Positions 1 through 64,000 of a stretch of DNA of 64,000 bases are shown here, piece by piece. Under the pieces are notes generated by a model. The model made no database searches. It saw only the letters and a list, made by a program, of their open reading frames with translations, and had not been told where the DNA came from. The stretch comes from a bacterium (GTDB lineage: Bacteria > UBA8248), in assembly GCA_965219955.1 (NCBI GenBank), contig OZ244799.1, positions 2,752,001 to 2,816,000 on the forward strand. The letters are read 5' to 3'. How positions within the stretch are numbered: position 1 is the stretch's first letter; every line of letters starts with the position of its first letter. The position numbers and the translations under genes were made by a program.

Positions 1-281
1 GAGATGGCGGCCAGTCCGTGGTGGCGCATGAACTCGGGGCTCCGGTAGTTCCGGCCGTCCGAAGCGGCGGGGACGCCGAGATCCGTGGAGCGGAACGCGA
101 GGGCGACCGGATTCGAGCCGGCAGGCGCCGGCGGGCGGACGCCGGGCGGGTCGACACCGGGCGTCTCCATGCCGATCAGGCCACCGCCGCAGCCGAGCAT
201 CGCGAGATGGAACAAGGCCAGAAGCAGCAAACACGGCGCGAACCGAAGGACCTCCCGCGGGTGGCGGGGCGGGCCGTTCAC
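1..281 (-). CDS. Partial lipoprotein running off the left edge, possibly the N-terminus of an S8 peptidase
   Basis: Manual translation from GTG at 281: MNGPPRHPREVLRFAPCLLLLALFHLAMLGC-GGG... It has a hydrophobic signal with lipobox LGC, a Pro-rich linker, then YRSPEFMRHHGLAAI, which resembles subtilase N-termini. Not in the ORF track because it is truncated. Confidence 0.45.
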   Translation of the reverse strand, partial: MNGPPRHPREVLRFAPCLLLLALFHLAMLGCGGGLIGMETPGVDPPGVRPPAPAGSNPVALAFRSTDLGVPAASDGRNYRSPEFMRHHGLAAI

Positions 282-774
282 GGAATCCGCCGCGGGGCGG
301 TTTTCGCGTGAACGCCACAAGGTGGCGGCAAGGCCGGCGTAGCTCACTCCGCGACCTCCTGCGCAAGATACATGGCCGACTCTCATGAAGCCTTGGGCGT
401 GCTCATGACTGAACGTTCGGTAGAAATGCGTTTGCCGGCAGCGGAAATGATTGTAGCAAAACCCTGTATCTTTTTTGTGTCTTCCCGGTTGATTTGGATA
501 TTTTTATCGTGCAGTTCCGGGTTTTTCGCCGTAACGGCAGGTCCCAATAAGCGCGAGCGATGAAGAGAAACGACAAAACCGGGGCGCGCGGAAATATGAC
601 AAAAAATTTCCGTAGCGTGCCTCACCCGGCCCCAAGTGCCGGGGCGTTCATCGCGCGCCTTGCCCAAGCCCCGCGCCGGCGAGAGGCCGAGGCGGGTTGT
701 CAGGAGGCGGCGGAAGGGCGTCCGGGAGAGGACGTGCTCCGCCTTCCCGACCACCCACAGCAAGGAGGCGCGCG

Positions 775-1089
775 ATGCGGACGACCATGCGAGAGTCGAA
801 CACCTTCCTCACCCACACCTTCGGCCGGGGGCTCGAAGACGAGCGATACGCCGTGGAACGGTTCAAGTCCACGATGGACGGCGAGATCCGTCCCATTCCC
901 GCTGCGGAAGCGAAGACCGGGAGCCGGCGCAGGACGAAGAGAGCTACGGCCACCCGGAAAGCCGTCCGGGAGATGCGGCCCGCACGGGACGAGATCATCG
1001 TCTGCACGGGCCTGCGCACCAGGGACAGCGGAGTCCAGTATTGGGGCGTTTTTTCGATCGGCCTTTTTGCCCAAAGCAGTCGGCGCTGA
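775..1089 (+). CDS. Conserved hypothetical backbone protein (104 aa)
   Basis: AAGGAGG RBS before ATG 775. Clear homolog at 27295-27591 (shared TFLTH, DERY, AVREMRPA, IVCTGL). Confidence 0.75.
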   Translation: MRTTMRESNTFLTHTFGRGLEDERYAVERFKSTMDGEIRPIPAAEAKTGSRRRTKRATATRKAVREMRPARDEIIVCTGLRTRDSGVQYWGVFSIGLFAQSSRR

Positions 1090-1104
1090 GGGGAGGAGAG
1101 ACCG

Positions 1105-1917
1105 ATGCCCTACAAGGACCCCGAGGAGGGACGCAGGAAAGAGCGCGAACGCCACCGCCGGCGCGCCGCCGAACGCCGTGCGCTTGGCATGTGCCCCAAA
1201 TGCGGAAAACATCCTCCCGCGCCCGGGCGAAGCATGTGCGAACCCTGCCTCGAGAGGGGGCGGGCCGCCGAGCGCGCCCGCTACGCGAGAGGCAAGGCCG
1301 CCGGAGACCCCTACGGGGGGAAGAACCCCGAGGGACGACGCCGCATGGCGCGGGAGAGGAGTAAACGTCGCAGGCGCGAACGCAAGGCGGCCGGCCTCTG
1401 CACGGCCTGCGGAGAGCGTCCCCCGGTCGAGGGAGGCGCCGTATGTGAGACCTGCCGGGAGGCGAGGCGCGCTGAAGAGAGGAAACTCTACGCCGCCAGG
1501 AGAGCGAAAGGGCTGTGCGGCCGTTGCGGGAGGCCGACGTTCGCAGGCGCCGCGCAATGTGGTCCGTGCGCCGCGCTCGGGGAGGGACGCGCTCCGAAGA
1601 AGAACGCCGCGAGCCGGGCGCGTTACGCAAAAAGGCGCGCCGGCCGGCTTTGTGTCGACTGCGGCGAACACGCAGGCGTAGCGGCGAGGTGCGAACCATG
1701 CGCCAGGCGATCATATCTCTCCTCGGGCGAGCACAAGGGACTGCCCCTCTACCCGCCGCGCTACACCGTTATAGAGCTCGCCACGGGCGAGGAGCACGGC
1801 CCCTGGGACTCCTGGGAGGAGGTCGCGATGTGCCTCGCCTTCGAGAAGCTCTCCCGCGAGGAGGTGGAAATCATCGAGGACGCATCGGTGATGGCAACTC
1901 TTAGTGCCTGGGCGTGA
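1105..1917 (+). CDS. Poly-zinc-finger protein (4 x CxxC...CxxC) with basic linkers and acidic C-terminal domain
   Basis: CPKC/CEPC, CTAC/CETC, CGRC/CGPC, CVDC/CEPC. GGAG RBS. Homolog at 26409-27218. Confidence 0.8.
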   Translation: MPYKDPEEGRRKERERHRRRAAERRALGMCPKCGKHPPAPGRSMCEPCLERGRAAERARYARGKAAGDPYGGKNPEGRRRMARERSKRRRRERKAAGLCTACGERPPVEGGAVCETCREARRAEERKLYAARRAKGLCGRCGRPTFAGAAQCGPCAALGEGRAPKKNAASRARYAKRRAGRLCVDCGEHAGVAARCEPCARRSYLSSGEHKGLPLYPPRYTVIELATGEEHGPWDSWEEVAMCLAFEKLSREEVEIIEDASVMATLSAWA

Positions 1918-2007
1918 GTGCGGGCGGCCGCGCCTGCACGTGCAGCCGGCCCGTATACGTCTGGCAGGGGTAGGGATAGCGCCGCCCTGCTGCGCAGCCG
2001 GCCGGTT

Positions 2008-2367
2008 TCAGTCCGGCACGGGGAGCCACCACCACAACAGCCAGGCCGGGAGGCTGAGAACGAACGCCCAGGCGGCTATCGCGAGCGGGCCGGGGAGTCC
2101 CGCCACCATGGGCGCCGTTACCGCTCCAAGTCCTGCCCACGTCGCCCAGGCGGCGCGGCGCCAACCCAGCCGCCATATCTGCCGGCAAGCCAGGGCGAGG
2201 GGTAACCCGCACGGCGCCAGGGACGCCGCCGACTCCGGGAACATCGGCGTCCAGGCCTCGGGCGCCGTCCAGAAGAGTACGGCGGCGGTCACGAACACCC
2301 CGAACGGCAGCCACAGGAGCGCCGGCACCCAGAAGCCGCACCGCCTGATGCCTCTGCTGTTGTCCAT
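2008..2367 (-). CDS. Small multi-pass membrane protein
   Basis: Hydrophobic and Trp-rich. PALLWLP, CGLPLALACR and SLPAW motifs are shared with the ORF at 25853-26308. Confidence 0.6.
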   Translation of the reverse strand: MDNSRGIRRCGFWVPALLWLPFGVFVTAAVLFWTAPEAWTPMFPESAASLAPCGLPLALACRQIWRLGWRRAAWATWAGLGAVTAPMVAGLPGPLAIAAWAFVLSLPAWLLWWWLPVPD

Positions 2368-2553
2368 GTCCCATCTGACCCGAATTCCGGAGCGGGCGCA
2401 AGACCGGGCGCGGTATGTGGACGGTCCTCACCGGATGAAGACCTCGACCGCAGAGGAAGAGCGAAGCGGGGAGCCGGGCAAAGGCCCGGCAGGGGAGAGG
2501 GAGACGGTCTCCAGCTCCCGCCGCCGGCGACAACCCCGACAGGAGGCTTGGCC

Positions 2554-2685
2554 ATGTACGAGAACGACTTCGACGTCGATGTTCCCACCACGGACGAACT
2601 GCTCTCAGAACTCGGACTCGATGCGTACACGATCCGCAAGATTCGCGACGAGACGGGGGGCGAGGAGGAGTTTTGTAGCGTGTAG
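2554..2685 (+). CDS. 43-aa acidic peptide upstream of ssb
   Basis: AGGAGG RBS; MYENDFDVDVPTTDELLSELGLDAYTIRKIRDETGGEEEFCSV. Frame is conserved in the second copy (25521-25646), which differs by an in-frame 6-nt indel. Confidence 0.75.
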   Translation: MYENDFDVDVPTTDELLSELGLDAYTIRKIRDETGGEEEFCSV

Positions 2686-2765
2686 GGCGAACCGGGGGGG
2701 GGTGGAGAGAAAGGCTCTCTCCCTCCCATCACTTTTTCACACTCACACCACGAAGGAGAATCATC

Positions 2766-2987
2766 ATGGCATTCGGACTCAACAGAGCGGAACTGATCGG
2801 GCGCTTAGGCGCCGACGTCACCATCAACCACCTGACCAGCGGCGGTCGTGTCGCCAACCTCTCGATCGCGACTGATGAGGGCTACGTCGACAAGCAGAGC
2901 GGCGAGCGGGTGGACAAGACCGAGTGGCACCGGGTCGTCACCTTCCAGCCCGGGCTGGTGGACATGTTTGAGAAACATATTTTATAA
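2766..2987 (+). pseudogene. ssb: 5' half of ssb, interrupted by integration of the inner element
   Basis: OB-fold N-terminus (NRAELIGRLGAD...TEWHRVV). Similarity to the intact ssb stops at DMFEKH, exactly at the direct repeat. Confidence 0.92.
2962..2974 (+). repeat. attL core ACATGTTTGAGAA
   Basis: Identical 13-mer at 34566-34578, extending to 15/16 matches. GC-rich to AT-rich junction next to the integrase. Confidence 0.88.
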
Positions 2988-3131
2988 TGACCGACTATCG
3001 TACCCCTACATACTACCGGAACGACAATACTCCCAATATTTCATTTATTTACAAGAATATCCGTATCGCCATCCACTGACATTCCTCTCTTCTCCTACCC
3101 TGTGGTTTGTTTTTATGTGTTGATATTCGTG

Positions 3132-3160
3132 TTGCCATTATTGATTCACGCTGCTATAGT
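3132..3160 (+). promoter_or_regulatory. Sigma70-type promoter for the integrase (likely near-leaderless transcript)
   Basis: TTGCCA-N17-TATAGT with extended -10 TG; ATG 7 nt downstream. Confidence 0.55.
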
Positions 3161-3167
3161 CCAGGAT

Positions 3168-4403
3168 ATGGAAAACAACACTGGAAAACGCATCGCCAGG
3201 GTCAGGACGACGCTCACGAAGCGCACCGTCGAGGCGCTAAAGCCCGAAGACAAATCCTGGATCGCCTGGGACGAGAAGCTTACGGGTTTCGGCGTCCGCG
3301 TCCAGCCCTCGGGTACGAAGTCGTTCATCGTCAACTACCGCACAGGCGAAGGCGGCCGCAAGGCGCCCAACAAGCGGGTGGTGATCGGACGCTACGGCCG
3401 CATCGCCCCCGACCGGGCCCGGCGTCTGGCCCAGGACCTGCTCGGACGCGTCGCCCGGGGCGAGGACCCCGCCGGTGAGCGGGCAGACGCCCGAGGCGTC
3501 CCCACCCTGGCCCGGGCCTTCGAGGTCTACATGGCGGCGAATCCCGACCGCGCGGAAAATACCGTCAGGCTCTACCGACAGAACCTCCGGGTCAACCTCT
3601 CCGACTGGCTCAAACGCTCGCTCGACGCCATTACCCGCCAGGACGTGGAGGATCGCTTCAATCTCATCACGACCAAACACGGCTGGTCGGCGGCCAACCA
3701 GACGCTCTCGATGCTGCGCTCGATCTACCGTCGACCCTGCGTCGATTTTGAGGGATTGCGCAACCCGGTCGACCTGTGGCTGGCGGCCGGCGGGCGCTTC
3801 CACCGGAAGCGGAGGCGGCGGATATCGAGCCCGGCAGAGGTACTGCCCCGCTGGCGCTCAGGGATAGAGGCCGCCGGCCTCGAGCCCGAGATCCGCGACA
3901 TCTTCCTGATCGGGGTCTACACCGGCATGCGCCGGGGCGAGATCGTATCCCTGCGCCGGGAGCAGGTGGACATGGAGCGGCGCATCCTCAGGGTCGAGGA
4001 GACCAAGACCGGAGAGCCGCTGGAGCTTCCGATCACCCGGCAGCTCACCGCCATCCTCGAACGGCGCCTCGCGGATGGCGCGGAACCGGCGGCGCGGCAG
4101 GAAGGCTGGGTGTTTCCCTCCCCCAGGAGCGGGGCCGGACACGTGGCGGACCTTGCGCGTTTCTATAGCGAGATTTCAGAAAAAGGAGGAACCCGGTTCT
4201 GGTTCCACGGACTGCGCAACGCCTTCATCACGGTGGCGGAGCGCGAACTCATGCTGTCGCGCTCGCTCACGAAGCGACTCGTGAACCATGCCCGGCCTCA
4301 GGATGTGACCGAGGGCTATGCCGCCGACTGGAGCGTCGGGCAGCTTCGCGAACCCGCGCAACGCATCGCCGACCGCATCGACGAGCTGATGCGGGGAACG
4401 TGA
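3168..4403 (+). CDS. Tyrosine recombinase/integrase with N-terminal arm-binding domain (P4-like)
   Basis: Arm domain WD..LTGFGVRV.PSG.KSF. Catalytic residues in TGMRRGE (R), TKT (K), HGLR, VNH and EGY (Y). Confidence 0.93.
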   Translation: MENNTGKRIARVRTTLTKRTVEALKPEDKSWIAWDEKLTGFGVRVQPSGTKSFIVNYRTGEGGRKAPNKRVVIGRYGRIAPDRARRLAQDLLGRVARGEDPAGERADARGVPTLARAFEVYMAANPDRAENTVRLYRQNLRVNLSDWLKRSLDAITRQDVEDRFNLITTKHGWSAANQTLSMLRSIYRRPCVDFEGLRNPVDLWLAAGGRFHRKRRRRISSPAEVLPRWRSGIEAAGLEPEIRDIFLIGVYTGMRRGEIVSLRREQVDMERRILRVEETKTGEPLELPITRQLTAILERRLADGAEPAARQEGWVFPSPRSGAGHVADLARFYSEISEKGGTRFWFHGLRNAFITVAERELMLSRSLTKRLVNHARPQDVTEGYAADWSVGQLREPAQRIADRIDELMRGT

Positions 4404-4419
4404 CGGTGACTTGCAAAGT

Positions 4420-4480
4420 GAAACGGGCAGGAGGGACGCTGGATTCACGATGTTCATACAACGAATCTGTCAGTAGCTCC
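4420..4480 (+). repeat. IS256-like end scar, copy 1
   Basis: GAAACGGGCAGGAGGGACGCTGGATTCA...CAGTAGCTCC aligns without gaps to 18703-18763. Confidence 0.5.
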
Positions 4481-4742
4481 ATCGCTACATCTGGGGCCAG
4501 TAGTCATTTTACAAGGCCCTTTTTGGGGGACTTATATACTATAGTGCCCAAAACTCTTAGTGCCTGAAACTACTGAATTTATTTATTCAGAAGAATCTTC
4601 ATTACGAATTTTTTAGAACTTAGTGGTGGGATATTGCTTGTGCTTCTTAGCTGTACTGCTCCAAGGGCAACGAGACAGCTGATTAGGGGATTTTGAATTA
4701 ATCAGACCGGAATAGAGGAAACAATTCTCTATTTATGGTCAC

Positions 4743-6170
4743 CTAGAGATTCTTGCTCTCAAGGAATTCTGCGAAGATTTCCTCAGGTGTAGAAATCAAC
4801 TGTAGTGCCTCTTTAGTAAGTTCATCGAATGAAACGGGAAGAGAATCGATGTCGATATCGCCATCACGAAGGGGAAGTTGCTTGATCCATTCTACTAACT
4901 TTTTGACGTTGTGTTCACGGCTGAAAGTCCGCAGTTCAGCGATAGCTGTTTCACGATTTCCCCGTATCCAAGCAGTAAGTTTTTTCTCAATTGCCTCTCG
5001 TCTGCAACGGTGAATACTCGCACATGAGTCCAAGTAGTCTGTTGTATTGGCAGAATATAACTCTACTTGAGGAGCCACATGTAATAGAGTCGATGGAACC
5101 GATTTAACTTTGGGATCGACAATCACTAGATGGCGCTTATTGCTGAATTCCAGCCACTCACGCATTATTTTATTGATATGGTCGTCACGAAATCCATAAC
5201 CAATGCAAATCAATTTCTGTATGTAATTGATGTAAGAGCGGAAGTGCTCCAATAAACGAACCGGGAGAACTTGAGTGTGCCTAGAATCGAACTTGAAAGC
5301 ACCCGCCAAAAGTGAGCGACGAAGAAATTGCATTTCACCCGCTTGGTCTGCATACACGATTTCGTTTGTTGCCTTCAACGGCATTTGAGGTTCATAAAGA
5401 AGTTCCTCGTTGGTAGCTCGAAGCGCATTTAACATACCCTCGGCTCCATCGCCTAGAGGTAAAATCTTCAAAAGATCTTTGCCATCGCGAAATGTGAAAA
5501 TATCCAGCGCACCATGAATCTTTAAGAGGTTTATGCCAGGAGTGCCGTGTTGAAAAAATGGCATCGCGGATGATTCGAGATGATCACCTGGAAGTACCTC
5601 TCCCTTTAAATGTCCTATGACTGTGCCTTGTTGGTTTCTAAGAGGAAGTGCCACGACTTCGTCCGTAAATCCCGAACTTAATGGAATGCCTATCCTACTC
5701 GCTATGCATTCAATAATGATGTCGTGGTTGAGTGAGAAAATCCATAATGGATTGTTCTGCTCTACAAGTACGGACAATCCATCATAATAATTGAGGTTTC
5801 GCTGGATATAGTCGGCATTATTGATGTGACTTAAATAGAGTATGTAATACACCATTTCCACCAACCACGAATACAATCCATGGTATTGCTGCGATATAGA
5901 ATTCGAGCAACGTTTGAACTGCACCTCAAGATACCCTAGTAGGCTTTCGTAATGTTGGTCAGACCTTGTTAGCACAGAAGCGAAATCATCAATGATATCG
6001 TCGGGATATCCTCCACCTTGCGAGCGCCATGACTGATTCAATTGCCGCAATTTTTTAGGAGTCAACCATTTTGTTAATTCAGAAGTTAGCTCATGAGTTA
6101 GGGGCATTCCAGCTTCGTAAGATGCACCTGCTCCAATGAAAAGTCCTGTGAGGTTTTGTGATCCTGCCAT
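4743..6170 (-). CDS. SIR2-like (SIR2_2) domain protein, putative defence NADase
   Basis: FIGAGAS, FSLNHD, LLKIHG and IGYGFRDDHIN motifs. AT-rich relative to the backbone. Confidence 0.8.
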   Translation of the reverse strand: MAGSQNLTGLFIGAGASYEAGMPLTHELTSELTKWLTPKKLRQLNQSWRSQGGGYPDDIIDDFASVLTRSDQHYESLLGYLEVQFKRCSNSISQQYHGLYSWLVEMVYYILYLSHINNADYIQRNLNYYDGLSVLVEQNNPLWIFSLNHDIIIECIASRIGIPLSSGFTDEVVALPLRNQQGTVIGHLKGEVLPGDHLESSAMPFFQHGTPGINLLKIHGALDIFTFRDGKDLLKILPLGDGAEGMLNALRATNEELLYEPQMPLKATNEIVYADQAGEMQFLRRSLLAGAFKFDSRHTQVLPVRLLEHFRSYINYIQKLICIGYGFRDDHINKIMREWLEFSNKRHLVIVDPKVKSVPSTLLHVAPQVELYSANTTDYLDSCASIHRCRREAIEKKLTAWIRGNRETAIAELRTFSREHNVKKLVEWIKQLPLRDGDIDIDSLPVSFDELTKEALQLISTPEEIFAEFLESKNL

Positions 6171-6591
6171 AGTTTGTTGACCTCAGCCTGGGCTTGAGAT
6201 TTAAGACGATACCAGTGTTATCCCGAATTCTATAAAATCTAAAGCATGTGCTGATTTAGTTTCTATCGTGCAAAAGGAGTCGATTGACACTCCAAGTTAA
6301 TCTCGACTGGAATGGTATAAATTCGGTCTGAAGAACTATTTTACTCTAAGCACATCTAGACAATCTTATACCACTCTTGCAATCCCAATTAACTTGACAA
6401 GTTTAATCTCCACCTCCATCATTTCTCACTTAACCCGCTCTCGATCTCATCCCATCACTCGATTCGTCCGGCAATAGCCATTTTGCCCGGAACCGTTGTT
6501 CGGCAAGACTCGGTCTGGGCTCCGGCAATACAAGAAACTCCGAATCAAAGAAATTAGTCCCGCTTGAGCCGGATTGCTTCTCTCTCGTCTA

Positions 6592-6860
6592 CTTCCATCG
6601 CGTTTTCTAACATTTTTTGTCACACCCCTGCGCGCTGGAGCGCAAGTGTGAGCGTGTCTGGAAAAATTGCGCCGGAAACGGCCTATTAAAACTGTTGCCA
6701 GCGAGGTATTTTCGTATTATATTCGTATATATGAACGCGCTTAAAAGCTATGCCGGGACCACCCTGGCCTGTCAATCGAGATGAAACATTGAGACTTGGC
6801 TCGCACGCCGTCCGGCATCGTCGCCGGGGATCGGTTGGCTAAACGCGTCTCCACTCCACC
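6592..6860 (+). promoter_or_regulatory. Conserved traD upstream region with promoter
   Basis: TTGCCA(6695)-N17-TATATT(6718) overlapped by TTCGTA direct repeats 11 bp apart. Region conserved at ~57760-58025 on the minus strand. Confidence 0.55.
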
Positions 6861-7025
6861 CAAGGGAGGCCGGAAGTGACACCATGAGAAAAAATCACAG
6901 GTATCACCATAACAGCCGTGCTCTTTCCCGCCACGCGCGTACGTGTTCTCCGGGACGGATAGCTTCCTACGAGGCCATGACGACTGCGGCGTCACCATGC
7001 ATACAGTATGAAAAAGGAGAACCGG

Positions 7026-9143
7026 ATGACCATCGGAAACGCCACCTTGCGCGGCGGCCAGACGCTCCTGCACGACGCCCGCATGTGGGGCCAGCTGGCC
7101 CGCTGGGGCATCGTGGGTCTCGTACTCGCCATCGTCCTGACGCCTGCCGTCAGCGTCCTGAGGTCGACGAGCACGCACGAGTGGCGCGTCGTGGGGCTCG
7201 GCACGCTGGCCGAGGCCAAGCTCGCGATCGGCTATTCCCCCGATTCGGGCCAGGTGTACGAGTGGGGCGCGGGCGTGCGGACCGTGGAGCGGATATCTCT
7301 CATCGCAAGCGATCCCAGGATCGAGCGGATCAGGAGGCGCCTGCTCGATACTATCTATAAAAAGGCGTGGCTGGGCCTCTGGCTCGGCCTGGGCGGCGTG
7401 GCCCTGTTCGCCTTCTTCTTCTGGCTGCTGGGCAGGCGAATGGCGAGGGCGCACCGGGTGCGGGGTGCGGAGATGACGTCGGCGCAGGCGCTCGGGAGGC
7501 GCGTCCGGCCCCTCTCCTCCCGCCTGGCGGAGAAGTTCTTCCAGAAGGCGCGCAAGTCCAGGCCCCGTATCGCGGGCGTCCCCTGGCCCGAGCGCGCCGA
7601 GACCCAGCACACCATCGTCTCGGGCACCACGGGCTCGGGCAAGACCGTCCTGATCTCGGACCTGGTCGCGCAGATCAGGGAACGGGGCGAGCGCTGCATC
7701 CTCTACGACAAGATGGGGAGCTACACGCGGGCGTTCTTCGACCCCGCCCGCGACGTCCTGATGAATCCCCTCGACGCCCGGGCGCCGCGCTGGTCCCCCT
7801 TCCTGGAAGCCAGGACGCCCAGGGACTTCGACACGATGGCGGCGGCCCTGATACCCCAGCAGAAGGACACGGTGGACCCCTTCTGGGTCACGGCCGCGCG
7901 GCAGCTGTTCGCGAACGGCGCGGGCGTCCTGTGGAAGCGCGGCGTGAGGGAGAACCGGATACTCGTCGAGCACCTGCTCAAGACCGAACTCACCTCCCTG
8001 GCCGAGGCCATGGAGGGCACGGTGGCGCAGTCCATCGTGGACCCCGAGAACCCCAAGACGGCGCTCTCGGTGCGCGCCATGCTGACCGCGCACCTGGGCG
8101 CGCTCGAGTGCCTGCCCGACTCGGGAAAACCCTTCTCGATAAGGGAGTGGGTGGAGCGCGAGGACGAGACCGGCTTCTTGTTCCTGACCTCGCGCGGGGA
8201 CCAGCACGCGAGCCTCCGGGGCCTCATCTCGACCTGGCTAGAGATCGCCGTGAACGCGCTCTTATCCCTCGGCCGGGACGACGCGCGCAGGATATGGATT
8301 GTGCTGGACGAGCTTCCCACCCTCCACCAGGTGCCGAGCCTGCAGCCCGGTCTCGCCGAATCACGCCAGTTCGGGGGGTGCTTCGTGCTGGGTATCCAGG
8401 TGATATCGGCCCTTCGCGACCTCTATGGGCGAAACGGGGCCGAGACCGTATCGGGCCTGTGCGGCACCCGGGTGGTGCTGGCCGCGCCCGACCAGGAGAC
8501 GGCGCGCTGGTCGGCCGAGAGCCTCGGGCGCGGAGAGGTCACAGAATACGCGGAGGGCCTGAGCTACGGCGCGAGCGCCATGCGCGACGGCGTCTCGCTC
8601 ACGCAGCGCCGCGAGATGCGGCCCCTCGCCCTGCCTTCCGAGATCATGCGCCTGGAAAACCTGCACGGCTACCTCAAGTTCCCCGGTCCCTGGCCGGTGG
8701 CCAGGGTAGAGCTCGACTACGTCGGGAGACCCGAGGCGGCTGCGGGTTTTATTCCGCGCGAGGGCGTGAAGCTCATCGATACGGAAGAAATGAACGCCGC
8801 TCCGCCCAAGACCAAAAATGGCGCGGGAACCGAAGCGCCCGGGACCGTGGACGCTCCCGCCGATAAAGAGAGAGGTGCGGCCGGCGAGGCGGCGAACCGG
8901 CGGGAACCCGAATCGCCCGGCGATACGACCGCATCCGGTGAAGCGGAGGCTAAGTGTGAACGACCCGCTCCGCCGCCGGACGCAGGCCTGGCAGAACCCG
9001 AGCAAACCTCCGAGAAATCCGTGGCGCCGCAACCCGCGGTCCACTCCGCGGATGGGGATGACGCCGGTGCGGCCGATGACGATGAGCAAAACCGGGGCGA
9101 AGACGGCGAAGAGGCCGGGTCCCGAACGCCGGACTGGTTGTGA
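7026..9143 (+). CDS. traD: Type IV coupling protein, TraD/TrwB family
   Basis: N-terminal GGQ motif, two TM segments, Walker A SGTTGSGKT, Walker B LDELP, acidic low-complexity tail. Alternative start at 7008. Confidence 0.92.
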   Translation: MTIGNATLRGGQTLLHDARMWGQLARWGIVGLVLAIVLTPAVSVLRSTSTHEWRVVGLGTLAEAKLAIGYSPDSGQVYEWGAGVRTVERISLIASDPRIERIRRRLLDTIYKKAWLGLWLGLGGVALFAFFFWLLGRRMARAHRVRGAEMTSAQALGRRVRPLSSRLAEKFFQKARKSRPRIAGVPWPERAETQHTIVSGTTGSGKTVLISDLVAQIRERGERCILYDKMGSYTRAFFDPARDVLMNPLDARAPRWSPFLEARTPRDFDTMAAALIPQQKDTVDPFWVTAARQLFANGAGVLWKRGVRENRILVEHLLKTELTSLAEAMEGTVAQSIVDPENPKTALSVRAMLTAHLGALECLPDSGKPFSIREWVEREDETGFLFLTSRGDQHASLRGLISTWLEIAVNALLSLGRDDARRIWIVLDELPTLHQVPSLQPGLAESRQFGGCFVLGIQVISALRDLYGRNGAETVSGLCGTRVVLAAPDQETARWSAESLGRGEVTEYAEGLSYGASAMRDGVSLTQRREMRPLALPSEIMRLENLHGYLKFPGPWPVARVELDYVGRPEAAAGFIPREGVKLIDTEEMNAAPPKTKNGAGTEAPGTVDAPADKERGAAGEAANRREPESPGDTTASGEAEAKCERPAPPPDAGLAEPEQTSEKSVAPQPAVHSADGDDAGAADDDEQNRGEDGEEAGSRTPDWL

Positions 9144-11947
9144 TGGTCGTCTCGATCGGCGCCGTCGCCGCCCCCGCCCAGGGCGCCTCCTACTACGAGC
9201 GCGACGGCTATTACGCCAAAGACGATCCCGCCCACAGGGAGGTGAGCGCATGGGCCGGCAGGGGAGCGGAGGACCTCGGCCTCACGGGTACGGTAGACCC
9301 CGATACCTTCCGCGCAGTTCTGGAAGGCCATGTGCCCGACGGTTCGGGGAGAAAGCTCGGGCGCAGGCGCAAGGACGGCGTCCTGGAGCACCGGCCCGGA
9401 CGCGACCTCACCTTCTCGGCTCCCAAGTCCGTCTCGCTCGCCGCGCTGGTGGGCGGCGACGCACGCGTCGTCGAGGCGCATGACCGGGCGGTCGAACGCA
9501 CCCTCGCCTGGGTCGAGGGCAACGCCGCCGAGACCAGGATCAAGGACCCGGAGACGGGACGCATGGTCCGGGCCGGGGATCAGAAAACGGTGGCCGCGAC
9601 CTTCCGTCACGACGCCTCGCGCAACCTCGACCCCCAGCTTCACACCCACGCGGTGCTGGCCAACATGGTCCGGGGGCCGGACGGGAAATGGAGGACGATG
9701 TCCAACGAGGCGCTCTACCGCAGCCAGAAGCTGATCGGCATGCTCTACAGGAGCGAACTGGCGCAAGGGCTGGGGAAGCTGGGCTACGCGATTGAGAAGA
9801 CGCACGCCGACGGGCGGTTCGAGGTTGCGGGCGTTCGCCGCGAGGTGATCGAGGCGTTCTCGACCCGGCGGGCGGAGATCGAGGCGGCGATGGCCGAGCG
9901 GGGTCTGGGAACGACGGCTGCGAACCAGCGCACAGCCGAGCGCGCGGCGCTCATGACCCGCGCCCGCAAGCGTGACGTGGACAAGTCCGCGCTCAGGGGT
10001 TTGTGGGAGAAACAGGCCGCGGACCTCGGGTTCGACGCCAGGGCCCATGCGGCCGAAGCAGTGTCCCGGGTCGCCGGCCTTGAAGGCAAAGGAGAGGCCC
10101 GGGAGACCGGTCCGGCCGGAGAGGCCGTCGAATGGGCCGTGTCGCATCTCGCGGAGCGCGAGGCCGTGTTCGCCCGCGCCGACGCGCTTGCCGCCGCGCT
10201 GGCCTGGCGGCCGGGCGCGGTGTCTGTCGAGGCGGCGGAGAGGGCGCTCCGCGATCTCGAAAGGGGGGGACGGCTTCACCCCGCGCCGGGGTTGCACGGG
10301 AGAGACGACCTGGCGACCGACAAGGCGCTGGCGGACGAGCGTGAGACGATCGGCCTGATGCGCGACGGCCAGGGCCGGGGCCGGGTGGCGATGCGCAGCT
10401 GGATCGCGCAGGCGTATCTGCACAAGGGAGCGCTGACGCAGGGCCAGAGAGAAGCGGTCAAACTCATCCTCTCGACCAGGGACCGCGTCGTCGGCGTGCA
10501 GGGCTATGCCGGGACCGGCAAGACCACCATGCTCAACCGCGCCCGCGTGTTACTGGAAAAACGCGGGTTCGAGGTCAAGGGCCTTGCGCCCTCGGCCTCG
10601 GCGGTCAAGACGCTCGGAACCGAGGCCGGGATCGAGAGCGAGACGCTGCAGCGTTTCCTCGCGCGAAACGCCGGCGTGGCCGGGGAAAGGCTCACCAGAA
10701 AGGCCGAGAAGCAGATGCGCGCAGCCTGGAGCAAGACGGTACTCGTGGTGGACGAAGGCTCCCTCGCCTCCACCCTGCAGGCCCGCGACCTCCTGCGGGT
10801 CGCCCGCGCCCTGCGCATCCCCAGAGTCGTGCTGGTGGGCGATGAGAAACAACTCGGAGCCGTGGACGCCGGCAAGCCCTTCGCGCAACTGCAGCAAGCC
10901 GGCATGAAGACCGCCGTGATGGACGACATCCTCCGCCAGCGCGACCCGGATCTGAAAGCCGCGGTCGAGGCGAGCCTCGCCGGCGAGATCGGACGCGCGT
11001 TCGAGAAGCTGGGATCCAACGTCGCGCAGGTGAAGGCCGACAACATCGCGGGCGCGGTGGCGGCGCGCTGGCTCGCGCTCTCGCCCGAGGCGCGCGAGAA
11101 CACAGGCGTCATGGCGCCCAGTCATGAACTTCGCCAAAAGATCAACGCCCATATACGGGAGCGTCTCGCGCGCGATGGCAGTATCCACGGCCCCGCCTTC
11201 AGGTGCGAGCGGCTCGTCTCTCGCGGTTATACGAACCCCGAGAAATCACTCGCCGCGAACTACGCCCCGGGTGACGTCGTGGCCTTCCACCGTCCCTACA
11301 AGCGCCTGGGCGTCGAGAAGGACGACGAACTCCGCGTCGCGGGCGTGGATCACGAGAACCAGGCGGTGGTGCTCGAAGGCAAGGACGGCGGGAGCGTCTT
11401 GTGGAAGCCCGGGCGGATCGCCGGGCGGTCGGGCGGCGCCGAGGTCTACCGGGCCGAAGGCATCGAACTTCGCTCCGGCGACCGTATCCGCTGGACCCGC
11501 AACGACAGGAAACTCGGGCTGGTCAACAGCCGGACTGCCGAGGTCACGGACGTGAGAGGCGACCGCGTGAGCTTCCGACTCGAAGACGGGCGCAGGCTTG
11601 AACTCAGGCAAGACGAGCCGCAGCTGCGCCACCTCGACCATGCCTGGGCCTCGACCGTGCACGCCTTCCAGGGCCGGACCGTCGACAACGTGATCGCCGC
11701 GATGCAGGCCAACCACCCCCACCTCACTACGCAGAAGAGCTTCTACGTCGAGATCAGCCGCGCCCGGGACCGGGCGGAACTCGTGACCGACGACGCAAAG
11801 GCGTTGCGCGAGCGGCTTGAAACGGCCACGGGCGAACGGGTTTCGGCGCTCGAGGGGATTGGTAGCAAGCCGAGGGTGGCGGAGAAGGAGAACGAAGCGC
11901 CGGGAATGGAGAGGAGGCGGGATGGGCGCGGGATGGAGATATCCTGA
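9143..11947 (+). CDS. traI: MOBF conjugative relaxase-helicase (TraI/TrwC family)
   Basis: SYYERDGYY, DLTFSAPKSVS, HDASRNLDPQLHTH; RecD-like helicase motifs GYAGTGKTT and VVDEGS. TGATG coupling to traD. Confidence 0.95.
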   Translation: MVVSIGAVAAPAQGASYYERDGYYAKDDPAHREVSAWAGRGAEDLGLTGTVDPDTFRAVLEGHVPDGSGRKLGRRRKDGVLEHRPGRDLTFSAPKSVSLAALVGGDARVVEAHDRAVERTLAWVEGNAAETRIKDPETGRMVRAGDQKTVAATFRHDASRNLDPQLHTHAVLANMVRGPDGKWRTMSNEALYRSQKLIGMLYRSELAQGLGKLGYAIEKTHADGRFEVAGVRREVIEAFSTRRAEIEAAMAERGLGTTAANQRTAERAALMTRARKRDVDKSALRGLWEKQAADLGFDARAHAAEAVSRVAGLEGKGEARETGPAGEAVEWAVSHLAEREAVFARADALAAALAWRPGAVSVEAAERALRDLERGGRLHPAPGLHGRDDLATDKALADERETIGLMRDGQGRGRVAMRSWIAQAYLHKGALTQGQREAVKLILSTRDRVVGVQGYAGTGKTTMLNRARVLLEKRGFEVKGLAPSASAVKTLGTEAGIESETLQRFLARNAGVAGERLTRKAEKQMRAAWSKTVLVVDEGSLASTLQARDLLRVARALRIPRVVLVGDEKQLGAVDAGKPFAQLQQAGMKTAVMDDILRQRDPDLKAAVEASLAGEIGRAFEKLGSNVAQVKADNIAGAVAARWLALSPEARENTGVMAPSHELRQKINAHIRERLARDGSIHGPAFRCERLVSRGYTNPEKSLAANYAPGDVVAFHRPYKRLGVEKDDELRVAGVDHENQAVVLEGKDGGSVLWKPGRIAGRSGGAEVYRAEGIELRSGDRIRWTRNDRKLGLVNSRTAEVTDVRGDRVSFRLEDGRRLELRQDEPQLRHLDHAWASTVHAFQGRTVDNVIAAMQANHPHLTTQKSFYVEISRARDRAELVTDDAKALRERLETATGERVSALEGIGSKPRVAEKENEAPGMERRRDGRGMEIS

Positions 11948-12064
11948 ACGATTTCCGTGTCTTTTTGATGGAAAGGCAACCTTGAGGTGCTTCGAAACCT
12001 TACGCTTGACGAACGCCGGATTTGCCAACATAATTGTTTCCAACAATATTGCTGGAGGATTGCA

Positions 12065-13318
12065 ATGTCACTTAGGAAGGCGGGGTCGAACTGGGTAGAG
12101 GGGGAGCGGTTCTATGACCGCGAAACCGAACTCGAAGCGCTCATGGAGCGAGTGCAGGACGGGACCCATACGTTGCTGACCGCACAGCGGCGGATGGGCA
12201 AGACGAGTCTGGTTCGGGAATTGCTGCGGCGGCTGAAGGAAGAAGGCCGGTTCGATACGATCTTCGTCGATCTGGAGGCTGCCGACGCGCCGGAGGACGC
12301 CGTCGCCGAGATCGCGGTCCGGTCGACGTCTGCGCACAGCGCCTGGGAGCGGATCAAGTCCCGGTTTGCCAACGCTCTGCGGGAAGTTATCGACCGGGTA
12401 GACACGCTGAGCCTTTCGGACCTGCAGGTGAAACTGCGCGCCGGTATCGACAGCGGAAACTGGCGTCAAAGAGGCGACGAGGTATTCTCAGCTCTCGCCG
12501 GGAATGACCGGCCGGTAGTCCTCGCAATCGACGAGTTACCGATACTCGTCAATCGCTTGCTCAAGGGACAAGACTATATCGTCACACCTGAACGAAAACA
12601 GGCGGCGGACGGGCTCATGAGCTGGCTTCGAAAGAACGGCCAAGAGCACAAAGGCCGGATCACGCTGCTCCTCTCTGGCAGCGTGGGACTGGAGCCGATT
12701 CTGCAGCAGGCCGGACTCAGCGCCCATGCGAACATCTTCTCCCCGTTCGACCTCAAGCCCTGGAGCCGTGAAATCGCCTCGAACTGTCTCGCTGCTCTGG
12801 CGGAGACATATTCTCTCGACCTTTCACCGGAGGTGCGGCGAGATATGTGCCGCCGACTCCGGTGGATGGTCCCCCACCATGTTCAGCAGTTTTTCGATTG
12901 CCTTCACGAGCACCTGCGACGCGCTGGGAGAAACAAGGCTTCCTTGGAAGACGTGGAACTCGTGTATGCCGGCGACATGCTCGGAACGCGTGGACAGGCA
13001 GATCTCGATCATTACGAAGGCAGGTTGAAGACGGTTCTTGGGGCCGACCTCTATCGGCTCGCGCTCGAACTGTTGACCGAGGCGACGGCACATGACGGCA
13101 AGCTGGGTGACGAGGCCGTTGAGCAGTACCGGCGACATTTCCCCGCTCCGGACGATGCCGGCCGCCCGTTGGTCGAGGGTGTGCTGCACGTTCTCGAGCA
13201 TGACGGATATCTGGAGCGGCGAGACGATGGCTACCGCTTCCTCTCCGGTCTGCTTGAGGACTGGTGGCGCGCCCGCCACGGTGGCAGTTTCATTCCCATC
13301 GGCCGGCGTCTGCTCTGA
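12065..13318 (+). CDS. P-loop ATPase (archaeal-ATPase/STAND-like) with C-terminal winged helix
   Basis: FYDRETEL, Walker A AQRRMGKTS, Walker B LAIDELP. GGAGGA RBS. Confidence 0.8.
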   Translation: MSLRKAGSNWVEGERFYDRETELEALMERVQDGTHTLLTAQRRMGKTSLVRELLRRLKEEGRFDTIFVDLEAADAPEDAVAEIAVRSTSAHSAWERIKSRFANALREVIDRVDTLSLSDLQVKLRAGIDSGNWRQRGDEVFSALAGNDRPVVLAIDELPILVNRLLKGQDYIVTPERKQAADGLMSWLRKNGQEHKGRITLLLSGSVGLEPILQQAGLSAHANIFSPFDLKPWSREIASNCLAALAETYSLDLSPEVRRDMCRRLRWMVPHHVQQFFDCLHEHLRRAGRNKASLEDVELVYAGDMLGTRGQADLDHYEGRLKTVLGADLYRLALELLTEATAHDGKLGDEAVEQYRRHFPAPDDAGRPLVEGVLHVLEHDGYLERRDDGYRFLSGLLEDWWRARHGGSFIPIGRRLL

Positions 13319-13333
13319 ACGGGAGGCGAAAAG

Positions 13334-16300
13334 ATGAACGCCGTCGCCAGAAAATACAATCCGGGGTTTCTTTCCGACGAGGAGATCGTGGCATCGTTCT
13401 GCGTTCGGACGAGCGAGTTCGAATCGATCGTCGAGATGCTGCGTGAATGCACCGAAAGTTCAAACCCGCACCAGCTCGTGATCGGCCCGCGCGGTAGCGG
13501 AAAAACCAGTCTGCTCCTTCGCGTCGCGGCCGAAATACGGCGCGATGCCGCGTTGGCGTCGAGGTTCTTCCCGATCGTCTTCGCCGAGGAGAGTTATGAG
13601 GTTTCCACCGCCGGGGAGTTCTGGCTGGAATGCCTCTCCCGCCTGGTCGTCCAAGCTCCGCGCAGGGAGGGCGGTCCAGATCTGCATCGTGCCCATGATG
13701 AGCTGAGTAAAGTTTCCGACGACTGGACGCTTGGGGAGCGCTGCCTCGGCGCGCTGCTCGATTTTTCGGATCGCGAGGGCAAGCGGCTCGTGCTGCTCGT
13801 GGAGAACCTGAACGCGATGTTCCGGGACATGACGGACCCGGACGCGGGATGGCGGCTTCGAAAAGTCCTTCAGAACGAGCCTCGGATTGTCCTGCTCGCT
13901 AGCGCGACGAGCAGGTTCGAGCAAATCGACGATCCCGAGCAGGCCCTGTACGACCTATTCCGAACAACCTCGCTTCGCCCTCTGGAAACGGAGGAATGCG
14001 CTGTTTTGTGGAAAACCGTCTCCGGACGGGAGCCGCGGAGGGAGACGATCCGGTCCTTGCGTATCCTCACGGGCGGCAACCCCAGGTTGTTCGTGATCGC
14101 GGCCCGTTTCGGAGCCGGCCTGTCCTTTCGCTTACTGATGGCGGATCTGCTCGACCTTGTCGATGACCACACCGAGTATTTCAGGAGCCATCTCGAATCG
14201 CTGCCGCCGCAGGAAAGGCGAGTCTATCTGGCGCTCGCCGATCTGTGGAAGCCGGCGACTACGAAGGAGATCGCGGACCGGGCCCGGCTCGATACGAACA
14301 GGTGCAGCGCGCAACTCGCCCGCCTCGACGAACGGGGCATCGTGGAGGTCGCGGGAGGCACTGCACGGCGCAAGCAGTATTATCTAACCGAGCGCATGTA
14401 CAACATCTACTATCTGCTGCGTCGCCCCCGAGGGCCGGACCGTCTGGTCGATTCGCTAATCCGTTTCATGGAATCGTTCTACTCACCGCGTGAATTGCGC
14501 GACATCGGGGTCGGAATCGCCCGCGAAGCAAAGAACCTCGATGGGGAGATGCGAGTGTTGCACGAGACCGCATTCGCAAATCTGCTGGCGTTGCCGGCGC
14601 TGGCCGAGCATCGGATGGAACTGCTTGAAATGTTTCCCATGGATGTATCGGGAATTTCTTCCCAAGGCCCGGCGTTTCCAGACGGAACGAAACCGGGGTG
14701 GAGCGGCGCGGAAACGTCTCCCCTGAACAAGGTTCCGGTTCACTCTGGTTCGGACGGGTCCCCGGAGGCTATCGCTCAAAAACTCCTCGAAAAAGGCGCC
14801 GCGCTAAGCGGGCAAAACCGATCGGAGGAGGCCCTCGAGGTCTTCGACGAAGTGCTCAGCCGGTACGGGGCGAGCAAGAAGCCTGCCCTTATCGATTCGA
14901 CTGCCAAAGCCCTCCTCAGAAAGACGGAAGCATTCTGGATGTTGAAACGTTTCGAATATGCGGTTGAGGCTTGCGAAGAGGTCGTGCGTCGATACGGGTC
15001 GGTCGAGGCGCCCGCTCTCCGTGAAACGGTCGCGTTGGCCATGTCCAACAAGGGGATCGCGCTTCGTGAACTGAACCGGCCGGAAGAAGCGCTGGCCGCC
15101 CACGCCGAGGTCGTGCGCCGGTACGGGGCGAGCGAAAACCCGGACGTTCTCGTGACGGTCGCTAAGTCGCTTTGTGAGAGAGGACTCATGCTGGGCAGGA
15201 TGTCCCGGTTTCAGGAAGCGCTCGCGGTGAGTGACGAAATGAAACGTCGATTTGGAGAACACAAGGCAACGAACATCGTCATACATGTCGCCAAGAACCT
15301 CTGCGACAAGGGGACGATACTGAACAACCTGAATCGTCCGGAAGAAGCGCTGGCGGTATATGACGAAGTAGTGCGCCGATATGGGGCGATCGACGATCCG
15401 ACTCTGCATGAGATAATCGCGATAGCCCTCCTCAACAAGGGTGCAACGCTCGGCGACCGGGATCGACCCAAGGACGCTCTCGCCACCTTTGAGGAGGTGA
15501 TGCGCCGCTTCGGGACGAGCAAGGAACCGGCCATTGTCGCCTCGGTCGCGTTGGCCATGTCCAACATGGGGTTCTCTCTGAGCGTATTGGAGCGAACAGA
15601 GGAAGCCATGGCGACGTATGACGAGATTGTGCGCCGATATGAGACGAGCGATCAATCGAACGTTCTCGAGGTGGTCGGAAAAGCGCTTCTCAACAAGGGG
15701 AAGGTGCTCGACACTTCAAACCGCCCGAAGGAAGCATTGGCGGTCTTCGACGAAATTCTTGCTCGCTTCGGAGCGGATGTGGCGCCCGGCCTTCGCGAAA
15801 CGGTCGCGACGGCTCTGTGCAACAAGGGCATCGCGCTCGGCAATTCCGGCAGACACGAAGAAGCAATAGTGATCTATGACGAGGCGGTTCGACGTTTCGG
15901 AGCCTCTGTGGAACTCGTGCTTGTCGAGATGGTCACGAAATCCCTCCTCAACAAGGGCTACGCGCTCGGCGCGTTGAATCGGCCGGAAGAGGCGCTGGCG
16001 TCTTATGATGAAGCGATACGTCATCCCGAAGAGATTGTGAAACCATCCATTCTTGCGCTGGTTGCGCATGCTCTCGTCAAGAAGGGTCTCACGCTTGTCG
16101 GCCTGACGAGACTTGAGGAGGCCCTGTCGAGTTATGACGAGGCGATACGTCGATTTGGAACGAATGGCGATTCTTCCGTATTTGGGCTGGTCGCGCAGTC
16201 TTTTCTCAACAAGGGCGTTGCTTTAGCCTCCCTGAGCCGTTTTGAGGAGGCGCTCGAAGCCTGTGACGAAGTGGTGCGCCGTTATGGAGGAAGCGAGGCG

Positions 16301-18049
16301 AACAGCCTTCGCGAGACGGTCGCGAAAGCCCTCGTCAACAAAGGACATATTCTTCTCGCGTCGACTCGACCGAAGGAGGCCCTGTACGTCTGTGACGAAG
16401 TGGCGCGGCGTTTCGGGGAAAGCGACGCGCCGGTTCTGGTTCACATGGCGGTGGACGCCTTACATCTCAAAGGCGACGCTCTCTTGGGGTTGAATCGGCC
16501 GAACGAAGCGCTCACCGCTTTCGATGAGTCGTTGCGCCGCTCTGAAGGAGCCGAGGAAACAGCCGTTCCAGGTCTCGTGGCGAATGCTCTTCTTGGCAGA
16601 GGGCTCGCCTACGACAGGTTAAACCGGCCCGACGAAGCGCTGGCGGCTTTCGAGGAAGTCGTGCGCCGGTTCGGAGAAAGTGAGACCCCGCTCGTTGGCG
16701 CTGCGGTCACTGTGGCGCTGACGGTGAAAGTACCCCTGCTCGACAGCGCCGACCGGCACCGGGATGCTCTGGACGCGCACGAAGAGCTGGTGCGGCGTGT
16801 GGGTGAGGAAGCGCCCGAGTATCATGAGTTGATTGAACGCTCCCTAATCGGGAAAGCGGATTTCGAGCTGGTCTGCGGAAGGCATGAATCGGCGATCGAA
16901 GCGGCAGAGACGGCGCTTGGGAAATGTCTTCCCGCATCGGTGGAAAACCGGTTGCGGGCTCACTTCATCCGCGCGAAGGCGGCCCTCGCTGGCGGCGATG
17001 CACCCGGATGCGAGCGGGACATCGAGACGATCCTCAAGGAGCTTCCGGACCTTGGGAGTATTCCAAAGGAGCACCTTCATGCATTGATGGAGTTCGGCAT
17101 CCGACTCGGACCGGAGCGAATGCGGGAGCTTATCGAGGTTTCCCCTTCGGCGGATCTCCTTTTGCCGCTCACGACCGCGCTGGCGCAGGAAACGGGAGAG
17201 CGGCCCCGGGTGGCCCGGGAAGTGGAGGAAGTCGCCCGAGATATCCGAAAGGAACTACAAGCACTGGGGAAAAACGCTGGCGATCGAAACCGATATCCGG
17301 ATGATGACGAACACATAAGGACACAGCTGCGAACCAGCGGGATAATCATCAGGGACAAGAAAAATCGGGTGCTGCCGATAAGAAAGGACCCGGTTCGGTT
17401 GGCGGTGGTGGGCAAAAAAGGTGAAAAATCGAATTCCTGGAAAATCTGGATGGAAAAAGATGGTGAAATATATTTTTCAATCCGGGACAACAATCCTGGA
17501 TTCAAAGTGAGTTTACATAAATCCGGAAAGCAGCACATTAAAATGGGAAGTAAGTATTGGGGACAATGGTTCGAACCTGATATCTATGCAGGACCGATGA
17601 TTGCGACTTCGGCCAAATTGGTTTTCCCGGCCTGGGGAATGAGAGAAGCTGAAAGAATGAGCGAAGAAGACAAGGATATCTGGGAGGGTAACGAGATAGA
17701 AATAGAGGCGCCCGAAGAAGGGAGACTGATTACGCTCAAAGCGTTCATCAGAGTGGAGGGCCAGAGGCTGAGGCAAGTAGACGGAAAAAGTGAAACATTG
17801 GCGATATGGCGGCGTGAGGACGGAAAGGAAGCGCATTTGATCGTCTGCGAAGAAGCCGAAAGAAATATGAAAGATGTCGTGAAAAGGGTATTGGAAAACA
17901 AGGCGTTTCTCACGAATATCAAGGAAAATATGGGAGAGGATGCTTTGGATGAGGAACGGGCATTTACAGTAGCGATGGGAGGCCCGGCAGAAGAAGGGGG
18001 GAATTACGTGCTCACGGTTTCGGCGAAATTCAAGGCCGAAGAAGAATAG
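13334..18049 (+). CDS. ATPase-wHTH-TPR protein with an extra C-terminal domain
   Basis: Walker A GPRGSGKTS, Walker B-like LLVENL, TGGNPR, HTH segment, then about 15 ~46-aa TPR-like units (NKG..L..LNRPEEALA.YDEVVRR.G). Confidence 0.85.
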   Translation: MNAVARKYNPGFLSDEEIVASFCVRTSEFESIVEMLRECTESSNPHQLVIGPRGSGKTSLLLRVAAEIRRDAALASRFFPIVFAEESYEVSTAGEFWLECLSRLVVQAPRREGGPDLHRAHDELSKVSDDWTLGERCLGALLDFSDREGKRLVLLVENLNAMFRDMTDPDAGWRLRKVLQNEPRIVLLASATSRFEQIDDPEQALYDLFRTTSLRPLETEECAVLWKTVSGREPRRETIRSLRILTGGNPRLFVIAARFGAGLSFRLLMADLLDLVDDHTEYFRSHLESLPPQERRVYLALADLWKPATTKEIADRARLDTNRCSAQLARLDERGIVEVAGGTARRKQYYLTERMYNIYYLLRRPRGPDRLVDSLIRFMESFYSPRELRDIGVGIAREAKNLDGEMRVLHETAFANLLALPALAEHRMELLEMFPMDVSGISSQGPAFPDGTKPGWSGAETSPLNKVPVHSGSDGSPEAIAQKLLEKGAALSGQNRSEEALEVFDEVLSRYGASKKPALIDSTAKALLRKTEAFWMLKRFEYAVEACEEVVRRYGSVEAPALRETVALAMSNKGIALRELNRPEEALAAHAEVVRRYGASENPDVLVTVAKSLCERGLMLGRMSRFQEALAVSDEMKRRFGEHKATNIVIHVAKNLCDKGTILNNLNRPEEALAVYDEVVRRYGAIDDPTLHEIIAIALLNKGATLGDRDRPKDALATFEEVMRRFGTSKEPAIVASVALAMSNMGFSLSVLERTEEAMATYDEIVRRYETSDQSNVLEVVGKALLNKGKVLDTSNRPKEALAVFDEILARFGADVAPGLRETVATALCNKGIALGNSGRHEEAIVIYDEAVRRFGASVELVLVEMVTKSLLNKGYALGALNRPEEALASYDEAIRHPEEIVKPSILALVAHALVKKGLTLVGLTRLEEALSSYDEAIRRFGTNGDSSVFGLVAQSFLNKGVALASLSRFEEALEACDEVVRRYGGSEANSLRETVAKALVNKGHILLASTRPKEALYVCDEVARRFGESDAPVLVHMAVDALHLKGDALLGLNRPNEALTAFDESLRRSEGAEETAVPGLVANALLGRGLAYDRLNRPDEALAAFEEVVRRFGESETPLVGAAVTVALTVKVPLLDSADRHRDALDAHEELVRRVGEEAPEYHELIERSLIGKADFELVCGRHESAIEAAETALGKCLPASVENRLRAHFIRAKAALAGGDAPGCERDIETILKELPDLGSIPKEHLHALMEFGIRLGPERMRELIEVSPSADLLLPLTTALAQETGERPRVAREVEEVARDIRKELQALGKNAGDRNRYPDDDEHIRTQLRTSGIIIRDKKNRVLPIRKDPVRLAVVGKKGEKSNSWKIWMEKDGEIYFSIRDNNPGFKVSLHKSGKQHIKMGSKYWGQWFEPDIYAGPMIATSAKLVFPAWGMREAERMSEEDKDIWEGNEIEIEAPEEGRLITLKAFIRVEGQRLRQVDGKSETLAIWRREDGKEAHLIVCEEAERNMKDVVKRVLENKAFLTNIKENMGEDALDEERAFTVAMGGPAEEGGNYVLTVSAKFKAEEE
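14770..16850 (+). repeat. Tandem TPR-like coding repeats (~138 bp unit)
   Basis: Periodic CTCAACAAGGG / GAAGCGCTGGCG / GTGCGCCG motifs in the DNA, matching the protein periodicity. Confidence 0.8.
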
Positions 18050-18467
18050 AAGGTACTTTGATAAGGTGGTCGCACTCTCGATATGACTAGCGGCAACCCT
18101 CGGTTGCGTACGGGACGCTACGCCCGTCCCGTTCTCGTGGCCCTTCATGGAGGTGTTTGGGCTTGCGATCTAGAAGATTGCGCATCGGTGTAGCGCATCG
18201 CTAGGCTGCTTAATATGGACTTCGAGGATTTGGCGGATATCTTCGCAGTGCACGACATCCGATGCGCAATCATACTGCGATGCGCCATGTCCCGACTCCA
18301 AGGCGCCGTACTGGTAGATACCAACGACATACTGAAAGCCCACCAGACAAGATCGGGCCGGCCTCGCGTCGAGTGGTATTCGGGATGAACACTGCTTCTG
18401 TCTCGATCTTATTGGCGGTGCAGATCGTCCATGCGTTCGTGATCCGCGCGTCTGAGTACCAAGCCTG

Positions 18468-18763
18468 GACGAAGCGCCGCCCGGCATCATCAAGGCGATC
18501 GAGACCTGCTTCACGCGCTCGGAGCGACGGCGGCCTACCAGATCCTTTCGCGCACCATCGCCCGGGAACTGGCCGAGGGAGTCTCTAGGGACTACGAGTC
18601 TGAACTGCCCGATACCGTGTCGTGCTTCCGCGGCGACTTCGAAGCCTGCATCTGGCCGACATGATCGCCGACGTGAGGTTCACCGATGGGGTGGACGTAA
18701 AAGAAACGGGTAGGAGGGCTGCTGGATTCAGGACGGCCATATACCAGATTTTACAGTAACTCC
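18468..18763 (+). pseudogene. IS256-family transposase remnant with right end
   Basis: Fragments PGIIKAIETCFTRSER, AAYQILSRTIARELAEG...CFRGDFEACI and LADMIADVRFTDG lie in shifting frames, followed by an end-like sequence. Confidence 0.6.
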
Positions 18764-18905
18764 CAACCTCAATCTACATTGGCAAAGAAATGTGGTAGCA
18801 GGTATGGTCTGAATCAAGGATTTCATGAGCCCGCCCCAGAAGCTATTCGAAAAACTATGGCCTGTTTTCGGATTAACTTCTTTCTGAATCGGTGTTGGGT
18901 ATAGT

Positions 18906-21752
18906 ATGAATAAACAACGCAATCGCGAAGAAGTGGTTAACACGCAACTTGCGTTATTGATCTCAGAACTCGGCGTCACAGCGGACGCTGAAACGATTCA
19001 AGTTCATGGTAAGCACCGTCCCGATGTCTTGTTCCAACTTCGCGGCTTGCGAATTGTCATTGAAGGTAAATTCCAAGATACGCCGAACGCCGAACAAGTC
19101 GTTCTGGACGATGCTCGAAAACGAGTTTGCGCGGGCATTGCGCATATTGCGGCCGCGACTGTTTATCCTGATCAATTACGAACAACCCCAACTACCAAGA
19201 TAATTGATACCTTGACAGATGCGCGACTTCGTTATCGGCTCGTTACTGAAACTTTCGAGAGTGAAAATTGGTTCGAAGGAAATCCCGCATCACTGATGGA
19301 GGCCCTCCGCAGAGCACAAGAGTCACTTACACAAAACGACATAGTTGAAAAAACAGCCAAAGCGCTTTCGATTCACCTTGAAAGCATCTCGAAGCTCTGG
19401 ATTGGTCAACCTGGCTCCTGCGACCGCCTGTCGAGATTGTTAGGAACTCCCATCCCGATAAATGAAAAGCCGAAAGCAACATCCGAAAGGCGTGAAACTA
19501 CTGCAAAGGTGTCGGCTCTCGTGCTGGCGAACGCTTTCATATTCCAAGAGCAGTTGGCATTAAATGATGAGCGCGTAGATACACTTCGGAAATTAGCGAA
19601 GAATGACGACATTATTGAAGCTACATCGGAACATTGGCGCTGGATTTGGGAAAACATAAACTACACTCCCATCTTCCAGCTTGGGGAACGTATACTTGAT
19701 GAACTACCAGCATTTGCAGGCACTACCAGGATTGTTCAATCTCTCCTCGACGCAGCACAAAAAATCTGCACCGAACAAGCTGCATTGCGTCATGACCTGA
19801 TGGGACGAATTTATCACTGGTTGCTCCACGACGCAAAATATCTTGGCACGTACTATACATCTGTCCCGGCGGCGACTCTGTTGTTGAAAGTTGCTCTGGA
19901 TCTCAAGTGGCCTCATGACTTCGGTAGTGCTCGGGAACTTGCGGACTTCAAAGCCGCAGATCTCGCATGTGGTACTGGAACTCTACTTATGGCCGCCGCA
20001 CAAGCCCTCACCGACAATTTTATTAAAACTCGCGCAGGGGACGACCGAAGCATCGATACGAAAGACTTGTCTGTACTTCATAGTACACTGATGCAAAATG
20101 TCGTCCACGGATATGACATACTGCCGTCTGCGGTACACCTGACAGCATCGACCCTCGCTCTGCTCGCCCCAGAGGTCGCGTTTCGGCAAATGAACCTGTT
20201 CGTTATGCCTGTTGGTATGGATCACGGGAACGCGCGACTAGGTAGCCTAGATTTTCTTTCCGGCAGTGAGATTAAAACACAATTTACTCTGGACAACACT
20301 CACTTAGACACTGTTAGAACAGGGGCAGCAGAATCCGCATTTACTAATGCCCAAATTCCTAATCTTGACCTTTGCGTCATGAATCCACCCTTCGTCAGTA
20401 GCCGTTACGGAAATCGGCTTTTCGGCTCACTGCCAGAGGATAGACCCAAACTCCAGAAAGCACTCTCGAAAGAGGCCAAGAAAATCGGTATCCACACGAC
20501 CGCTGGACTTGGCGCTTTATTCGTTCCGTTGGCAGACAAACACACGAAACCAGGTGGCCGTATTGCGTTCGTTCTGCCAATAGCTCTCGCAACCGGAGAA
20601 GCGTGGGGTCCTGTTCGGAAGTTTATAGTCGAACGATATCATCTCGAAGTCGTCATCACGAGCCACGATCCGTTACGCACCAATTTCTCGGAAAACACTG
20701 AATTATCTGAACTTTTATTCATGGCCCGTAAGCTGAAGCGTGGCGAAAAGGCTGGTTCCACCTACTATGTCAAATTGCGTCGAAATCCCGCCACTATTCA
20801 CGAAGCCCTTGACCTTGCAGATCGAATTTCGACTGGAATCAAGAAGATAAGCGATCAGAATAAACCTGTAACTATTCGCTCTGCGGCAAGAGTTTTGGGG
20901 GAGATCGCAAACCTTCCTAGACCGCATAACAAAGACAATTGGACGAGCGCTATATTCTATCAACATTATCTATTCCAAGTTCATTGGGCACTGGACAAGA
21001 ATTCACTTTTGTCAATCCCCGGCGAATTATCGCAACAACCCATTCCACTTTGTCGTCTCGATGCTCTAGGCGAACTTGGCTATGACGTTCGAGATATTTT
21101 TGACGCCTTTGATGTTGACCGGTCTGCGTCACAGTGGACTCCTTATCCTGCATTTTGGAACCATGACGCCAAACGGGTGTTTCAAATCACCCAAGCGCCA
21201 AATGCTTTCCTAATATCTCGAACGAAGCCAATCGAAGGGCGCAAGCTCAAAAGCGCCACGGCGGTTTGGGCAAAGGCGGGCAAGATTCTATTGGTGTCAA
21301 GACTTTGGCCAATAACGCAAAAGGTGCTTGCTACTGGTTTCAACACAAAAGTGCTTGGCAATACTTGGTGGGCCTTCGATACCGCAAATCTTTCCATCAA
21401 ACAGAGCCAAGCACTGTTACTTTGGATGAACTCAACGCTTGGCTTGCTATTCTACTATGGGAGAAGAGCAATAACCCGAAGTGCTTGGATGCAGATGAAG
21501 AAACCCGCATGGGAATCAATGTTGGTGCTAGACGTTCGGAATTTGAACACAGAACAACTCGATATGCTGTCCACGACTTATAAAATCGTGTCGAAAGAAA
21601 CCTTGCAACCACTCGCACAACTCGACTGCGATCCGGTTCGAATTCAAATTGATGAGGCTCTCTGCAAAACACTCGAATTGCCATCACTCAATCCGATCCG
21701 TGAACTTTTGGTTCGAGAACCTGGCCTTACCGGGTCAGATTCAGACGCCTGA
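18906..21752 (+). CDS. Fused restriction endonuclease-adenine methyltransferase (type IIG-like)
   Basis: N-terminal RPDV...IEGK (PD-(D/E)xK), LGTYYTS, motif I DLACGTG, motif IV NPPF, C-terminal TRD-like region. Confidence 0.85.
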   Translation: MNKQRNREEVVNTQLALLISELGVTADAETIQVHGKHRPDVLFQLRGLRIVIEGKFQDTPNAEQVVLDDARKRVCAGIAHIAAATVYPDQLRTTPTTKIIDTLTDARLRYRLVTETFESENWFEGNPASLMEALRRAQESLTQNDIVEKTAKALSIHLESISKLWIGQPGSCDRLSRLLGTPIPINEKPKATSERRETTAKVSALVLANAFIFQEQLALNDERVDTLRKLAKNDDIIEATSEHWRWIWENINYTPIFQLGERILDELPAFAGTTRIVQSLLDAAQKICTEQAALRHDLMGRIYHWLLHDAKYLGTYYTSVPAATLLLKVALDLKWPHDFGSARELADFKAADLACGTGTLLMAAAQALTDNFIKTRAGDDRSIDTKDLSVLHSTLMQNVVHGYDILPSAVHLTASTLALLAPEVAFRQMNLFVMPVGMDHGNARLGSLDFLSGSEIKTQFTLDNTHLDTVRTGAAESAFTNAQIPNLDLCVMNPPFVSSRYGNRLFGSLPEDRPKLQKALSKEAKKIGIHTTAGLGALFVPLADKHTKPGGRIAFVLPIALATGEAWGPVRKFIVERYHLEVVITSHDPLRTNFSENTELSELLFMARKLKRGEKAGSTYYVKLRRNPATIHEALDLADRISTGIKKISDQNKPVTIRSAARVLGEIANLPRPHNKDNWTSAIFYQHYLFQVHWALDKNSLLSIPGELSQQPIPLCRLDALGELGYDVRDIFDAFDVDRSASQWTPYPAFWNHDAKRVFQITQAPNAFLISRTKPIEGRKLKSATAVWAKAGKILLVSRLWPITQKVLATGFNTKVLGNTWWAFDTANLSIKQSQALLLWMNSTLGLLFYYGRRAITRSAWMQMKKPAWESMLVLDVRNLNTEQLDMLSTTYKIVSKETLQPLAQLDCDPVRIQIDEALCKTLELPSLNPIRELLVREPGLTGSDSDA

Positions 21753-22107
21753 GGAAGGTGTTGCAGCAATGAATGAAACCGATTTCGAATTGGTTCGGGG
21801 AAGCGGAAACGTCTTTTGAAATATCAGCGACCCTCATGCGGATTTAAAGTATGCCAAAGTGGTGCTCGACGAACGAAATTTCATGGTACTAAGGCCGCGA
21901 GCATGATCGGATTAATCTCAGCGGATTTCTCGTATAAGCAACACGGCTCTCGGGGGCTCACATTAGCTCGGCTTATGATTCTTCGCTACTGTGGACAGTT
22001 CTCTCTCAGGCTGGCCTCAAAGAAACTATCTGGGATCAAATCACTACTTCTTTAGTATATCCGGACAGTGTTCTGAGGTGCCCGAAGAAAAACAGCGCGT
22101 GAAAAAC

Positions 22108-22491
22108 TCATTCGGAAGTACTTTCCGCGAGTGAATTCTGCGACTCACGGGCGTCTTTCATGGTCCGGTCGAGTTCATTCTTGCGTCCTTCGCGCACCAA
22201 TTCATCCCGCTTCAGCGTGGAAAGAAGGTAAACCCCGCGATAGATCCGCTCTATCTGGGCTCCAATTTCAGGTGGAAACCCCGTAGAATTTGCGGTCAGC
22301 TTGCCCGTAGCGAAACTCAATGCGGCATGGCGAACGAGTTCGGCAGCCGTCATTCCGCGCTCCCTGGCCTCCTTTTCAATGCAAGTCCACTCGGAATCGG
22401 AGAACCGGATCGAGCGTGGCGAACGCGATTCACCGTGTTTATCATCGGAATTCTCGCTGGAATCGCCGGCGATGGAATGGTTTTCGGTCAT
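22108..22491 (-). CDS. Ribbon-helix-helix protein, probable relaxosome accessory factor
   Basis: RSIRFSDSEW..IEKEARERGMTAAELVRHAAL. Adjacent to the nic site; homolog at 37259-37645. Confidence 0.75.
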   Translation of the reverse strand: MTENHSIAGDSSENSDDKHGESRSPRSIRFSDSEWTCIEKEARERGMTAAELVRHAALSFATGKLTANSTGFPPEIGAQIERIYRGVYLLSTLKRDELVREGRKNELDRTMKDARESQNSLAESTSE

Positions 22492-22720
22492 GTTTTGCCT
22501 CCAATGGTTCGATTTTTTCAGCCGGGAAATCGCCGGTATCGTTGCATTTACGGATCAAATCCGGTCGCTCTGGGCACAGATTCATTTGTAAGCTCATAGC
22601 ACACATATTTAGGAAATACTATGTCCAGCGTATGCCATAAGCATACGCCCCTTGTGAAGCACAAGGAATTCAATGGGATACGGGCGTGTTACGTCGTAAT
22701 ACGCTCTCCCAGCGAAAGCG

Positions 22721-22806
22721 GGGCGGTATTTGAGGGCGTTTGAGCAAGGAACGACATGCCTAGCGCACGATTGACCTGCACCCCGCAGCCCGCTGCGTGG
22801 GGTGTG
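22721..22806 (+). other. oriT of the inner element; predicted nic between 22805 and 22806
   Basis: CGCAGC-CC-GCTGCG inverted repeat running into TGCGTGGGGTGT, the F-plasmid nic-proximal 12-mer. The ~85-bp non-coding block is conserved at 36942-37027. Confidence 0.8.
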
Positions 22807-23084
22807 AAATCCGAAGCGCCGAAGGGCGGCTAACGGCGGATTCCTGGGAACGAGCGACAGGGAAATTTTCGCCGGAGAGGATGGCTAGCGGGAGCCGTCG
22901 CGGCGATTGAGCGGACAGAGCGAGGGGTAAGGAGGTGTGAGGGCGCTGGAACTTGCGCCTGGATTCACAAGCGGCGGGAGCACGGGGCGCTGCATCTTGC
23001 GCTTTACATCACAAGCAGACGAACGACACGGGAAGCAACGAGCCGCGTCGCCGGGGCGACGACGCGACTCGTCGAGCGTTCACG

Positions 23085-24017
23085 TCACGCTACTTTTTGA
23101 ACGGGGATGCCGAGGCTTCGGGCTTTGTCGACGAGGTTGTCCGTGATGCCCGAACCGGGGAACGCGACCACGCCCTTGGGGAGGAGGGAGAGCAGCTCGT
23201 CGTTGCGCCGGAAAGGAGCCGCACGTCCATGCGCATCCCAATCCGGCTTGCAGACGATCTGGTGGACGCCGTTGCGCTCGGCCCAGCCGGCTGCAATCTT
23301 CTCGGCGCCGGGGCCGCCGCCGTGGACGAGGACGACGTCGGCGTACTTGGCCTTGACCTTGTTGAGATGCGCGATGATTTTGCCCGCGTCGCCGGCCTCC
23401 TTTCCGCCCGCGACGGCGACGAGTGTTCCCTGCGGCAAGTGCGCGGTGTTCTCGCGGTCCTTTTTCGCGCGCTGGAAGTCTCGCGCCTCGATTACCGCAG
23501 AGGTCAGCTTGCCGGTCTGGGAGACGTGCGATCCTCTCCTGGGCCGCCATACCTCGCCGGTCTCGACGCGGTAGGCCTCTGCGGCGGCGTCACGGAGTTG
23601 TTCAAAAGCATCACGCCGAGCATTAAAGTTTTGCGCCCGGTCGGTCGCGAGTTCGAGTTCGCGGGACCTGATTTCGGAGCCGTCCTGCTCGCGCTGCATT
23701 TCGCGGATGCCGGGGATGAGCTTGTCGGCGGCGCGGTCGAGGCGCTGTGTCTGGGCGTCGAGGGTGTTGACGAAACCCCACAGGAGGTTTCTTCGCTCGT
23801 CGGCCAGCTGCGTGCCGTCGGGTGCTGCCTCGGCGAGCAGGTGGAATGCCTTGAGGACGGCGGCGGTGGATTCCGCCTCGCCCCAGACGGGCCGGTTGTC
23901 GAACTCGTCCGGTCCGGGGGTCGCGCCGAAGAGTGCTGCCTGTTCGCAGACCATGGCGGTGAAGGATTCGTTCTGCGCTTCGTGCTCTGCGTACTCGTGA
24001 ATTGCGGTGGCAGTCAT
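23085..24017 (-). CDS. DUF2493 (YspA-related SLOG) domain protein
   Basis: VAVAGG, VLVHGG.PGAE, PDW..HGRAAPFRRNDELL and AFPGSGIT motifs after a helical N-terminal domain. Confidence 0.8.
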   Translation of the reverse strand: MTATAIHEYAEHEAQNESFTAMVCEQAALFGATPGPDEFDNRPVWGEAESTAAVLKAFHLLAEAAPDGTQLADERRNLLWGFVNTLDAQTQRLDRAADKLIPGIREMQREQDGSEIRSRELELATDRAQNFNARRDAFEQLRDAAAEAYRVETGEVWRPRRGSHVSQTGKLTSAVIEARDFQRAKKDRENTAHLPQGTLVAVAGGKEAGDAGKIIAHLNKVKAKYADVVLVHGGGPGAEKIAAGWAERNGVHQIVCKPDWDAHGRAAPFRRNDELLSLLPKGVVAFPGSGITDNLVDKARSLGIPVQKVA

Positions 24018-24038
24018 TGTTCACTCCTTTGGTTGTCC

Positions 24039-24410
24039 TCAGGCGAGGGGATGGTTGAATTCGGGAAGAGCGTAGCCACGCTCGTTGCGCCCCACTTCTT
24101 TGGGCATCTCGTCGAGATACCTGGCGGCCCACTCGGCGGCGCGCGCGAGTACGTCGCCGTGGCACGGGAGGGGATGGCAGTGGCAGCCGAGTTCGCAGCC
24201 CTGGAGGTCGGCGAGTTCGTAGAGGTTGACCTCCTCCTGCCGGATTTTTCTCCAGAGCCATCGCCGGTATTTTTCAATCACCTCGGCGCGCTCGCCGTCC
24301 TGGCCGACCCGGAAGGGATTTCCCCACTTCGTCGCTCGGTCGATCCTTACCAGCAATCCACTGCCGATATCCGCAACGTAGTCGTTCAGGTTCACCACGG
24401 TGGTTTCCAT
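24039..24410 (-). CDS. DUF4326 domain protein
   Basis: IDR.TKWGNPF, VIEKYR.WL and LGCHCHPLPCHGDVL motifs. Confidence 0.85.
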   Translation of the reverse strand: METTVVNLNDYVADIGSGLLVRIDRATKWGNPFRVGQDGERAEVIEKYRRWLWRKIRQEEVNLYELADLQGCELGCHCHPLPCHGDVLARAAEWAARYLDEMPKEVGRNERGYALPEFNHPLA

Positions 24411-24446
24411 GCCTTTCTCCTTTCCAGAGAGTTAACGGATGCGCTT

Positions 24447-24670
24447 CTTAGCGTCCCATTTTCAGCACGTAAGGGCATCGGGTTTTCGATGCCCGTAGGC
24501 GAGCGAATCAAGGGCTTGTCATTTTCCGGGGGGTACCCGAAAAACACGGTTCATAGAGCGGTGCTCCTGTTTTTCGCCGCTCGACGTTTTTTGGGGGGCA
24601 CCGGCAAATGATGGCCGCTTGCGGCCACCCTTTATTCGCTCGGCGTTCGTGCTAAAATGGGAGCGCTAAG
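24447..24670 (+). promoter_or_regulatory. Frpo-like ssDNA promoter hairpin (inner)
   Basis: Arms 24447-24514 and 24628-24670 are complementary once an internal hairpin (24473-24494) is extruded. One arm carries TTTATT-N16-TAAAAT with extended TG. Confidence 0.6.
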
Positions 24671-24965
24671 AGAGAGAGGGTAGTATCGCCACCGGGACAC
24701 AAGAGCCTCTGGTGTTTCACGATGAAGGCGAAGCTCATCGGGAAACAGTCTCTCATGCTGCGGAAAGGGTCATTTCGGGCCGTTTTTCCGGCCCGAAATT
24801 CCCGCAGCGGGGGGTAGATCGAGCCACTATCTTAAATTTGGAGTGATTGCAGGCGCAGACCGATCTTCCGTGAACACGGTTCAACGTTCACGGAACCGGA
24901 GGATTTACCGGGTGTTCCCGGTAGAGGAGAGAGCCGACAGGGTGGACCTTCTCTGGATAGCGGGC
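24671..24965. ncRNA. Candidate structured RNA or ssDNA element (multi-hairpin)
   Basis: Non-coding, highly conserved with 34855-35150, with several strong hairpins. Identity unknown. Confidence 0.35.
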
Positions 24966-25001
24966 AAAAGAAAAGGGGTCGACGCGCGAGGCGCCGACCC
25001 C
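24966..25001 (-). terminator. Intrinsic terminator after ssb
   Basis: GGGGTCG...CGACCCC stem followed by TTTTCTTTT on the minus strand. Confidence 0.75.
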
Positions 25002-25009
25002 TTGTGAGC

Positions 25010-25444
25010 CTAGAACGGAATTTCGCTGTCTGCTCCATCGACTGTCGCCGCCACAGCCGCCGTCTCGGCGTGCGCGCCGTTTCCGTTCCCGTTCGCCTTC
25101 TCGAGGAACTGGATTCTCCCGCCGGGCGCGATGAGGATCTCGGTCGAGAACCGGTCCGAGTCCTCATCATCCTTCTTCCAGCGGCGGGTCTGCAATTTGC
25201 CGGCCACGTAGACCAGGCGGCCCTTCTTCGCGTGGCGTTCGAGCATGTCGACGAGGCCGGGCTGGAAGGTGACGATCCGGTGCCACTCGGTCTTGTCCAC
25301 CCGGTCGCCGGATTGCCGGTCCACGTAGCCCTCATCGGTGGCGATGGAAAGATTCGCGACGCGCCCGCCGCTCGTGAGATGGTTGATGGTGACGTCGGCG
25401 CCGAGACGCCCGATCAGTTCCGCCCTGTTGAGTCCGAATGCCAT
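25010..25444 (-). CDS. ssb: Single-stranded DNA-binding protein (intact)
   Basis: Complete OB fold and acidic DSEIPF tail; AAGGAG RBS. Confidence 0.95.
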   Translation of the reverse strand: MAFGLNRAELIGRLGADVTINHLTSGGRVANLSIATDEGYVDRQSGDRVDKTEWHRIVTFQPGLVDMLERHAKKGRLVYVAGKLQTRRWKKDDEDSDRFSTEILIAPGGRIQFLEKANGNGNGAHAETAAVAATVDGADSEIPF

Positions 25445-25520
25445 TGTAATACTCCTTCATGGTGTGAGTGAGAAAAAGTGACGGGAGAGAGAGCCTTTCT
25501 CTCCACCCCCCCGGTTCGCC

Positions 25521-25646
25521 CTACACGCTGCAAAACTCCTCCTCGCCCCCCGTCTCTTCGCGTATCTTGCGGATCGTGTACGCGTCGAGCCCGAGTTCTG
25601 CGAGCAGTTCGTCCGTGGTGGGAACGTCGACGTCATTCTCGTACAT
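25521..25646 (-). CDS. 41-aa acidic peptide upstream of ssb
   Basis: MYENDVDVPTTDELLAELGLDAYTIRKIREETGGEEEFCSV; AGGAGG RBS; homolog of 2554-2685. Confidence 0.75.
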   Translation of the reverse strand: MYENDVDVPTTDELLAELGLDAYTIRKIREETGGEEEFCSV

Positions 25647-25852
25647 GGCCAGGCCTCCTGTCGGGGTTGTCGCCGGCACGGGAGGGAGACCGTCTCCCTC
25701 TCCCCTCCGGGCGTATCGCCCGGCTCCCCGCTTCCCTCTACCTCTCCCGTGGAGGTCCTCATCCGGTGAGGAACGTTCGCCGACACTCCCGGGACTTGCC
25801 TTTGCCGTGGATTCGTGTCAGACAGCGCGCGGACATGAGGAAGGGAGGAGGT

Positions 25853-26308
25853 ATGGAACGACTCCGGTTCCGGATTCCGGCGCTGTTGTGGCTGCCGGCG
25901 GGGATTGTCACCGAAGAGGTTCTGCGCACGGGGTCCGCGCAGGGGATGATGACACTGCTCGCCGCCCCGGAGTTGCTGTCCGCAGCAGCGTGCGGCGTCC
26001 CGCTCGCGCTCGCCTGCAGGCGTCTTTCCCGCTCGGGGTATCCAGGCCCCGCCCTGGTGGCGTGGTTGCTGCTCGGCGCCGCCGCAATGGTGAGCTTCGC
26101 CGGTGCGTTCCCCGCAGGCGTTCAGGCGGTACTGGCCTCCCTTCCGGTATGGGCCGTGGTATGGCGTCTCGAGCGGCGGCCGAGCCGGCTGGAATTCGCT
26201 CCCTCGTCCGAATGGCGCGGGCGCGGAGGTTCGCTCGCCCGGTTCATGCTGCGTGCGTTGAGCGCTCCCGAAGCCCCCCGCCGATACCGCCTCCGGCGGA
26301 CCTCCTGA
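25853..26308 (+). CDS. Small membrane protein
   Basis: GGAGG RBS, hydrophobic; diverged homolog of 2008-2367. Confidence 0.6.
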   Translation: MERLRFRIPALLWLPAGIVTEEVLRTGSAQGMMTLLAAPELLSAAACGVPLALACRRLSRSGYPGPALVAWLLLGAAAMVSFAGAFPAGVQAVLASLPVWAVVWRLERRPSRLEFAPSSEWRGRGGSLARFMLRALSAPEAPRRYRLRRTS

Positions 26309-26408
26309 CGGCGCCGGGCCGGCTGCGGAGCAGGGCGGCGGCGTACCCTCCCCCCGGCCCGTTCCCCCCGCCGGCGGCCGGCCGGCTACACGTGTGACGG
26401 CAGCCCGG

Positions 26409-27218
26409 CTAACGACCTGTGAGCGCCGCCATCCAGGAGCTCTCCTCGACGACCTCCACCTCATCGCGGGAGAGTTTTTCGAAGGCGAGGCACATCGCCA
26501 CCTCCTCCCATGAGTCCAGTGGCCCGTGCTCGATGCCCGTTTTGAGTTCGACTATGGTGAAGCGCGGCGGAAGGACCGGCATCCCCTTGTGCTCGCCTGA
26601 TGAGTGGTATGAGCGCACTGCGCACGGGGCGCATCTGGCGGCTCCATCGCTTGGGGATTGGCAGTCGACACACACGCCGCGTGCCCGCCTGCCGCGATAG
26701 CGCGTCCTGCTCGCGGCGTTCTTTTGCGGACGGCGCTTCACGTCCCTTGCGGCGCACGAAGCGCACGTCGAAGCCCCATCGCCGGTTTCCGCCCCGCATC
26801 TTCCGCAAAGTCCCCTGGCGCGCCTTTTCTCGTAAAGGGCCCGCTCCGCCGCGCGCCTCGCCTCCCGGCAGGCCTCACAGACGGCGCCGCCCTCTGCGGG
26901 TTTTCGTTTTCCGCAGCGCGGGCACAAGCCGGCCTCGAGGCGCTCGCGCCTTCGCTTCCCCGCCCTCTCGCGCGCCATGCGGCGGCGGCTTTCGGGATTG
27001 CGGCCGCCGTATTGCGCTCCCTCGAGTTTTCCCTTGAGGTATCGGGCGCGCTCGGCGGCCCGGCTTCTTTCCAGGCAGGCCTCGCAAAGACTTCGCCCGG
27101 ACGCAGGGCGTCTGCGTCCGCATTTGACGCATTTGCCCAGCGCGCGGCGCTCGGCCGTCCTGCGCCTGTGGCGTTCGCGCTCGTATTCGCGTCGTCTTTC
27201 AATATCCCTGTGGGGCAT
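26409..27218 (-). CDS. Poly-zinc-finger protein (4 x C4)
   Basis: All 16 finger cysteines conserved with 1105-1917; shared SSGEHKG and DSWEEVAMCLAFEKLSR. Confidence 0.8.
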   Translation of the reverse strand: MPHRDIERRREYERERHRRRTAERRALGKCVKCGRRRPASGRSLCEACLERSRAAERARYLKGKLEGAQYGGRNPESRRRMARERAGKRRRERLEAGLCPRCGKRKPAEGGAVCEACREARRAAERALYEKRRARGLCGRCGAETGDGASTCASCAARDVKRRPQKNAASRTRYRGRRARGVCVDCQSPSDGAARCAPCAVRSYHSSGEHKGMPVLPPRFTIVELKTGIEHGPLDSWEEVAMCLAFEKLSRDEVEVVEESSWMAALTGR

Positions 27219-27294
27219 GGTTTTCTCCGGGTGTCGGTGAAGTCGTTCGGACGGCGAGACGTCTTGCGGGCGGAAGTCCTCCCGGGGGAGTTCC

Positions 27295-27591
27295 TCACCG
27301 GCACAGCATGCGGGCCCAGACGAGGTGCTCGCCCCACAGCTGCAGCCCGCTTCCGGGGACCTTGAGCCCCGTGCAGACGATGAGTTCGTCGCACGCGGGC
27401 CGCATCTCGCGCACCGCCCGGCGCGAGGCCGTCACGCGCTTTCCCTTGCGTTCGCCCGCCTCTGCCGGTGGGAGGGGCCTGATGTCGCCGTCGGCGGACC
27501 TGTAGCGCTTCACTTCGTAGCGCTCATCCGCCAGGCCTTGAGCGAGGAGATGGGTGAGGAAGGTGTCCGCTTCTCTTCGGGGTCTACGCAT
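27295..27591 (-). CDS. Conserved hypothetical backbone protein (98 aa)
   Basis: AAGGAGG RBS; homolog of 775-1089. Confidence 0.72.
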   Translation of the reverse strand: MRRPRREADTFLTHLLAQGLADERYEVKRYRSADGDIRPLPPAEAGERKGKRVTASRRAVREMRPACDELIVCTGLKVPGSGLQLWGEHLVWARMLCR

Positions 27592-28029
27592 CGCGCGCCT
27601 CCTTTACGGGGTGGATGGGGGCGGCGGGAACGAGCCTCTCGCGGACTCTCCCCCCGCCGCCCCCTCCCGGCCAGGCTCCGCCTCTTTCCGGCGCGAAGCG
27701 AGTTTTTCAAGGGGCGTGCGCGATGAACGACCGCCCGGTCCCCGGGGCGTTCGCCGCCATGTGAGGCGCGCTGCCATACTGATAACCATCTCCGGGACTT
27801 GCGCCGTTATCACCCCGCCAGCGAAAGATAACGACAAGGTCGTCAGTGATACTTGAGCTGTAGAAAACGATGACTTTCCAGAGAAACAAGGCACGCTATA
27901 AGCTCATCTGGAATATGCGAAGCCTGTTGCCCGATACCGGGGTTCTCCTGTAAATTCGCCCGTTGTTCGTGAGGTATTCAAGAATCGGATATGCCCCGTG
28001 CATCGACTCAGCGTAGTGCCTGAATCGAA

Positions 28030-31000
28030 TTGATGCGCCCGAAAGAAATAATGGTAATGAGCAAAAAGGCGGATACCGGACCTCAAGGAAGTGGCGAGAA
28101 TGAGACGCACTCCTTGAAGGTCTCGAAGAAGGCATTACGTTTGAGGGTTGAACGAAGAGGTTTTGCGTCGCTCTTGTACGCGATACTGCGGCCTAAAGAC
28201 GCCAGGGCAGCTTTCGTGAATGAGCACTCGCTGAGCCTGATGCATGGGTCCGGATACACGGAAATTCCTATCGAGGACATCACGTCGGTCAAGGTCGAAA
28301 CCGGACAGTACTGGAGCCGCATACGCTTCCATCATACCGCAGGATCCGCAACTGTGTCGGGGCTGGAGCGAGATGCCATCAGGGCATTCGCCGAAGTGCT
28401 TGAGACCGCAAGGATATCGTGTTGGCGCCGGACACTGGCAACGCAGGTCATGCAGCTTCAATCGATACTTGAATACCAGGAACATCTCGCGAATCCGCCG
28501 GAGCACATGGCGAGCGTTTTCCTTGAGTTGAGACGCGATGCGGAAAAAGCGGTGAACCAATTCGCGGCTCGTTGGCCGAAGTCGTTGGCGAATGCCCCGG
28601 AAACCCGGCTACTGAAGAAGGTTCAAGACTTTCTGGAAAGCCCGGAGCTTCGGCGGGCGGAAGAAATCGCCAGAGTACGCTGGTGGCGTCGGAAGTTGGC
28701 GACGGAGATCGCAACGCTCCATTCGGTACTTGAGCGCCTGAAGCAACTCGCAAATCCCTCTGAATACCAAGCGAGCAGTATATTCCGTGATCTGAGACAA
28801 GATGCTGAGAAGGCGGTGGCTCAATTTGTGGAGCGTTGGCCCAAGTCATTGCCAAACGCCCCGGATTTCCTGGTAGTGAAGTCGATAAAGGAATTTCTGG
28901 AAGACCCGGAGCGTCTGCGCGCAGAAGTGAACAACACCTTCGTCGAAATGGAATTGAAGAGGTCACAAGGATTCTTCGACCGGATTGAGACCCGACCGCT
29001 TACCGAAGAGCAACGCCGGGCGGTCGTCGTGGATGAGGACCGAAACCTGGTGGTCGCCGCGGCCGGCAGCGGCAAGACCTCGGTGATCGTCGCCAAGGCC
29101 GGATGGCTTCTCCACAGGAAGTACCTGAATCCGTCGGAATTGCTGCTCCTGGCGTTTGCGAAAGACGCCCAGCAAGAGATGGAAGCAAGGGTCCGCAAGA
29201 GACTCGGTGACGAGGCGGCGCAAGGGATGACCGTCAGAACTTTCCACGGTCTGGGACTGGCGATCATTGGTGAGGCCGAAGGCAGGCGGCCGGCTTTGAC
29301 CAAGGCGTCCCAGGACGAAAACGCGCTGTTTAATCTGCTCAAGGACATCGTCAACGAACTGACAGAAGAGCGTAAATTCTTTGCAGACTTACTGAAGTGG
29401 TTCCAGTCGCAGTTCGCACTCTACCGGAGCGAGCATGAATTCAGTTGTTGGGGTGAGTATTGGGAGTATATCCGGAGGCACGAAATAATATCGCTCAAAG
29501 GCGAGAGGGTCCGGAGCTACGAGGAATGCGAGATTGCCAACTTCCTCTATCTAAACGGCGTGCCCTACGAATACGAACGCATTTATCAGCATGAGACCGC
29601 CACGCCCGAGAAGGGTCCATACAAACCGGATTTCTATCTGAACGAAGCCGGAATCTACATTGAGCATTTCGGCCTCGACGCTTCGGGAAACACTGCACCG
29701 CACGTCCCACGGGACAAGTATCTCGAAGAAATGGAATGGAAGCGCGCGATTCACGGAAAACACGGCACTATCCTCATCGAGACATTCAGCCATGAGCATA
29801 CCGCTGGCAAGCTGACCGAGAATCTGGCCGAGAAACTCCGCGCTCATGGCGTAACTCTGTCTCCCATACCCCGTGAAGAGTTCTTCACTGTGCTGAGCCG
29901 GGAGAAACGGATTGACCCTTTCATTCGCCTGTTGGCAACCTTTCTCAAGCACTTCAAGGGCGCGCGGCTTACTTTTCCTGAAGTAGCTCGACGGGCCGCA
30001 GGTCACAGGAACTCTTTGCGGGCTCAAGTCTTCCTCGCCTTGTTCCAGCCGGTCTTTGAGCGATATGAGGAAACACTCTCCGGCTCGGGACAGATCGATT
30101 TTCACGACATGATCTCCAGGGCGACGGACCATGTCGAGGCCGGACGCTATCAAAGCCCATTTGCCTGTGTCCTGGTCGACGAGTTTCAGGACATTTCGCC
30201 GGGCCGGGCGAGGTTGCTCAAGGCGCTCTTGGAGAAATCGCCTGGAGCCCGGCTGTTCGCCGTCGGTGACGACTGGCAGGCGATATACCGCTTCGCCGGC
30301 TCTGACATCGGAATCATGCGGGAATTCAAAGAGCATTTTGGCGACTACGAACGTATCGACCTGGGAACAACTTTTCGATGTGACGAGCGCATCGTCTCAG
30401 TCTCTAACAAATTCATCGTGCGCAACCCTGCGCAGATTCCCAAGACGGTTGCTTCGCCGCATCGGGCGGACGGCCCTTGTGTCCATGTCGGTCTTCCTGG
30501 TGAGCAACGGCTTCCCCTGTTAAACGAGACGCTCGACAAGATTGCCGAAGAGGCCAGTGCTTTCGGGGAAAAATCGAGCGTGCTGTTGCTCGGCCGCTAC
30601 AATCACACGCGACCGAAAAACTTTTCCGCACTCAACAGGATGTATCCGAATCTCTTGATTTCTTTCAAGACTGTACACCGATCCAAGGGCCTTGAGGCGG
30701 ATTACGTCGTGGCGCTCGACCTGTGTGCCGGAAAGCATGGTTTTCCGTCCGAGATCGACGACGAACCACTTTTCGATCTGGTTCTCTCGACGCCCGAAGG
30801 GTATCAGAATGCGGAGGAGCGGCGCCTGTTCTACGTCGCCCTCACCCGTGCGAGACGCCGTGTCTTCCTGCTTGCCGAGGGTGGTCCGATTTCTCCCTTC
30901 ATTACGGAACTGATTGAGGATGGATACGGCGTCACCGTCTTTGGCCGAGCGCCGGAGGACGACGTTTCCTGTCCTGTATGCATAAAGGGACATCTCGTGC

Positions 31001-31275
31001 TGCGCGAAAGGAAAAGAAACGGCGGCAATTTCTATGGTTGTTCGAACTTTCCTTATTGCGAGCATGCGCAGAGACCGTGCCCGCTTTGCGGCAAAGGGTT
31101 GCCGATTAAGGTAGGCAAAGCATTTCGCTGCCGAGATTGCGGCCAATCCATCGAGGCTTGCCCTGAATGCGAAGGCTGGTTACAGATGAAAAACGGTCAA
31201 TATGGTTCTTTTTGGGGATGTTCGAATTATCCTTCGTGCACATTCACCCGCGACCATAGGGAAAATAGTCAATGA
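28030..31275 (+). CDS. UvrD/HelD (helicase IV)-like SF1 helicase with inserted PD-(D/E)xK nuclease and C-terminal zinc ribbons
   Basis: AAAGSGKTS, LVDEFQD, VGDDWQAIY, HRSKGLE, EERRLFYVALTRAR; insert YKPDFYL...IEHFG; FYGCSNFPYC and FWGCSNYPSC ribbons. Start uncertain. Confidence 0.88.
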   Translation: MMRPKEIMVMSKKADTGPQGSGENETHSLKVSKKALRLRVERRGFASLLYAILRPKDARAAFVNEHSLSLMHGSGYTEIPIEDITSVKVETGQYWSRIRFHHTAGSATVSGLERDAIRAFAEVLETARISCWRRTLATQVMQLQSILEYQEHLANPPEHMASVFLELRRDAEKAVNQFAARWPKSLANAPETRLLKKVQDFLESPELRRAEEIARVRWWRRKLATEIATLHSVLERLKQLANPSEYQASSIFRDLRQDAEKAVAQFVERWPKSLPNAPDFLVVKSIKEFLEDPERLRAEVNNTFVEMELKRSQGFFDRIETRPLTEEQRRAVVVDEDRNLVVAAAGSGKTSVIVAKAGWLLHRKYLNPSELLLLAFAKDAQQEMEARVRKRLGDEAAQGMTVRTFHGLGLAIIGEAEGRRPALTKASQDENALFNLLKDIVNELTEERKFFADLLKWFQSQFALYRSEHEFSCWGEYWEYIRRHEIISLKGERVRSYEECEIANFLYLNGVPYEYERIYQHETATPEKGPYKPDFYLNEAGIYIEHFGLDASGNTAPHVPRDKYLEEMEWKRAIHGKHGTILIETFSHEHTAGKLTENLAEKLRAHGVTLSPIPREEFFTVLSREKRIDPFIRLLATFLKHFKGARLTFPEVARRAAGHRNSLRAQVFLALFQPVFERYEETLSGSGQIDFHDMISRATDHVEAGRYQSPFACVLVDEFQDISPGRARLLKALLEKSPGARLFAVGDDWQAIYRFAGSDIGIMREFKEHFGDYERIDLGTTFRCDERIVSVSNKFIVRNPAQIPKTVASPHRADGPCVHVGLPGEQRLPLLNETLDKIAEEASAFGEKSSVLLLGRYNHTRPKNFSALNRMYPNLLISFKTVHRSKGLEADYVVALDLCAGKHGFPSEIDDEPLFDLVLSTPEGYQNAEERRLFYVALTRARRRVFLLAEGGPISPFITELIEDGYGVTVFGRAPEDDVSCPVCIKGHLVLRERKRNGGNFYGCSNFPYCEHAQRPCPLCGKGLPIKVGKAFRCRDCGQSIEACPECEGWLQMKNGQYGSFWGCSNYPSCTFTRDHRENSQ

Positions 31276-31591
31276 GCAAGATACCAACCCAGATGGTCGA
31301 TTCTATGAAGGGAACGAGAAGGTAGGGGAAAGGGAATCGTCCATTGGCAGAATGAGTCCTCATGATAGTTTGCTCTTTACCCTGAGTACCGCGTTCCATT
31401 GGCTTTGCCATGAGGGGGCAGCTATTTTGGCTGGCCTCGCTGCACTTGTGGTTGTTTTCGATTTGCGGTGTTTCACTGCTCAATGTACGAAGTTCGAGGG
31501 GGTCGGAAATTGCGGTAGCGTTTGATATCTTCGCCTTCGAAGCCTGGAGCCCGAGCTTGGAATCCATCACGAGGACAACCGACTAACTTCA

Positions 31592-32053
31592 TTATTCATC
31601 ATCTTCATTCAGATCCGATTCAAATGTCGTTTTCGGGAAGAGTATTTCATCAACGGCTTTCCACGGCGCGGTGGATGGTGGAACATTGCAGTTGTCCCGA
31701 AATGCCCGGTTGTGAAGATACAGGTTTTTGTCCTGGAGTCTTTTGAATTCTTCGCGCATGGCGGGATGACCTGAACTCATGACGACAAAACCCGATCCGA
31801 CTGCTCCGAGGAAAAGCATTATGCCAGCCATCATGGCAAGAGCACCTACCTCATTTGCGGTAATTCCATCCTGGCTGATGTTGATTTTGTGCCTTGCCCT
31901 GAATTCGGCGAAATCTCGATCGTTTGCCTCGATAAGCGTTTCGAGTTTGATGCAGGAGAGCTTTTTCGAGATTTCGGCAGAGAGACTTGCAGGCAAGCCG
32001 AAGCCATGAAGCACAAGAGCAAGCGCCATGATGCAGCAGACAGTTTTTCTCAT
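31592..32053 (-). CDS. Secreted/membrane hypothetical protein
   Basis: Signal-peptide-like N-terminus and an internal hydrophobic helix; TAATG coupling to the upstream gene. Confidence 0.55.
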   Translation of the reverse strand: MRKTVCCIMALALVLHGFGLPASLSAEISKKLSCIKLETLIEANDRDFAEFRARHKINISQDGITANEVGALAMMAGIMLFLGAVGSGFVVMSSGHPAMREEFKRLQDKNLYLHNRAFRDNCNVPPSTAPWKAVDEILFPKTTFESDLNEDDE

Positions 32054-33474
32054 TATCGTTTTCCCCCGAATGCGCCCGTTAGGTCCCGGCGTCTGAGAAC
32101 GCCTCCCATCCCCTCATGGTTTCTGCCGAAAAAAGCGCCAGTGACGTCACCTTCGTCCTTGCTCTCGTGTCCCCAGTTGTGGAAGCCGTTTTCCTGGATG
32201 TGGACGGTATACTCGAGATCTCCGTCTCCCCAGGTTTGGGTATTGTCGTATTCGAGATCAGAGAACGAAAGACCACCCGAGGTCAGATCGGCGAGTTGCA
32301 CGTCGAGCCTGGCGTCGCCGGTTATCTTACGCCCCGAGGAAGTGAAGCCAAGGAGCGTTCCCACCCATGTGGCGGTTTCCGGCAGGAGACGGTTGTCGCT
32401 CAGGTTTCCGGCCGGTCCCGGGCCGGTGGCCCATGGTTGGGCCATGCCGTTTCTCATAGAGACGCCGAAGGCGACCGTTTCTCCGGCTATGTCGAATTCT
32501 CCCCGGAGGTGAAACGAGACGCTTTCCCAGGGGCCGAGGTTTTCAGCGGTGATTTCACTTGCCGGCGTACCTGGCTCGAATCTGGCGTAGGTTGCGTGGA
32601 TCGCGTCCTTGTCGATTTCCCTGAGCAAAAACGTTCCCAAAAGCGGGATGAGAGCGTTGATTTGCGGGTTCATAATGGAAAGGGGGAAGCGCGTTGCGTC
32701 CGTGTGACTATAGAACCCCAGCGCGTGAAGCAGTTCATGGGCGATAACGGCCGTGAAATTGTCATGGTCTTCTCCCGTATCGATCAGGATGTGCGATGAG
32801 TGGGCTTCCTTTCGGTCCCTGGTGGTCCACCAACGCGCGATACCGAGCGTCGATGGCTCCGAATATGCCACTGCCGGCCATCTGTACTGGGGGAGAAACT
32901 CGACATGGATATTTCCGTAGGAAGGCGCGTCCGTCTGTTGGCCCGGGGCGTAGGACTCAGAAAAGGCGATTTGTTTATCATAAGGAAGGACGGAGTTGAC
33001 GATCCGCACCGCGTGCAGTGTGTCCGCAGCGTATTCATCGCTCGTTCCCTCCACGATGCTTACCGTCGGGGGGTTCTGAAACGTGGCGAGATATCCAGCG
33101 TCCGTGGTCATCTCGCGAAGATAGTCGACGATGTCGGCAGCATTTTCTCCGTCGACAACTCGGCCTTCGTAAAGTCGAACACCATTTGCCAAACCAGTGC
33201 TTCGGAGGTTTTCGGCAGGGGCGCCCCCACTCGTTCCGATGTGGGTGATAATTCCCAGACCCAAAACATTCCATACCGGGCCCGGCAAATTATGTGAAAT
33301 GTGGGGCTGCTCCGGCATCGGTGCAGGTTCTGATACTTCCGGCATCCGTGCCGGTTCCGCGACCGAGACTCTTGAGGCGCCACCTTCCCCGCCGCAGCCG
33401 GTAGCCATGAACGCCACGAAGACCATAAGGAGAAGTATTGAAAGTACTGCAACAAGTTTGCGTTTGGTTTTCAT
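32053..33474 (-). CDS. Surface lipoprotein with zinc metallopeptidase domain and C-terminal transferrin-binding-protein-like barrel
   Basis: Lipobox ATGC; HELLHALGFYSH plus SIM Met-turn; C-terminal GDVTGAFFG...GMGG...TGAFGGKR. Confidence 0.72.
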   Translation of the reverse strand: MKTKRKLVAVLSILLLMVFVAFMATGCGGEGGASRVSVAEPARMPEVSEPAPMPEQPHISHNLPGPVWNVLGLGIITHIGTSGGAPAENLRSTGLANGVRLYEGRVVDGENAADIVDYLREMTTDAGYLATFQNPPTVSIVEGTSDEYAADTLHAVRIVNSVLPYDKQIAFSESYAPGQQTDAPSYGNIHVEFLPQYRWPAVAYSEPSTLGIARWWTTRDRKEAHSSHILIDTGEDHDNFTAVIAHELLHALGFYSHTDATRFPLSIMNPQINALIPLLGTFLLREIDKDAIHATYARFEPGTPASEITAENLGPWESVSFHLRGEFDIAGETVAFGVSMRNGMAQPWATGPGPAGNLSDNRLLPETATWVGTLLGFTSSGRKITGDARLDVQLADLTSGGLSFSDLEYDNTQTWGDGDLEYTVHIQENGFHNWGHESKDEGDVTGAFFGRNHEGMGGVLRRRDLTGAFGGKR

Positions 33475-33806
33475 TTCACCATTTTGATCTTTCTTCCAAG
33501 TATAAAATGCCTATTTCAGGTAAGGTGGAGCTTACGATGTCTGCAAATCCATTTTCAACCTTATGGTGCGATGAATGATAAGTGGTCGTGCGGAACTCGT
33601 ATTCGAGCCAGATCATTTGGCTACCTCAGTCTCGACCTAAGGCGATAGGCACGCATAGTGTTGGCTTGGGCCGGTCTTGTCGCCATTTTCAACTTTGAGA
33701 AAAGTTGTAGTACATTCCTCGATCATTAGGGCCAGGGTAGGTGGCGTGTCACTAGCGGGGAGGAACCTGAGTTATGGCCATTATAAGGTTCGCGCAAGAA
33801 CCCAAA

Positions 33807-34220
33807 ATGTTCACTAGAATCATTCTCACAGTTGCTGCCTGCGGTGCGCTTACATTTCTGGTCGCCTGCGGTGGAACGATCGATGGCGTGGTAAGGGGCG
33901 AAGGAAGTCGCGTAACGTTCCTGTACAAACAGGGGATAGATCGCGACTTCTACGAGGCGACAATTGACGGTGAGCATTTCAAGGGGCAAGCAGTCCAGGC
34001 TGACACGCGAACCGGTTCAGGTATCGGTTTTTTCCGCGGAACAACAGTCCCCGTCATTACATCATCGACCAGTGGAAATTTCGTGGCTGTAATGTTTGGT
34101 GACAGAGGCTCCACGATACGCTGCAAAATGAACTATGCTGACAGTTCCGGGTTCACTTCGATGGGAGGGGTCGGAATTTGTCAACACAGCGACGGCCGCA
34201 TTATTGATGTAATGTGGTAG
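33807..34220 (+). CDS. Small lipoprotein, hypothetical
   Basis: Lipobox LVAC; beta-rich with two further Cys residues. Confidence 0.65.
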   Translation: MFTRIILTVAACGALTFLVACGGTIDGVVRGEGSRVTFLYKQGIDRDFYEATIDGEHFKGQAVQADTRTGSGIGFFRGTTVPVITSSTSGNFVAVMFGDRGSTIRCKMNYADSSGFTSMGGVGICQHSDGRIIDVMW

Positions 34221-34565
34221 AAAAGGATTCAATATAACTACGTACTCGTTTGATGAAACCCTCCTAGCCTCGACATTTGAAATTATCATACTCGGTGGAG
34301 GCAACGGCGTTTTGGTCGACGCCGGAAGTGGTATTGCGCAGGAATATCCGATCAAAGGAACTGTTCTTATCGAACCTGAGGGTTCAGTTCCCGATGATTT
34401 CAAAGAACAATACTTGGAATTGAAAAAAATTAGCCGAGAATGTGACGTCGTGTTTTCTGTCGAAGCGTCGTGTTGCTATAGTGTTGACAACTAATCTTTA
34501 TTGAATTATTTGATTAAATAAAACAAATATATTCAATATCTTATATCGAATATAAATTATTAAAC

Positions 34566-34578
34566 ACATGTTTGAGAA
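34566..34578 (+). repeat. attR core ACATGTTTGAGAA
   Basis: Identical to 2962-2974; preceded by a very AT-rich arm (34490-34565) and followed by GC-rich ssb coding sequence. Confidence 0.88.
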
Positions 34579-34810
34579 GCACGCGAAGAAGGGCCGCCTG
34601 GTCTATGTCGCGGGCAAGCTCCAGACCCGCCGCTGGAAGAAGGACGATGAGGACTCGGACCGGTTCTCGACCGAGATCCTTATCGCGCCGGGCGGACGCG
34701 TGCAGTTCCTGGACAAGGTGAACGGGAACGGCAACGGAAACGGCGCGCACGCCGAGACGGCGGACGTGGTGGCCACTGCGGGCGTAGTGGGCGAAGACAT
34801 TCCATTTTGA
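34568..34810 (+). pseudogene. ssb: 3' half of the interrupted ssb
   Basis: MFEKHAKKGRLVYVAGKLQTRRW...EDIPF continues the 2766 fragment in frame. Confidence 0.92.
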
Positions 34811-34819
34811 GCGCTTCAT

Positions 34820-34853
34820 GGGCCGGCGCCTCGCGCGTCGGCCCTTTTCTTTT
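34820..34853 (+). terminator. Intrinsic terminator after ssb
   Basis: GGGCCGGCGC...GCGTCGGCCC stem followed by TTTTCTTTT. Confidence 0.75.
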
Positions 34854-34854
34854 G

Positions 34855-35150
34855 CTCGTTATCCAGAGGAAGTCCGCCCTGCCGGCCCTCTCCTCTACCG
34901 GGAACACCCGGTCAATCCTCCGGTTCCGTGAACGATGAACCGTGTTCACGGAAGATCGGCATGCACCCTGCAATCATCCCATGTTCAAGATAGTGGCTCG
35001 ATCTACCCCCCGCTGCGGGAATTTCGGGCCGGAAAAGACGGCCCGAAATGACCCTTTCCGCAGCATGAGAGACTGTTTCCCGATGAGCTTCGCCTTCATC
35101 GTGAAACACCAAAGGCTCTTGTGTCCCGGTGGCGGTACTACCCTCTCTCT
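34855..35150. ncRNA. Candidate structured RNA or ssDNA element (second copy)
   Basis: Stems TTCCGTGAAC/GTTCACGGAA, GCTGCGG/CCGCAGC enclosing ATTTCGGGCCG/CGGCCCGAAAT, and CGATGA/TCATCG. Confidence 0.35.
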
Positions 35151-35341
35151 CTTAGCGTCCTCATTTTAGCACGCACGGCGCGGGGTCAAGGGTGCTTTTG
35201 CAAAGAACGCAAAAGCATCTTTTTTTCAGAAAAAATCGGTGAAGCGTGGATTTTTTCCGCTGCGCGCCCTCCGGGTGAAAAAAAGACTGAAAACCGCCCC
35301 TGACGCCCACGCCTACCACGTGCTGAAAATGGGGCGCTAAG
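35151..35341 (-). promoter_or_regulatory. Frpo-like ssDNA promoter hairpin (outer)
   Basis: Arms 35151-35194 and 35295-35341 are complementary; the minus strand reads TTGACC-N15-TAAAAT with extended TG. Confidence 0.6.
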
Positions 35342-35377
35342 AAGCGCATCCGTTAACTCTCTACGAAGGAGAAAGGC

Positions 35378-35752
35378 ATGGAAACCACCGTGGTGAACCT
35401 GAATGACTATGTTGCACCCGAATTCGGCGGCGGCTTGCTGGTCAGGATCGACCGCATGACTAAGTGGGGAAACCCCTTCCGCATCGGCCAGGACGGCGAG
35501 CGCGCCGACGTGATCGAGAAGTACCGGCAATGGCTGTGGAGAAAAATCCGGCAGGGGGAGATCGATCTCTACGAACTCGCCGACCTTCAAGGCTGCGAAC
35601 TCGGCTGCCACTGCCATCCCCTCCCGTGCCACGGCGACGTACTCGCACGCGCCGCCGAGTGGGCCGCCGGGTATCTCGACGAGATGCCGAAAGAAGTGGG
35701 GCGCAACGAGCGTGGCTACGCTCTTCCCGAATTCAACCATCCCCTCGCTTGA
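35378..35752 (+). CDS. DUF4326 domain protein
   Basis: KWGNPF and LGCHCHPLPCHGDVL; near-identical to 24039-24410. Confidence 0.85.
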   Translation: METTVVNLNDYVAPEFGGGLLVRIDRMTKWGNPFRIGQDGERADVIEKYRQWLWRKIRQGEIDLYELADLQGCELGCHCHPLPCHGDVLARAAEWAAGYLDEMPKEVGRNERGYALPEFNHPLA

Positions 35753-35773
35753 GGACAACGAAAGGAGTGAACG

Positions 35774-36727
35774 ATGAACGCCACCACGACATACAAGGAG
35801 AGCATCATGCACGAGGTCGACAACATCGAAGCGCAGAACGAATCCTTCACCGCCATGGTCTGCGAACAGGCCGCGCTGTTCGGCGCGACCCCCGGACCCG
35901 ACGAGTTCGACAACCGGCCCGTCTGGGGCGAGGCGGAGTCCACCGCCGCCGTCCTCAAGGCATTCCACCTGCTCGCCGAGGCAGCGCCCGACGGCACGCA
36001 ACTGGCCGATGAGCGAAGAAACCTCCTGTGGGGCTTCGTCAACACCCTCGACGCCCAGACACAGCGCCTCGACCGCGCCGCCGACAAACTCATCCCCGGC
36101 ATCCGTGAAATGCAGCGCGAGCAGGACGGCTCCGAGATCCGCTCCCGCGAACTCGAACTCGCCACCGACCGGGCCGAGAACCTCTCCGCCCGCCGCGACG
36201 CCTTCGAGGTGCTGCGCGACACGGCCGCCGAGGCCTACCGCGTCGAGACCGGCGAGGTATGGCGGCCCAGGAGAGGATCGCACGTCAGCCAGACCGGCAA
36301 GCTCACGTCGGCGGTGATCGAGGCGCGCGACTTCCAGCGCGCGAAAAAGGACCGCGAGAACACGGCCCACCTCCCCCAGGGAACCCTCGTCGCCGTCGCG
36401 GGAGGCAAGGAAGCCACCGACGCCGGCAGGATCATCGGCCAGCTCGACAAGCTGAAAGCCAAGTACGCCGACGTCGTCCTCGTCCACGGCGGCGGCCCCG
36501 GCGCCGAGAAGGTCGCGGCCGGCTGGGCCGAGCGGAACGGCGTCCACCAGATCGTCTGCAAGCCCGACTGGGACGCCCACGGCAGGGCCGCTCCCTTCCG
36601 GCGCAACGACGAGCTTCTCTCCCTCCTCCCCAAGGGCGTGATCGCGTTCCCCGGCTCGGGCATCACCGACAACCTCGTCGACAAGGCCCGAAGCCTGGGC
36701 ATCCCCGTCCAGCGCGTCGCCGCATAG
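35774..36727 (+). CDS. DUF2493 (YspA-related SLOG) domain protein
   Basis: Near-identical to 23085-24017. Confidence 0.8.
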   Translation: MNATTTYKESIMHEVDNIEAQNESFTAMVCEQAALFGATPGPDEFDNRPVWGEAESTAAVLKAFHLLAEAAPDGTQLADERRNLLWGFVNTLDAQTQRLDRAADKLIPGIREMQREQDGSEIRSRELELATDRAENLSARRDAFEVLRDTAAEAYRVETGEVWRPRRGSHVSQTGKLTSAVIEARDFQRAKKDRENTAHLPQGTLVAVAGGKEATDAGRIIGQLDKLKAKYADVVLVHGGGPGAEKVAAGWAERNGVHQIVCKPDWDAHGRAAPFRRNDELLSLLPKGVIAFPGSGITDNLVDKARSLGIPVQRVAA

Positions 36728-36941
36728 GACGTTCGACACGGCGGGTCGCATCACCACACAGGCGGTGCGGCCCGTCGCCTCTCTCCTCGATCATTCCACC
36801 GCTCCTCTCCTGGTTGCTCCACACGCCTCCGACCGCTCAGTCGCCGCGGCGGCTCCCGCTCGTTATTCTCGCCGGCGCCGGTTCCCCCATCTCTCGTTCT
36901 CACGAATTCGGCAATCTGACGCCATTCGGCGGCTCGGGTTG

Positions 36942-37027
36942 TACACCCCACGCAGCGGGCTGCAGGGTGCAGGTCAATCGTGCGCCAAGCATGTCGTTCC
37001 TTGCTCAAACGCCGTCAAATACCGCCC
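36942..37027 (-). other. oriT of the outer element; predicted nic between 36943 and 36942
   Basis: Minus strand reads GCAGC-CC-GCTGCGTGGGGTGT; conserved block shared with 22721-22806. Confidence 0.8.
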
Positions 37028-37258
37028 AGCTTTTGTTGGGAGAGCGAATGTCGATCGGCATACGCCCCGATCTCATTGAAATCCCTTCACTTCGAACCTC
37101 GCGCATGTCAATCGACATTCGCTGGAAACAGCGCCCCTCCTCCATGTATGCTGATCGGAATTCGCCGCCCGGGCCGCAAGGAACACCCGTGGCCGGCCGT
37201 TTCACGGTCCGGGTTCTATCGATTTACGGGTCCGAATCATGTGCATGGAGGATGGGAA

Positions 37259-37645
37259 ATGATGAGCGGAATCGACCAAAAACCGACCGGAGACGATGCC
37301 GACACGGAAGAAAAACAAAGCCAGGCGCGCACGTCGAGGACCATCCGCTTCTCCGATCCCGAATGGGAACGGGTCGAAATCGCCGCCAAGCGGCGCGGAG
37401 TCACTGCCGCCGAGTTCATTCGCAACGCCGCTTTGGCGCTCGCCGGAGAAGAAACCAGCGTGGATTCTGGCCCGATGCCATCCGGAATCGCCGCGCAGAT
37501 CGATCGCATCTATCGTGGGGTCTACTTCCTTTCCACGCTGAAGCGGGATGAATTGCTCCGGGAAGGACGCAAGAATGAGCTCGACCGGGTCATGAAAGAC
37601 GCCCGCGAGTCGCAGGCTGCGTTCCTGGACGATACATCAAAATGA
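37259..37645 (+). CDS. Ribbon-helix-helix protein, probable relaxosome accessory factor
   Basis: RTIRFSDPEWERVEIAAKRRGVTAAEFIRNAAL; homolog of 22108-22491. Confidence 0.75.
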   Translation: MMSGIDQKPTGDDADTEEKQSQARTSRTIRFSDPEWERVEIAAKRRGVTAAEFIRNAALALAGEETSVDSGPMPSGIAAQIDRIYRGVYFLSTLKRDELLREGRKNELDRVMKDARESQAAFLDDTSK

Positions 37646-38374
37646 GATAATACCCTCCCACATCTCCTTCCCGAGCGTCCCTCTCAGGGGGGATCATCGT
37701 CAAGCCTGCGGTATTTTTGTAGCAAAACCGCACTCGACAAGCGGAGAAATCGAGACAGGCTTACCGAATTTTCTCTTTCTCTCATGTCTCCCGCGCTGAA
37801 ATGAACTCGAACAGGTCTGCCTGATCGGGCGTCTACCCGCTAGGCGATGAATGTGGTTTCCCCTAGTTATAGAACTTCAGGTAGCGTTCGAAACTGGCAT
37901 GGACTCTCGAAACACTGTCATAAGCCTGCAGGTAGACCCCTCATACTTGTTCATACGCCAGAACCGCTCGAAGAAGAAGTTGTCCTGTCAGGATGCTAGT
38001 ACCCACGTCCGTAAATTGCGTGTCGCCGGAGCTTTTGATGCGCATTCTAGAGGGAATCTGTAAGGAGGGATCGCCTATCGTCAAGTGGCGGGGCTGTTGG
38101 CCAACCCCTCCCCAGTATGGTGTGAACCTGGGCTATTCGTGGGTGGAGAGTGCCCAAATGATAGCTTAATTCGGGCCGTGAACCGTATCAACGAACAGTT
38201 CGGCCGTCACTCCATAGACTAGGGCCTGTGCGTCGGGTAGCATCCGGCAGCAGGCCAGAATAAGGCCTGCCATTCTTAATCTGAAATAGATGAGATCAAA
38301 TGATAAATATTGTAGAGTTCAATGCCAAGCGAGTAATATTGAGCAGCATCCGTTCAACTGCAGAGATGGATCTG

Positions 38375-38545
38375 ATGGATGAAAAGCTAGACGATGTCCT
38401 AACCATCAATGTGTTGACCACGTAACTGAATATCCTGAGGTCAACACCCTACAAACTTGCCTGGAAGGAAAGATTCTTTCCCAGAAGATGGGGTGTCATT
38501 GGCGTTTTCGTAAAGAAGCCATTGACCGGTGGTTGGAGAAAACCT
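38375..38545 (+). pseudogene. Excisionase-like HTH (HTH_17) regulator, degraded
   Basis: MDEKLDDVLTINVLTT*LNILRSTPYKLA, then a frameshift to EGKILSQKMGCHWRFRKEAIDRWLEK. Confidence 0.65.
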
Positions 38546-38602
38546 GGGCGGAAGAATCGAAACTTCTAGATAGGGAAGTTCGGGGAGCGGCCTGGGCCAA
38601 GA

Positions 38603-41600
38603 ATGGCTAAAATCGAGGAACATCCTTTGCGCGTCAAAATCGCGATTCAGGAAGGACAGATTCTCACCGGCCCGTTGTTCAGCGAGCCGATGCGAGTGGA
38701 GACCGTTCGCTCTAATGGAACCAATGTCTGGGTCGTTGGTCTTGTCGGTCAGCGGTCTGAGCAGTTTCGCAGAGTTACACTTACTTCAGACGATGTATCA
38801 AACCTGACCATCGCCGACGCTGCTCTTTCCTACGACGGCGACGGGCGGCTTCTGCGGATTGGCCTCCAAGCCTATTCGCTCGGCATCGCCTACGAGTTCG
38901 ATCCCTATTTCGGCCTTTCAATCTCGCGCGTGGACCCGCTGCCGCACCAGCTCGAAGCTGTATATGATCACCTCCTGAAGCTTCCCAGTGTACGCTTCTT
39001 ACTCGCCGACGACGCTGGTGCGGGGAAGACGATCATGGCCGGTCTTTTGGTGCGCGAACTCAAGTTGCGGGGCCTCATTGAACGAGTTCTCGTCGTCTGT
39101 CCCGCCAACCTCTCGTTTCAGTGGCAGCGCGAGCTCAAGGAGAAGTTCGACGAGAAATTTCTCGTGCTGAAGGGGAGCGACATTCGCGATCAATTCGGCG
39201 TCAACCAATGGATGGAGCAAAAGCAGATCATCACCTCACTTGATCTCGCCAAGCGTACAGATATCCTGCCTGGACTCCGGCAGGCACACTGGGATCTAGT
39301 CATCGTCGACGAGGCGCACCGTATGTCGGCACGTGATGAGTCCCATAAGAGCCAACGCTACAAGCTGGGGGAATTGCTGCGCGATAGCACTGATCATGTG
39401 CTTCTGTTGACCGCCACACCCCACAAGGGCGACCCACAGAACTTCACGCTGTTTCTACAACTGCTCGACCGGGACGCCTACGCCGACGTGAAATCGATCC
39501 AAGAGGCCATGAATCGGAGACGTGCTCCCTTCTATCTGCGTCGCACCAAGGAGGCGATGATTTTTTTTCCAGAGCGCCAAGCGGACGGAGCGTGGACTGC
39601 AAAACCAGTCTTTACCAAACGTATTCCGCGCACTGCGGATTTTGCCATTGATGGTCCCGAGTTCGATCTCTATCAGAAGATCACGCGGTTCGTGAAACGG
39701 CAGAGTGCCCGTGCCGCTGCCGAGGGCGACGACCCTCGTGCTCGGGCAGTCGGCTTCTTGATGTCGCTATACCAGAGGCGTCTCGCCTCGAGCACCTATG
39801 CAATGCGGCGATCACTGGAGAATCGAGCAAGGCGGCTTGAGGAGGGTCTCATGCGAGCCCATGAGCTGTTGCGGACAGCGCCGCCGAACCTCCCCGATTT
39901 GGAAGAACTCGAGGAACTTGAGGATGCCGAGCGTGAACGTCTGGAGAGGATACTGGAAGCGATCACGCTTGCCGGAAACGCCGAGCAGGTTCGTGAAGAG
40001 GTGGCTGAGATACTGGAGCTTGCCGAAGAGGCGAAGGCTGTAGAGGGTACCGGCAACGAGGCGAAACTCAGACATCTTCGAGAGATCATGCAGGACGAGG
40101 GTTTTTTCGATCGTCCCGACCAGCGCCTGCTACTCTTCACCGAGTTCAAGGACACTCTCGACCACTTGATGGAGCAGTTGAAAGCCTGGGGATTCAGCGT
40201 CGGCTGCATCCACGGCAGCATGAAGACTGGCTCACGCGACGAACCGGGAAGCAGGCTTTACGCCGAACAGCAGTTCCGCGAAGGGGCAATCCAGGTTTTG
40301 GTCGCCACCGAAGCGGCCGGCGAGGGCATCAACCTCCAGTGCTGCCACATCCTATTCAACTACGACATACCCTGGAACCCGAACCGGCTCGAACAACGCA
40401 TGGGCCGCATCCACCGTTATGGCCAGCGGCATGACTGCCTGATCTTCAACTTTGTTGCAACCAACACCATTGAAGGACGGGTCCTCCAGCGCCTCTTGGA
40501 CAAACTCCAGGAGATCCGAGACGCCCTTGATGACGACGCGGTGTTCAACGTCATTGGCGAGGTCTTACCGTCCGCCCACGTGGAGCATGTGCTGCGAGAC
40601 TACTATGCGGGCAGGCTGGGCGACGCCGATCTTGAAGAGCGGCTGTTGAAAGATGTGGATGAGAATCACTTCCGAGCCATTTGCCAGACGGCATTGGAAG
40701 GATTGGCCGCCAAGAAACTCAACCTCGACATGCTCATTGAGCGCCGAGCCCGAGCGCAGGAGCGACGCGTCGTGCCCGAGAGCATCGCTCGGTTCATCAA
40801 GGAGTGCGCCCAGGATGCGGCCCTGACCCTGAAGCCGGTACGCAATCTAGCTCATACGTTTGAGCCGGGTCGAACACCGTCCAGCCTGAAAAAGTACGAA
40901 TGCGAGACGAACTGGAAACTCTCTGAGTTGTCCATTCGCTACCCACGCCTGTCGACGGATCGCGATACGGCCGAAGAGAACAACCTCGAATGGGTGACCC
41001 CCGGGCATCCGCTGTTCGAGGCCCTGCGCCGGCACGGTTTCGATCTCGGGCAGGATGCCTTCGCCAAGGGTGCCTGCTTCCATTCTCTGGCGCACGAAGC
41101 CCCGGCGCGGCTCGACTTCTACCGTGCACGTGTCGTGGATGGCCTCGGGCACGTCATCCACGAACGGCTGTTCACCGTGGAGTTGACGAATGACGGTTCC
41201 CCCCGCCTGCGTGAGCCAGATGTCCTCGGCGACCTGAATCCCGGCGCGGCAACGGATAATCTACCGCTCGTAGCCACCCTCCCGGAAGCGACTGCTTGGC
41301 TAAATGAAAACGCCCTGGTGCCCTTTATCGACGAGGTTCGCGCAGAACGCTTGGCCGAGGTCGAGCGCATCAGCAAACACGTCGAACTGTCCTTGACCGA
41401 AGTTTTACAGCGGATCGATGAAGAGATCGGCCGCGCCGCAGAGGAAGTGGACATGGAAGTCACAGGCGCCGAGGGACGCCTCGCCCAAGCAGAAGCCCGC
41501 CACGCGGAGGTACTGGGTCGACGCGAGCACCGGCGTGAGGAACTCAAGCGGCAACGCGCGGTAACGCTGCAAGGAGTCGAGCGATTGGCAAGCGTTCTCA

Positions 41601-42067
41601 TTTTGCCTCATCCAGAGAGCGATACATTCGATGTCCAAAACCTACGTCCGAACCCCGAGACGGAGATGAAGGCAATGCAGGTGGTCATCGATCACGAGAT
41701 CGCTCTGGGGCGACAAGTCGACGACGTTCACGAGAAGAACCTCGGCTACGACGTGACGAGCCTTGATCTGCAGTCAGGCGAGCTACGCTTGATCGAAGTG
41801 AAAGGCCTCGCTGCCGCTACGGGCACCATCCTGCTTACCCCGAACGAGCGACGGGTCGCCGAAGACCGTCCTGATTGCTTCTGGCTCTACGTAGTGACCA
41901 GTTGCGCGAACACTCCCGAACTCCAGGAGCCGATCAAAAACCCAGCTCGATTCCCGTGGCATGAGTTCACCAAGGTCGCCCACTACTATTTGAGCGTTGA
42001 TGCCCTAAAGCAGCCGATAGAGGCGAGAGAAGGCACCGAACATTATCGTACCAAGGACGACTCATGA
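38603..42067 (+). CDS. SNF2-family helicase with C-terminal DUF3883-like nuclease
   Basis: LLADDAGAGKT, VDEAH, LTATP, ATEAAGEGINLQ, EQRMGRIHRYGQ; C-terminal GYDV...IEVKG. Confidence 0.9.
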   Translation: MAKIEEHPLRVKIAIQEGQILTGPLFSEPMRVETVRSNGTNVWVVGLVGQRSEQFRRVTLTSDDVSNLTIADAALSYDGDGRLLRIGLQAYSLGIAYEFDPYFGLSISRVDPLPHQLEAVYDHLLKLPSVRFLLADDAGAGKTIMAGLLVRELKLRGLIERVLVVCPANLSFQWQRELKEKFDEKFLVLKGSDIRDQFGVNQWMEQKQIITSLDLAKRTDILPGLRQAHWDLVIVDEAHRMSARDESHKSQRYKLGELLRDSTDHVLLLTATPHKGDPQNFTLFLQLLDRDAYADVKSIQEAMNRRRAPFYLRRTKEAMIFFPERQADGAWTAKPVFTKRIPRTADFAIDGPEFDLYQKITRFVKRQSARAAAEGDDPRARAVGFLMSLYQRRLASSTYAMRRSLENRARRLEEGLMRAHELLRTAPPNLPDLEELEELEDAERERLERILEAITLAGNAEQVREEVAEILELAEEAKAVEGTGNEAKLRHLREIMQDEGFFDRPDQRLLLFTEFKDTLDHLMEQLKAWGFSVGCIHGSMKTGSRDEPGSRLYAEQQFREGAIQVLVATEAAGEGINLQCCHILFNYDIPWNPNRLEQRMGRIHRYGQRHDCLIFNFVATNTIEGRVLQRLLDKLQEIRDALDDDAVFNVIGEVLPSAHVEHVLRDYYAGRLGDADLEERLLKDVDENHFRAICQTALEGLAAKKLNLDMLIERRARAQERRVVPESIARFIKECAQDAALTLKPVRNLAHTFEPGRTPSSLKKYECETNWKLSELSIRYPRLSTDRDTAEENNLEWVTPGHPLFEALRRHGFDLGQDAFAKGACFHSLAHEAPARLDFYRARVVDGLGHVIHERLFTVELTNDGSPRLREPDVLGDLNPGAATDNLPLVATLPEATAWLNENALVPFIDEVRAERLAEVERISKHVELSLTEVLQRIDEEIGRAAEEVDMEVTGAEGRLAQAEARHAEVLGRREHRREELKRQRAVTLQGVERLASVLILPHPESDTFDVQNLRPNPETEMKAMQVVIDHEIALGRQVDDVHEKNLGYDVTSLDLQSGELRLIEVKGLAAATGTILLTPNERRVAEDRPDCFWLYVVTSCANTPELQEPIKNPARFPWHEFTKVAHYYLSVDALKQPIEAREGTEHYRTKDDS

Positions 42068-43257
42068 GAAAACCGACTGTCAAATCGGGTGAGCTTGATC
42101 CCCAGTACGAGTCCATCCTTGGCGATGTGTCCAGGATTGTCGACGCTGCCAGACAGTCGACCGCACGTTCAGTCAATGCGCTCATGACGGCTGCTTATTG
42201 GTTGATCGGGCAGCAGATCGTGGAGTTCGAGCAGGATGGGAAGAAGCGAGCTGGCTATGGGGAAGAGACAATCGAGCGGCTTGCCGCCGACCTTTCCGCT
42301 CGTTACGGCCGAGGATTCTCGATTCGAAACGTGTGGCAAATGAAGGCCTTCTACCTTGCATGGCCAACTCCGCAGACACCGTCTGCAGAATCAGAAGGCG
42401 GAGGAATTCTGCAGACAGCGTCTGCAGAATCTTCGCTATCCAGCATCGCCTCACGCTTTCCACTCCCTTGGTCCGCCTATGTGCGGTTGCTCTCGGTCGA
42501 GAACATGCGTGCCCGTGGTTTTTACGAAACCGAGGCCCTGCGTGGCGGCTGGTCTGTTCGCCAGCTTGATCGGCAGATCAACTCTCAGTTCTACGAGCGC
42601 ACGGCACTCTCAAAGAACAAGACCGCTATGTTGACCAGGGGTCGAAGAACGCGGATCGAAGATGCCGTCCATCCCGAAGAGGAAATCAAGGACCCGTTTG
42701 TCCTTGAATTCTTGGACCTCAAGGACGAGTATTCCGAAAGCGATTTGGAAGAAGCGTTGGTTCGCCGTCTCGAAGCTTTCCTCCTTGAACTGGGTGGCGA
42801 CTTTTGTTTTATGGGTAGGCAAAGGCGCTTGCGTATTGGTAACGAATGGTACCGGGTGGATTTACTTTTTTTTCACCGGCGTCTGAGATGTCTTGTGGTT
42901 ATTGACTTGAAGATCGGGAGATTCACTCATGCAGACGCCGGACAGATGCACCTCTATCTCAACTACGCACGAGAGCATTGGGTCCACGAGGGAGAAAACC
43001 CACCAGTTGGGCTGATTCTCTGTGCTCAGAAAGATGAAGCCGTTGCCCGGTATGCGCTTGAAGGCTTGGCGAACAAGGTATTGGCTGCCGAATACCGGAC
43101 CACCCTGCCGGATGAGGATCTTCTAGCAGCGGAAATCGACCGCACACGGGAGGTCCTGAGCAAACGTGTTTTGCCGCCGGGAAAGGAATCGGTGCAAAGA
43201 CCCAAAAACTCAAAGACAAGACAACGTGGTAACGCCGGGAAAAACAAACACGAATGA
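42064..43257 (+). CDS. DUF1016/YhcG PD-(D/E)xK nuclease
   Basis: YWLIGQQIVE, GWSVRQLDRQI, KDPFVLEFL, VDLLFFHRRLRCLVVIDLK, GQMHLYLNY. Confidence 0.9.
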   Translation: MRKPTVKSGELDPQYESILGDVSRIVDAARQSTARSVNALMTAAYWLIGQQIVEFEQDGKKRAGYGEETIERLAADLSARYGRGFSIRNVWQMKAFYLAWPTPQTPSAESEGGGILQTASAESSLSSIASRFPLPWSAYVRLLSVENMRARGFYETEALRGGWSVRQLDRQINSQFYERTALSKNKTAMLTRGRRTRIEDAVHPEEEIKDPFVLEFLDLKDEYSESDLEEALVRRLEAFLLELGGDFCFMGRQRRLRIGNEWYRVDLLFFHRRLRCLVVIDLKIGRFTHADAGQMHLYLNYAREHWVHEGENPPVGLILCAQKDEAVARYALEGLANKVLAAEYRTTLPDEDLLAAEIDRTREVLSKRVLPPGKESVQRPKNSKTRQRGNAGKNKHE

Positions 43258-43342
43258 CACAAACCAGGAAACATCACCCAGGATGGCGAATCGCGAACAG
43301 CCCAGATTCCTCGGGCCATTCGCCCATGCACATGAGGGCCTC

Positions 43343-46249
43343 ATGATCCCCAAGGAATGCAAGCGGCTCGCTGAGGTGGACTTCCCCATTGCCGAGGTCT
43401 CGAAGCATGCGGCGAGGGAAAGGCGGCGCGGGCATCCCGCCAAGTTGCACCTGTGGTGGGCGCGTAGGCCACTGGCTTCATGTCGGGCGGTGTTGATGGC
43501 GTTGCTGCTGCCGGACCCCTGCGACGAGCACTGCCCGGAGGCGTTCAAGAAGGAGTCACGGCAGATTCTTCTCGGTATGCACGGTCGGCCGCAAGGGTGG
43601 ACATCGATCATCGAGTCGGATGAAGGACTGCGCCGTATCATCCTGAAATTCATCGCCGATTTCGCCAACTGGGACAACGCGGCGAATAAAGAGTATCTGA
43701 AGGTCGGCAGGGGGTTGGTACGCGCCGCCCACCCGGACGAACCACCGGTCATCGTTGATCCATTTTCTGGAGGGGGATCCATACCGCTTGAGGCTCTTCG
43801 GCTTGGAGCTGATTCCTTTAGCAGTGACCTCAACCCAATTCCCGCCTTATTAAACAAAGTCACCGTCGAATACATCCCGCGATACGGACAACGACTGGTC
43901 GAAGCCATAGAGCAATGGTCAAAATCGATCGAAAACGAAGCTAATAAACGATTAGCCAGTTTCTATCCCGCCGACCCGGATGGCGCAACCCCAATCGCCT
44001 ACTTATGGGCACGCACTATCCAATGCGAAGCAACAAAATGTGGGGCAATGATCCCCCTAATGAATCAGACAACCATTTCCAAACGCAGGAGAATAGGAGC
44101 GCGATTATCAGTACATTCCAATTCCGTTGTGATTAATGTCGAGAATGGGGATCCAGGCAGTTTTGGTATAGGCACAGTTACCAACGGAAGAATTACATGC
44201 CCGGCATGTAACTACACAATGTCAGCAGACCGCTATCGCAGTCGCGCTAAAAGTGGGGCCCTTGGCGAATTGCATTATTGCACTATTCTTAGGTATCCAG
44301 ACGGAACAAGAAAATACAGAAACCCCACACAATATGACTTCAACTCATACCGCGATGCTGAAAAAAGGGCAGAAGACTTATCTAATTTACCATCATACGT
44401 GGGAATTCCAAACGAGAGACTAAGCACTACAGAGCCAAGGCGCCTCAATATAATCCAGTACGGATTTGATACATGGGGATCTCTGTTCAACGGCAGACAA
44501 CGTCTTTTTTTACTGACTATGACAGAGATTATGTCAGAATTGCTAGAAAGCATTGGCAGCAAGTATCCTGATAAAAACTTCACGGACGCAATACAAACTA
44601 TACTTGCGATATCTGTGAGTAACACTATCCAGTACAATTGCAATATGTCGACATGGCTTTCGGATGGAATGGTTTCGCTCTTTATCCAGAGTTCATCGAT
44701 ACCGATGCGGGCAGATTATGCTGAAGCTAACCCAATGATGAGAGAGCTTGTTGGAGGGCTTAGATATCAATTCGACCAGACGATTGATGTTCTTCGTGAA
44801 ATATCTAGAGCTATTCAAAAGACGGGCACCACCGCATTGCGATCTGCCACTGAGCAGTTATTGCCGGAACAGTCTGCAGATATTTTGGCGACGGATCCAC
44901 CGTATTATTTTGCAATACCTTACGCGGAGCTGTCAGATTTTTTCTACGTTTGGATCAAACGCTTACTTCGAAATGTACACAGCCAAATACTTTCAAGTGA
45001 AATTACACCAAAGGCAGACGAGGCAATTCAAAACCTCCCACACTCCAAGACTACCGGGCAGAAGGACAGAGCGCATTTTGAGAAAAAAATTCACGAGAGT
45101 CTTGTTGTTGGGCGGTCAGAAATACGACATTCCGGACTTTCTCTAATCATTTTTGCTCATGCAGAGACAGAAGGCTGGGAGTCTCTTATTAGGTCACTGC
45201 TAGGGGCTGGCTGGATCGTTACGGCGTCATGGCCTATCGACACCGAACGCAAAGGCCGGATGTTAGCTTCGAGGCAACGCTCACTCGCCTCGTCCATACA
45301 CTTGATCTGTCGCCCTCGCGCGGATGATGCAGAAGTGGGTGATTGGTTTGATATCTTGCGCGAACTTCCGGAACGAGTCTCAGCCTGGATGGAGCGGCTT
45401 CAGGGCGAGGGCATCCGCGGCGCGGATCTGGTGTTCGCTTGTGTCGGTCCTGCACTCGAAATCTTCAGCCGCTACCGCGCGGTGGAGACGGCTGAGGGCC
45501 ATACAGTCGACCTGCGTGATTACCTGGAAAAGGTCTGGGAGGTCGTTGGCCGTGCCGCGCTTGAGCAGGTGCTAGGCACGGCGGAGGCGCAAGCGCGCAA
45601 TAGCTTTGCTGGCGCGCTGGAAGAGGACGCCCGCCTGACAGCGTTATTCCTCTGGACGCTTCAGAGTACGGAAACCCCCGAAGGGACCGGCAAGGAAAAC
45701 GATGATGACGAAGAAGCCATAGCCAAGGTAGCGGCCAAGGGATTCAAGCTTCCCTTCGACGTGGTGCGTCGTTTCGCCCAACCCATGGGCATTGATCTTG
45801 ATGTCTGGACCGGGCGCATTATCGACCAGGAAAAGGGTGTGGTGCGCTTGCTGCCGGTGGCCGAGCGAGCCATGGAACTCTTCGGTGAAGATGGCGCTGA
45901 TGCTGCCGCCGATTGGATCGAGGCCGACCCGCACGCTGGCCTGCAGCAAAAACTATTCCCCGAATTAGACACAGCTCCGAAACTAAGGAACCGCCGTCGC
46001 GGAAAGAGATCGATCCTTGACAGTGATGCCGAACTTCCGTCAATCGATGCGACCACGTTGGATCGCGTGCATGCAGCAATGCTGCTTCAAGCCAGCGGTC
46101 ACGCCAATGCGCTCCGAACGCTGATCGCCGCTGAGCAGGAGCGTGGGCCCGACTTTCTGCGTCTTGCCAACGCGCTATCAGCCCTGTACTTGCGCGGCAG
46201 CCAAGAAAAGCGGCTCCTTGACGCCATGCTGTTGGCGATACCACGGTGA
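43343..46249 (+). CDS. DUF1156 adenine DNA methyltransferase
   Basis: LHLWWARRPL, motif I DPFSGGGSIP, CxxC zinc insert, motif IV TDPPY. Confidence 0.88.
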   Translation: MIPKECKRLAEVDFPIAEVSKHAARERRRGHPAKLHLWWARRPLASCRAVLMALLLPDPCDEHCPEAFKKESRQILLGMHGRPQGWTSIIESDEGLRRIILKFIADFANWDNAANKEYLKVGRGLVRAAHPDEPPVIVDPFSGGGSIPLEALRLGADSFSSDLNPIPALLNKVTVEYIPRYGQRLVEAIEQWSKSIENEANKRLASFYPADPDGATPIAYLWARTIQCEATKCGAMIPLMNQTTISKRRRIGARLSVHSNSVVINVENGDPGSFGIGTVTNGRITCPACNYTMSADRYRSRAKSGALGELHYCTILRYPDGTRKYRNPTQYDFNSYRDAEKRAEDLSNLPSYVGIPNERLSTTEPRRLNIIQYGFDTWGSLFNGRQRLFLLTMTEIMSELLESIGSKYPDKNFTDAIQTILAISVSNTIQYNCNMSTWLSDGMVSLFIQSSSIPMRADYAEANPMMRELVGGLRYQFDQTIDVLREISRAIQKTGTTALRSATEQLLPEQSADILATDPPYYFAIPYAELSDFFYVWIKRLLRNVHSQILSSEITPKADEAIQNLPHSKTTGQKDRAHFEKKIHESLVVGRSEIRHSGLSLIIFAHAETEGWESLIRSLLGAGWIVTASWPIDTERKGRMLASRQRSLASSIHLICRPRADDAEVGDWFDILRELPERVSAWMERLQGEGIRGADLVFACVGPALEIFSRYRAVETAEGHTVDLRDYLEKVWEVVGRAALEQVLGTAEAQARNSFAGALEEDARLTALFLWTLQSTETPEGTGKENDDDEEAIAKVAAKGFKLPFDVVRRFAQPMGIDLDVWTGRIIDQEKGVVRLLPVAERAMELFGEDGADAAADWIEADPHAGLQQKLFPELDTAPKLRNRRRGKRSILDSDAELPSIDATTLDRVHAAMLLQASGHANALRTLIAAEQERGPDFLRLANALSALYLRGSQEKRLLDAMLLAIPR

Positions 46250-46253
46250 CGCC

Positions 46254-47219
46254 ATGACCAACGCCGGGAACGAGCATTCAATATGGCAGGTTTCAGGAGG
46301 ACCCTCCGACCGGTCTTACGCGGATCAGTGCTTGAACTACGGCGTAGCACTCATCGGTCCCGGCGATGCGGGGTCGTGGCGACCTGAGCGCTCCGACGAG
46401 GAGTTTGAAGGCGGTTTTGTCCGACGGTTCGCCGAGGAGCTGCGTACAGGCGACGTACTGCTGCTTCGAACGGGCCTGTCGACGATCTGCGCGGTCGGCT
46501 TGGTCGCATCCGAGTATCAATATCTTCCGCAGTTCGACGACGTGAATGGCTGGGATCTACAACACAGCAGACGCGTGCGCTGGAGCCCGCTTCCCGAACC
46601 GTATGATTTCGGCGGACGAGTTTTTGGCGCCAATCCGCCGCGACTCTCTCGTGTTCAGTCGAGGGACATTATCGAGTACGCGAATCGGTTTGTTCGATCA
46701 CCTCCGACGGATTGGCAAAACCGCACCCTAATGGACTTGCCGGTAGAGGAAAAGGAACTTGAAGCCCCGCCAACCCAATTGCGGGAGATAGTCGCTCAAG
46801 TCCATGACCTTTCGGGCCTCTATTGGGATGTGGACGCCTTCGGGGAGCGACCGATGGAAGACGAGTTGGTCGCTCACAACGTCGTTCCTTTCCTGCGCGC
46901 CCTGGGTTGGCCGGTTGAGAGGATTGCGGTGAAATGGCGCAATATCGATTTGTGTGTGTTCTCCAAGCTGCCGAGAATACCGGAGCACTGCTATTACCTG
47001 ATTGAGGCCAAACGCCTGGGCGCTGGCGTGGAAGGCGCACTCAAACAGGCAATCGGCTATGTGTCGGCCCTCGGCGTTCAATGCGACGTGGTTGTTACGG
47101 ACGGCATACGCTATCGCATGTACGAGGCGAGTACGGATTTTGCACCCGTCGCTTATGCAAATCTCGTGCGCTTGAAGCAGTCGTCCCTGGAATTGTTCAA
47201 GCGTATGCGAAGGCCCTAA
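46254..47219 (+). CDS. Putative two-domain nuclease: EVE/PUA-like N-terminus plus HsdR-N-like PD-(D/E)xK domain
   Basis: N-terminal IWQVS...GDVLLL...AVGLV...RRVRW; C-terminal IDLCVF...IEAKR...QAIGY...VVTDG. Confidence 0.6.
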   Translation: MTNAGNEHSIWQVSGGPSDRSYADQCLNYGVALIGPGDAGSWRPERSDEEFEGGFVRRFAEELRTGDVLLLRTGLSTICAVGLVASEYQYLPQFDDVNGWDLQHSRRVRWSPLPEPYDFGGRVFGANPPRLSRVQSRDIIEYANRFVRSPPTDWQNRTLMDLPVEEKELEAPPTQLREIVAQVHDLSGLYWDVDAFGERPMEDELVAHNVVPFLRALGWPVERIAVKWRNIDLCVFSKLPRIPEHCYYLIEAKRLGAGVEGALKQAIGYVSALGVQCDVVVTDGIRYRMYEASTDFAPVAYANLVRLKQSSLELFKRMRRP

Positions 47220-47231
47220 CCTGAGGTAATC

Positions 47232-49994
47232 GTGGACCCTTGGTATAGAGTTGTGACGCTTCGTAAGGAAGTGCGGGAAGGCCGTTCGTTCAGCCCCGAC
47301 GAGTTCGCCATCGCGCTTGAACAGGTGGTTGCGGAGACTGCTCCGATGGATTACCGCGATCCGACCCAGTTTTTTTCACGCACATGTTTCACCCGCGCGT
47401 TGAAGGAGCATGCCGGAATGGTGCTTCGGCGACTTGCCGGCAAGACCGAGAACACTGCACCTGTCCTTACATTGATCACTCAATTTGGCGGCGGCAAGAC
47501 GCATACCCTCACTGCTCTCTACCACTTAGCCAAGGCCGGTGCAGACGCTTCTAAGTTCCCCGGCGTCGCGGATCTCCTGCTCGAAGGTGGGATTGCAGAG
47601 GCTCCCTCCGCGTGTACCGGCGTATTTGTCGGTAATGCATGGGACCCAACGGAGGGCCGGGAGACGCCCTGGATCGATCTGGCTCGTCAACTGGCGGGCG
47701 ATGAGGGCGTCGCTGCGCTTGGCGCTGCAGCAAGGACCACACCACCGGGAACGGAATCCCTAGCCAAAGTGTTCGCGGCCGCACAAGCACCCATTCTGCT
47801 GCTGTTCGACGAGGTACTCAATTTCGTCAATCGCCACCGAGACATGGCCGAAAGCTTCCACGCTTTCCTTCAGAACCTGACTGTCGCCGTCACAGGCGCT
47901 ACCCGGGCTTCGGCGGTCATAAGCTTGCCGCACAGTCAGGTCGAAATGACCGATTGGGACCAGCAGTGGCAGGATCGTATTACCAAAGTGGTCCGCCGCG
48001 TTGCCCGTGACCTAATTGCCAATGATGAATCCGAGATCAGCGAAGTTGTTCGCCGGCGGCTGTTCGAGGATATCGGCAACGGGCGTATTCGTAAAAAAGT
48101 CGCCAAGACCTTCGCGGACTGGTGTTTCGAGCGTACCGCACGCCTTCCGGCAGAATGGCTTGCGGTCGACACCGCAACCACAGAGACCAAGGCAAGAGAA
48201 TTTCTGAGAGGCCGCTTCGAGGCGTGCTACCCCTTCCATCCTGCGACCCTTTCGGTCTTTCAGCGGAAATGGCGTGCGCTGGCCCAATTTCAGCAGACGC
48301 GTGGGGCACTGGCGATGCTAGCCCAATGGATTTCATGGGCCGCCCGCGAGCAGTTTCAAAAGGCACGCACGGAGCCGCTGATCACGCTGGGATCGGCTCC
48401 TTTGGATGTGCCCGAGTTACGCGCTGTAGTTCTTGGTCAATTGGGAGAGGCTCGGCTTGATGTGGCCATAGAAGCCGACCTTGCCGGATCGATGGCGCAT
48501 GCCAAATCCCTAGATATGGATGCCACGGGAGCGCTCCGCGACATCCACCGCCGCGTGGGCACGACCATCCTGTTTGAGTCCTCCGGCGGACAGGTGGACA
48601 AGGTGGCGCACTTACCCGAATTGCGCTTCGCTCTTGGAGAACCGGAAGTTGACACCACGACCATCGACAACGCCGCGGCAGCCCTGGAAGCAACGGGGTT
48701 TTTCATCCGCAAGGTCGGGACGGACGGGTATCGCATCCACCACCAGGCGACGTTGAAGAAGGTCGTTAGCGACCGGCGCGCTTCGCTGGACGAGGATGGG
48801 GAGATCAAGCCGGCGATCCGCAAGCTCGTCGAAGGCGAGTTCCAATCCGGCACTACGCTTCCGGTTGTTCTATTCCCGGAGGAGAGCGCCGCGGTACAAG
48901 ATTCTCCGCGTCTCGCACTGATCGTCCTCGACCCTGATTTAGAATGGATGGGTGGTGACCAGTTGGTTCAGCGCATTGGTAATTGGACGAAAGAGCGGGG
49001 CAACTCGCCACGGCTCTACCCTGGCTCGTTGGTATGGTGTGCGAGAAAACAGGGACAGGAGCTCCGTCAGAAAGTCGAATTGTGGCTTGCTTGGCAGCGC
49101 GTGGCGCGTGAAGTGACGGAAGGCGTCCTTGGTGCGGAGTTTGACCGCGCCGACCGTGCCGAAGTTCAGTCCAAGGTCAGGGATGCGGAAGAGGCATCAA
49201 AAGACGAAGTTTGGGCTAGCTATCGCTTTGTTGCGCTCTCGGATGCAAAGGAGCAACACGGGCTCAAGATCATCGACCTCGGCGCTGGACACTCCAGCGC
49301 GAATGAAACGCTCTGCGGGCGGATCATTGGTGCGTTGAAATCAGAGGCCTTGCTGAACGAGAACGTGGGTGCTGGTTACATTGACCGTCACTGGCCACCC
49401 GCGTTCAAGGACACCGGCGCTTGGCCGCTCACGAGTTTGCGGCAGAGCTTCCTCGACGGTTCGTTAACGCGGCTGATAGATCCCGACACTATCCTTCGTC
49501 GACAGATAACCGAGTTTGTGTCAAAGGGAGATTTCGGTTTAGCGTCTCGCGCCGAGAAAGATGCCACCTATGGTCGGCTTTGGTATGCCGAGGTGATCCA
49601 CCAGGAAGAGGTAGCGTTTGAATCGAACGTCTTCCTACTGACCAAGGCCAAGGCTGAAGAATTTAAAACGGCGCCTAAATCTCCACCTCCGCCAGAACCA
49701 GGAATCACGCCAGATCCTGAACCCGAACCAGAACCTAAACTGGTCCTTGGTCCAGAGCCGACTCCCGGTGCTTCGAAAACAACGCTTCGCCTTGCCGGTA
49801 TCGTGCCTCCCGAAGTCTGGAACCGTCTTGGAACCAAAGTATTGCCCAAGCTGCGGTCCGGGGACGACCTCAGCGTAGGCATCGAGTTCTCGGTGAGCGT
49901 CGGCTCACAGTTTGCGCAGAACATGGAGATGGAACTGCAGCAGATTCTGGATGATCTCGAACTGGGCGACCGGGTTCGTATCGAGCGGTCGTAG
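47232..49994 (+). CDS. DUF499 AAA+ ATPase
   Basis: FAIAL, Walker A TQFGGGKTH, Walker B LLFDE, YPFHP, FQQTRG. Confidence 0.88.
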   Translation: MDPWYRVVTLRKEVREGRSFSPDEFAIALEQVVAETAPMDYRDPTQFFSRTCFTRALKEHAGMVLRRLAGKTENTAPVLTLITQFGGGKTHTLTALYHLAKAGADASKFPGVADLLLEGGIAEAPSACTGVFVGNAWDPTEGRETPWIDLARQLAGDEGVAALGAAARTTPPGTESLAKVFAAAQAPILLLFDEVLNFVNRHRDMAESFHAFLQNLTVAVTGATRASAVISLPHSQVEMTDWDQQWQDRITKVVRRVARDLIANDESEISEVVRRRLFEDIGNGRIRKKVAKTFADWCFERTARLPAEWLAVDTATTETKAREFLRGRFEACYPFHPATLSVFQRKWRALAQFQQTRGALAMLAQWISWAAREQFQKARTEPLITLGSAPLDVPELRAVVLGQLGEARLDVAIEADLAGSMAHAKSLDMDATGALRDIHRRVGTTILFESSGGQVDKVAHLPELRFALGEPEVDTTTIDNAAAALEATGFFIRKVGTDGYRIHHQATLKKVVSDRRASLDEDGEIKPAIRKLVEGEFQSGTTLPVVLFPEESAAVQDSPRLALIVLDPDLEWMGGDQLVQRIGNWTKERGNSPRLYPGSLVWCARKQGQELRQKVELWLAWQRVAREVTEGVLGAEFDRADRAEVQSKVRDAEEASKDEVWASYRFVALSDAKEQHGLKIIDLGAGHSSANETLCGRIIGALKSEALLNENVGAGYIDRHWPPAFKDTGAWPLTSLRQSFLDGSLTRLIDPDTILRRQITEFVSKGDFGLASRAEKDATYGRLWYAEVIHQEEVAFESNVFLLTKAKAEEFKTAPKSPPPPEPGITPDPEPEPEPKLVLGPEPTPGASKTTLRLAGIVPPEVWNRLGTKVLPKLRSGDDLSVGIEFSVSVGSQFAQNMEMELQQILDDLELGDRVRIERS

Positions 49995-50623
49995 TATGAC
50001 GTCAGCGCGATAATCAGCTCGACCATTGGACAGTGATTTTCTGAATGATCGTGAAGCAAACACCAATGGCTAAGCAGATGAGCACTATGGAGAGTTCTCC
50101 TTAGTGCTCCCCTGTACTCTGAGGCGGCTCCGAAGAATCGGACATGTAGTTATGTTGTATTCCCTCGACAGAGGAGGGATACGAGATGAGCGCTAGAGGC
50201 AGAATTTCAAGAGAGTTAATGGTGATGATTGCTCTGAAAGTGTTAGTCGGTTTGCAATGTTGACATCAATCGGCACCGAATATTACCTTAAAAAACTGTA
50301 TATGCTGGAACTCCCTTCGTTCATAATAGACGATGCCCTGCAGGTGTTGAGAAATAACTATTAGTACTAGATACCAGCGATTTCCGCTTGCCTTTAATAG
50401 ACGCCTAGGCCTACGTCGTGATATTGCGATCGAGATGGTGCATCAGAGCAGTAGCAATGCCGATAGGAGTCAAAGTAGGAAACCGAATCACAATATTATT
50501 ATCGTGACAAACGCTAATTGGCCGAAAACGTTGCCATAAGGTGGTCTGGCTGCTACTTTATGTGCCTGCAAAGGAGGAAATCACCGCCCTAACCCGTGGC
50601 GCATTGTGGAGTGGAATCATAGA

Positions 50624-51205
50624 ATGCATTTCAAGAATTTCCTGACCGATAAGATCATTTTGGTGAAAAAGGACGGTAAAATCTACGAAAACGTTGATGC
50701 GGGGGTTCAGTCGAAAATGATCTTGATTGTCGACACATCGCTGCCCATTGAGAGCGGCGACAAGATAAAGAGGCGTTTACCGAGCGGCGTCGAGGAGATT
50801 TTCGTCATTACCGATCCAGGGTTCCAGCAGGCGTTCCGCTCAATCCCAGCACATTACCAAATTCAGTACGACCGTGAGGGAAATACTAAACCGACCGTGG
50901 ATCGCGGCAACGTCACTTACAATTTCTCTGGCTCACACTCCCGCGTGAATGTTAATTCCTTAGACCAGTCTATCAATATAGGCGATAACCATGTCGCGAC
51001 GACTCTTGACCAATTACGGGCTATCTTGAATGACCAGATAGCGGACGCCGAAGAACGCTCGCGCTTATTGGCAAAAGTAGATGAGCTTCAGCAGGCACAC
51101 GGCACGGAAAGATTTACAGAAATATATAAAGAGTTCATGGTGATGGCGGCAAACCATATGACTGTAATCGCCCCTCTTGTTCCAGCTTTGACGGCATTGA
51201 TGTGA
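50624..51205 (+). CDS. Hypothetical protein
   Basis: Clean ORF with a beta-rich N-terminal and helical C-terminal part; no family recognised. Confidence 0.6.
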   Translation: MHFKNFLTDKIILVKKDGKIYENVDAGVQSKMILIVDTSLPIESGDKIKRRLPSGVEEIFVITDPGFQQAFRSIPAHYQIQYDREGNTKPTVDRGNVTYNFSGSHSRVNVNSLDQSINIGDNHVATTLDQLRAILNDQIADAEERSRLLAKVDELQQAHGTERFTEIYKEFMVMAANHMTVIAPLVPALTALM

Positions 51206-51884
51206 TACCCGAATTACCTGCTTGAAACACTGCCCGTTTAGCCTGTTGTGGGTACTTTCAGGAGGCTATGCATCCTGTCCTCTATCTTAGCTCATCTGCA
51301 ATTCCGGGCCGACAAGTCTTTCGCCCAAGCAGCCGATTATATCTTCTAAATACAGCCCACCAGGTACCATTAATCCATCGGGTAAAAAGTCATGGAAGAT
51401 AAGTCCTCTCGTCTTGGCGTCGGCCTATTCCTCGTCTGTAGGAACGCCCTGTGTTGGCGATCACGCTAGGACGGTACTCCATCAACGGTTCGATGCTTTC
51501 ACCGGCGAGCGGACCTCGTCGCTGGAAGCCGTCGGGCCAGGGGCATTCATTGCGTCGCAATATACCACCGGGCTTGCAAACGTCGACAACATCGAGCCTC
51601 GTTCTCGAAGAATTTACAAGAGTGGGTTCCAGACTTTCGGTCTAACCAAGAAGCCCTCGACTACCTCATGCCCCATCTTCGAAAGCTAATGGCAATTCAG
51701 ATTACAGACCAAATCGGTTGCATTGAGTTTCAAGAAATCTTTAATTCGCTTCACAAGAAACCACACTCTGATTAGAGAGACTGTGGATTAGTACAGTAAT
51801 AATTAAGCAAAGTTGACAAGATCGATCCTTTGACCTAACTTTAGCAAAACCTGAATGTGCATGTTTTAAGTATCCGCCCGGAAA

Positions 51885-52235
51885 GTGACTTTGGCAATGG
51901 AAAAGAAACATCTTGAAATTAGGGGCACACTGGTTGGAAGATCAAGTTTGTTTCGAGAGCAACGCTCACATTTTGAAAATCTCGCTAAATTACAGAGAGA
52001 AAGACAAGAAGAATTAGCCGATCTATTCACTGATCCACGGGTTTTTCGGAGCAAAATCAAAAAACTGGAAAGTAAACTTCTATCGTCCGAAAAAGAAAAG
52101 AAAGTCCTCATTTCTAAGAATAAAAATCTTGAAGAACTTCTCTTGAAAGCTCACGAGGAAAAGAAAAACATTATAGCAAAACACAAAGACGAAATAGATA
52201 GACTGATGATTGCTTTGTCATTTCTCGATGAATAA
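51885..52235 (+). CDS. AT-rich coiled-coil hypothetical protein
   Basis: K/E/L-rich 116-aa ORF in an AT-rich tract. Confidence 0.4.
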   Translation: MTLAMEKKHLEIRGTLVGRSSLFREQRSHFENLAKLQRERQEELADLFTDPRVFRSKIKKLESKLLSSEKEKKVLISKNKNLEELLLKAHEEKKNIIAKHKDEIDRLMIALSFLDE

Positions 52236-52596
52236 TTCTAATGCTTAATTAATCCCATATTTCTTTGCACTTTTTCTGAAGAATCTTCTACCTTACATCA
52301 AATTTTTGTCTATTGTTTCATTTATATCTTCTTTGTCTTTCTTTGAATTTTCCAATTCATCTCCAACCAGTTTAATCATTTTTCTATATTTTTGCTTCAT
52401 ATCTGCCCATTTCTTTCTTTGAAGAAGTGTGTCAAGAAGCCAGTCTCTCGTGAATGATTCTCGTAAGTTGGAAATTTCTTATTTGAGATGGCTGATCGGT
52501 GTATTATCGGTCATCGTTGTAGTCGCAGTAGGAATTATATTAAAGGTCTTAAGCTAGGAAATTCCGTTCAGTCTGACAAGGTCATGAGACGGTTTT

Positions 52597-55503
52597 CTAC
52601 ATGTTCATCTCGATCCCGCGCGCTGTCCGGACCTTCTCCATTCCCGGCGCCCGGGCGGGCTCCTGCATTCGCCCTTTATCCGATCCCGGCGGTTCCTTCG
52701 CACGCCCTGCATCCCTTCCGGCCTCCGGTTCCGCCTCCCCCGACTTCACCTTGTCTCCTTCGAGTGCGTCCCGTGCGGTCTCACCGATCCCCTCAAGCGC
52801 CGATACCCGTTCGCCCGTGGCCGTTTCGAGCCGCTCGCGCAGGGCCTTTGCGTCGTCGGTCACGAGTTCCGCCCGGTCGCGGGCGCGGCTGATCTCGACG
52901 TAGAAGCTCTTCTGCGTGGTGAGGTGGGGGTGGTTCGCCTGCATCGCGGCGATCACGTTGTCGACGGTCCGGCCCTGGAAGGCGTGCACGGTCGATGCCC
53001 AAGCATGATCGAGGTGGCGCAGCTGGGGGTCGTCTTGCCTGAGTTCAAGCCTGCGCCCGTCTTCGAGGCGGAAGCTCACGCGCTCGCCTCTCACGTCCGT
53101 GACCTCAGCAGTCCGGCTGTTGACCAGCCCGAGTTTCCTGTCGTTGCGGGTCCAGCGGATACGGTCGCCGGCGCGAAGCTCGATCTCTTCGGCCCGGTAA
53201 ACCTCGGCGCCGCCCGTCCGCCCGGCGATCCGCCCGGGCTTCCATGAGACGCGCCCGCCGTCCTTGCCTTCGAGCACCACCGCCTGGTTCTCGTGATCCA
53301 CGCCCGATACGCGGAGTTCGTCGCCCTTCTCCACACCCAGGCGCTTGTAGGGGCGGTGGAAGGCCACGACGTCACCCGGAGCGTAGTTCGCGGCGAGTGA
53401 TTTCTCTGCGTTCGTATAACCGCGCGAGACGAGCCGCTCCCCCCTGAAGGCGGGGCCGTGGATACTGCCCTCCCGCGCGAGACGCTCCCGTATATGGGCG
53501 TTGATCTTTTGGCGAAGTTCATGACTGGGCGCCATGACGCCGGTGTTCTCGCGCGCCTCGGGCGAAAGAGCGAGCCAGCGCGCCGCCACCGCGCCCGCGA
53601 TGTTGTCGGCCTTCACCTGCGCGACGTTGGAGCCTAGCTTCTCGAAGGCGTTTTTGATGTCGCCCGCGAGGCTCGCCTCGACCGCGGCCTTGAGGTCCGG
53701 GTCGCGCTGGCGCAGGATATCGTCCATCACGGCGGTCTTCATGCCGGCTTGCTGGAGTTGCGCGAAGGGTTTGCCGGCGTCCACGGCGCCGAGTTGTTTC
53801 TCATCGCCCACCAGCACGACCCTGGGGATGCGCAGGGCGCGGGCGACCCGCAGGAGGTCGCGGGCCTCGCGGGTGGAGGCGAGGGACCCCTCGTCCACCA
53901 CGAGCACCGTCTTGCCCCAGGCCGCGCGCATCTGCTTCTCGGCCTTTCTGGTGAGCCTTCCCCCGGCCACGCCGGCGTTTCGCGCGAGGAAACGCTGCAG
54001 CGTCTCGCTCTCGATCCCGGCTTCGGTCCCGAGCGTCTTGACCGCCGAGGCCGAAGGAGCGAGGCCCTTGACCTCGAACCCGCGTTTTTCCAATAACACG
54101 CGGGCGCGGTTCAGCATGGTGGTCTTGCCGGTCCCGGCATAGCCCTGCACGCCGACGACGCGGTCCTTGGCCGAGAGGATGAGCTTGACCGCTTCCCTCT
54201 GGCCCTGCGTCAGCGCTCCCTTGTGCAGATGCGCCTGCACGATCCAGCTGCGCATCGCCACCCGGCCCCGGCCCTGGCCGTCGCGCATCAGCCCGATCGT
54301 CTCGCGCTCGTCCGCCAGCGCCCTGTCGGTCGTCAGGTCGTCCCTCCCGTGCAGCCCCGGCGCGGGGTGAAGCTGTCCCCCTTTTTCGAGGTCGCCAAGC
54401 GCCCTCTCCGCCGCCTCGACGGACACCGCGCCCGGCCGCCAGGCCAGCGCGGCGGCAAGCGCGTCGGCGCGGGCGAACACGGCCTCGCGCTCCGCGAGAT
54501 GCGACACGGCCCATTCCACAGCCTCTCCGGCCGAACCGGTTTCCCGTGCGGCTTCTTTGCCTTCCAAGCTGGCGACCCTTGAAGTCGCTTCGGCCGCATG
54601 GGCCCTGGCGTCGAATCCGAGGTCAGCGGCCTGTTTCTCCCATATGCCTCTGAGCGCGGACTTGTCCACGTCACGCTTGCGGGCGCGGGTCATGAGCGCA
54701 GCGCGCTCGGCTGTACGCTGGTTCTCCGCCGTCGTTCCCAGGCCCCGCTCGGCCATGGCGGCCTCGATCTCCGCCCGCCGGGTCGAGAACGCCTCGATCA
54801 CCTCGCGGCGGACGCCAGCGACCTCGAACCGCCCGTCCGCGTGCGTCTTCACAATCGCGTAGCCCAGCTTCCACAGTCCTTGCGCCAGCTCGCTCCTGTA
54901 GAGCATGCCGATCAGCTTCTGGCTGCGATAGAGCGCCTCGTTGGACATCGTCCTCCATTTCCCGTCCGGACCCCGGACCATGTTGGCCAGCACCGCGTGG
55001 GTGTGAAGCTGGGGGTCGAGGTTGCGCGAGGCGTCGTGGCGGAAGGTCGCGGCCACCGTCTTCTGGTCCCCGGCCCGGACCATGCGTCCCGTCTCCGGGT
55101 CCTTCATCCTGGTCTCCGCGGCGTGGCCCTCGACCCAGGCGAGGGTGCGTTCGACCGCCCGGTCATGGGCCTCGACGACGCGGGCGTCGCCGCCCACCAG
55201 CGAGGCGAGCGAGACGGACTTGGGGGCAGAGAAGGTGAGGTCTCGTCCGGGCCTGTGCTCCAGGACGCCGTCCTTGCGCCTGCGGCCGAGCTTTCTCCCC
55301 GACCCGTCGGGCACATGGCCCTCGAGCACCGCCTTGAAGACTTCCGGGTCGACCGGGCCCGTGAGGCCGAGGTCCTCCGCTCCCCTGCCGGCCCATGCGC
55401 TCACCTCCCTGTGGGCGGGGTCGTCTTTGGCGTAATAGCCGTCGCGCTCGTAGTAGGAGGCGCCCTGGGCGGGGGCGGCGACGGCGCCGATCGAGACGAC
55501 CAT
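52597..55503 (-). CDS. traI: MOBF conjugative relaxase-helicase (TraI/TrwC family)
   Basis: Same motifs as 9143-11947 and near-identical to it except for a longer C-terminal tail. Confidence 0.95.
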   Translation of the reverse strand: MVVSIGAVAAPAQGASYYERDGYYAKDDPAHREVSAWAGRGAEDLGLTGPVDPEVFKAVLEGHVPDGSGRKLGRRRKDGVLEHRPGRDLTFSAPKSVSLASLVGGDARVVEAHDRAVERTLAWVEGHAAETRMKDPETGRMVRAGDQKTVAATFRHDASRNLDPQLHTHAVLANMVRGPDGKWRTMSNEALYRSQKLIGMLYRSELAQGLWKLGYAIVKTHADGRFEVAGVRREVIEAFSTRRAEIEAAMAERGLGTTAENQRTAERAALMTRARKRDVDKSALRGIWEKQAADLGFDARAHAAEATSRVASLEGKEAARETGSAGEAVEWAVSHLAEREAVFARADALAAALAWRPGAVSVEAAERALGDLEKGGQLHPAPGLHGRDDLTTDRALADERETIGLMRDGQGRGRVAMRSWIVQAHLHKGALTQGQREAVKLILSAKDRVVGVQGYAGTGKTTMLNRARVLLEKRGFEVKGLAPSASAVKTLGTEAGIESETLQRFLARNAGVAGGRLTRKAEKQMRAAWGKTVLVVDEGSLASTREARDLLRVARALRIPRVVLVGDEKQLGAVDAGKPFAQLQQAGMKTAVMDDILRQRDPDLKAAVEASLAGDIKNAFEKLGSNVAQVKADNIAGAVAARWLALSPEARENTGVMAPSHELRQKINAHIRERLAREGSIHGPAFRGERLVSRGYTNAEKSLAANYAPGDVVAFHRPYKRLGVEKGDELRVSGVDHENQAVVLEGKDGGRVSWKPGRIAGRTGGAEVYRAEEIELRAGDRIRWTRNDRKLGLVNSRTAEVTDVRGERVSFRLEDGRRLELRQDDPQLRHLDHAWASTVHAFQGRTVDNVIAAMQANHPHLTTQKSFYVEISRARDRAELVTDDAKALRERLETATGERVSALEGIGETARDALEGDKVKSGEAEPEAGRDAGRAKEPPGSDKGRMQEPARAPGMEKVRTARGIEMNM

Positions 55504-57587
55504 CACAACCAGTCCGGCGTGCGGGACCCGGCCTCTTCGCCGTCTTCGCCCCGGTTTTGCTCATCGTCATCGGCCGCACCGGCGTCGTCCCCATCCGCGG
55601 GGTGGACCACGGGTTGCGGCGCCCCAGACTTTTCGGAGGTTTGATCGGGTCCTGCCAGGCCTGAGTCCGGCGGCGGAGCAGGTCGTTCACACTCCACTTC
55701 CGCCCCACCGTTTGCGGCCGTATCGCCGGGCGATTCGGGTTCCCGCCGATTCGCCGCCTCACCGGACTCAGGCACCCTCCCGGACTCAGGCATGTTCCCG
55801 GTATGAAAGGGTTCGGTCCCGGCGCTTTTCGCTCCCAAGACCGGCGCATTCTCCCTCGGCATGAAACTCTCGGCCGATTTCGGCCTTTTCACGTAGTCGA
55901 GCTCGATGCGGGCCACCGGCCAGGGACCGGGGAACTTGAGGTAGCCGTGCAGATTCTCGAGACGCATGATCTCCGAAGGCAGCGCGAGGGGCCGCATCTC
56001 GCGGCGCTGGGTGAGCGATACGCCGTCCCTCATCGCGCTCGCGCCGTAGCTGAGCCCCTCCGCGTACTCGGTGACCTCGCCGCGCCCCAGGCTCTCGGCC
56101 GACCAGCGCGCCGTCTCCTGGTCGGGCGCGGCCAGCACCACACGGGTGCCGCACAGGCCCGATACGGTCTCGGCGCCGTTTCGCCCATAGAGATCGCGCA
56201 AGGCGGAGATCACCTGGATCCCGAGCACGAAACACCCCCCGAACTGGCGCGATTCGGCGAGACCGGGTTGCAGGCTCGGCACCTGGTGGAGGGTGGGAAG
56301 CTCATCGAGCACAATCCATATCCTGCGCGCGTCGTCCCGGCCGAGTGAGAGGAGCGCGTTCACGGCGATCTCGAGCCAGGTCGAGATGAGGCCCCGGAGG
56401 CTCGCGTGCTGGTCACCGCGGGAGGTCAGGAACAGGAAACCGGTTTCGTCCTCTCGCTCCACCCACTCCCGGATCGAGAACGGCTTGCCTGAGTCGAGCA
56501 GGCATTCGAGCGCGCCCAGGTGCGCCGTCAGCATCGCCCGCACCGAGAGCGCGGTCTTGGGGTTCTCGGGGTCCACGATGGACTGCGCCACCGTGCCCTC
56601 CATGGCCTCGGCCAGGGAGGTGAGTTCGGTCTTGAGCAGGTGCTCGACGAGTATGCGGTTCTCCGTCACGCCGCGCTTCCACAGGACGCCCGCGCCGTTC
56701 GCGAACAGCTGCCGCGCGGCCGTGACCCAGAAGGGGTCCACCGTGTCCTTCTGCTGGGGTATCAGGGCGGCGGCCATCGTGTCGAAATCCCTGGGCGTCC
56801 TGGCTTCCAGGAAGGGCGACCACCGCGGCGCGCGGGCGTCGAGGGGATTCATCAGCACGTCGCGGGCGGGGTCGAAGAACGCCCGCGTGTAGCTCCCCAT
56901 CTTGTCGTAGAGGATGCAGCGCTCGCCCCGCTCCCTGATCTGGGCGACCAGGTCCGAGATCAGGACGGTCTTTCCCGAACCCGTGGTGCCCGAGACGATG
57001 GTGTGCTGGGTCTCGGCGCGCTCGGGCCAGGGGACGCCCGCGATGCGGGGTCTGGACTTGCGCGCCTTCGGAAAGAATTTTTCAGCCAGGCGGGAGGAGA
57101 GGGGCCGGACACGTCTCCCGAGCGACTGGGCCGATGTCATCTCCGCGCCCCGCACCCTGTGCGCGCGGGCCATGCGCCGGCCGAGAATCCAGAAGAAGAA
57201 CGCGAACAGGGCCACGCCGCACAGGCCGAGCCAGAGGCCCAGCCAGGCTTTCGAATGAATGGTGGCGAGCATGCGCCTCCTGATGCGCTCGATCCTGGGA
57301 TCGCTTGCGATGAGAGATATCCGCTCGATCGTCCGCTCGCCCGCGCCCCACTCGTAGACCTGGCCCGAATCGGGGGAATATCCGATGCCGAGCTTGGCCT
57401 CGGCCAGCGTGCCCAGGCCAATGACGCGCCACTCGTGCGCGCTCGTCGTGGTGAAGACCGTGATCGCGGGCGTCAGGACGACAGTCAGGACGAGTCCAAA
57501 AATTCCCCAGCGCGCGAGCTGGCCCCACATCCTGGCGTCGTGAAGCAGGGTCTGGCCGCCGCGCAGGGTGGCGTTTCCGATGGTCAT
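55503..57587 (-). CDS. traD: Type IV coupling protein, TraD/TrwB family
   Basis: SGTTGSGKT, LDELP; near-identical to 7026-9143. Alternative start at 57605. Confidence 0.92.
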   Translation of the reverse strand: MTIGNATLRGGQTLLHDARMWGQLARWGIFGLVLTVVLTPAITVFTTTSAHEWRVIGLGTLAEAKLGIGYSPDSGQVYEWGAGERTIERISLIASDPRIERIRRRMLATIHSKAWLGLWLGLCGVALFAFFFWILGRRMARAHRVRGAEMTSAQSLGRRVRPLSSRLAEKFFPKARKSRPRIAGVPWPERAETQHTIVSGTTGSGKTVLISDLVAQIRERGERCILYDKMGSYTRAFFDPARDVLMNPLDARAPRWSPFLEARTPRDFDTMAAALIPQQKDTVDPFWVTAARQLFANGAGVLWKRGVTENRILVEHLLKTELTSLAEAMEGTVAQSIVDPENPKTALSVRAMLTAHLGALECLLDSGKPFSIREWVEREDETGFLFLTSRGDQHASLRGLISTWLEIAVNALLSLGRDDARRIWIVLDELPTLHQVPSLQPGLAESRQFGGCFVLGIQVISALRDLYGRNGAETVSGLCGTRVVLAAPDQETARWSAESLGRGEVTEYAEGLSYGASAMRDGVSLTQRREMRPLALPSEIMRLENLHGYLKFPGPWPVARIELDYVKRPKSAESFMPRENAPVLGAKSAGTEPFHTGNMPESGRVPESGEAANRREPESPGDTAANGGAEVECERPAPPPDSGLAGPDQTSEKSGAPQPVVHPADGDDAGAADDDEQNRGEDGEEAGSRTPDWL

Positions 57588-58094
57588 CCGCTTCTCCTTT
57601 TTCATACTGTCTGCATGGTGGCGCCGCGGGCGTCCTAGCCTCCCCGGAAGTTCTCCGTCCCAGAGAGGACGTCTGCGCACGAAGCGTGCTAGAGCACGGC
57701 TGTCATGTTGATGCGCGAGATTTTCCTGGGGGAGTCACTTGCCGGCCTCTCCCGGGTGGGGTGGAGACATGTTCGGCCAACCGATCCCTGGCGACTATGC
57801 CGGACGGCTTGCGAGCCGGGTCTGGATGCTGCGTCTCGATTGACAGGCCGGGGTGGTTCCGGCGTGGACTTCGATCGTATTCATGTATACGAATATAATA
57901 CGAAAATATTTCGCCGGCAACAGGTTTTAATAGGTCATATCCAACAATTTTGCTCCAAATACGCTCACACTTGCGATTTGGTGCTCAGGGACGTGACAAA
58001 AAAGTGAGAAAACGCGATGGAAGAAGACTATAGAGAATCGCTCCGGCGCGAACCGCCGGTCGCCGTCTGACGTGACGAATGTGCGAAACGTCCG

Positions 58095-61000
58095 CTATTT
58101 GGCAGCCGAGCGGCGATGGCGCACTTCGAGGACCGGAAGCTCCCAGGCGGGCACAGCGACCCGTTTTTGATATTTCGGCTCGCAGTCCTCTGCCACGCGA
58201 AATACCATCCCGAGGACGCGGACTTCATCGACCTGTTGCAACTCTGGCGGCTGCCAGCTTTCCGCCGTGGACTCCGAAAGGCGTGCCACCTGTGCACGCT
58301 CGCGATCCAGCACGAGCACCTGATCAGTCTGGTTTCGTTCCAGCTTGACCGGGTCACCGGCTTGCAGACGATCCAGCGAGCGATGCATCGGGTGTCCTTC
58401 AGGCTTCCAGCTAGCCAGGTCAATGTACAAATCCCGCATCCCGAGCAACGTAAAGCAAACATCGGCATACCCGTCTGATTGACCCTCGGCGACACCGATC
58501 TTGCGGCGGCGCAGGCTCTTCATCTCAAGCTCTCGCACATATGGCAGCGGGTCGTCTTGCCGGTCCATCAACGCGAGCGTCTCGCGCGCTCGCGTCATCG
58601 CCACATAATAAAGGCGGCGCTCTTCTTCTGAACGGTTGCGCTGGCCCACGGATGCAGGGTGAGCGCTCCCCTTCTTCCACCCGCCGCCGAGCACGATGAC
58701 ATGGGCGAACTCCAAGCCCTTCGCCGCATACACGGTTCCGAGCAGCACACCGTCGCCAACGATATGTGAGTGGCGATGATCGGCCAGGCCTCGATGCAAT
58801 GACTCCAATACGTCGATCACGGCACAAGGTTCAGCTCCGAGCTCCGACTCGAGGCCCATCAGCATGCGATCTGCCATCGCCGTCCAGAACGAGGATGCAC
58901 CGCAAATGCTTGGGAGCTGTTCACGCAACTTCGGTATCGAGACTTCAAGTGGTTCCTTTTCTTTTAGGTTCGAGAGCAGACGCTTGAATTCTCGTATGCG
59001 ATCAAGCCGCGGCAATTCGCCCCGAAGAACCCTGCGGACCGGCACACCATTGTGCTCCAAGAGCGCTCGCACCGGGGCCAGTTCATCATTTGTCCGGGCA
59101 AGGATGGCGAAACTACCCCAATCCAGCGTCGGGTCGAGCATCCGCAGGCGCTCGACCTCCGCCAGCACAGTGGCCGCTTGTGCGCCGCCATCCTCTACAT
59201 CAAGTAGCGAGACGTGTCCCTCTGCAACAGTATCCCGCGACTCCCACTTACCACCGGGAGGATCGTTTGCGCGGTCTGCGTTCACCCGAATCGAATATCC
59301 CACCTTCATGCGGTCCCGGTTATGACGGATCAACGCGTTGGACGCGTCGATGATGTGACGCGTTGATCGGTAATTCTCGACGAGGTAGTGACGTTCGGCG
59401 CTGAACTCTTCCTCGAACTGGCGCAGGAATCGGACGTTCGCATCGCGCCACTCGTAGATGCTCTGGTCGTCGTCGCCCACGGCGAGGATGGTCGCGCATC
59501 GATCACGGTCCTCGTCCGCTCGCCGGGCGATGTGGGTGATCAGCTCATATTGCCGCGCGTCAATGTCCTGGTACTCATCCACAAGCACGTACTCGAAACC
59601 CGAAAGCAGCCGGTCTCGCAGTTCGTCCGGTTCCATCCCCACCACCTGCTCTTCGCCCCGCAGCCGGCGGTTCGCCTCGTCGATAATGCCGTCAAAGTCG
59701 ATATCTTTTTGGCCCGCCGCCTCGACCCGGTCCGCTATGGACCGTTCGGTCAGTCGCAGGGCAAGAGAGTGATACGTGTAGACGGCAACCTGGCGGGCCA
59801 GGTCGCCGACAAGGTCCCGAAGCCGCACCCGCAGTTCGTGCATGGCGGAGCGGTTGAAGCAGATTACCAGGATGCGCTCGGGTCGGATGCGCTCGACCCT
59901 CAGCAGGTAGGCGCATCGATGAACCACCACGCGCGTCTTTCCGGATCCCGGGCCCGCCAGCACCAGCAGATTGCGATCCATCGGCGCGTTAACAATCCGC
60001 TCCTGGGCGTCATTGCGCAGGCTTTCGACGATATCCGCATAGCTCTCCCGCGAAGTGGCCCGTTCGAGAGATTTCGGGTCGTTGCCGAAATAGTGTCGAA
60101 TGAACTCGGGTGCAGGCAGGCTGAAGTAGCTCTGCACATAGCGGCGGCCACCGTCGAGCCCCGCCTGTGCTTCCTCCACGTAGCGCCCAATCGCGTGGAT
60201 CTGACACACGCGTTGATCGTAGTGGTCCTGAAGAGGGCGGTAGTGCCGGCTGGTGTAGCGTCCCTCCGCCTCATCCGGAAAGCGGAGGGTCATCGCTTGG
60301 CGGAAGATCGACAGGCCCTTCTGGAGCTTGATGACGTCGTGCTCGTCCAGGAACAGGAGTGTCTTCTCGATAGCGTCGAAAGAGTCTCCAATCCGATGAG
60401 CCAGTCCGAGCTGACCGTCGATGCCGCGCCGGAGGTCCTCCAATGAAAAGAGCACGAGGCGTTCACCGATCAGGCCCTCCCGCTCGGCGATTGCGAGAAG
60501 AGCTTCGAGCACCGTCTGGCTCAGTTGGACGCGCAGGTCCAATTGCTCCTGAAAGCTCGCCCAGCCGGCTTGGAACCCCACATACAATCTGTGCCTGCCT
60601 CCACTCCTCAGCGTGATGAGCGCCGGTTGACCGAAACCCTCCCGCGTCCAGCCCCCGAGAAGCTTCGAGACACTGTCCCGGGTGATCTGCACTCCTTCGG
60701 TTCGAAGGCGTTCCTGCAAGCGAGTAATGGAAAGTTGCGCGTCGACACCGGGCGTCGCGTCAGGATGTTCAGCGCACAAAAGGTCCACCAATGCTTTCTC
60801 GACCCTCACGATATCCGCCAGCCGATCGAGAGATCGGCCCTTTGTCTTGTGACGCACCCACGCCGTAAAGTAGAGCCCGCTCTCCAGTAATCCGGCGCGC
60901 GTCATCTCGTCCAGGGTACGGAGGATCTCCCGTGTCGCGGTTCGATCCCTATTCGCCGTTTCTTGGCCGACACGGGACTTGAGCGACCGAAAAGAAGGCA

Positions 61001-63350
61001 GGTGGGCGAGCTGGTCGGCGTCAATCCCTTCCCGGAGATCTACGTCTTGCAGTTTACCGATCACCTCCAGCCATCGCTGTCGTACATGCTCCGGAAGGTC
61101 AAGACCCTCAATCTTCTTCTCCGCGGTCTCTCGGTCGGGTGCCGCCGGCACACCCTGGAACACGCGGGTCTGGTTCTCGTCGCGCAGCACGAAGCCCGCG
61201 CGCTCCAGCCACGAGATCGCGGTCCGGACCTTCGTGCTGGCGGATGACTCACGCTCGTCGAACGATACCTCGGTGTCCGGCACCCGGAGGATCTCGCCCG
61301 GCGAAAGCACTATCTCCTCGGCGTCCCGACGGCGCGCCCTGCGAATCGCTCTGAGAATCTGGGACATGTCCCGCTGGGTGAGACAACCGCGCGAGGCCAG
61401 GTCGAACTGGTTCTCGATATCGCCCTTGGCGAAGAGCAGGACACAGTGCGCCGACTCGCCGTCCCGGCCCGCCCGGCCAGCTTCCTGCAGATAGTTTTCG
61501 AGCGAGCCCGGCACGTCGGCGTGCACCACAAGGCGCACGTTTTCCTTATCGATGCCCATACCGAAGGCGTTGGTCGCAACGATGACCGGCACCTCGCCGG
61601 AAATGAACGCATCCTGGACCCGCTTCTTATCGGGCGGATCGAGGCCGGCGTGGAAGTGCAACGCATTCCATCCCCGCGCCCGCAGTGCCGTCGCCAGCTC
61701 TTCCGTTCGTTTGCGCCTGCCGGCGTAGATGATTGCCGCGCCTCGCAACTCTGCGGCCGACGGTTCCCCTATGTGCTCCGCAAGCAACTCGAGGATGCGC
61801 GCACCCTTGTGGGGAGTCAGCACTTCCTCCACCGCGTAGTGCAGGTTCTCCCGGTCAACCCTGTCCGTCGCGAGCACCTCAAGCTCTTGGCCGAGTGCCT
61901 CACGGAAATGCGCGACGATTTCCTCGCGCACATCGAGCTTCGCAGTCGCGGTGAAGCACGCCACCGGAGCGGGGTCGATCCCTTCCTCCATCGAGAACTC
62001 TCGAATGAAGCGCGCCGCATACAGGTAGTCCGGACGGAAGTCGTGCCCCCATTTCGAGATGCAGTGGGCCTCGTCGAACACCCACGCGGCGATCTCGCGC
62101 TGGCGTATGGCTGCCTTGAAGGAACGCGTCCGCAGTTGCTCGGGAGATACATAAAGGAGCGCGAACCGTCCGAGCCGTATCCCTTCGAGCACATCGTGGC
62201 GCTTGGGCATGGTCAGGAGGCCGTTCAACGTGGCTGCAAGGCTCCCCCCTCCGGTCTTGCGGTTGAGGTTCTCGACTTGATCCTTCATCAGCGCCTGGAG
62301 CGGAGTGATGACGACAGTAAGCGCTCCGGTTCGCTCGTTATGGACAATGGCGGGTAGCTGGAAGCAGAGCGACTTGCCGCCGCCTGTCGGCAGGACAGCC
62401 AGAATCGGTCGTTGTTCAATGCCCCGCGTGACGATTCGCTCTTGCAGACTGTCTCCGGCGCTCGTCGCCGGGGTCGGGCGAAATCCCGGATGCCCGAAAT
62501 ACGCCTCCAGTTTGCCGCGCGGGTCGTGATGCACGGAACAGTACGCACAACCCGGGTCGTCACAACGAACGCTCCGGACCGAGCGTAGAAACCGGGCAGC
62601 GGCCGGGAATGAGCGGTGTACCCAGCGCGGCAGAATGGACTCCGTCCCGGCCACCGTAAGCCAGGCGAGAGAGTAGGCAGCGGCCGGCCGGGTCGTCGGG
62701 TCGCCCAGAAGAGACGGGAGTTCGCGGTGGATCGCGGCGGGACACGCCTTCTCACGAGAGAAGTACTCGAAGCCGTTGAGCACACGATCGCGTGACAGCC
62801 GCCGGGCACCGAGAGCTTCCAGAAAGTCGCCAGTCCCGTTCAGGTTGAGAGCCGAGACACTGCCGGGAGCATCGGAGTCGTCGAAGCAACTGCGGTAGAT
62901 GGACACGAGACCCGGCTGCTGGCGCTCCTGCTTCTCCAGGATGGCCCAGCAGTCCTCCAACAGCTGCAGCGCGAGACGGCAATCAGCGACGGGATCACTC
63001 CGTACCGCCCCGACTAGCTTGTAATCCTTGACCAGGGGGTGATACGGCCTTTGTGGACGCGCCAGCGGCGCCAGATAGAGCGTGTCTACGACGGGCAGGT
63101 CGAGGAGCGGGGACCCCGGCAAGTGGGTCTCGATGAATCGTCTATCGTGGGCGACGATGTTGTGCCCCACAACGAAATCGGCCCCGTCCGCGAAAGCGCT
63201 GAGTTGTTGGACCGCGTCACTCGACGACTCTGCATCGCGGATTCGCAACTCTCTGTCCCCTCGCAGCGCACCGACGTCCCGGATCCGGCCGTCAGCGCCG
63301 ACTTCGAGATCCAGTACGACGCACTTCTCGATAAAAGCTTTAAAAGACAC
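58095..63350 (-). CDS. Fusion of DEDD-like exonuclease, RecQ helicase and UvrD-like helicase (1751 aa)
   Basis: Exonuclease: LDLEV, VGHN, VDTL. RecQ: PTGGGKSLCFQLP, DEAHC, ATNAFGMGIDK, QEAGRAGRDG. UvrD: AGPGSGKT, VDEYQD, VGDDDQ, EERRLYYVAMTRAR. Confidence 0.9.
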   Translation of the reverse strand: MSFKAFIEKCVVLDLEVGADGRIRDVGALRGDRELRIRDAESSSDAVQQLSAFADGADFVVGHNIVAHDRRFIETHLPGSPLLDLPVVDTLYLAPLARPQRPYHPLVKDYKLVGAVRSDPVADCRLALQLLEDCWAILEKQERQQPGLVSIYRSCFDDSDAPGSVSALNLNGTGDFLEALGARRLSRDRVLNGFEYFSREKACPAAIHRELPSLLGDPTTRPAAAYSLAWLTVAGTESILPRWVHRSFPAAARFLRSVRSVRCDDPGCAYCSVHHDPRGKLEAYFGHPGFRPTPATSAGDSLQERIVTRGIEQRPILAVLPTGGGKSLCFQLPAIVHNERTGALTVVITPLQALMKDQVENLNRKTGGGSLAATLNGLLTMPKRHDVLEGIRLGRFALLYVSPEQLRTRSFKAAIRQREIAAWVFDEAHCISKWGHDFRPDYLYAARFIREFSMEEGIDPAPVACFTATAKLDVREEIVAHFREALGQELEVLATDRVDRENLHYAVEEVLTPHKGARILELLAEHIGEPSAAELRGAAIIYAGRRKRTEELATALRARGWNALHFHAGLDPPDKKRVQDAFISGEVPVIVATNAFGMGIDKENVRLVVHADVPGSLENYLQEAGRAGRDGESAHCVLLFAKGDIENQFDLASRGCLTQRDMSQILRAIRRARRRDAEEIVLSPGEILRVPDTEVSFDERESSASTKVRTAISWLERAGFVLRDENQTRVFQGVPAAPDRETAEKKIEGLDLPEHVRQRWLEVIGKLQDVDLREGIDADQLAHLPSFRSLKSRVGQETANRDRTATREILRTLDEMTRAGLLESGLYFTAWVRHKTKGRSLDRLADIVRVEKALVDLLCAEHPDATPGVDAQLSITRLQERLRTEGVQITRDSVSKLLGGWTREGFGQPALITLRSGGRHRLYVGFQAGWASFQEQLDLRVQLSQTVLEALLAIAEREGLIGERLVLFSLEDLRRGIDGQLGLAHRIGDSFDAIEKTLLFLDEHDVIKLQKGLSIFRQAMTLRFPDEAEGRYTSRHYRPLQDHYDQRVCQIHAIGRYVEEAQAGLDGGRRYVQSYFSLPAPEFIRHYFGNDPKSLERATSRESYADIVESLRNDAQERIVNAPMDRNLLVLAGPGSGKTRVVVHRCAYLLRVERIRPERILVICFNRSAMHELRVRLRDLVGDLARQVAVYTYHSLALRLTERSIADRVEAAGQKDIDFDGIIDEANRRLRGEEQVVGMEPDELRDRLLSGFEYVLVDEYQDIDARQYELITHIARRADEDRDRCATILAVGDDDQSIYEWRDANVRFLRQFEEEFSAERHYLVENYRSTRHIIDASNALIRHNRDRMKVGYSIRVNADRANDPPGGKWESRDTVAEGHVSLLDVEDGGAQAATVLAEVERLRMLDPTLDWGSFAILARTNDELAPVRALLEHNGVPVRRVLRGELPRLDRIREFKRLLSNLKEKEPLEVSIPKLREQLPSICGASSFWTAMADRMLMGLESELGAEPCAVIDVLESLHRGLADHRHSHIVGDGVLLGTVYAAKGLEFAHVIVLGGGWKKGSAHPASVGQRNRSEEERRLYYVAMTRARETLALMDRQDDPLPYVRELEMKSLRRRKIGVAEGQSDGYADVCFTLLGMRDLYIDLASWKPEGHPMHRSLDRLQAGDPVKLERNQTDQVLVLDRERAQVARLSESTAESWQPPELQQVDEVRVLGMVFRVAEDCEPKYQKRVAVPAWELPVLEVRHRRSAAK

Positions 63351-63472
63351 GGCTTGCGCGACCGCCTTTCAAGATGCTGTTGGGCTAAGAACTCGGGCAG
63401 GAGAGCGTCGAAGCAGTTCCTGTTCACTCCGTAAACGCAAAACGCAGATTATGATCATGACTACCAAACACC

Positions 63473-63566
63473 ATCTGGGCGGTCAAGGACATAGAGATGT
63501 TGAGCCTATCGTGCCCAGTCGATCCCGAGTCCTTCCAGGCGGTGCTCGAAGCTAAGTTCTTGACGG
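63473..63566 (+). pseudogene. Degenerate relaxase N-terminal fragment
   Basis: WAVKDIEMLSLSCPVDPESFQAVLE aligns with WAGRGAEDLGLTGPVDPEVFKAVLE of the intact relaxase. Confidence 0.55.
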
Positions 63567-63887
63567 ACCACAGCACGACAAGCGAAACAAGACGGGTGTG
63601 GAGTGATAAAAATAATTGCGAATGGCCTGATCCCCTGGGTTCCTCGCCCTTTTATGCCTTGGAAATTCCCTCTATTTTCTAAGGCATTCAGTAATTTTTG
63701 TCTCAGTTTCCAATTATTTTTGTTTCCCAACAACGGTCGTGTTGCCAACCCTGCGATAGACGATATCTCAGTACTGGCAGGGCAGAACGAACCCCTGGAA
63801 CACGCGGACCTCAATCACCTCCAGGTCATCTGTTACACGCTCCCGCTTGTTCTCCGGAAAAGATAGCGGAGCGATCTTTTGGATCTC

Positions 63888-64000
63888 CGTGCCCATGACG
63901 TGGAGTTAAAAACCGTGTTTCGTCAGGTCGATGCCTATAATGTGGATTTGTTCCATGGACAAACCTCCTTCCGGGTGGTAACGACACCACCTCACCATAG
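63888..64000 (-). pseudogene. IS110-family transposase 5' remnant
   Basis: AAGGAGG RBS, ATG at 63956, MEQIHIIGIDLTKHGF*LH (GID motif) with an in-frame stop. Confidence 0.6.

Follow-up and report, generated by a model that had tools for sequence, protein, structure and literature searches.

Tyrosine integrases of the P4 type (Arm-DNA-bind_3) usually use the 3' end of tRNA genes. Integrative mobilizable elements (IMEs) have been described inside conjugative elements: the ICEs of Streptococcus suis host IME_SNF2, IME_PPI and insertions in traG of Tn1549, as set out in sections of Libante et al. 2019 (PMC7168690), and site-specific nested integration of Tn1806 into ICESa2603-family ICEs is reported in an abstract (PMC12942858). 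An incomplete search of the literature returned no account of integration into ssb, nor of the element family described here.

The window (the whole 64,000-nucleotide stretch that was analysed) contains a 31.6-kb insert, 2975-34565, which we read, with a probability of about 0.85, as an integrative mobilizable guest that its own tyrosine integrase placed, by recombining at a specific site, within codons 66-71 of ssb in a resident sibling element. The broken gene and the two ends of the guest were located as follows:

2766-2987, plus strand: N-terminal fragment of the host-element ssb, 73 aa (residues 1-71 followed by HIL and a stop)
2962-2974: attL core, ACATGTTTGAGAA; same junction position in 8-9 other genome loci
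2975-3167: guest end adjoining the integrase (P' arm); AT-rich, single copy in the genome
3168-4403, plus strand: tyrosine integrase, 411 aa; Pfam Arm-DNA-bind_3 (PF13356) and Phage_integrase (PF00589)
34400-34565: guest end away from the integrase (P arm); AT-rich, single copy in the genome
34566-34578: attR core, ACATGTTTGAGAA; same arrangement at the attR of five other events
34568-34810, plus strand: C-terminal fragment of the host-element ssb, 80 aa (residues 67-146)

Interruption of ssb took place at an exact direct repeat, the two cores being identical at 13/13 positions, and the repeat is exactly 13 bp because the bases flanking its two copies differ. The 13-mer occurs twice in the 4,283,615-bp genome, both times at the ssb junctions; between the two 150-nt junction zones about 0.0003 shared 13-mers were expected by chance, against the one seen. 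The N-terminal fragment, which ends in GLVDMFEK before the HIL and the stop, matched positions 1-64 of the Pfam SSB profile, and the C-terminal fragment, which starts with MFEKHAKKGRL, matched positions 62-103. In silico deletion of 2975-34578 gave 441 nt in frame, encoding 146 aa with no internal stop, of which 145/146 were identical to the intact copy at genome position 1,866,350 and 127 to the guest's own ssb. The first-pass annotation, which had claimed that ssb is split at a 13-bp repeat and that removal of the insert restores it in frame, was thus right on both points.

The presence of six backbone copies in the genome makes misjoins possible, and the estimated contamination is 5%, so the nest might be an assembly chimera joining two sibling copies. 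We consider this extremely improbable, since the chromosome is a single contig, the same architecture was found in five other events, 8-9 loci and two metagenome contigs, and a 5.5-kb contig, assembled independently from four runs of a single sample that is probably the source, ran from the insert across 34565/34566 to 34603-34605 with no differing letter. This contig covered 38-40 letters to the right of the junction and gave weak support for attR, because just 25-27 of them lie beyond the core; it carries no information on excision. Neither an excised circle nor a restored ssb was seen in the contigs, which drop rare forms. In runs X20-X23, 0.83-0.92 of the sampled words from 2500-3500 were present. 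Many of the runs sharing a small part of the words were labelled sponge, coral or marine metagenome, labels which are not evidence of habitat.

The expectation that the insert opens with a tyrosine integrase was confirmed by the domains of the 3168-4403 product, whose Phage_integrase match scored 54 bits (Pfam cut-off 27.1). Its catalytic residues R255, K280, H347, R350, H374 and Y384 make up the R-K-H-R-H/W-Y set of tyrosine recombinases and were kept in 77-78 of the 78 aligned integrase homologs. The full-length P' arm was 86-89% identical at the same place in two other events (G001a and G003a), and its last ~62 nt alone were 76-82% identical in G002a and G004a; among the matches listed there was none for G004b. 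In four other events the corresponding place held partial matches to the P arm, 79-117 nt long and 77-85% identical. Across the five other events, the att arms were conserved fully in two and partly in the rest. A transposon with a target-site duplication was rejected, since a Pfam scan of larger and small ORFs found no transposase domain in the insert and the duplicated sequence was identical in all six events. Targeting of a tRNA gene was rejected as well, since none lies in the window; among 56 related integrase loci scanned, tRNA genes were present in two, more than 4 kb from the integrase, and none adjoined it.

Behind the integrase, the guest carried mobilization genes, a backbone and two stretches of cargo:

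4743-6170, minus strand: SIR2-like protein, cargo; Pfam SIR2_2 just under the cut-off, PADLOC SIR2 models, best E 1.4e-17
7008-9143, plus strand: coupling protein, TrwB type; TrwB_AAD_bind E 4.6e-139, 89.6% identical to the host copy
9140-11947, plus strand: TrwC relaxase-helicase, MOBF type; TrwC profile 3-285 of 286, plus AAA_30; 90.7% identical to the host copy
11987-21752, plus strand: cargo stretch, three proteins
11987-13318, plus strand: STAND-like ATPase
13334-18049, plus strand: AAA_16-TPR protein
18906-21752, plus strand: N6-methylase/Eco57I-like (IIG-like) protein; PADLOC IIG/MTase matches weak
22108-27591, minus strand: backbone, inverted relative to the host (sequence match, ORFs and Pfam)
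22108-22491, minus strand: NikA-like protein
23085-24017, minus strand: YspA/SLOG; YspA 93% identical to the host's
24039-24410, minus strand: DUF4326
25010-25444, minus strand: the guest's own intact ssb
25521-25679, minus strand: 52-aa ORF
26409-27218, minus strand: zinc-ribbon protein (znr), 67% identical to the host's
27295-27591, minus strand: p98
28030-34220: second cargo stretch, with 153-aa and 473-aa ORFs (minus) and a 148-aa ORF (plus)
28030-31275, plus strand: UvrD-helicase/Top1-zinc-ribbon protein; GajB-like UvrD matches in PADLOC

The TrwC match (E 3.9e-85) was followed by AAA_30 and UvrD_C_2, that is, by the full-length relaxase and then helicase of the MOBF type. No T4SS domain was found by Pfam in the 20 larger and 8 small ORFs of the guest that were scanned, nor in the 30 larger ORFs scanned across the window. 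Because relaxase and coupling protein are present and T4SS genes are absent, the guest is IME-like; together with its own recombinase and the att sites that bound it, this supports at gene level the earlier designation as an IME.

The resident element, in which the split ssb is located within a znr-ssb-DUF4326-YspA-NikA backbone common to the siblings, continued on both sides of the guest:

642-2765, plus strand: left part of the backbone; homology to sibling copies begins at ~642
697-1089, plus strand: p98-like ORF
1105-1917, plus strand: zinc-ribbon protein; weak zinc-ribbon Pfam matches, 67% identical to the guest znr
2548-2685, plus strand: small ORF
35378-37645, plus strand: right continuation of the backbone (DUF4326 35378-35752, YspA/SLOG 35774-36727, NikA-like 36980-37645)
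38603-49994, plus strand: Hma-type defence system, cargo (PADLOC and Pfam)
38603-42067, plus strand: HmaA, PADLOC E 2.7e-169
43166-46249, plus strand: HmaB, PADLOC E 3.7e-100
47232-49994, plus strand: HmaC, PADLOC E 2.3e-93
52597-55506, minus strand: TrwC relaxase (Pfam), inverted repeat with the guest copy
55503-57680, minus strand: coupling protein (Pfam), inverted repeat with the guest copy
58095-63350, minus strand: 1751-aa DEAD/DpdF-like and UvrD helicase, right side (Pfam, PADLOC)

The predicted inverted copy of the host backbone inside the insert was found as two matching regions, 22107-27450 against 928-2974 plus 34566-37646 (73-94%) and 6568-11863 against 52783-58047 (72-94%, with two long arms of 90% and 94%). 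Such kilobase-long inverted repeats between guest and host, at 89-94% identity, could recombine, and the nest might then have come from homologous recombination or inversion between separately integrated siblings. This is very improbable, however, as the breakpoints lie outside the shared sequence, at an exact 13-bp direct repeat between unique AT-rich arms, removal restores the ssb frame to the base, and identical breakpoints occur in other genomes with different cargo.

The three consecutive large genes of the host cargo encode an HmaA helicase, an HmaB methylase and an HmaC ATPase as neighbours, and the host Hma is, by its gene content, a defence system. PADLOC gave no match for the two guest NTPases (11987-13318 and 13334-18049). 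The cargo of other guests includes BREX and Cas3. With the SIR2, STAND NTPases and IIG-like methylase of the guest and the Hma of the host, the claimed stacking of defence cargo agrees with gene content. No integrase or T4SS of the host was found within the window, so that the host element is possibly a remnant; a tandem pair of integrases, the closest ones, lies 15-17 kb leftward, beyond transporter genes. Candidate boundaries of the host were a repeat in at least 8 copies at window coordinates 67901-68306 on the right side and, on the left side, short repeats of the DNA following the tandem integrases, at -4349 to -3745.

The genome has its housekeeping ssb elsewhere, at 976,759, in accordance with the claim that the target is a backbone gene of sibling elements. 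The sole T4SS found in the genome, a complete one of F type at 2,569,056-2,584,577 (TraG_N, TraF, TraN, TraU, TraW, TraC, TrbI and TraK domains), belongs to a third sibling that also carries TrwC, coupling protein, ssb and YspA. This T4SS at 2.57-2.58 Mb is a candidate helper for the guest.

For locus comparison, 80 of 374 integrase relatives were taken. Among these, 8/9 genome loci with an integrase at least 86% identical had ssb cut at residue 71 upstream, at the same junction (ssb ending in ACATGTTCGAGAA, followed by ACATATT...), which lay 188-189 bp upstream of the integrase in seven loci and 1,096 bp upstream in the eighth (L007). Both metagenome contigs with the junction pattern (2/2) carried ssb 1-71 and then a 93% identical integrase. 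At one locus with an 81% identical integrase (L011), ssb was cut at about residue 75. Single-linkage clustering of the upstream DNA lumped 41 loci and was left out of the results. Five further events with both junctions were found in four genomes, with the ssb halves 31-43 kb apart, the same cores at attL and attR, and an inverted intact ssb inside each. The inverted backbone had the same genes, order and strand in all 6 events examined (the window and five others), except for gaps in G004a, where DUF4326, TrwC and coupling protein had no match. The same insertion in several other uncultured bacteria indicates a real, repeated habit and not an accident. Three ssb fragments without a partner half were also seen.

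It is improbable that ssb is an occasional secondary site and that the main site of the integrase lies elsewhere. One 86% identical integrase (L006) does lie outside ssb, at a sequence that only resembles the core, and distant relatives lie beside many different genes, but the window, the 8/9 close loci and the two metagenome contigs share one ssb position, the integrases at ssb residue 71 form one clade on the integrase tree, and no tRNA gene adjoined the integrase in the 56 other loci scanned. The suggested search for att sites of integrase homologs in element-borne ssb therefore had a positive outcome in these close loci and contigs. The possibility that homologs insert at unrelated sites did not hold for 8/9 of the close loci; it did for many distant relatives, which lie beside ordinary genes.

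A real site-specific insertion could nevertheless be a fossil, with guest and host now fixed and neither excision, transfer nor ongoing hitch-hiking. We regard this as unlikely, though less so than the other alternatives. The host without integrase or T4SS in the window, the lack of Pfam excisionase matches among 10 small ORFs, the contigs without circle or empty-site signal (rare forms are dropped) and the G004a guest without TrwC or coupling-protein match would fit it. Opposed to this, guest integrase, relaxase and coupling protein are full-length frames with complete domains, the catalytic residues of the integrase are kept, the two cores are fully identical, and several events, three of them in one genome, differ in cargo and context; this suggests that the lineage has recently been active more than once.

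Among the more distant integrases of this family, some were found at other ssb positions, in yspA or in a coupling-protein gene, but many lie beside ordinary-looking genes. Tentatively, at somewhat less than even odds, one tyrosine-integrase family may have radiated onto the backbone genes of a single TrwC/F-type conjugative family (ssb at four or more positions; yspA at three; a coupling-protein gene; the 3' side of the elements' own integrase gene); the backbone would then be where a whole guild of sibling IMEs lands, building up defence systems (BREX, CRISPR-Cas, Hma, SIR2) in composite islands. If this is true, the site travels with the conjugative element and guests settle in any host that the family reaches. 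Saturation of the sites was rejected because the exact core was present yet empty in 21/41 of the other intact ssb copies of element type, drawn from six genomes. In the guests' own ssb the exact core was found in 0/6, against these 21/41 (naive one-sided Fisher p 0.02); because the copies are related and some of the 'other' copies are possibly in guests, self-immunity is a lead only. A changed core may be the guests' way of shielding their own ssb from siblings.

In the mechanism that we propose for the site-specific guest, the integrase would recombine attP with the core in ssb, and the intact ssb of the guest would stand in for the copy broken by insertion. The guest would later excise as a circle and be nicked by its own TrwC with the NikA-like protein; its coupling protein would hand it over to a sibling ICE's T4SS, or else it would travel passively inside the host. 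On arrival in a new cell, any element of the family would offer it a site, since the family, and not the chromosome, carries the site along. The variable slots, between integrase and transfer genes and beyond p98, would gather defence systems. To say that the family parasitises itself would be an interpretation of this arrangement.

Mobile elements can use each other, and not the chromosome, as integration site; because the site moves with the conjugative family, the guest does not depend on the genome of any single host. Through nesting, defence systems of several elements come to sit side by side in composite islands and could move jointly. The locus also provides a compact tyrosine integrase whose defined core of 11-13 bp lies within a protein-coding gene, and the enzyme's natural relatives, shifted to other sites, form a useful series for the evolution of site choice.

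Compared with P4-type tyrosine integrases, the guest has the same PF13356 and PF00589 make-up, complete catalytic set, short core duplicated at the ends and AT-rich arms; unlike them, it has no tRNA gene in the window or beside the integrase in 56 related loci, and its target gene is not restored by insertion. As in TrwC/TrwB (MOBF) systems with an F-type T4SS, a full-length TrwC and a coupling protein of TrwB type belong to the family backbone, and one sibling carries an F-type T4SS, whereas guest and host lack a T4SS and are chromosomally integrated. The Tn1806 nest, by its abstract, is also an integrative element inside another, with different elements, phylum and target (PMC12942858). The ICE-hosted IMEs of S. 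suis, in the sections cited (PMC7168690), likewise have their own site-specific recombinase, use a conserved target gene on a conjugative element, form a composite and leave truncated target genes that mark the insertions. They differ in having serine integrases, a Firmicutes host and SNF2, PPI or traG as targets (PMC7168690), whereas here a tyrosine integrase with an arm-binding domain targets ssb; the present guest, unlike them, has its relaxase, coupling protein, ssb and YspA backbone in common with its host and supplies a spare of the gene that it breaks. The IME_SNF2/IME_PPI type has a serine recombinase and occupies SNF2 or PPI of Tn5252-family ICEs, neither of which applies to the guest, so that it works like this type and is not a member of it. 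Nesting of IMEs in ICE genes is already known from streptococci; new here are the tyrosine integrase, the ssb target and the sibling backbone.

Splitting of the host ssb gene by the insert was established at both ends in the genome, which consists of a single contig of 4,283,615 bp with the window at 2,752,001-2,816,000. The host ssb started at 2766 and ran to residue 71, followed by three foreign codons and a stop, and the remainder continued from 34568 with the first residues MFEKHAKKGRL; the first piece covered positions 1-64 of the Pfam SSB profile and the second covered 62-103. The sequence ACATGTTTGAGAA was present at both breakpoints (2962-2974 and 34566-34578), and its length was exactly 13 bp since the bases flanking the two copies differed. 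This 13-mer had no further copy in the 4,283,615-bp genome, and the chance expectation of a shared 13-mer between the two junction zones was about 0.0003. In-silico excision of the insert restored a 146-aa frame without stops, identical at 145 of 146 residues to the intact copy at 1,866,350 of the genome, which confirmed the claim of the first-pass annotation that ssb is split by a 13-bp direct repeat and regains its frame when the insert is removed. The insert (guest) and the element around it (host) were organized as follows.

Features of the guest and host elements, in order
2975-34565: guest, 31.6 kb, bounded by the core repeats
Guest: AT-rich arm, integrase side
3168-4403: tyrosine integrase, 411 aa, with Arm-DNA-bind_3 and Phage_integrase domains
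Guest: SIR2-like gene
Guest: TrwB-type coupling protein, then full-length TrwC relaxase-helicase
Guest: two STAND-like NTPases and an Eco57I-like methylase
Guest, minus strand: NikA-like, YspA/SLOG, DUF4326, intact 144-aa ssb, 52-aa ORF, zinc-ribbon protein, 98-aa ORF
Guest: UvrD-Top1-zinc-ribbon helicase, unknown ORFs, second AT-rich arm
Host backbone, both sides of the insert, orientation opposite to the guest's: p98-like, zinc-ribbon protein, small ORF, split ssb, DUF4326, YspA, NikA-like
Host, after NikA-like: Hma defence system (HmaA, E 2.7e-169; HmaB, E 3.7e-100; HmaC, E 2.3e-93)
Host, after Hma: TrwC and coupling protein (minus strand), then a 1751-aa helicase

The integrase residues R255, K280, H347, R350, H374, and Y384 were conserved in 77-78 of 78 homologs. 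Scanning 20 larger and 8 small ORFs of the guest revealed no T4SS domain, and no tRNA gene was found within the 64-kb window. Within the AAA_16-TPR protein of the guest (1571 aa), a 129-bp (43-aa) unit was repeated up to 11 times (14826-16720); these units were TPR-like and 60-79% identical. Guest and host shared kilobase inverted repeats (22107-27450 with 928-2974 plus 34566-37646, and 6568-11863 with 52783-58047), the long arms of which were 89-94% identical and could support inversions via homologous recombination. At the protein level, guest and host were 90.7% identical in TrwC, 89.6% in the coupling protein, 93.2% in YspA, 90.3% in DUF4326, and 67.4% in the zinc-ribbon protein. The proposals that the insert begins with a tyrosine integrase and holds an inverted copy of the host backbone were thus both borne out, the latter by these repeats and by the same genes in reverse orientation.

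No host integrase was found in the 64-kb window; the nearest integrases to the left, a tandem pair about 29% identical to that of the guest, lay 15-17 kb away, past transporter genes. On the right flank, ordinary genes followed beyond about window position 68,300. A repeat of about 400 bp at 67901-68306, with at least eight genome copies at 82-84% identity, adjoined a Mutator-type transposase fragment there and may be the right limit of the host. On the left, short stretches of 90% identity (-4349 to -3745 and -14790 to -14491) flanked a 10-kb transporter-gene block directly following the tandem integrases, and may be a trace of the bounding of the host. Similar DNA was also present after tandem integrases at 3.694 Mb.

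Relatives of these genes occurred elsewhere in the genome, with further element-type copies of intact ssb (four), YspA (five), DUF4326 (five), TrwC (three and one fragment), and coupling protein (two), and the housekeeping ssb was a separate gene at 976,759. A genome search with CagE_TrbE_VirB gave no match, and searches with TrbI and AAA_10 gave one match each, near 2.58 Mb, where the Pfam scan identified an F-type T4SS (TraG_N, TraF, TraN, TraU, TraW, TraC, TrbI/TraB, and TraK); no other T4SS was found in the genome. This apparatus was flanked by a TrwC/coupling-protein pair on one side and an ssb-DUF4326-YspA block on the other, with tandem integrases adjoining, in a full sibling ICE outside the window (2,561,366-2,603,431). 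Because this T4SS lies within a backbone-bearing sibling, the element family includes a full ICE, and the guest and host are its T4SS-less relatives. Integrases about 29% identical to that of the guest stood in tandem pairs at six genome places (for example 2,561,390-2,563,698, 3,691,688-3,693,999, and window -17087 to -14802), two of them with an adjoining TrwC gene. A broken relative of the guest integrase at 1,940,344-1,941,019 retained residues 206-429 only, in two frames, at 58-63% identity.

The site preference of the integrase was analyzed with 374 relatives, scanned in one genome per species, of which the best 80 loci were kept. Among the nine loci with an integrase at least 86% identical (L001-L009 of the best 80 of 374), eight carried ssb residues 1-71 upstream of the integrase. 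The distance from the ssb fragment to the integrase start was 188-189 bp in seven loci and 190 bp in the window; in L007 it was 1,096 bp, with extra DNA after the arm. The junction read GA(C/T)ATGTTCGAGAA and, across the boundary, ACATATT in seven loci, with one or two letters different in L004 and L005; L004 lay on an 18-kb contig of a genome listed in the same genus as that of the window. In L011 (integrase 81%), ssb was cut near residue 75. The L006 integrase (86%) had no ssb beside it and sat after a Kelch-repeat ORF; the upstream sequence (5800-6000 of the locus) was only core-like, with ACATGTCTTTGAA followed by ACATGTTATA, and this location may be a secondary site. When metagenome contigs were scanned for the exact attL junction pattern, two were found, and in each of them ssb residues 1-71 preceded a 93% identical integrase. 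Matches at E 1e-100 or better occurred in 10 of 41 genomes of the window's kin, its own included, and those of at least 87% identity were spread over five further genomes from the window's genus (one being that of L006) and two genomes of another family in the same class.

SSB protein searches of five of these genomes gave 7-14 matches each, among them several N and C halves of ssb that shared a strand and were separated by 31-43 kb, with an intact ssb on the opposite strand between the two halves of every pair. Five such events were fetched (G001a, G002a, G003a, G004a, and G004b), and all had the same gene order: ssb-N, integrase, variable cargo, transfer genes, inverted backbone (NikA-like, YspA, DUF4326, ssb, 52-aa ORF, zinc-ribbon protein, and p98), variable cargo, and ssb-C. 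TrwC was found in four of the five and the coupling protein in one; DUF4326 was not detected in G004a, nor the NikA-like gene in G004b. Including the window, the guest backbone was inverted relative to the host ssb in six of six events. The attL and attR cores of the fetched events were ACATGTTCGAGAA. In G003a the shared stretch was 11 bp because attL retains the GAT of the target, which places the crossover within ATGTTCGAGAA. Both guest arms were single-copy in the window's genome. The integrase-side arm matched over its full length in G001a and G003a (86-89%) and over the last 62 nt or so only in G002a and G004a (76-82%), the far arm matched partially in four events (79-117 nt, 77-85%), and G004b had no arm match among the matches listed. 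One genome, G004, held three events, and three more ssb fragments lacked a partner half, one of them with the attR signature. With these five whole events, the eight close loci, and the two metagenome contigs, the proposal that this integrase targets a backbone gene of sibling elements, here ssb, was supported.

Contexts varied; for example, no zinc-ribbon gene occurred within 6 kb upstream of ssb in L003, whereas the window carries one at a distance of 850 bp. Across events the integrase was 90-94% identical, whereas TrwC was 70-77% and YspA 78-92% identical; the ssb-seeking line is defined by its integrase-att module. The guest TrwC was 91% identical to that of the host and about 71% to two other full genome copies, which would reflect either recent siblings or exchange of backbone DNA between nested siblings.

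The residue-71 group formed a single clade in a tree of 78 integrases, and L006 was sister to it. Among the best 80 of 374 loci, nine were at ssb residues 71-75, five at other ssb positions or in opposite orientation (L044, L066, L070, L071, and L074), six lay behind a yspA truncated at about residue 94 (three loci), at 213 (one), or at 265 (two), and four flanked an ICE-type integrase gene on its 3' side (L022-L025). The other 56 adjoined neither ssb/yspA nor an ICE-type integrase gene, and no tRNA gene adjoined the integrase at any of them. Twenty neighbouring ORFs of these 56 loci were scanned, for which adjacency does not prove target status: one was a coupling protein truncated at position 286 of the 468-position profile; eight were ordinary-looking (Kelch, a weak LuxR-type HTH match, CoA-transferase, MFS, TauD, desaturase, ornithine cyclodeaminase, and M48 peptidase); six had no match or a weak DUF match only; and others were IS66, rve, reverse transcriptase, RecD2-like helicase, and DUF2201.

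The PADLOC scan assigned SIR2, a weak IIG-like methylase, and a GajB-like UvrD helicase to the guest cargo, with two NTPases without matches, and Hma plus a DpdF-like/UvrD helicase to the host. Among ten cargo ORFs scanned from other guests, five had no match; G004a carried BREX PglZ, PglX, and BrxC (E values from 3e-276 down to 0), G003a carried Cas3 (E 1.4e-223), and ankyrin-repeat proteins were present in G001a and G003a. The cargo slot of G004b contained one open frame of 4488 aa (6130-19596 of the fetched stretch L090). The statement that the family stacks defence cargo is a fair description of these predicted systems (SIR2, Hma, BREX, and Cas3 matches).

The Logan contigs of four runs from a single sample, which is probably the source, included a 5.5-kb contig that extended from the insert interior to 34603-34605 with no differing letter; its support for attR is weak and not independent. 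The case against an artefact rests more firmly on recurrence in other assemblies. Overall, the interpretation of the first-pass annotation is supported, with the mobility of the guest as a prediction.

A literature search returned nothing relevant on ssb as an integration target or on such elements in sponge symbionts. As described in PMC7168690, Streptococcus suis IMEs target conserved ICE genes, namely SNF2 and PPI (Tn5252-family) and traG (Tn1549-related), and Tn1806 nested in ICESa2603-family ICEs is reported in PMC12942858. Integration of one element into another is therefore already known as a kind. The S. suis IMEs, according to PMC7168690, use serine recombinases for these ICE genes, whereas the guest uses a tyrosine integrase for ssb. 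What is new here is the tyrosine integrase in such nesting, ssb as the integration site, a guest that is the sibling of its host and brings a spare copy of the broken gene, and an integrase family spread over several backbone genes.

Follow-up and report, generated by a model that had tools for sequence, protein, structure and literature searches.

Why would a mobile element that is inserted in an ssb gene carry a second, intact ssb of its own, and does it matter that this inner copy differs from the target at the bases where the element is joined? The question is raised by a 64,000-nucleotide stretch of bacterial DNA, referred to here as the window, in which an invading element of 31.6 kb (2975-34578) lies between 13-bp direct repeats within the ssb of a related, resident element. 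The intact inner ssb of the invader contains GTCGACATGCTCGAACGCCAC at 25232-25252 on the minus strand, where the codons GTC GAC ATG CTC GAA CGC CAC (25252-25232) encode VDMLERH, whereas the resident ssb, when rejoined from its two halves, encodes VDMFEKH. From this contrast, a first-pass annotation of the window had proposed that recoding of the core protects the element from integrating into itself, and that the intact ssb replaces the gene that the element disrupts. The features on which the following analysis draws are listed here.

2766-2978, plus strand: 5' part of the resident (outer) ssb, codons 1-71 (tblastn, 93% identity to residues 1-71 of the inner SSB)
2975-3167, plus strand: AT-rich P' arm with direct repeats GTGTTGA (3117-3123) and GTGTTGC (3129-3135)
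3168-4403, plus strand: tyrosine integrase with an N-terminal arm-binding domain (Pfam Arm-DNA-bind_3, 6.4e-16; Phage_integrase, 2.3e-14)
4743-6170, minus strand: cargo, weak SIR2-like protein (Pfam SIR2_2, 1.3e-4, under the curated cut-off)
7008-9143, plus strand: type IV coupling protein of the invader, TrwB/TraD type (Pfam TrwB_AAD_bind, 4.6e-139)
9140-11947, plus strand: TrwC-type relaxase-helicase of the invader (Pfam TrwC, 3.9e-85; AAA_30, 2.6e-48)
11987-21752, plus strand: cargo, two AAA/STAND-like ATPases and an N6-adenine methylase-like protein (Pfam)
22138-27732, minus strand: backbone module of the invader, with a NikA-like protein, a SLOG-domain protein, ssb and two unnamed open reading frames (self-blastn)
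25010-25444, minus strand: ssb of the invader, intact, 144 aa (Pfam SSB, above the cut-off)
28030-31275, plus strand: cargo or backbone, UvrD-type helicase and topoisomerase zinc ribbons (Pfam)
34380-34565, plus strand: AT-rich P arm with repeats GTGTTGC (34470-34476) and GTGTTGA (34481-34487)
34568-34810, plus strand: 3' part of the resident ssb, codon 67 to the stop (tblastn, 80% identity to residues 67-144 of the inner SSB)
52597-57680, minus strand: TrwC relaxase and coupling protein of the resident (90% DNA identity to those of the invader)

The invader and the resident were found to belong to the same family of elements. The backbone module of the invader (22138-27732) is collinear with resident DNA at 642-2966 plus 34580-37615, inverted and at 69-89% identity in a self-blastn comparison, and invader positions 6568-11863 match the relaxase and coupling-protein genes of the resident (52783-58047) at 90% identity. 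From this shared backbone and the 90% identical relaxase region, it was concluded that the invader is a relative of its host element, lying in the opposite orientation. The invader's integrase scored 54 bits for Phage_integrase (cut-off 27.1) and 58.7 bits for Arm-DNA-bind_3 (cut-off 27). The motifs GMRRGE, HGLRNAF and EGY, picked out of its translation by eye, are candidates for the Arg, His-x-x-Arg and Tyr of the catalytic site. An excisionase gene was not recognised in the invader.

Mating-pore families gave no match among the 24 open reading frames scanned in the invader and its flanks, and VirB4 (PF03135), the sole pore family searched genome-wide, had no match in the whole of the window's own genome (G000), which is 94% complete. 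Because PF03135 is absent, both elements are called mobilizable rather than self-transmissible, with room for a non-canonical pore. Having an integrase, a TrwC relaxase, a TrwB-type coupling protein and no pore genes that we could find, the invader is an integrative mobilizable element (IME). Assignment to the self-transmissible ICEs, which have complete type IV secretion genes, was rejected on the absence of PF03135 from G000. The cargo of the invader looks defence-like, and the second of its AAA/STAND-like ATPases is 1571 aa long with TPR repeats. A defence-like block was also noted in the resident (38603-49994), comprising an SNF2-type helicase with NOV_C, a YhcG/DUF1016 nuclease, a DUF1156 methylase-like protein and a DUF499 protein.

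We then consider how the invader came to lie in ssb. The 13-bp repeat, ACATGTTTGAGAA, is found at 2962-2974 (attL) and 34566-34578 (attR), exactly where the ssb homology breaks, and the integrase starts 190 bp from attL. The left junction reads GTGGACATGTTTGAGAAACAT (2958-2978) and the right junction CACATGTTTGAGAAGCAC (34565-34583). At attL, the 5' frame of the resident ssb enters the element and meets a stop after two further codons. Both arms are unrelated to ssb, and their repeats are conserved in position: those of attL recur at offsets +138/+150 (+139/+151 in one) in six of six related attL sites, and the attR pair, 11 bp apart at about -104/-93, recurs with a variation of 1-2 bp in six of six related attR sites. 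The AT-rich arms with their conserved GTGTTG[AC] pairs point to a lambda-type attachment site and not to homologous recombination. An exchange or inversion between two related elements that bypassed the integrase was nonetheless weighed, as the two share about 11 kb of DNA, inverted and 87-90% identical. However, the junctions fall outside this shared homology and abut non-ssb, AT-rich arms with conserved repeats, and the identical junction recurs across genomes and resident copies. The junction anatomy thus contradicts an origin by homologous recombination, to which we assign a negligible likelihood, and site-specific integration into codons 66-70 of the resident ssb is as good as certain.

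The position of the crossover could be narrowed further. A dyad, ATGTTT (2964-2969)-GAG-AAACAT (2973-2978), lies at attL, and AAACAT opens the element-side arm in most relatives of the integrase, even in those with very different targets. Most relatives share the core ATGTTCGAGAA, where the window has TTT instead. In genome G007, attL reads ATGCTT-GAGAA-ACAT and attR reads ATGTTC-GAGAA-GCAC, while one attR of G008 reads GAGTTG-GAGAA-GCAC; since these junctions differ left of GAGAA, the exchange takes place within or right beside GAGAA. The dyad and the differing junctions together lead us to predict a 7-bp overlap, T[T/C]GAGAA (here TTGAGAA, 2968-2974), along with half-sites for core binding.

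Several further observations concern the junctions. A promoter-like site spans attL (2959-2988), with a -35 TGGACA from ssb and a -10 TATAAT from the element (11/12 positions), and a second promoter-like site, TTGCCA-17-TATAGT (3132-3160), coincides in part with the arm repeats immediately ahead of the integrase start. The hybrid site at attL was set aside as a functional feature for want of conservation among relatives. A role of the invader in driving expression of the 3' ssb fragment or of resident genes downstream was also discarded, as a promoter scan at attR returned no outward plus-strand promoter. When metagenome contigs were scanned with the attR pattern, one contig of 2.7 kb was recovered, which was uninformative. 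In a comparison of attL with the contigs of four public runs, one run spanned the attL-integrase junction (a 4.4-kb contig with no differences), and the remaining runs gave short related-ssb contigs that continue uninterrupted past 2966-2974, cannot be assigned to a locus and bear neither way on an empty site or excision.

The contrast between the two ssb genes was examined next to this junction map. The target reading GTG GAC ATG TTT GAG AAG CAC is assembled from the left part of attL and the right part of attR and is absent as one piece; it is a fair reconstruction of the target. The stretch of the inner ssb that is equivalent to the core is ACATGCTCGAACG (25236-25248); it differs from the repeat at 5 of 13 bases, with the residue changes F68L and K70R, and this part of the first-pass annotation is confirmed in the sequence. 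The statement that the copies differ exactly at the core does not hold for the window's own pair, in which 76 of 441 aligned positions differ (a 6-nt indel included) and 13-nt windows with at least five differences are also found at nt 121-139 and 319-339, at a single further window (nt 240-252) and throughout the C-terminal tail; a concentration at the core stands out only once seven related elements are compared, as set out below. Over the 117 residues of the OB domain, the inner and resident proteins differ at eight.

The inner gene appears in good order. Its product scores 83.3 bits for PF00436, the OB fold is modelled by AF2 at a pLDDT of 87-95 over residues 11-110, and in 19 of the 25 copies aligned the C-terminal tail closes with IPF. 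The flagged stretch covers codons 64-72, which lie in the one alpha-helix of the OB fold (residues 62-71 in the AF2 model). Judged from dN/dS values of 0.08-0.23, the inner ssb is under purifying selection. Complementation, which the first-pass annotation had inferred, is probably unnecessary in G000: a housekeeping ssb lies at a different locus of this genome, which also has four more intact ssb paralogs, so the inner copy is redundant here and need not make good the loss of the split gene. It could do so once the composite has been transferred to a new host.

It may be asked whether the FEKH core was instead brought in by attP, which would turn the contrast with LERH into a product of the way the target was reconstructed. 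Indeed, no other ssb copy of G000 contains the exact TTT GAG 13-mer. Yet uninterrupted paralogs in related genomes read GAC ATG TTC/TTT GAG AAG CAC, the identical repeats at both junctions imply a core that is common to attB and attP, and in G007 attL and attR differ left of GAGAA, as expected were each side to keep its own flank. The unoccupied paralogs with the identical core refute an attP-derived FEKH as far as sequence can show, leaving it with hardly any probability, and the FEKH core is native to ssb.

We sought to establish how often this nested arrangement recurs. The genome collection contained 385 relatives of the integrase, from which 79 loci were retained. At 11 of the 79, a piece of ssb that ends at codons 71-75 is found some 190 bp upstream of the integrase (about 1.1 kb in L025); these loci are spread over 10 genomes besides the window's own and include all eight whose integrase is 88-94% identical. 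In five loci, an ssb fragment adjoins the integrase elsewhere, and 61 loci had no ssb match. When the DNA upstream of these 61 was clustered, no common target emerged. Some integrases of 79-86% identity reside in non-ssb DNA, which indicates that specificity has switched among close relatives. The full layout (attL, integrase, opposite-strand inner ssb, attR) was found in G000, G001, G002, G003, G004 (twice) and G007, and attR with an inner ssb alone was found in one more case each in G004 and G009. In the relatives, the inner ssb lies 5-15 kb before attR. Matches to the ssb family ranged from 2 to 36 per genome (G000-G012), with 36 in G007, 18 in G008, 13-14 in each of G001, G003, G004, G005 and G011, and fewer in G006, G009 and G010; the seven genomes G001-G005, G007 and G008 had 7-36. 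These copy numbers imply very heavy loads of related relaxase-bearing elements.

A number of individual loci depart from this layout. In locus L025 (G005:C6), the integrase is separated from the attL core by about 1.1 kb of additional DNA, where relatives have 190 bp. The integrases of L031 and L034 (79-80% identical) adjoin GAGAAACAT junctions in non-ssb DNA, L034 having TGTTCGAGAAACAT, and these may be secondary sites or the shared core in another gene. The attL core reads TTT TAA AAA CAT in L023 (G010) and TTC AAG AAA CAT in L148/L024 (G004), and both elements look like decaying copies; the G004 attL at 229 kb has a mutated core, with a frameshifted coupling protein and a truncated relaxase. 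In G008:C1, attL (4344750-4344965, minus) and attR (4267466-4267669, plus) lie 77 kb apart in opposite orientation, as would be left by an inversion through the attachment site. A second, decayed integrase relative of 59-62% identity, with internal stop codons, was noted at G000:C1:1940344-1941022. In two genomes, a complete ssb is preceded, some 250 bp upstream and in the same orientation, by a partial copy comprising codons 1-44 (G006:C22, 70043-70174 with 69350-69793; G007:C3, 70321-70452 with 69640-70071).

Across the nested elements, nine inner ssb copies could be compared with the core of the target. We found that GAGAA (nt 205-209) is missing from all nine, and that four different sequences stand in its place: GAACG in the window's inner ssb (LERH, 1/9), GAGCG in those of G001, G002 and G009 (FERH, 3/9), GAAAA in that of G003 and in three G004 copies (FEKH, a synonymous change, 4/9) and ACCAA in that of G007 (LTKN, 1/9). 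As the elements are related, the nine cases represent perhaps four or five independent lineages. Among the other intact ssb paralogs of the same genomes, GAGAA is present in 29 of 50 (G000, 0/4; G001, 5/8; G002, 4/4; G003, 4/9; G004, 4/4; G007, 12/21), counts that exclude the partial copies L141, L219 and L220. Genome G005, with GAGAA in 9 of 10 copies, was left out of this pool because it holds no complete element, and junction remnants that have no partner junction or element genes were likewise excluded (G003 attR at 593 kb, G005 attL on C6 and G005 attR on C3). The linkage of the LERH allele to this integrase clade, which the first-pass annotation had put forward for testing, is contradicted by the alleles: LERH is found in one of the nine inner copies and also in L099, which belongs to a different element type.

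Under random assignment within genomes, the chance that all inner copies are mismatched is about 7e-4, or about 0.01 when the three G004 copies are treated as one event. This calculation uses nine intact copies in G001, and the per-genome probabilities were combined as an exact product, Fisher's method being uninformative where a genome has one or few possible outcomes. In G004, the copy L127 has a fully matching GAGAA and neighbours a decayed attL of the clade; it was scored as non-inner and may be inner, which would raise the G004 term from 0.029 to 0.114 and give a product of about 3e-3.

The main rival to selection is a neutral polymorphism between lineages, by which the inner lineage happens to carry other alleles of codons 68-70 and the integrase came to target an allele that is common in other elements. 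We consider this possible, if doubtful. Consistent with it, GAGAA is also lacking from 21 of the 50 non-inner paralogs and from all four other paralogs of G000, with no invader present; the difference clusters elsewhere in the window's own pair are equally dense; and in the ssb tree the inner allele of G000 groups with L168 and L099, which have the Arg codon in common with it. The joint mismatch of nine copies out of nine by way of four different sequences argues against neutrality, as does the same tree, in which the inner copies are scattered and not monophyletic (35 of its 56 inner branches are unsupported). The three G004 inner copies are mosaic and differ at many sites, their common rare states being confined to sites 70 and 207, and all three nevertheless retain G207A. 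In two G004 pairs of inner copy and target, 10 and 11 of 351 nt differ, and G207A is among these differences.

A comparison of local with gene-wide substitution bears on the same alternative. When the inner copy was set against its own target in the seven complete elements, four of 347 five-nt windows were mismatched in all seven pairs; they start at nt 204-207 and each overlaps GAGAA, so that at this window size the core is the sole region to differ throughout. With 7-nt windows, nt 68-78 are also mismatched in all seven pairs. Among non-inner copies, the variability of the core window ranks 113-131 of 345, and this average standing in the pool indicates that the core is not simply a hot spot, which again counts against a neutral origin.

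A further alternative is one of survivorship, in which matching inner copies do arise, are soon hit by siblings and are then scored as targets. The numerous element copies in these genomes, with the 7-36 ssb matches given above, and the existence of solo attL and attR remnants would suit such a process. Against this, the 29 matching paralogs among the 50 stay unoccupied, so integration is far from saturating, and no element of the clade with its own ssb split by a sibling was seen in the genomes searched. Such a process would in effect amount to selection against inner cores that match, and we rate it as improbable.

A sister clade of integrases qualifies the picture. These integrases (68% identical; L073/L077, G011) have an identical layout and target ssb codons 29-31 with the core GTCGCAA. 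In G011, the inner ssb core, GTCGCAAATCTATCC, is the same as that of the target in two of two inner copies; the flanks are identical too, and the element has an intact integrase. An element can thus carry a matching attB in inverted orientation without apparent harm, a point in favour of the neutral alternative, and self-avoidance is neither universal nor obligatory. The sister clade therefore lowers our confidence in selection for the clade at ssb codons 66-70. In G001, an element of the sister type (L225 with L099) has a one-base mismatch in its inner copy. The initial proposal of recoding against self-integration accordingly survives in part: the absence of GAGAA from 9/9 inner copies, against its presence in 29/50 others, speaks for it, and the matching sister clade removes any sense of obligation.

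It was also noted that the two G011 ssb copies hit by the codon-29 clade (L234 and L239, against L235, L237 and L240-L245) read GGC/GGT at codon 26, where all eight intact copies, inner included, read GGG; the base concerned lies 7 nt left of the core. Further integrase clades (61-68% identical) adjoin ssb elsewhere, at L074/L079 (G012), at L093 (G007) and in G005:C6 beside L025. One of these clades is placed near codon 17-20, its element lying in the reverse orientation, and others lie at the 5' end of ssb. At least three more integrase clades thus use different sites within this 435-bp gene, and ssb seems to offer several landing sites.

Lambda-type integrases require that the short overlap match between attP and attB. 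In the mechanism that we propose, the flagged stretch would be the equivalent, in the invader's ssb, of the attB core for the invader's own integrase. The inner ssb is inverted relative to attP and reads TCGAACG at the predicted overlap, and under the rule of overlap homology this mismatch should keep it from recombining with attP. Recombination between the two would give an inversion that destroys both attP and ssb. The mismatch may be kept by selection within the integrase lineage, a suggestion that rests on every inner core being mismatched, by at least four sequences of which some are synonymous, in a paralog pool that mostly matches. Selected self-avoidance at the crossover core is in our judgement the best reading of these sequence comparisons, with a probability of roughly 0.6. 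The term target immunity, used in the first-pass annotation, is the wrong one in its transposon sense. Target immunity of Tn7, Mu and Tn3 is brought about by element-encoded proteins acting over distance; the outcome is alike, in that self-insertion does not occur, but here we see the loss of a recombination sequence and not a protein-mediated immunity.

Several known systems resemble this one in part. Integrases of the lambda/P4 type likewise have arm-binding and catalytic domains, arm repeats on both sides and a short identical core, with the difference that the overlap position is here predicted from sequence. Streptococcal IMEs and ICEs, according to two papers, nest site-specifically in conserved genes or in oriT of ICEs, as with a Tn1806-like ICE in snf2 of ICESa2603-family elements (PMC5704250, PMC12942858). 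The window shares with those composites a site-specific recombinase that inserts into a conserved gene of a conjugative-type element, and such insertion was found to be recurrent here as well. Unlike them, the target is ssb, the hosts are uncultured and represented by MAG records only, and the invader belongs to the backbone family of its host element and carries a copy of the target gene that lacks the crossover sequence. Most IMEs, according to one review, avoid disrupting their target (PMC5704250). Elements that rebuild their target, at the 3' ends of tRNA genes or the 5' or 3' ends of protein genes, compensate for landing in a gene, as the invader may; in contrast to them, the ssb in the window is split mid-gene with a stop two codons in and no replacement end at the junction, and the complete ssb paralog lies about 9 kb inside the invader on the other strand.

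A full-text search of a literature library returned nothing relevant on integration into ssb, on integrase self-integration or target immunity, or on sponge-symbiont elements of this kind. The nesting of mobile elements is familiar, but to our knowledge rules for the targeting of a gene that the element also carries have not been described. New in this system are the ssb target, the relatedness of the invader to the element that hosts it, and the mismatch in the ssb that the invader itself carries.

These features have practical as well as biological meaning. Natural core variants that are graded from 0 through 1 and 2 to 3-5 mismatches occur beside an integrase with a defined attP, which makes the homology requirement testable, and the comparison supplies a sequence rule by which susceptible ssb copies may be told from refractory ones. 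The nested insertions would explain the build-up of composite islands in genomes crowded with related elements, and their recognition should aid the annotation of islands in metagenome-assembled genomes, where a split ssb is otherwise called a pseudogene. A broader reading, which we put forward tentatively though as a serious candidate, is that one lineage parasitises its siblings through ssb while its own ssb would be made refractory by as little as one synonymous base in the overlap. If this is true, ssb would be a battleground between elements, and target-site escape may drive part of its allelic variation.
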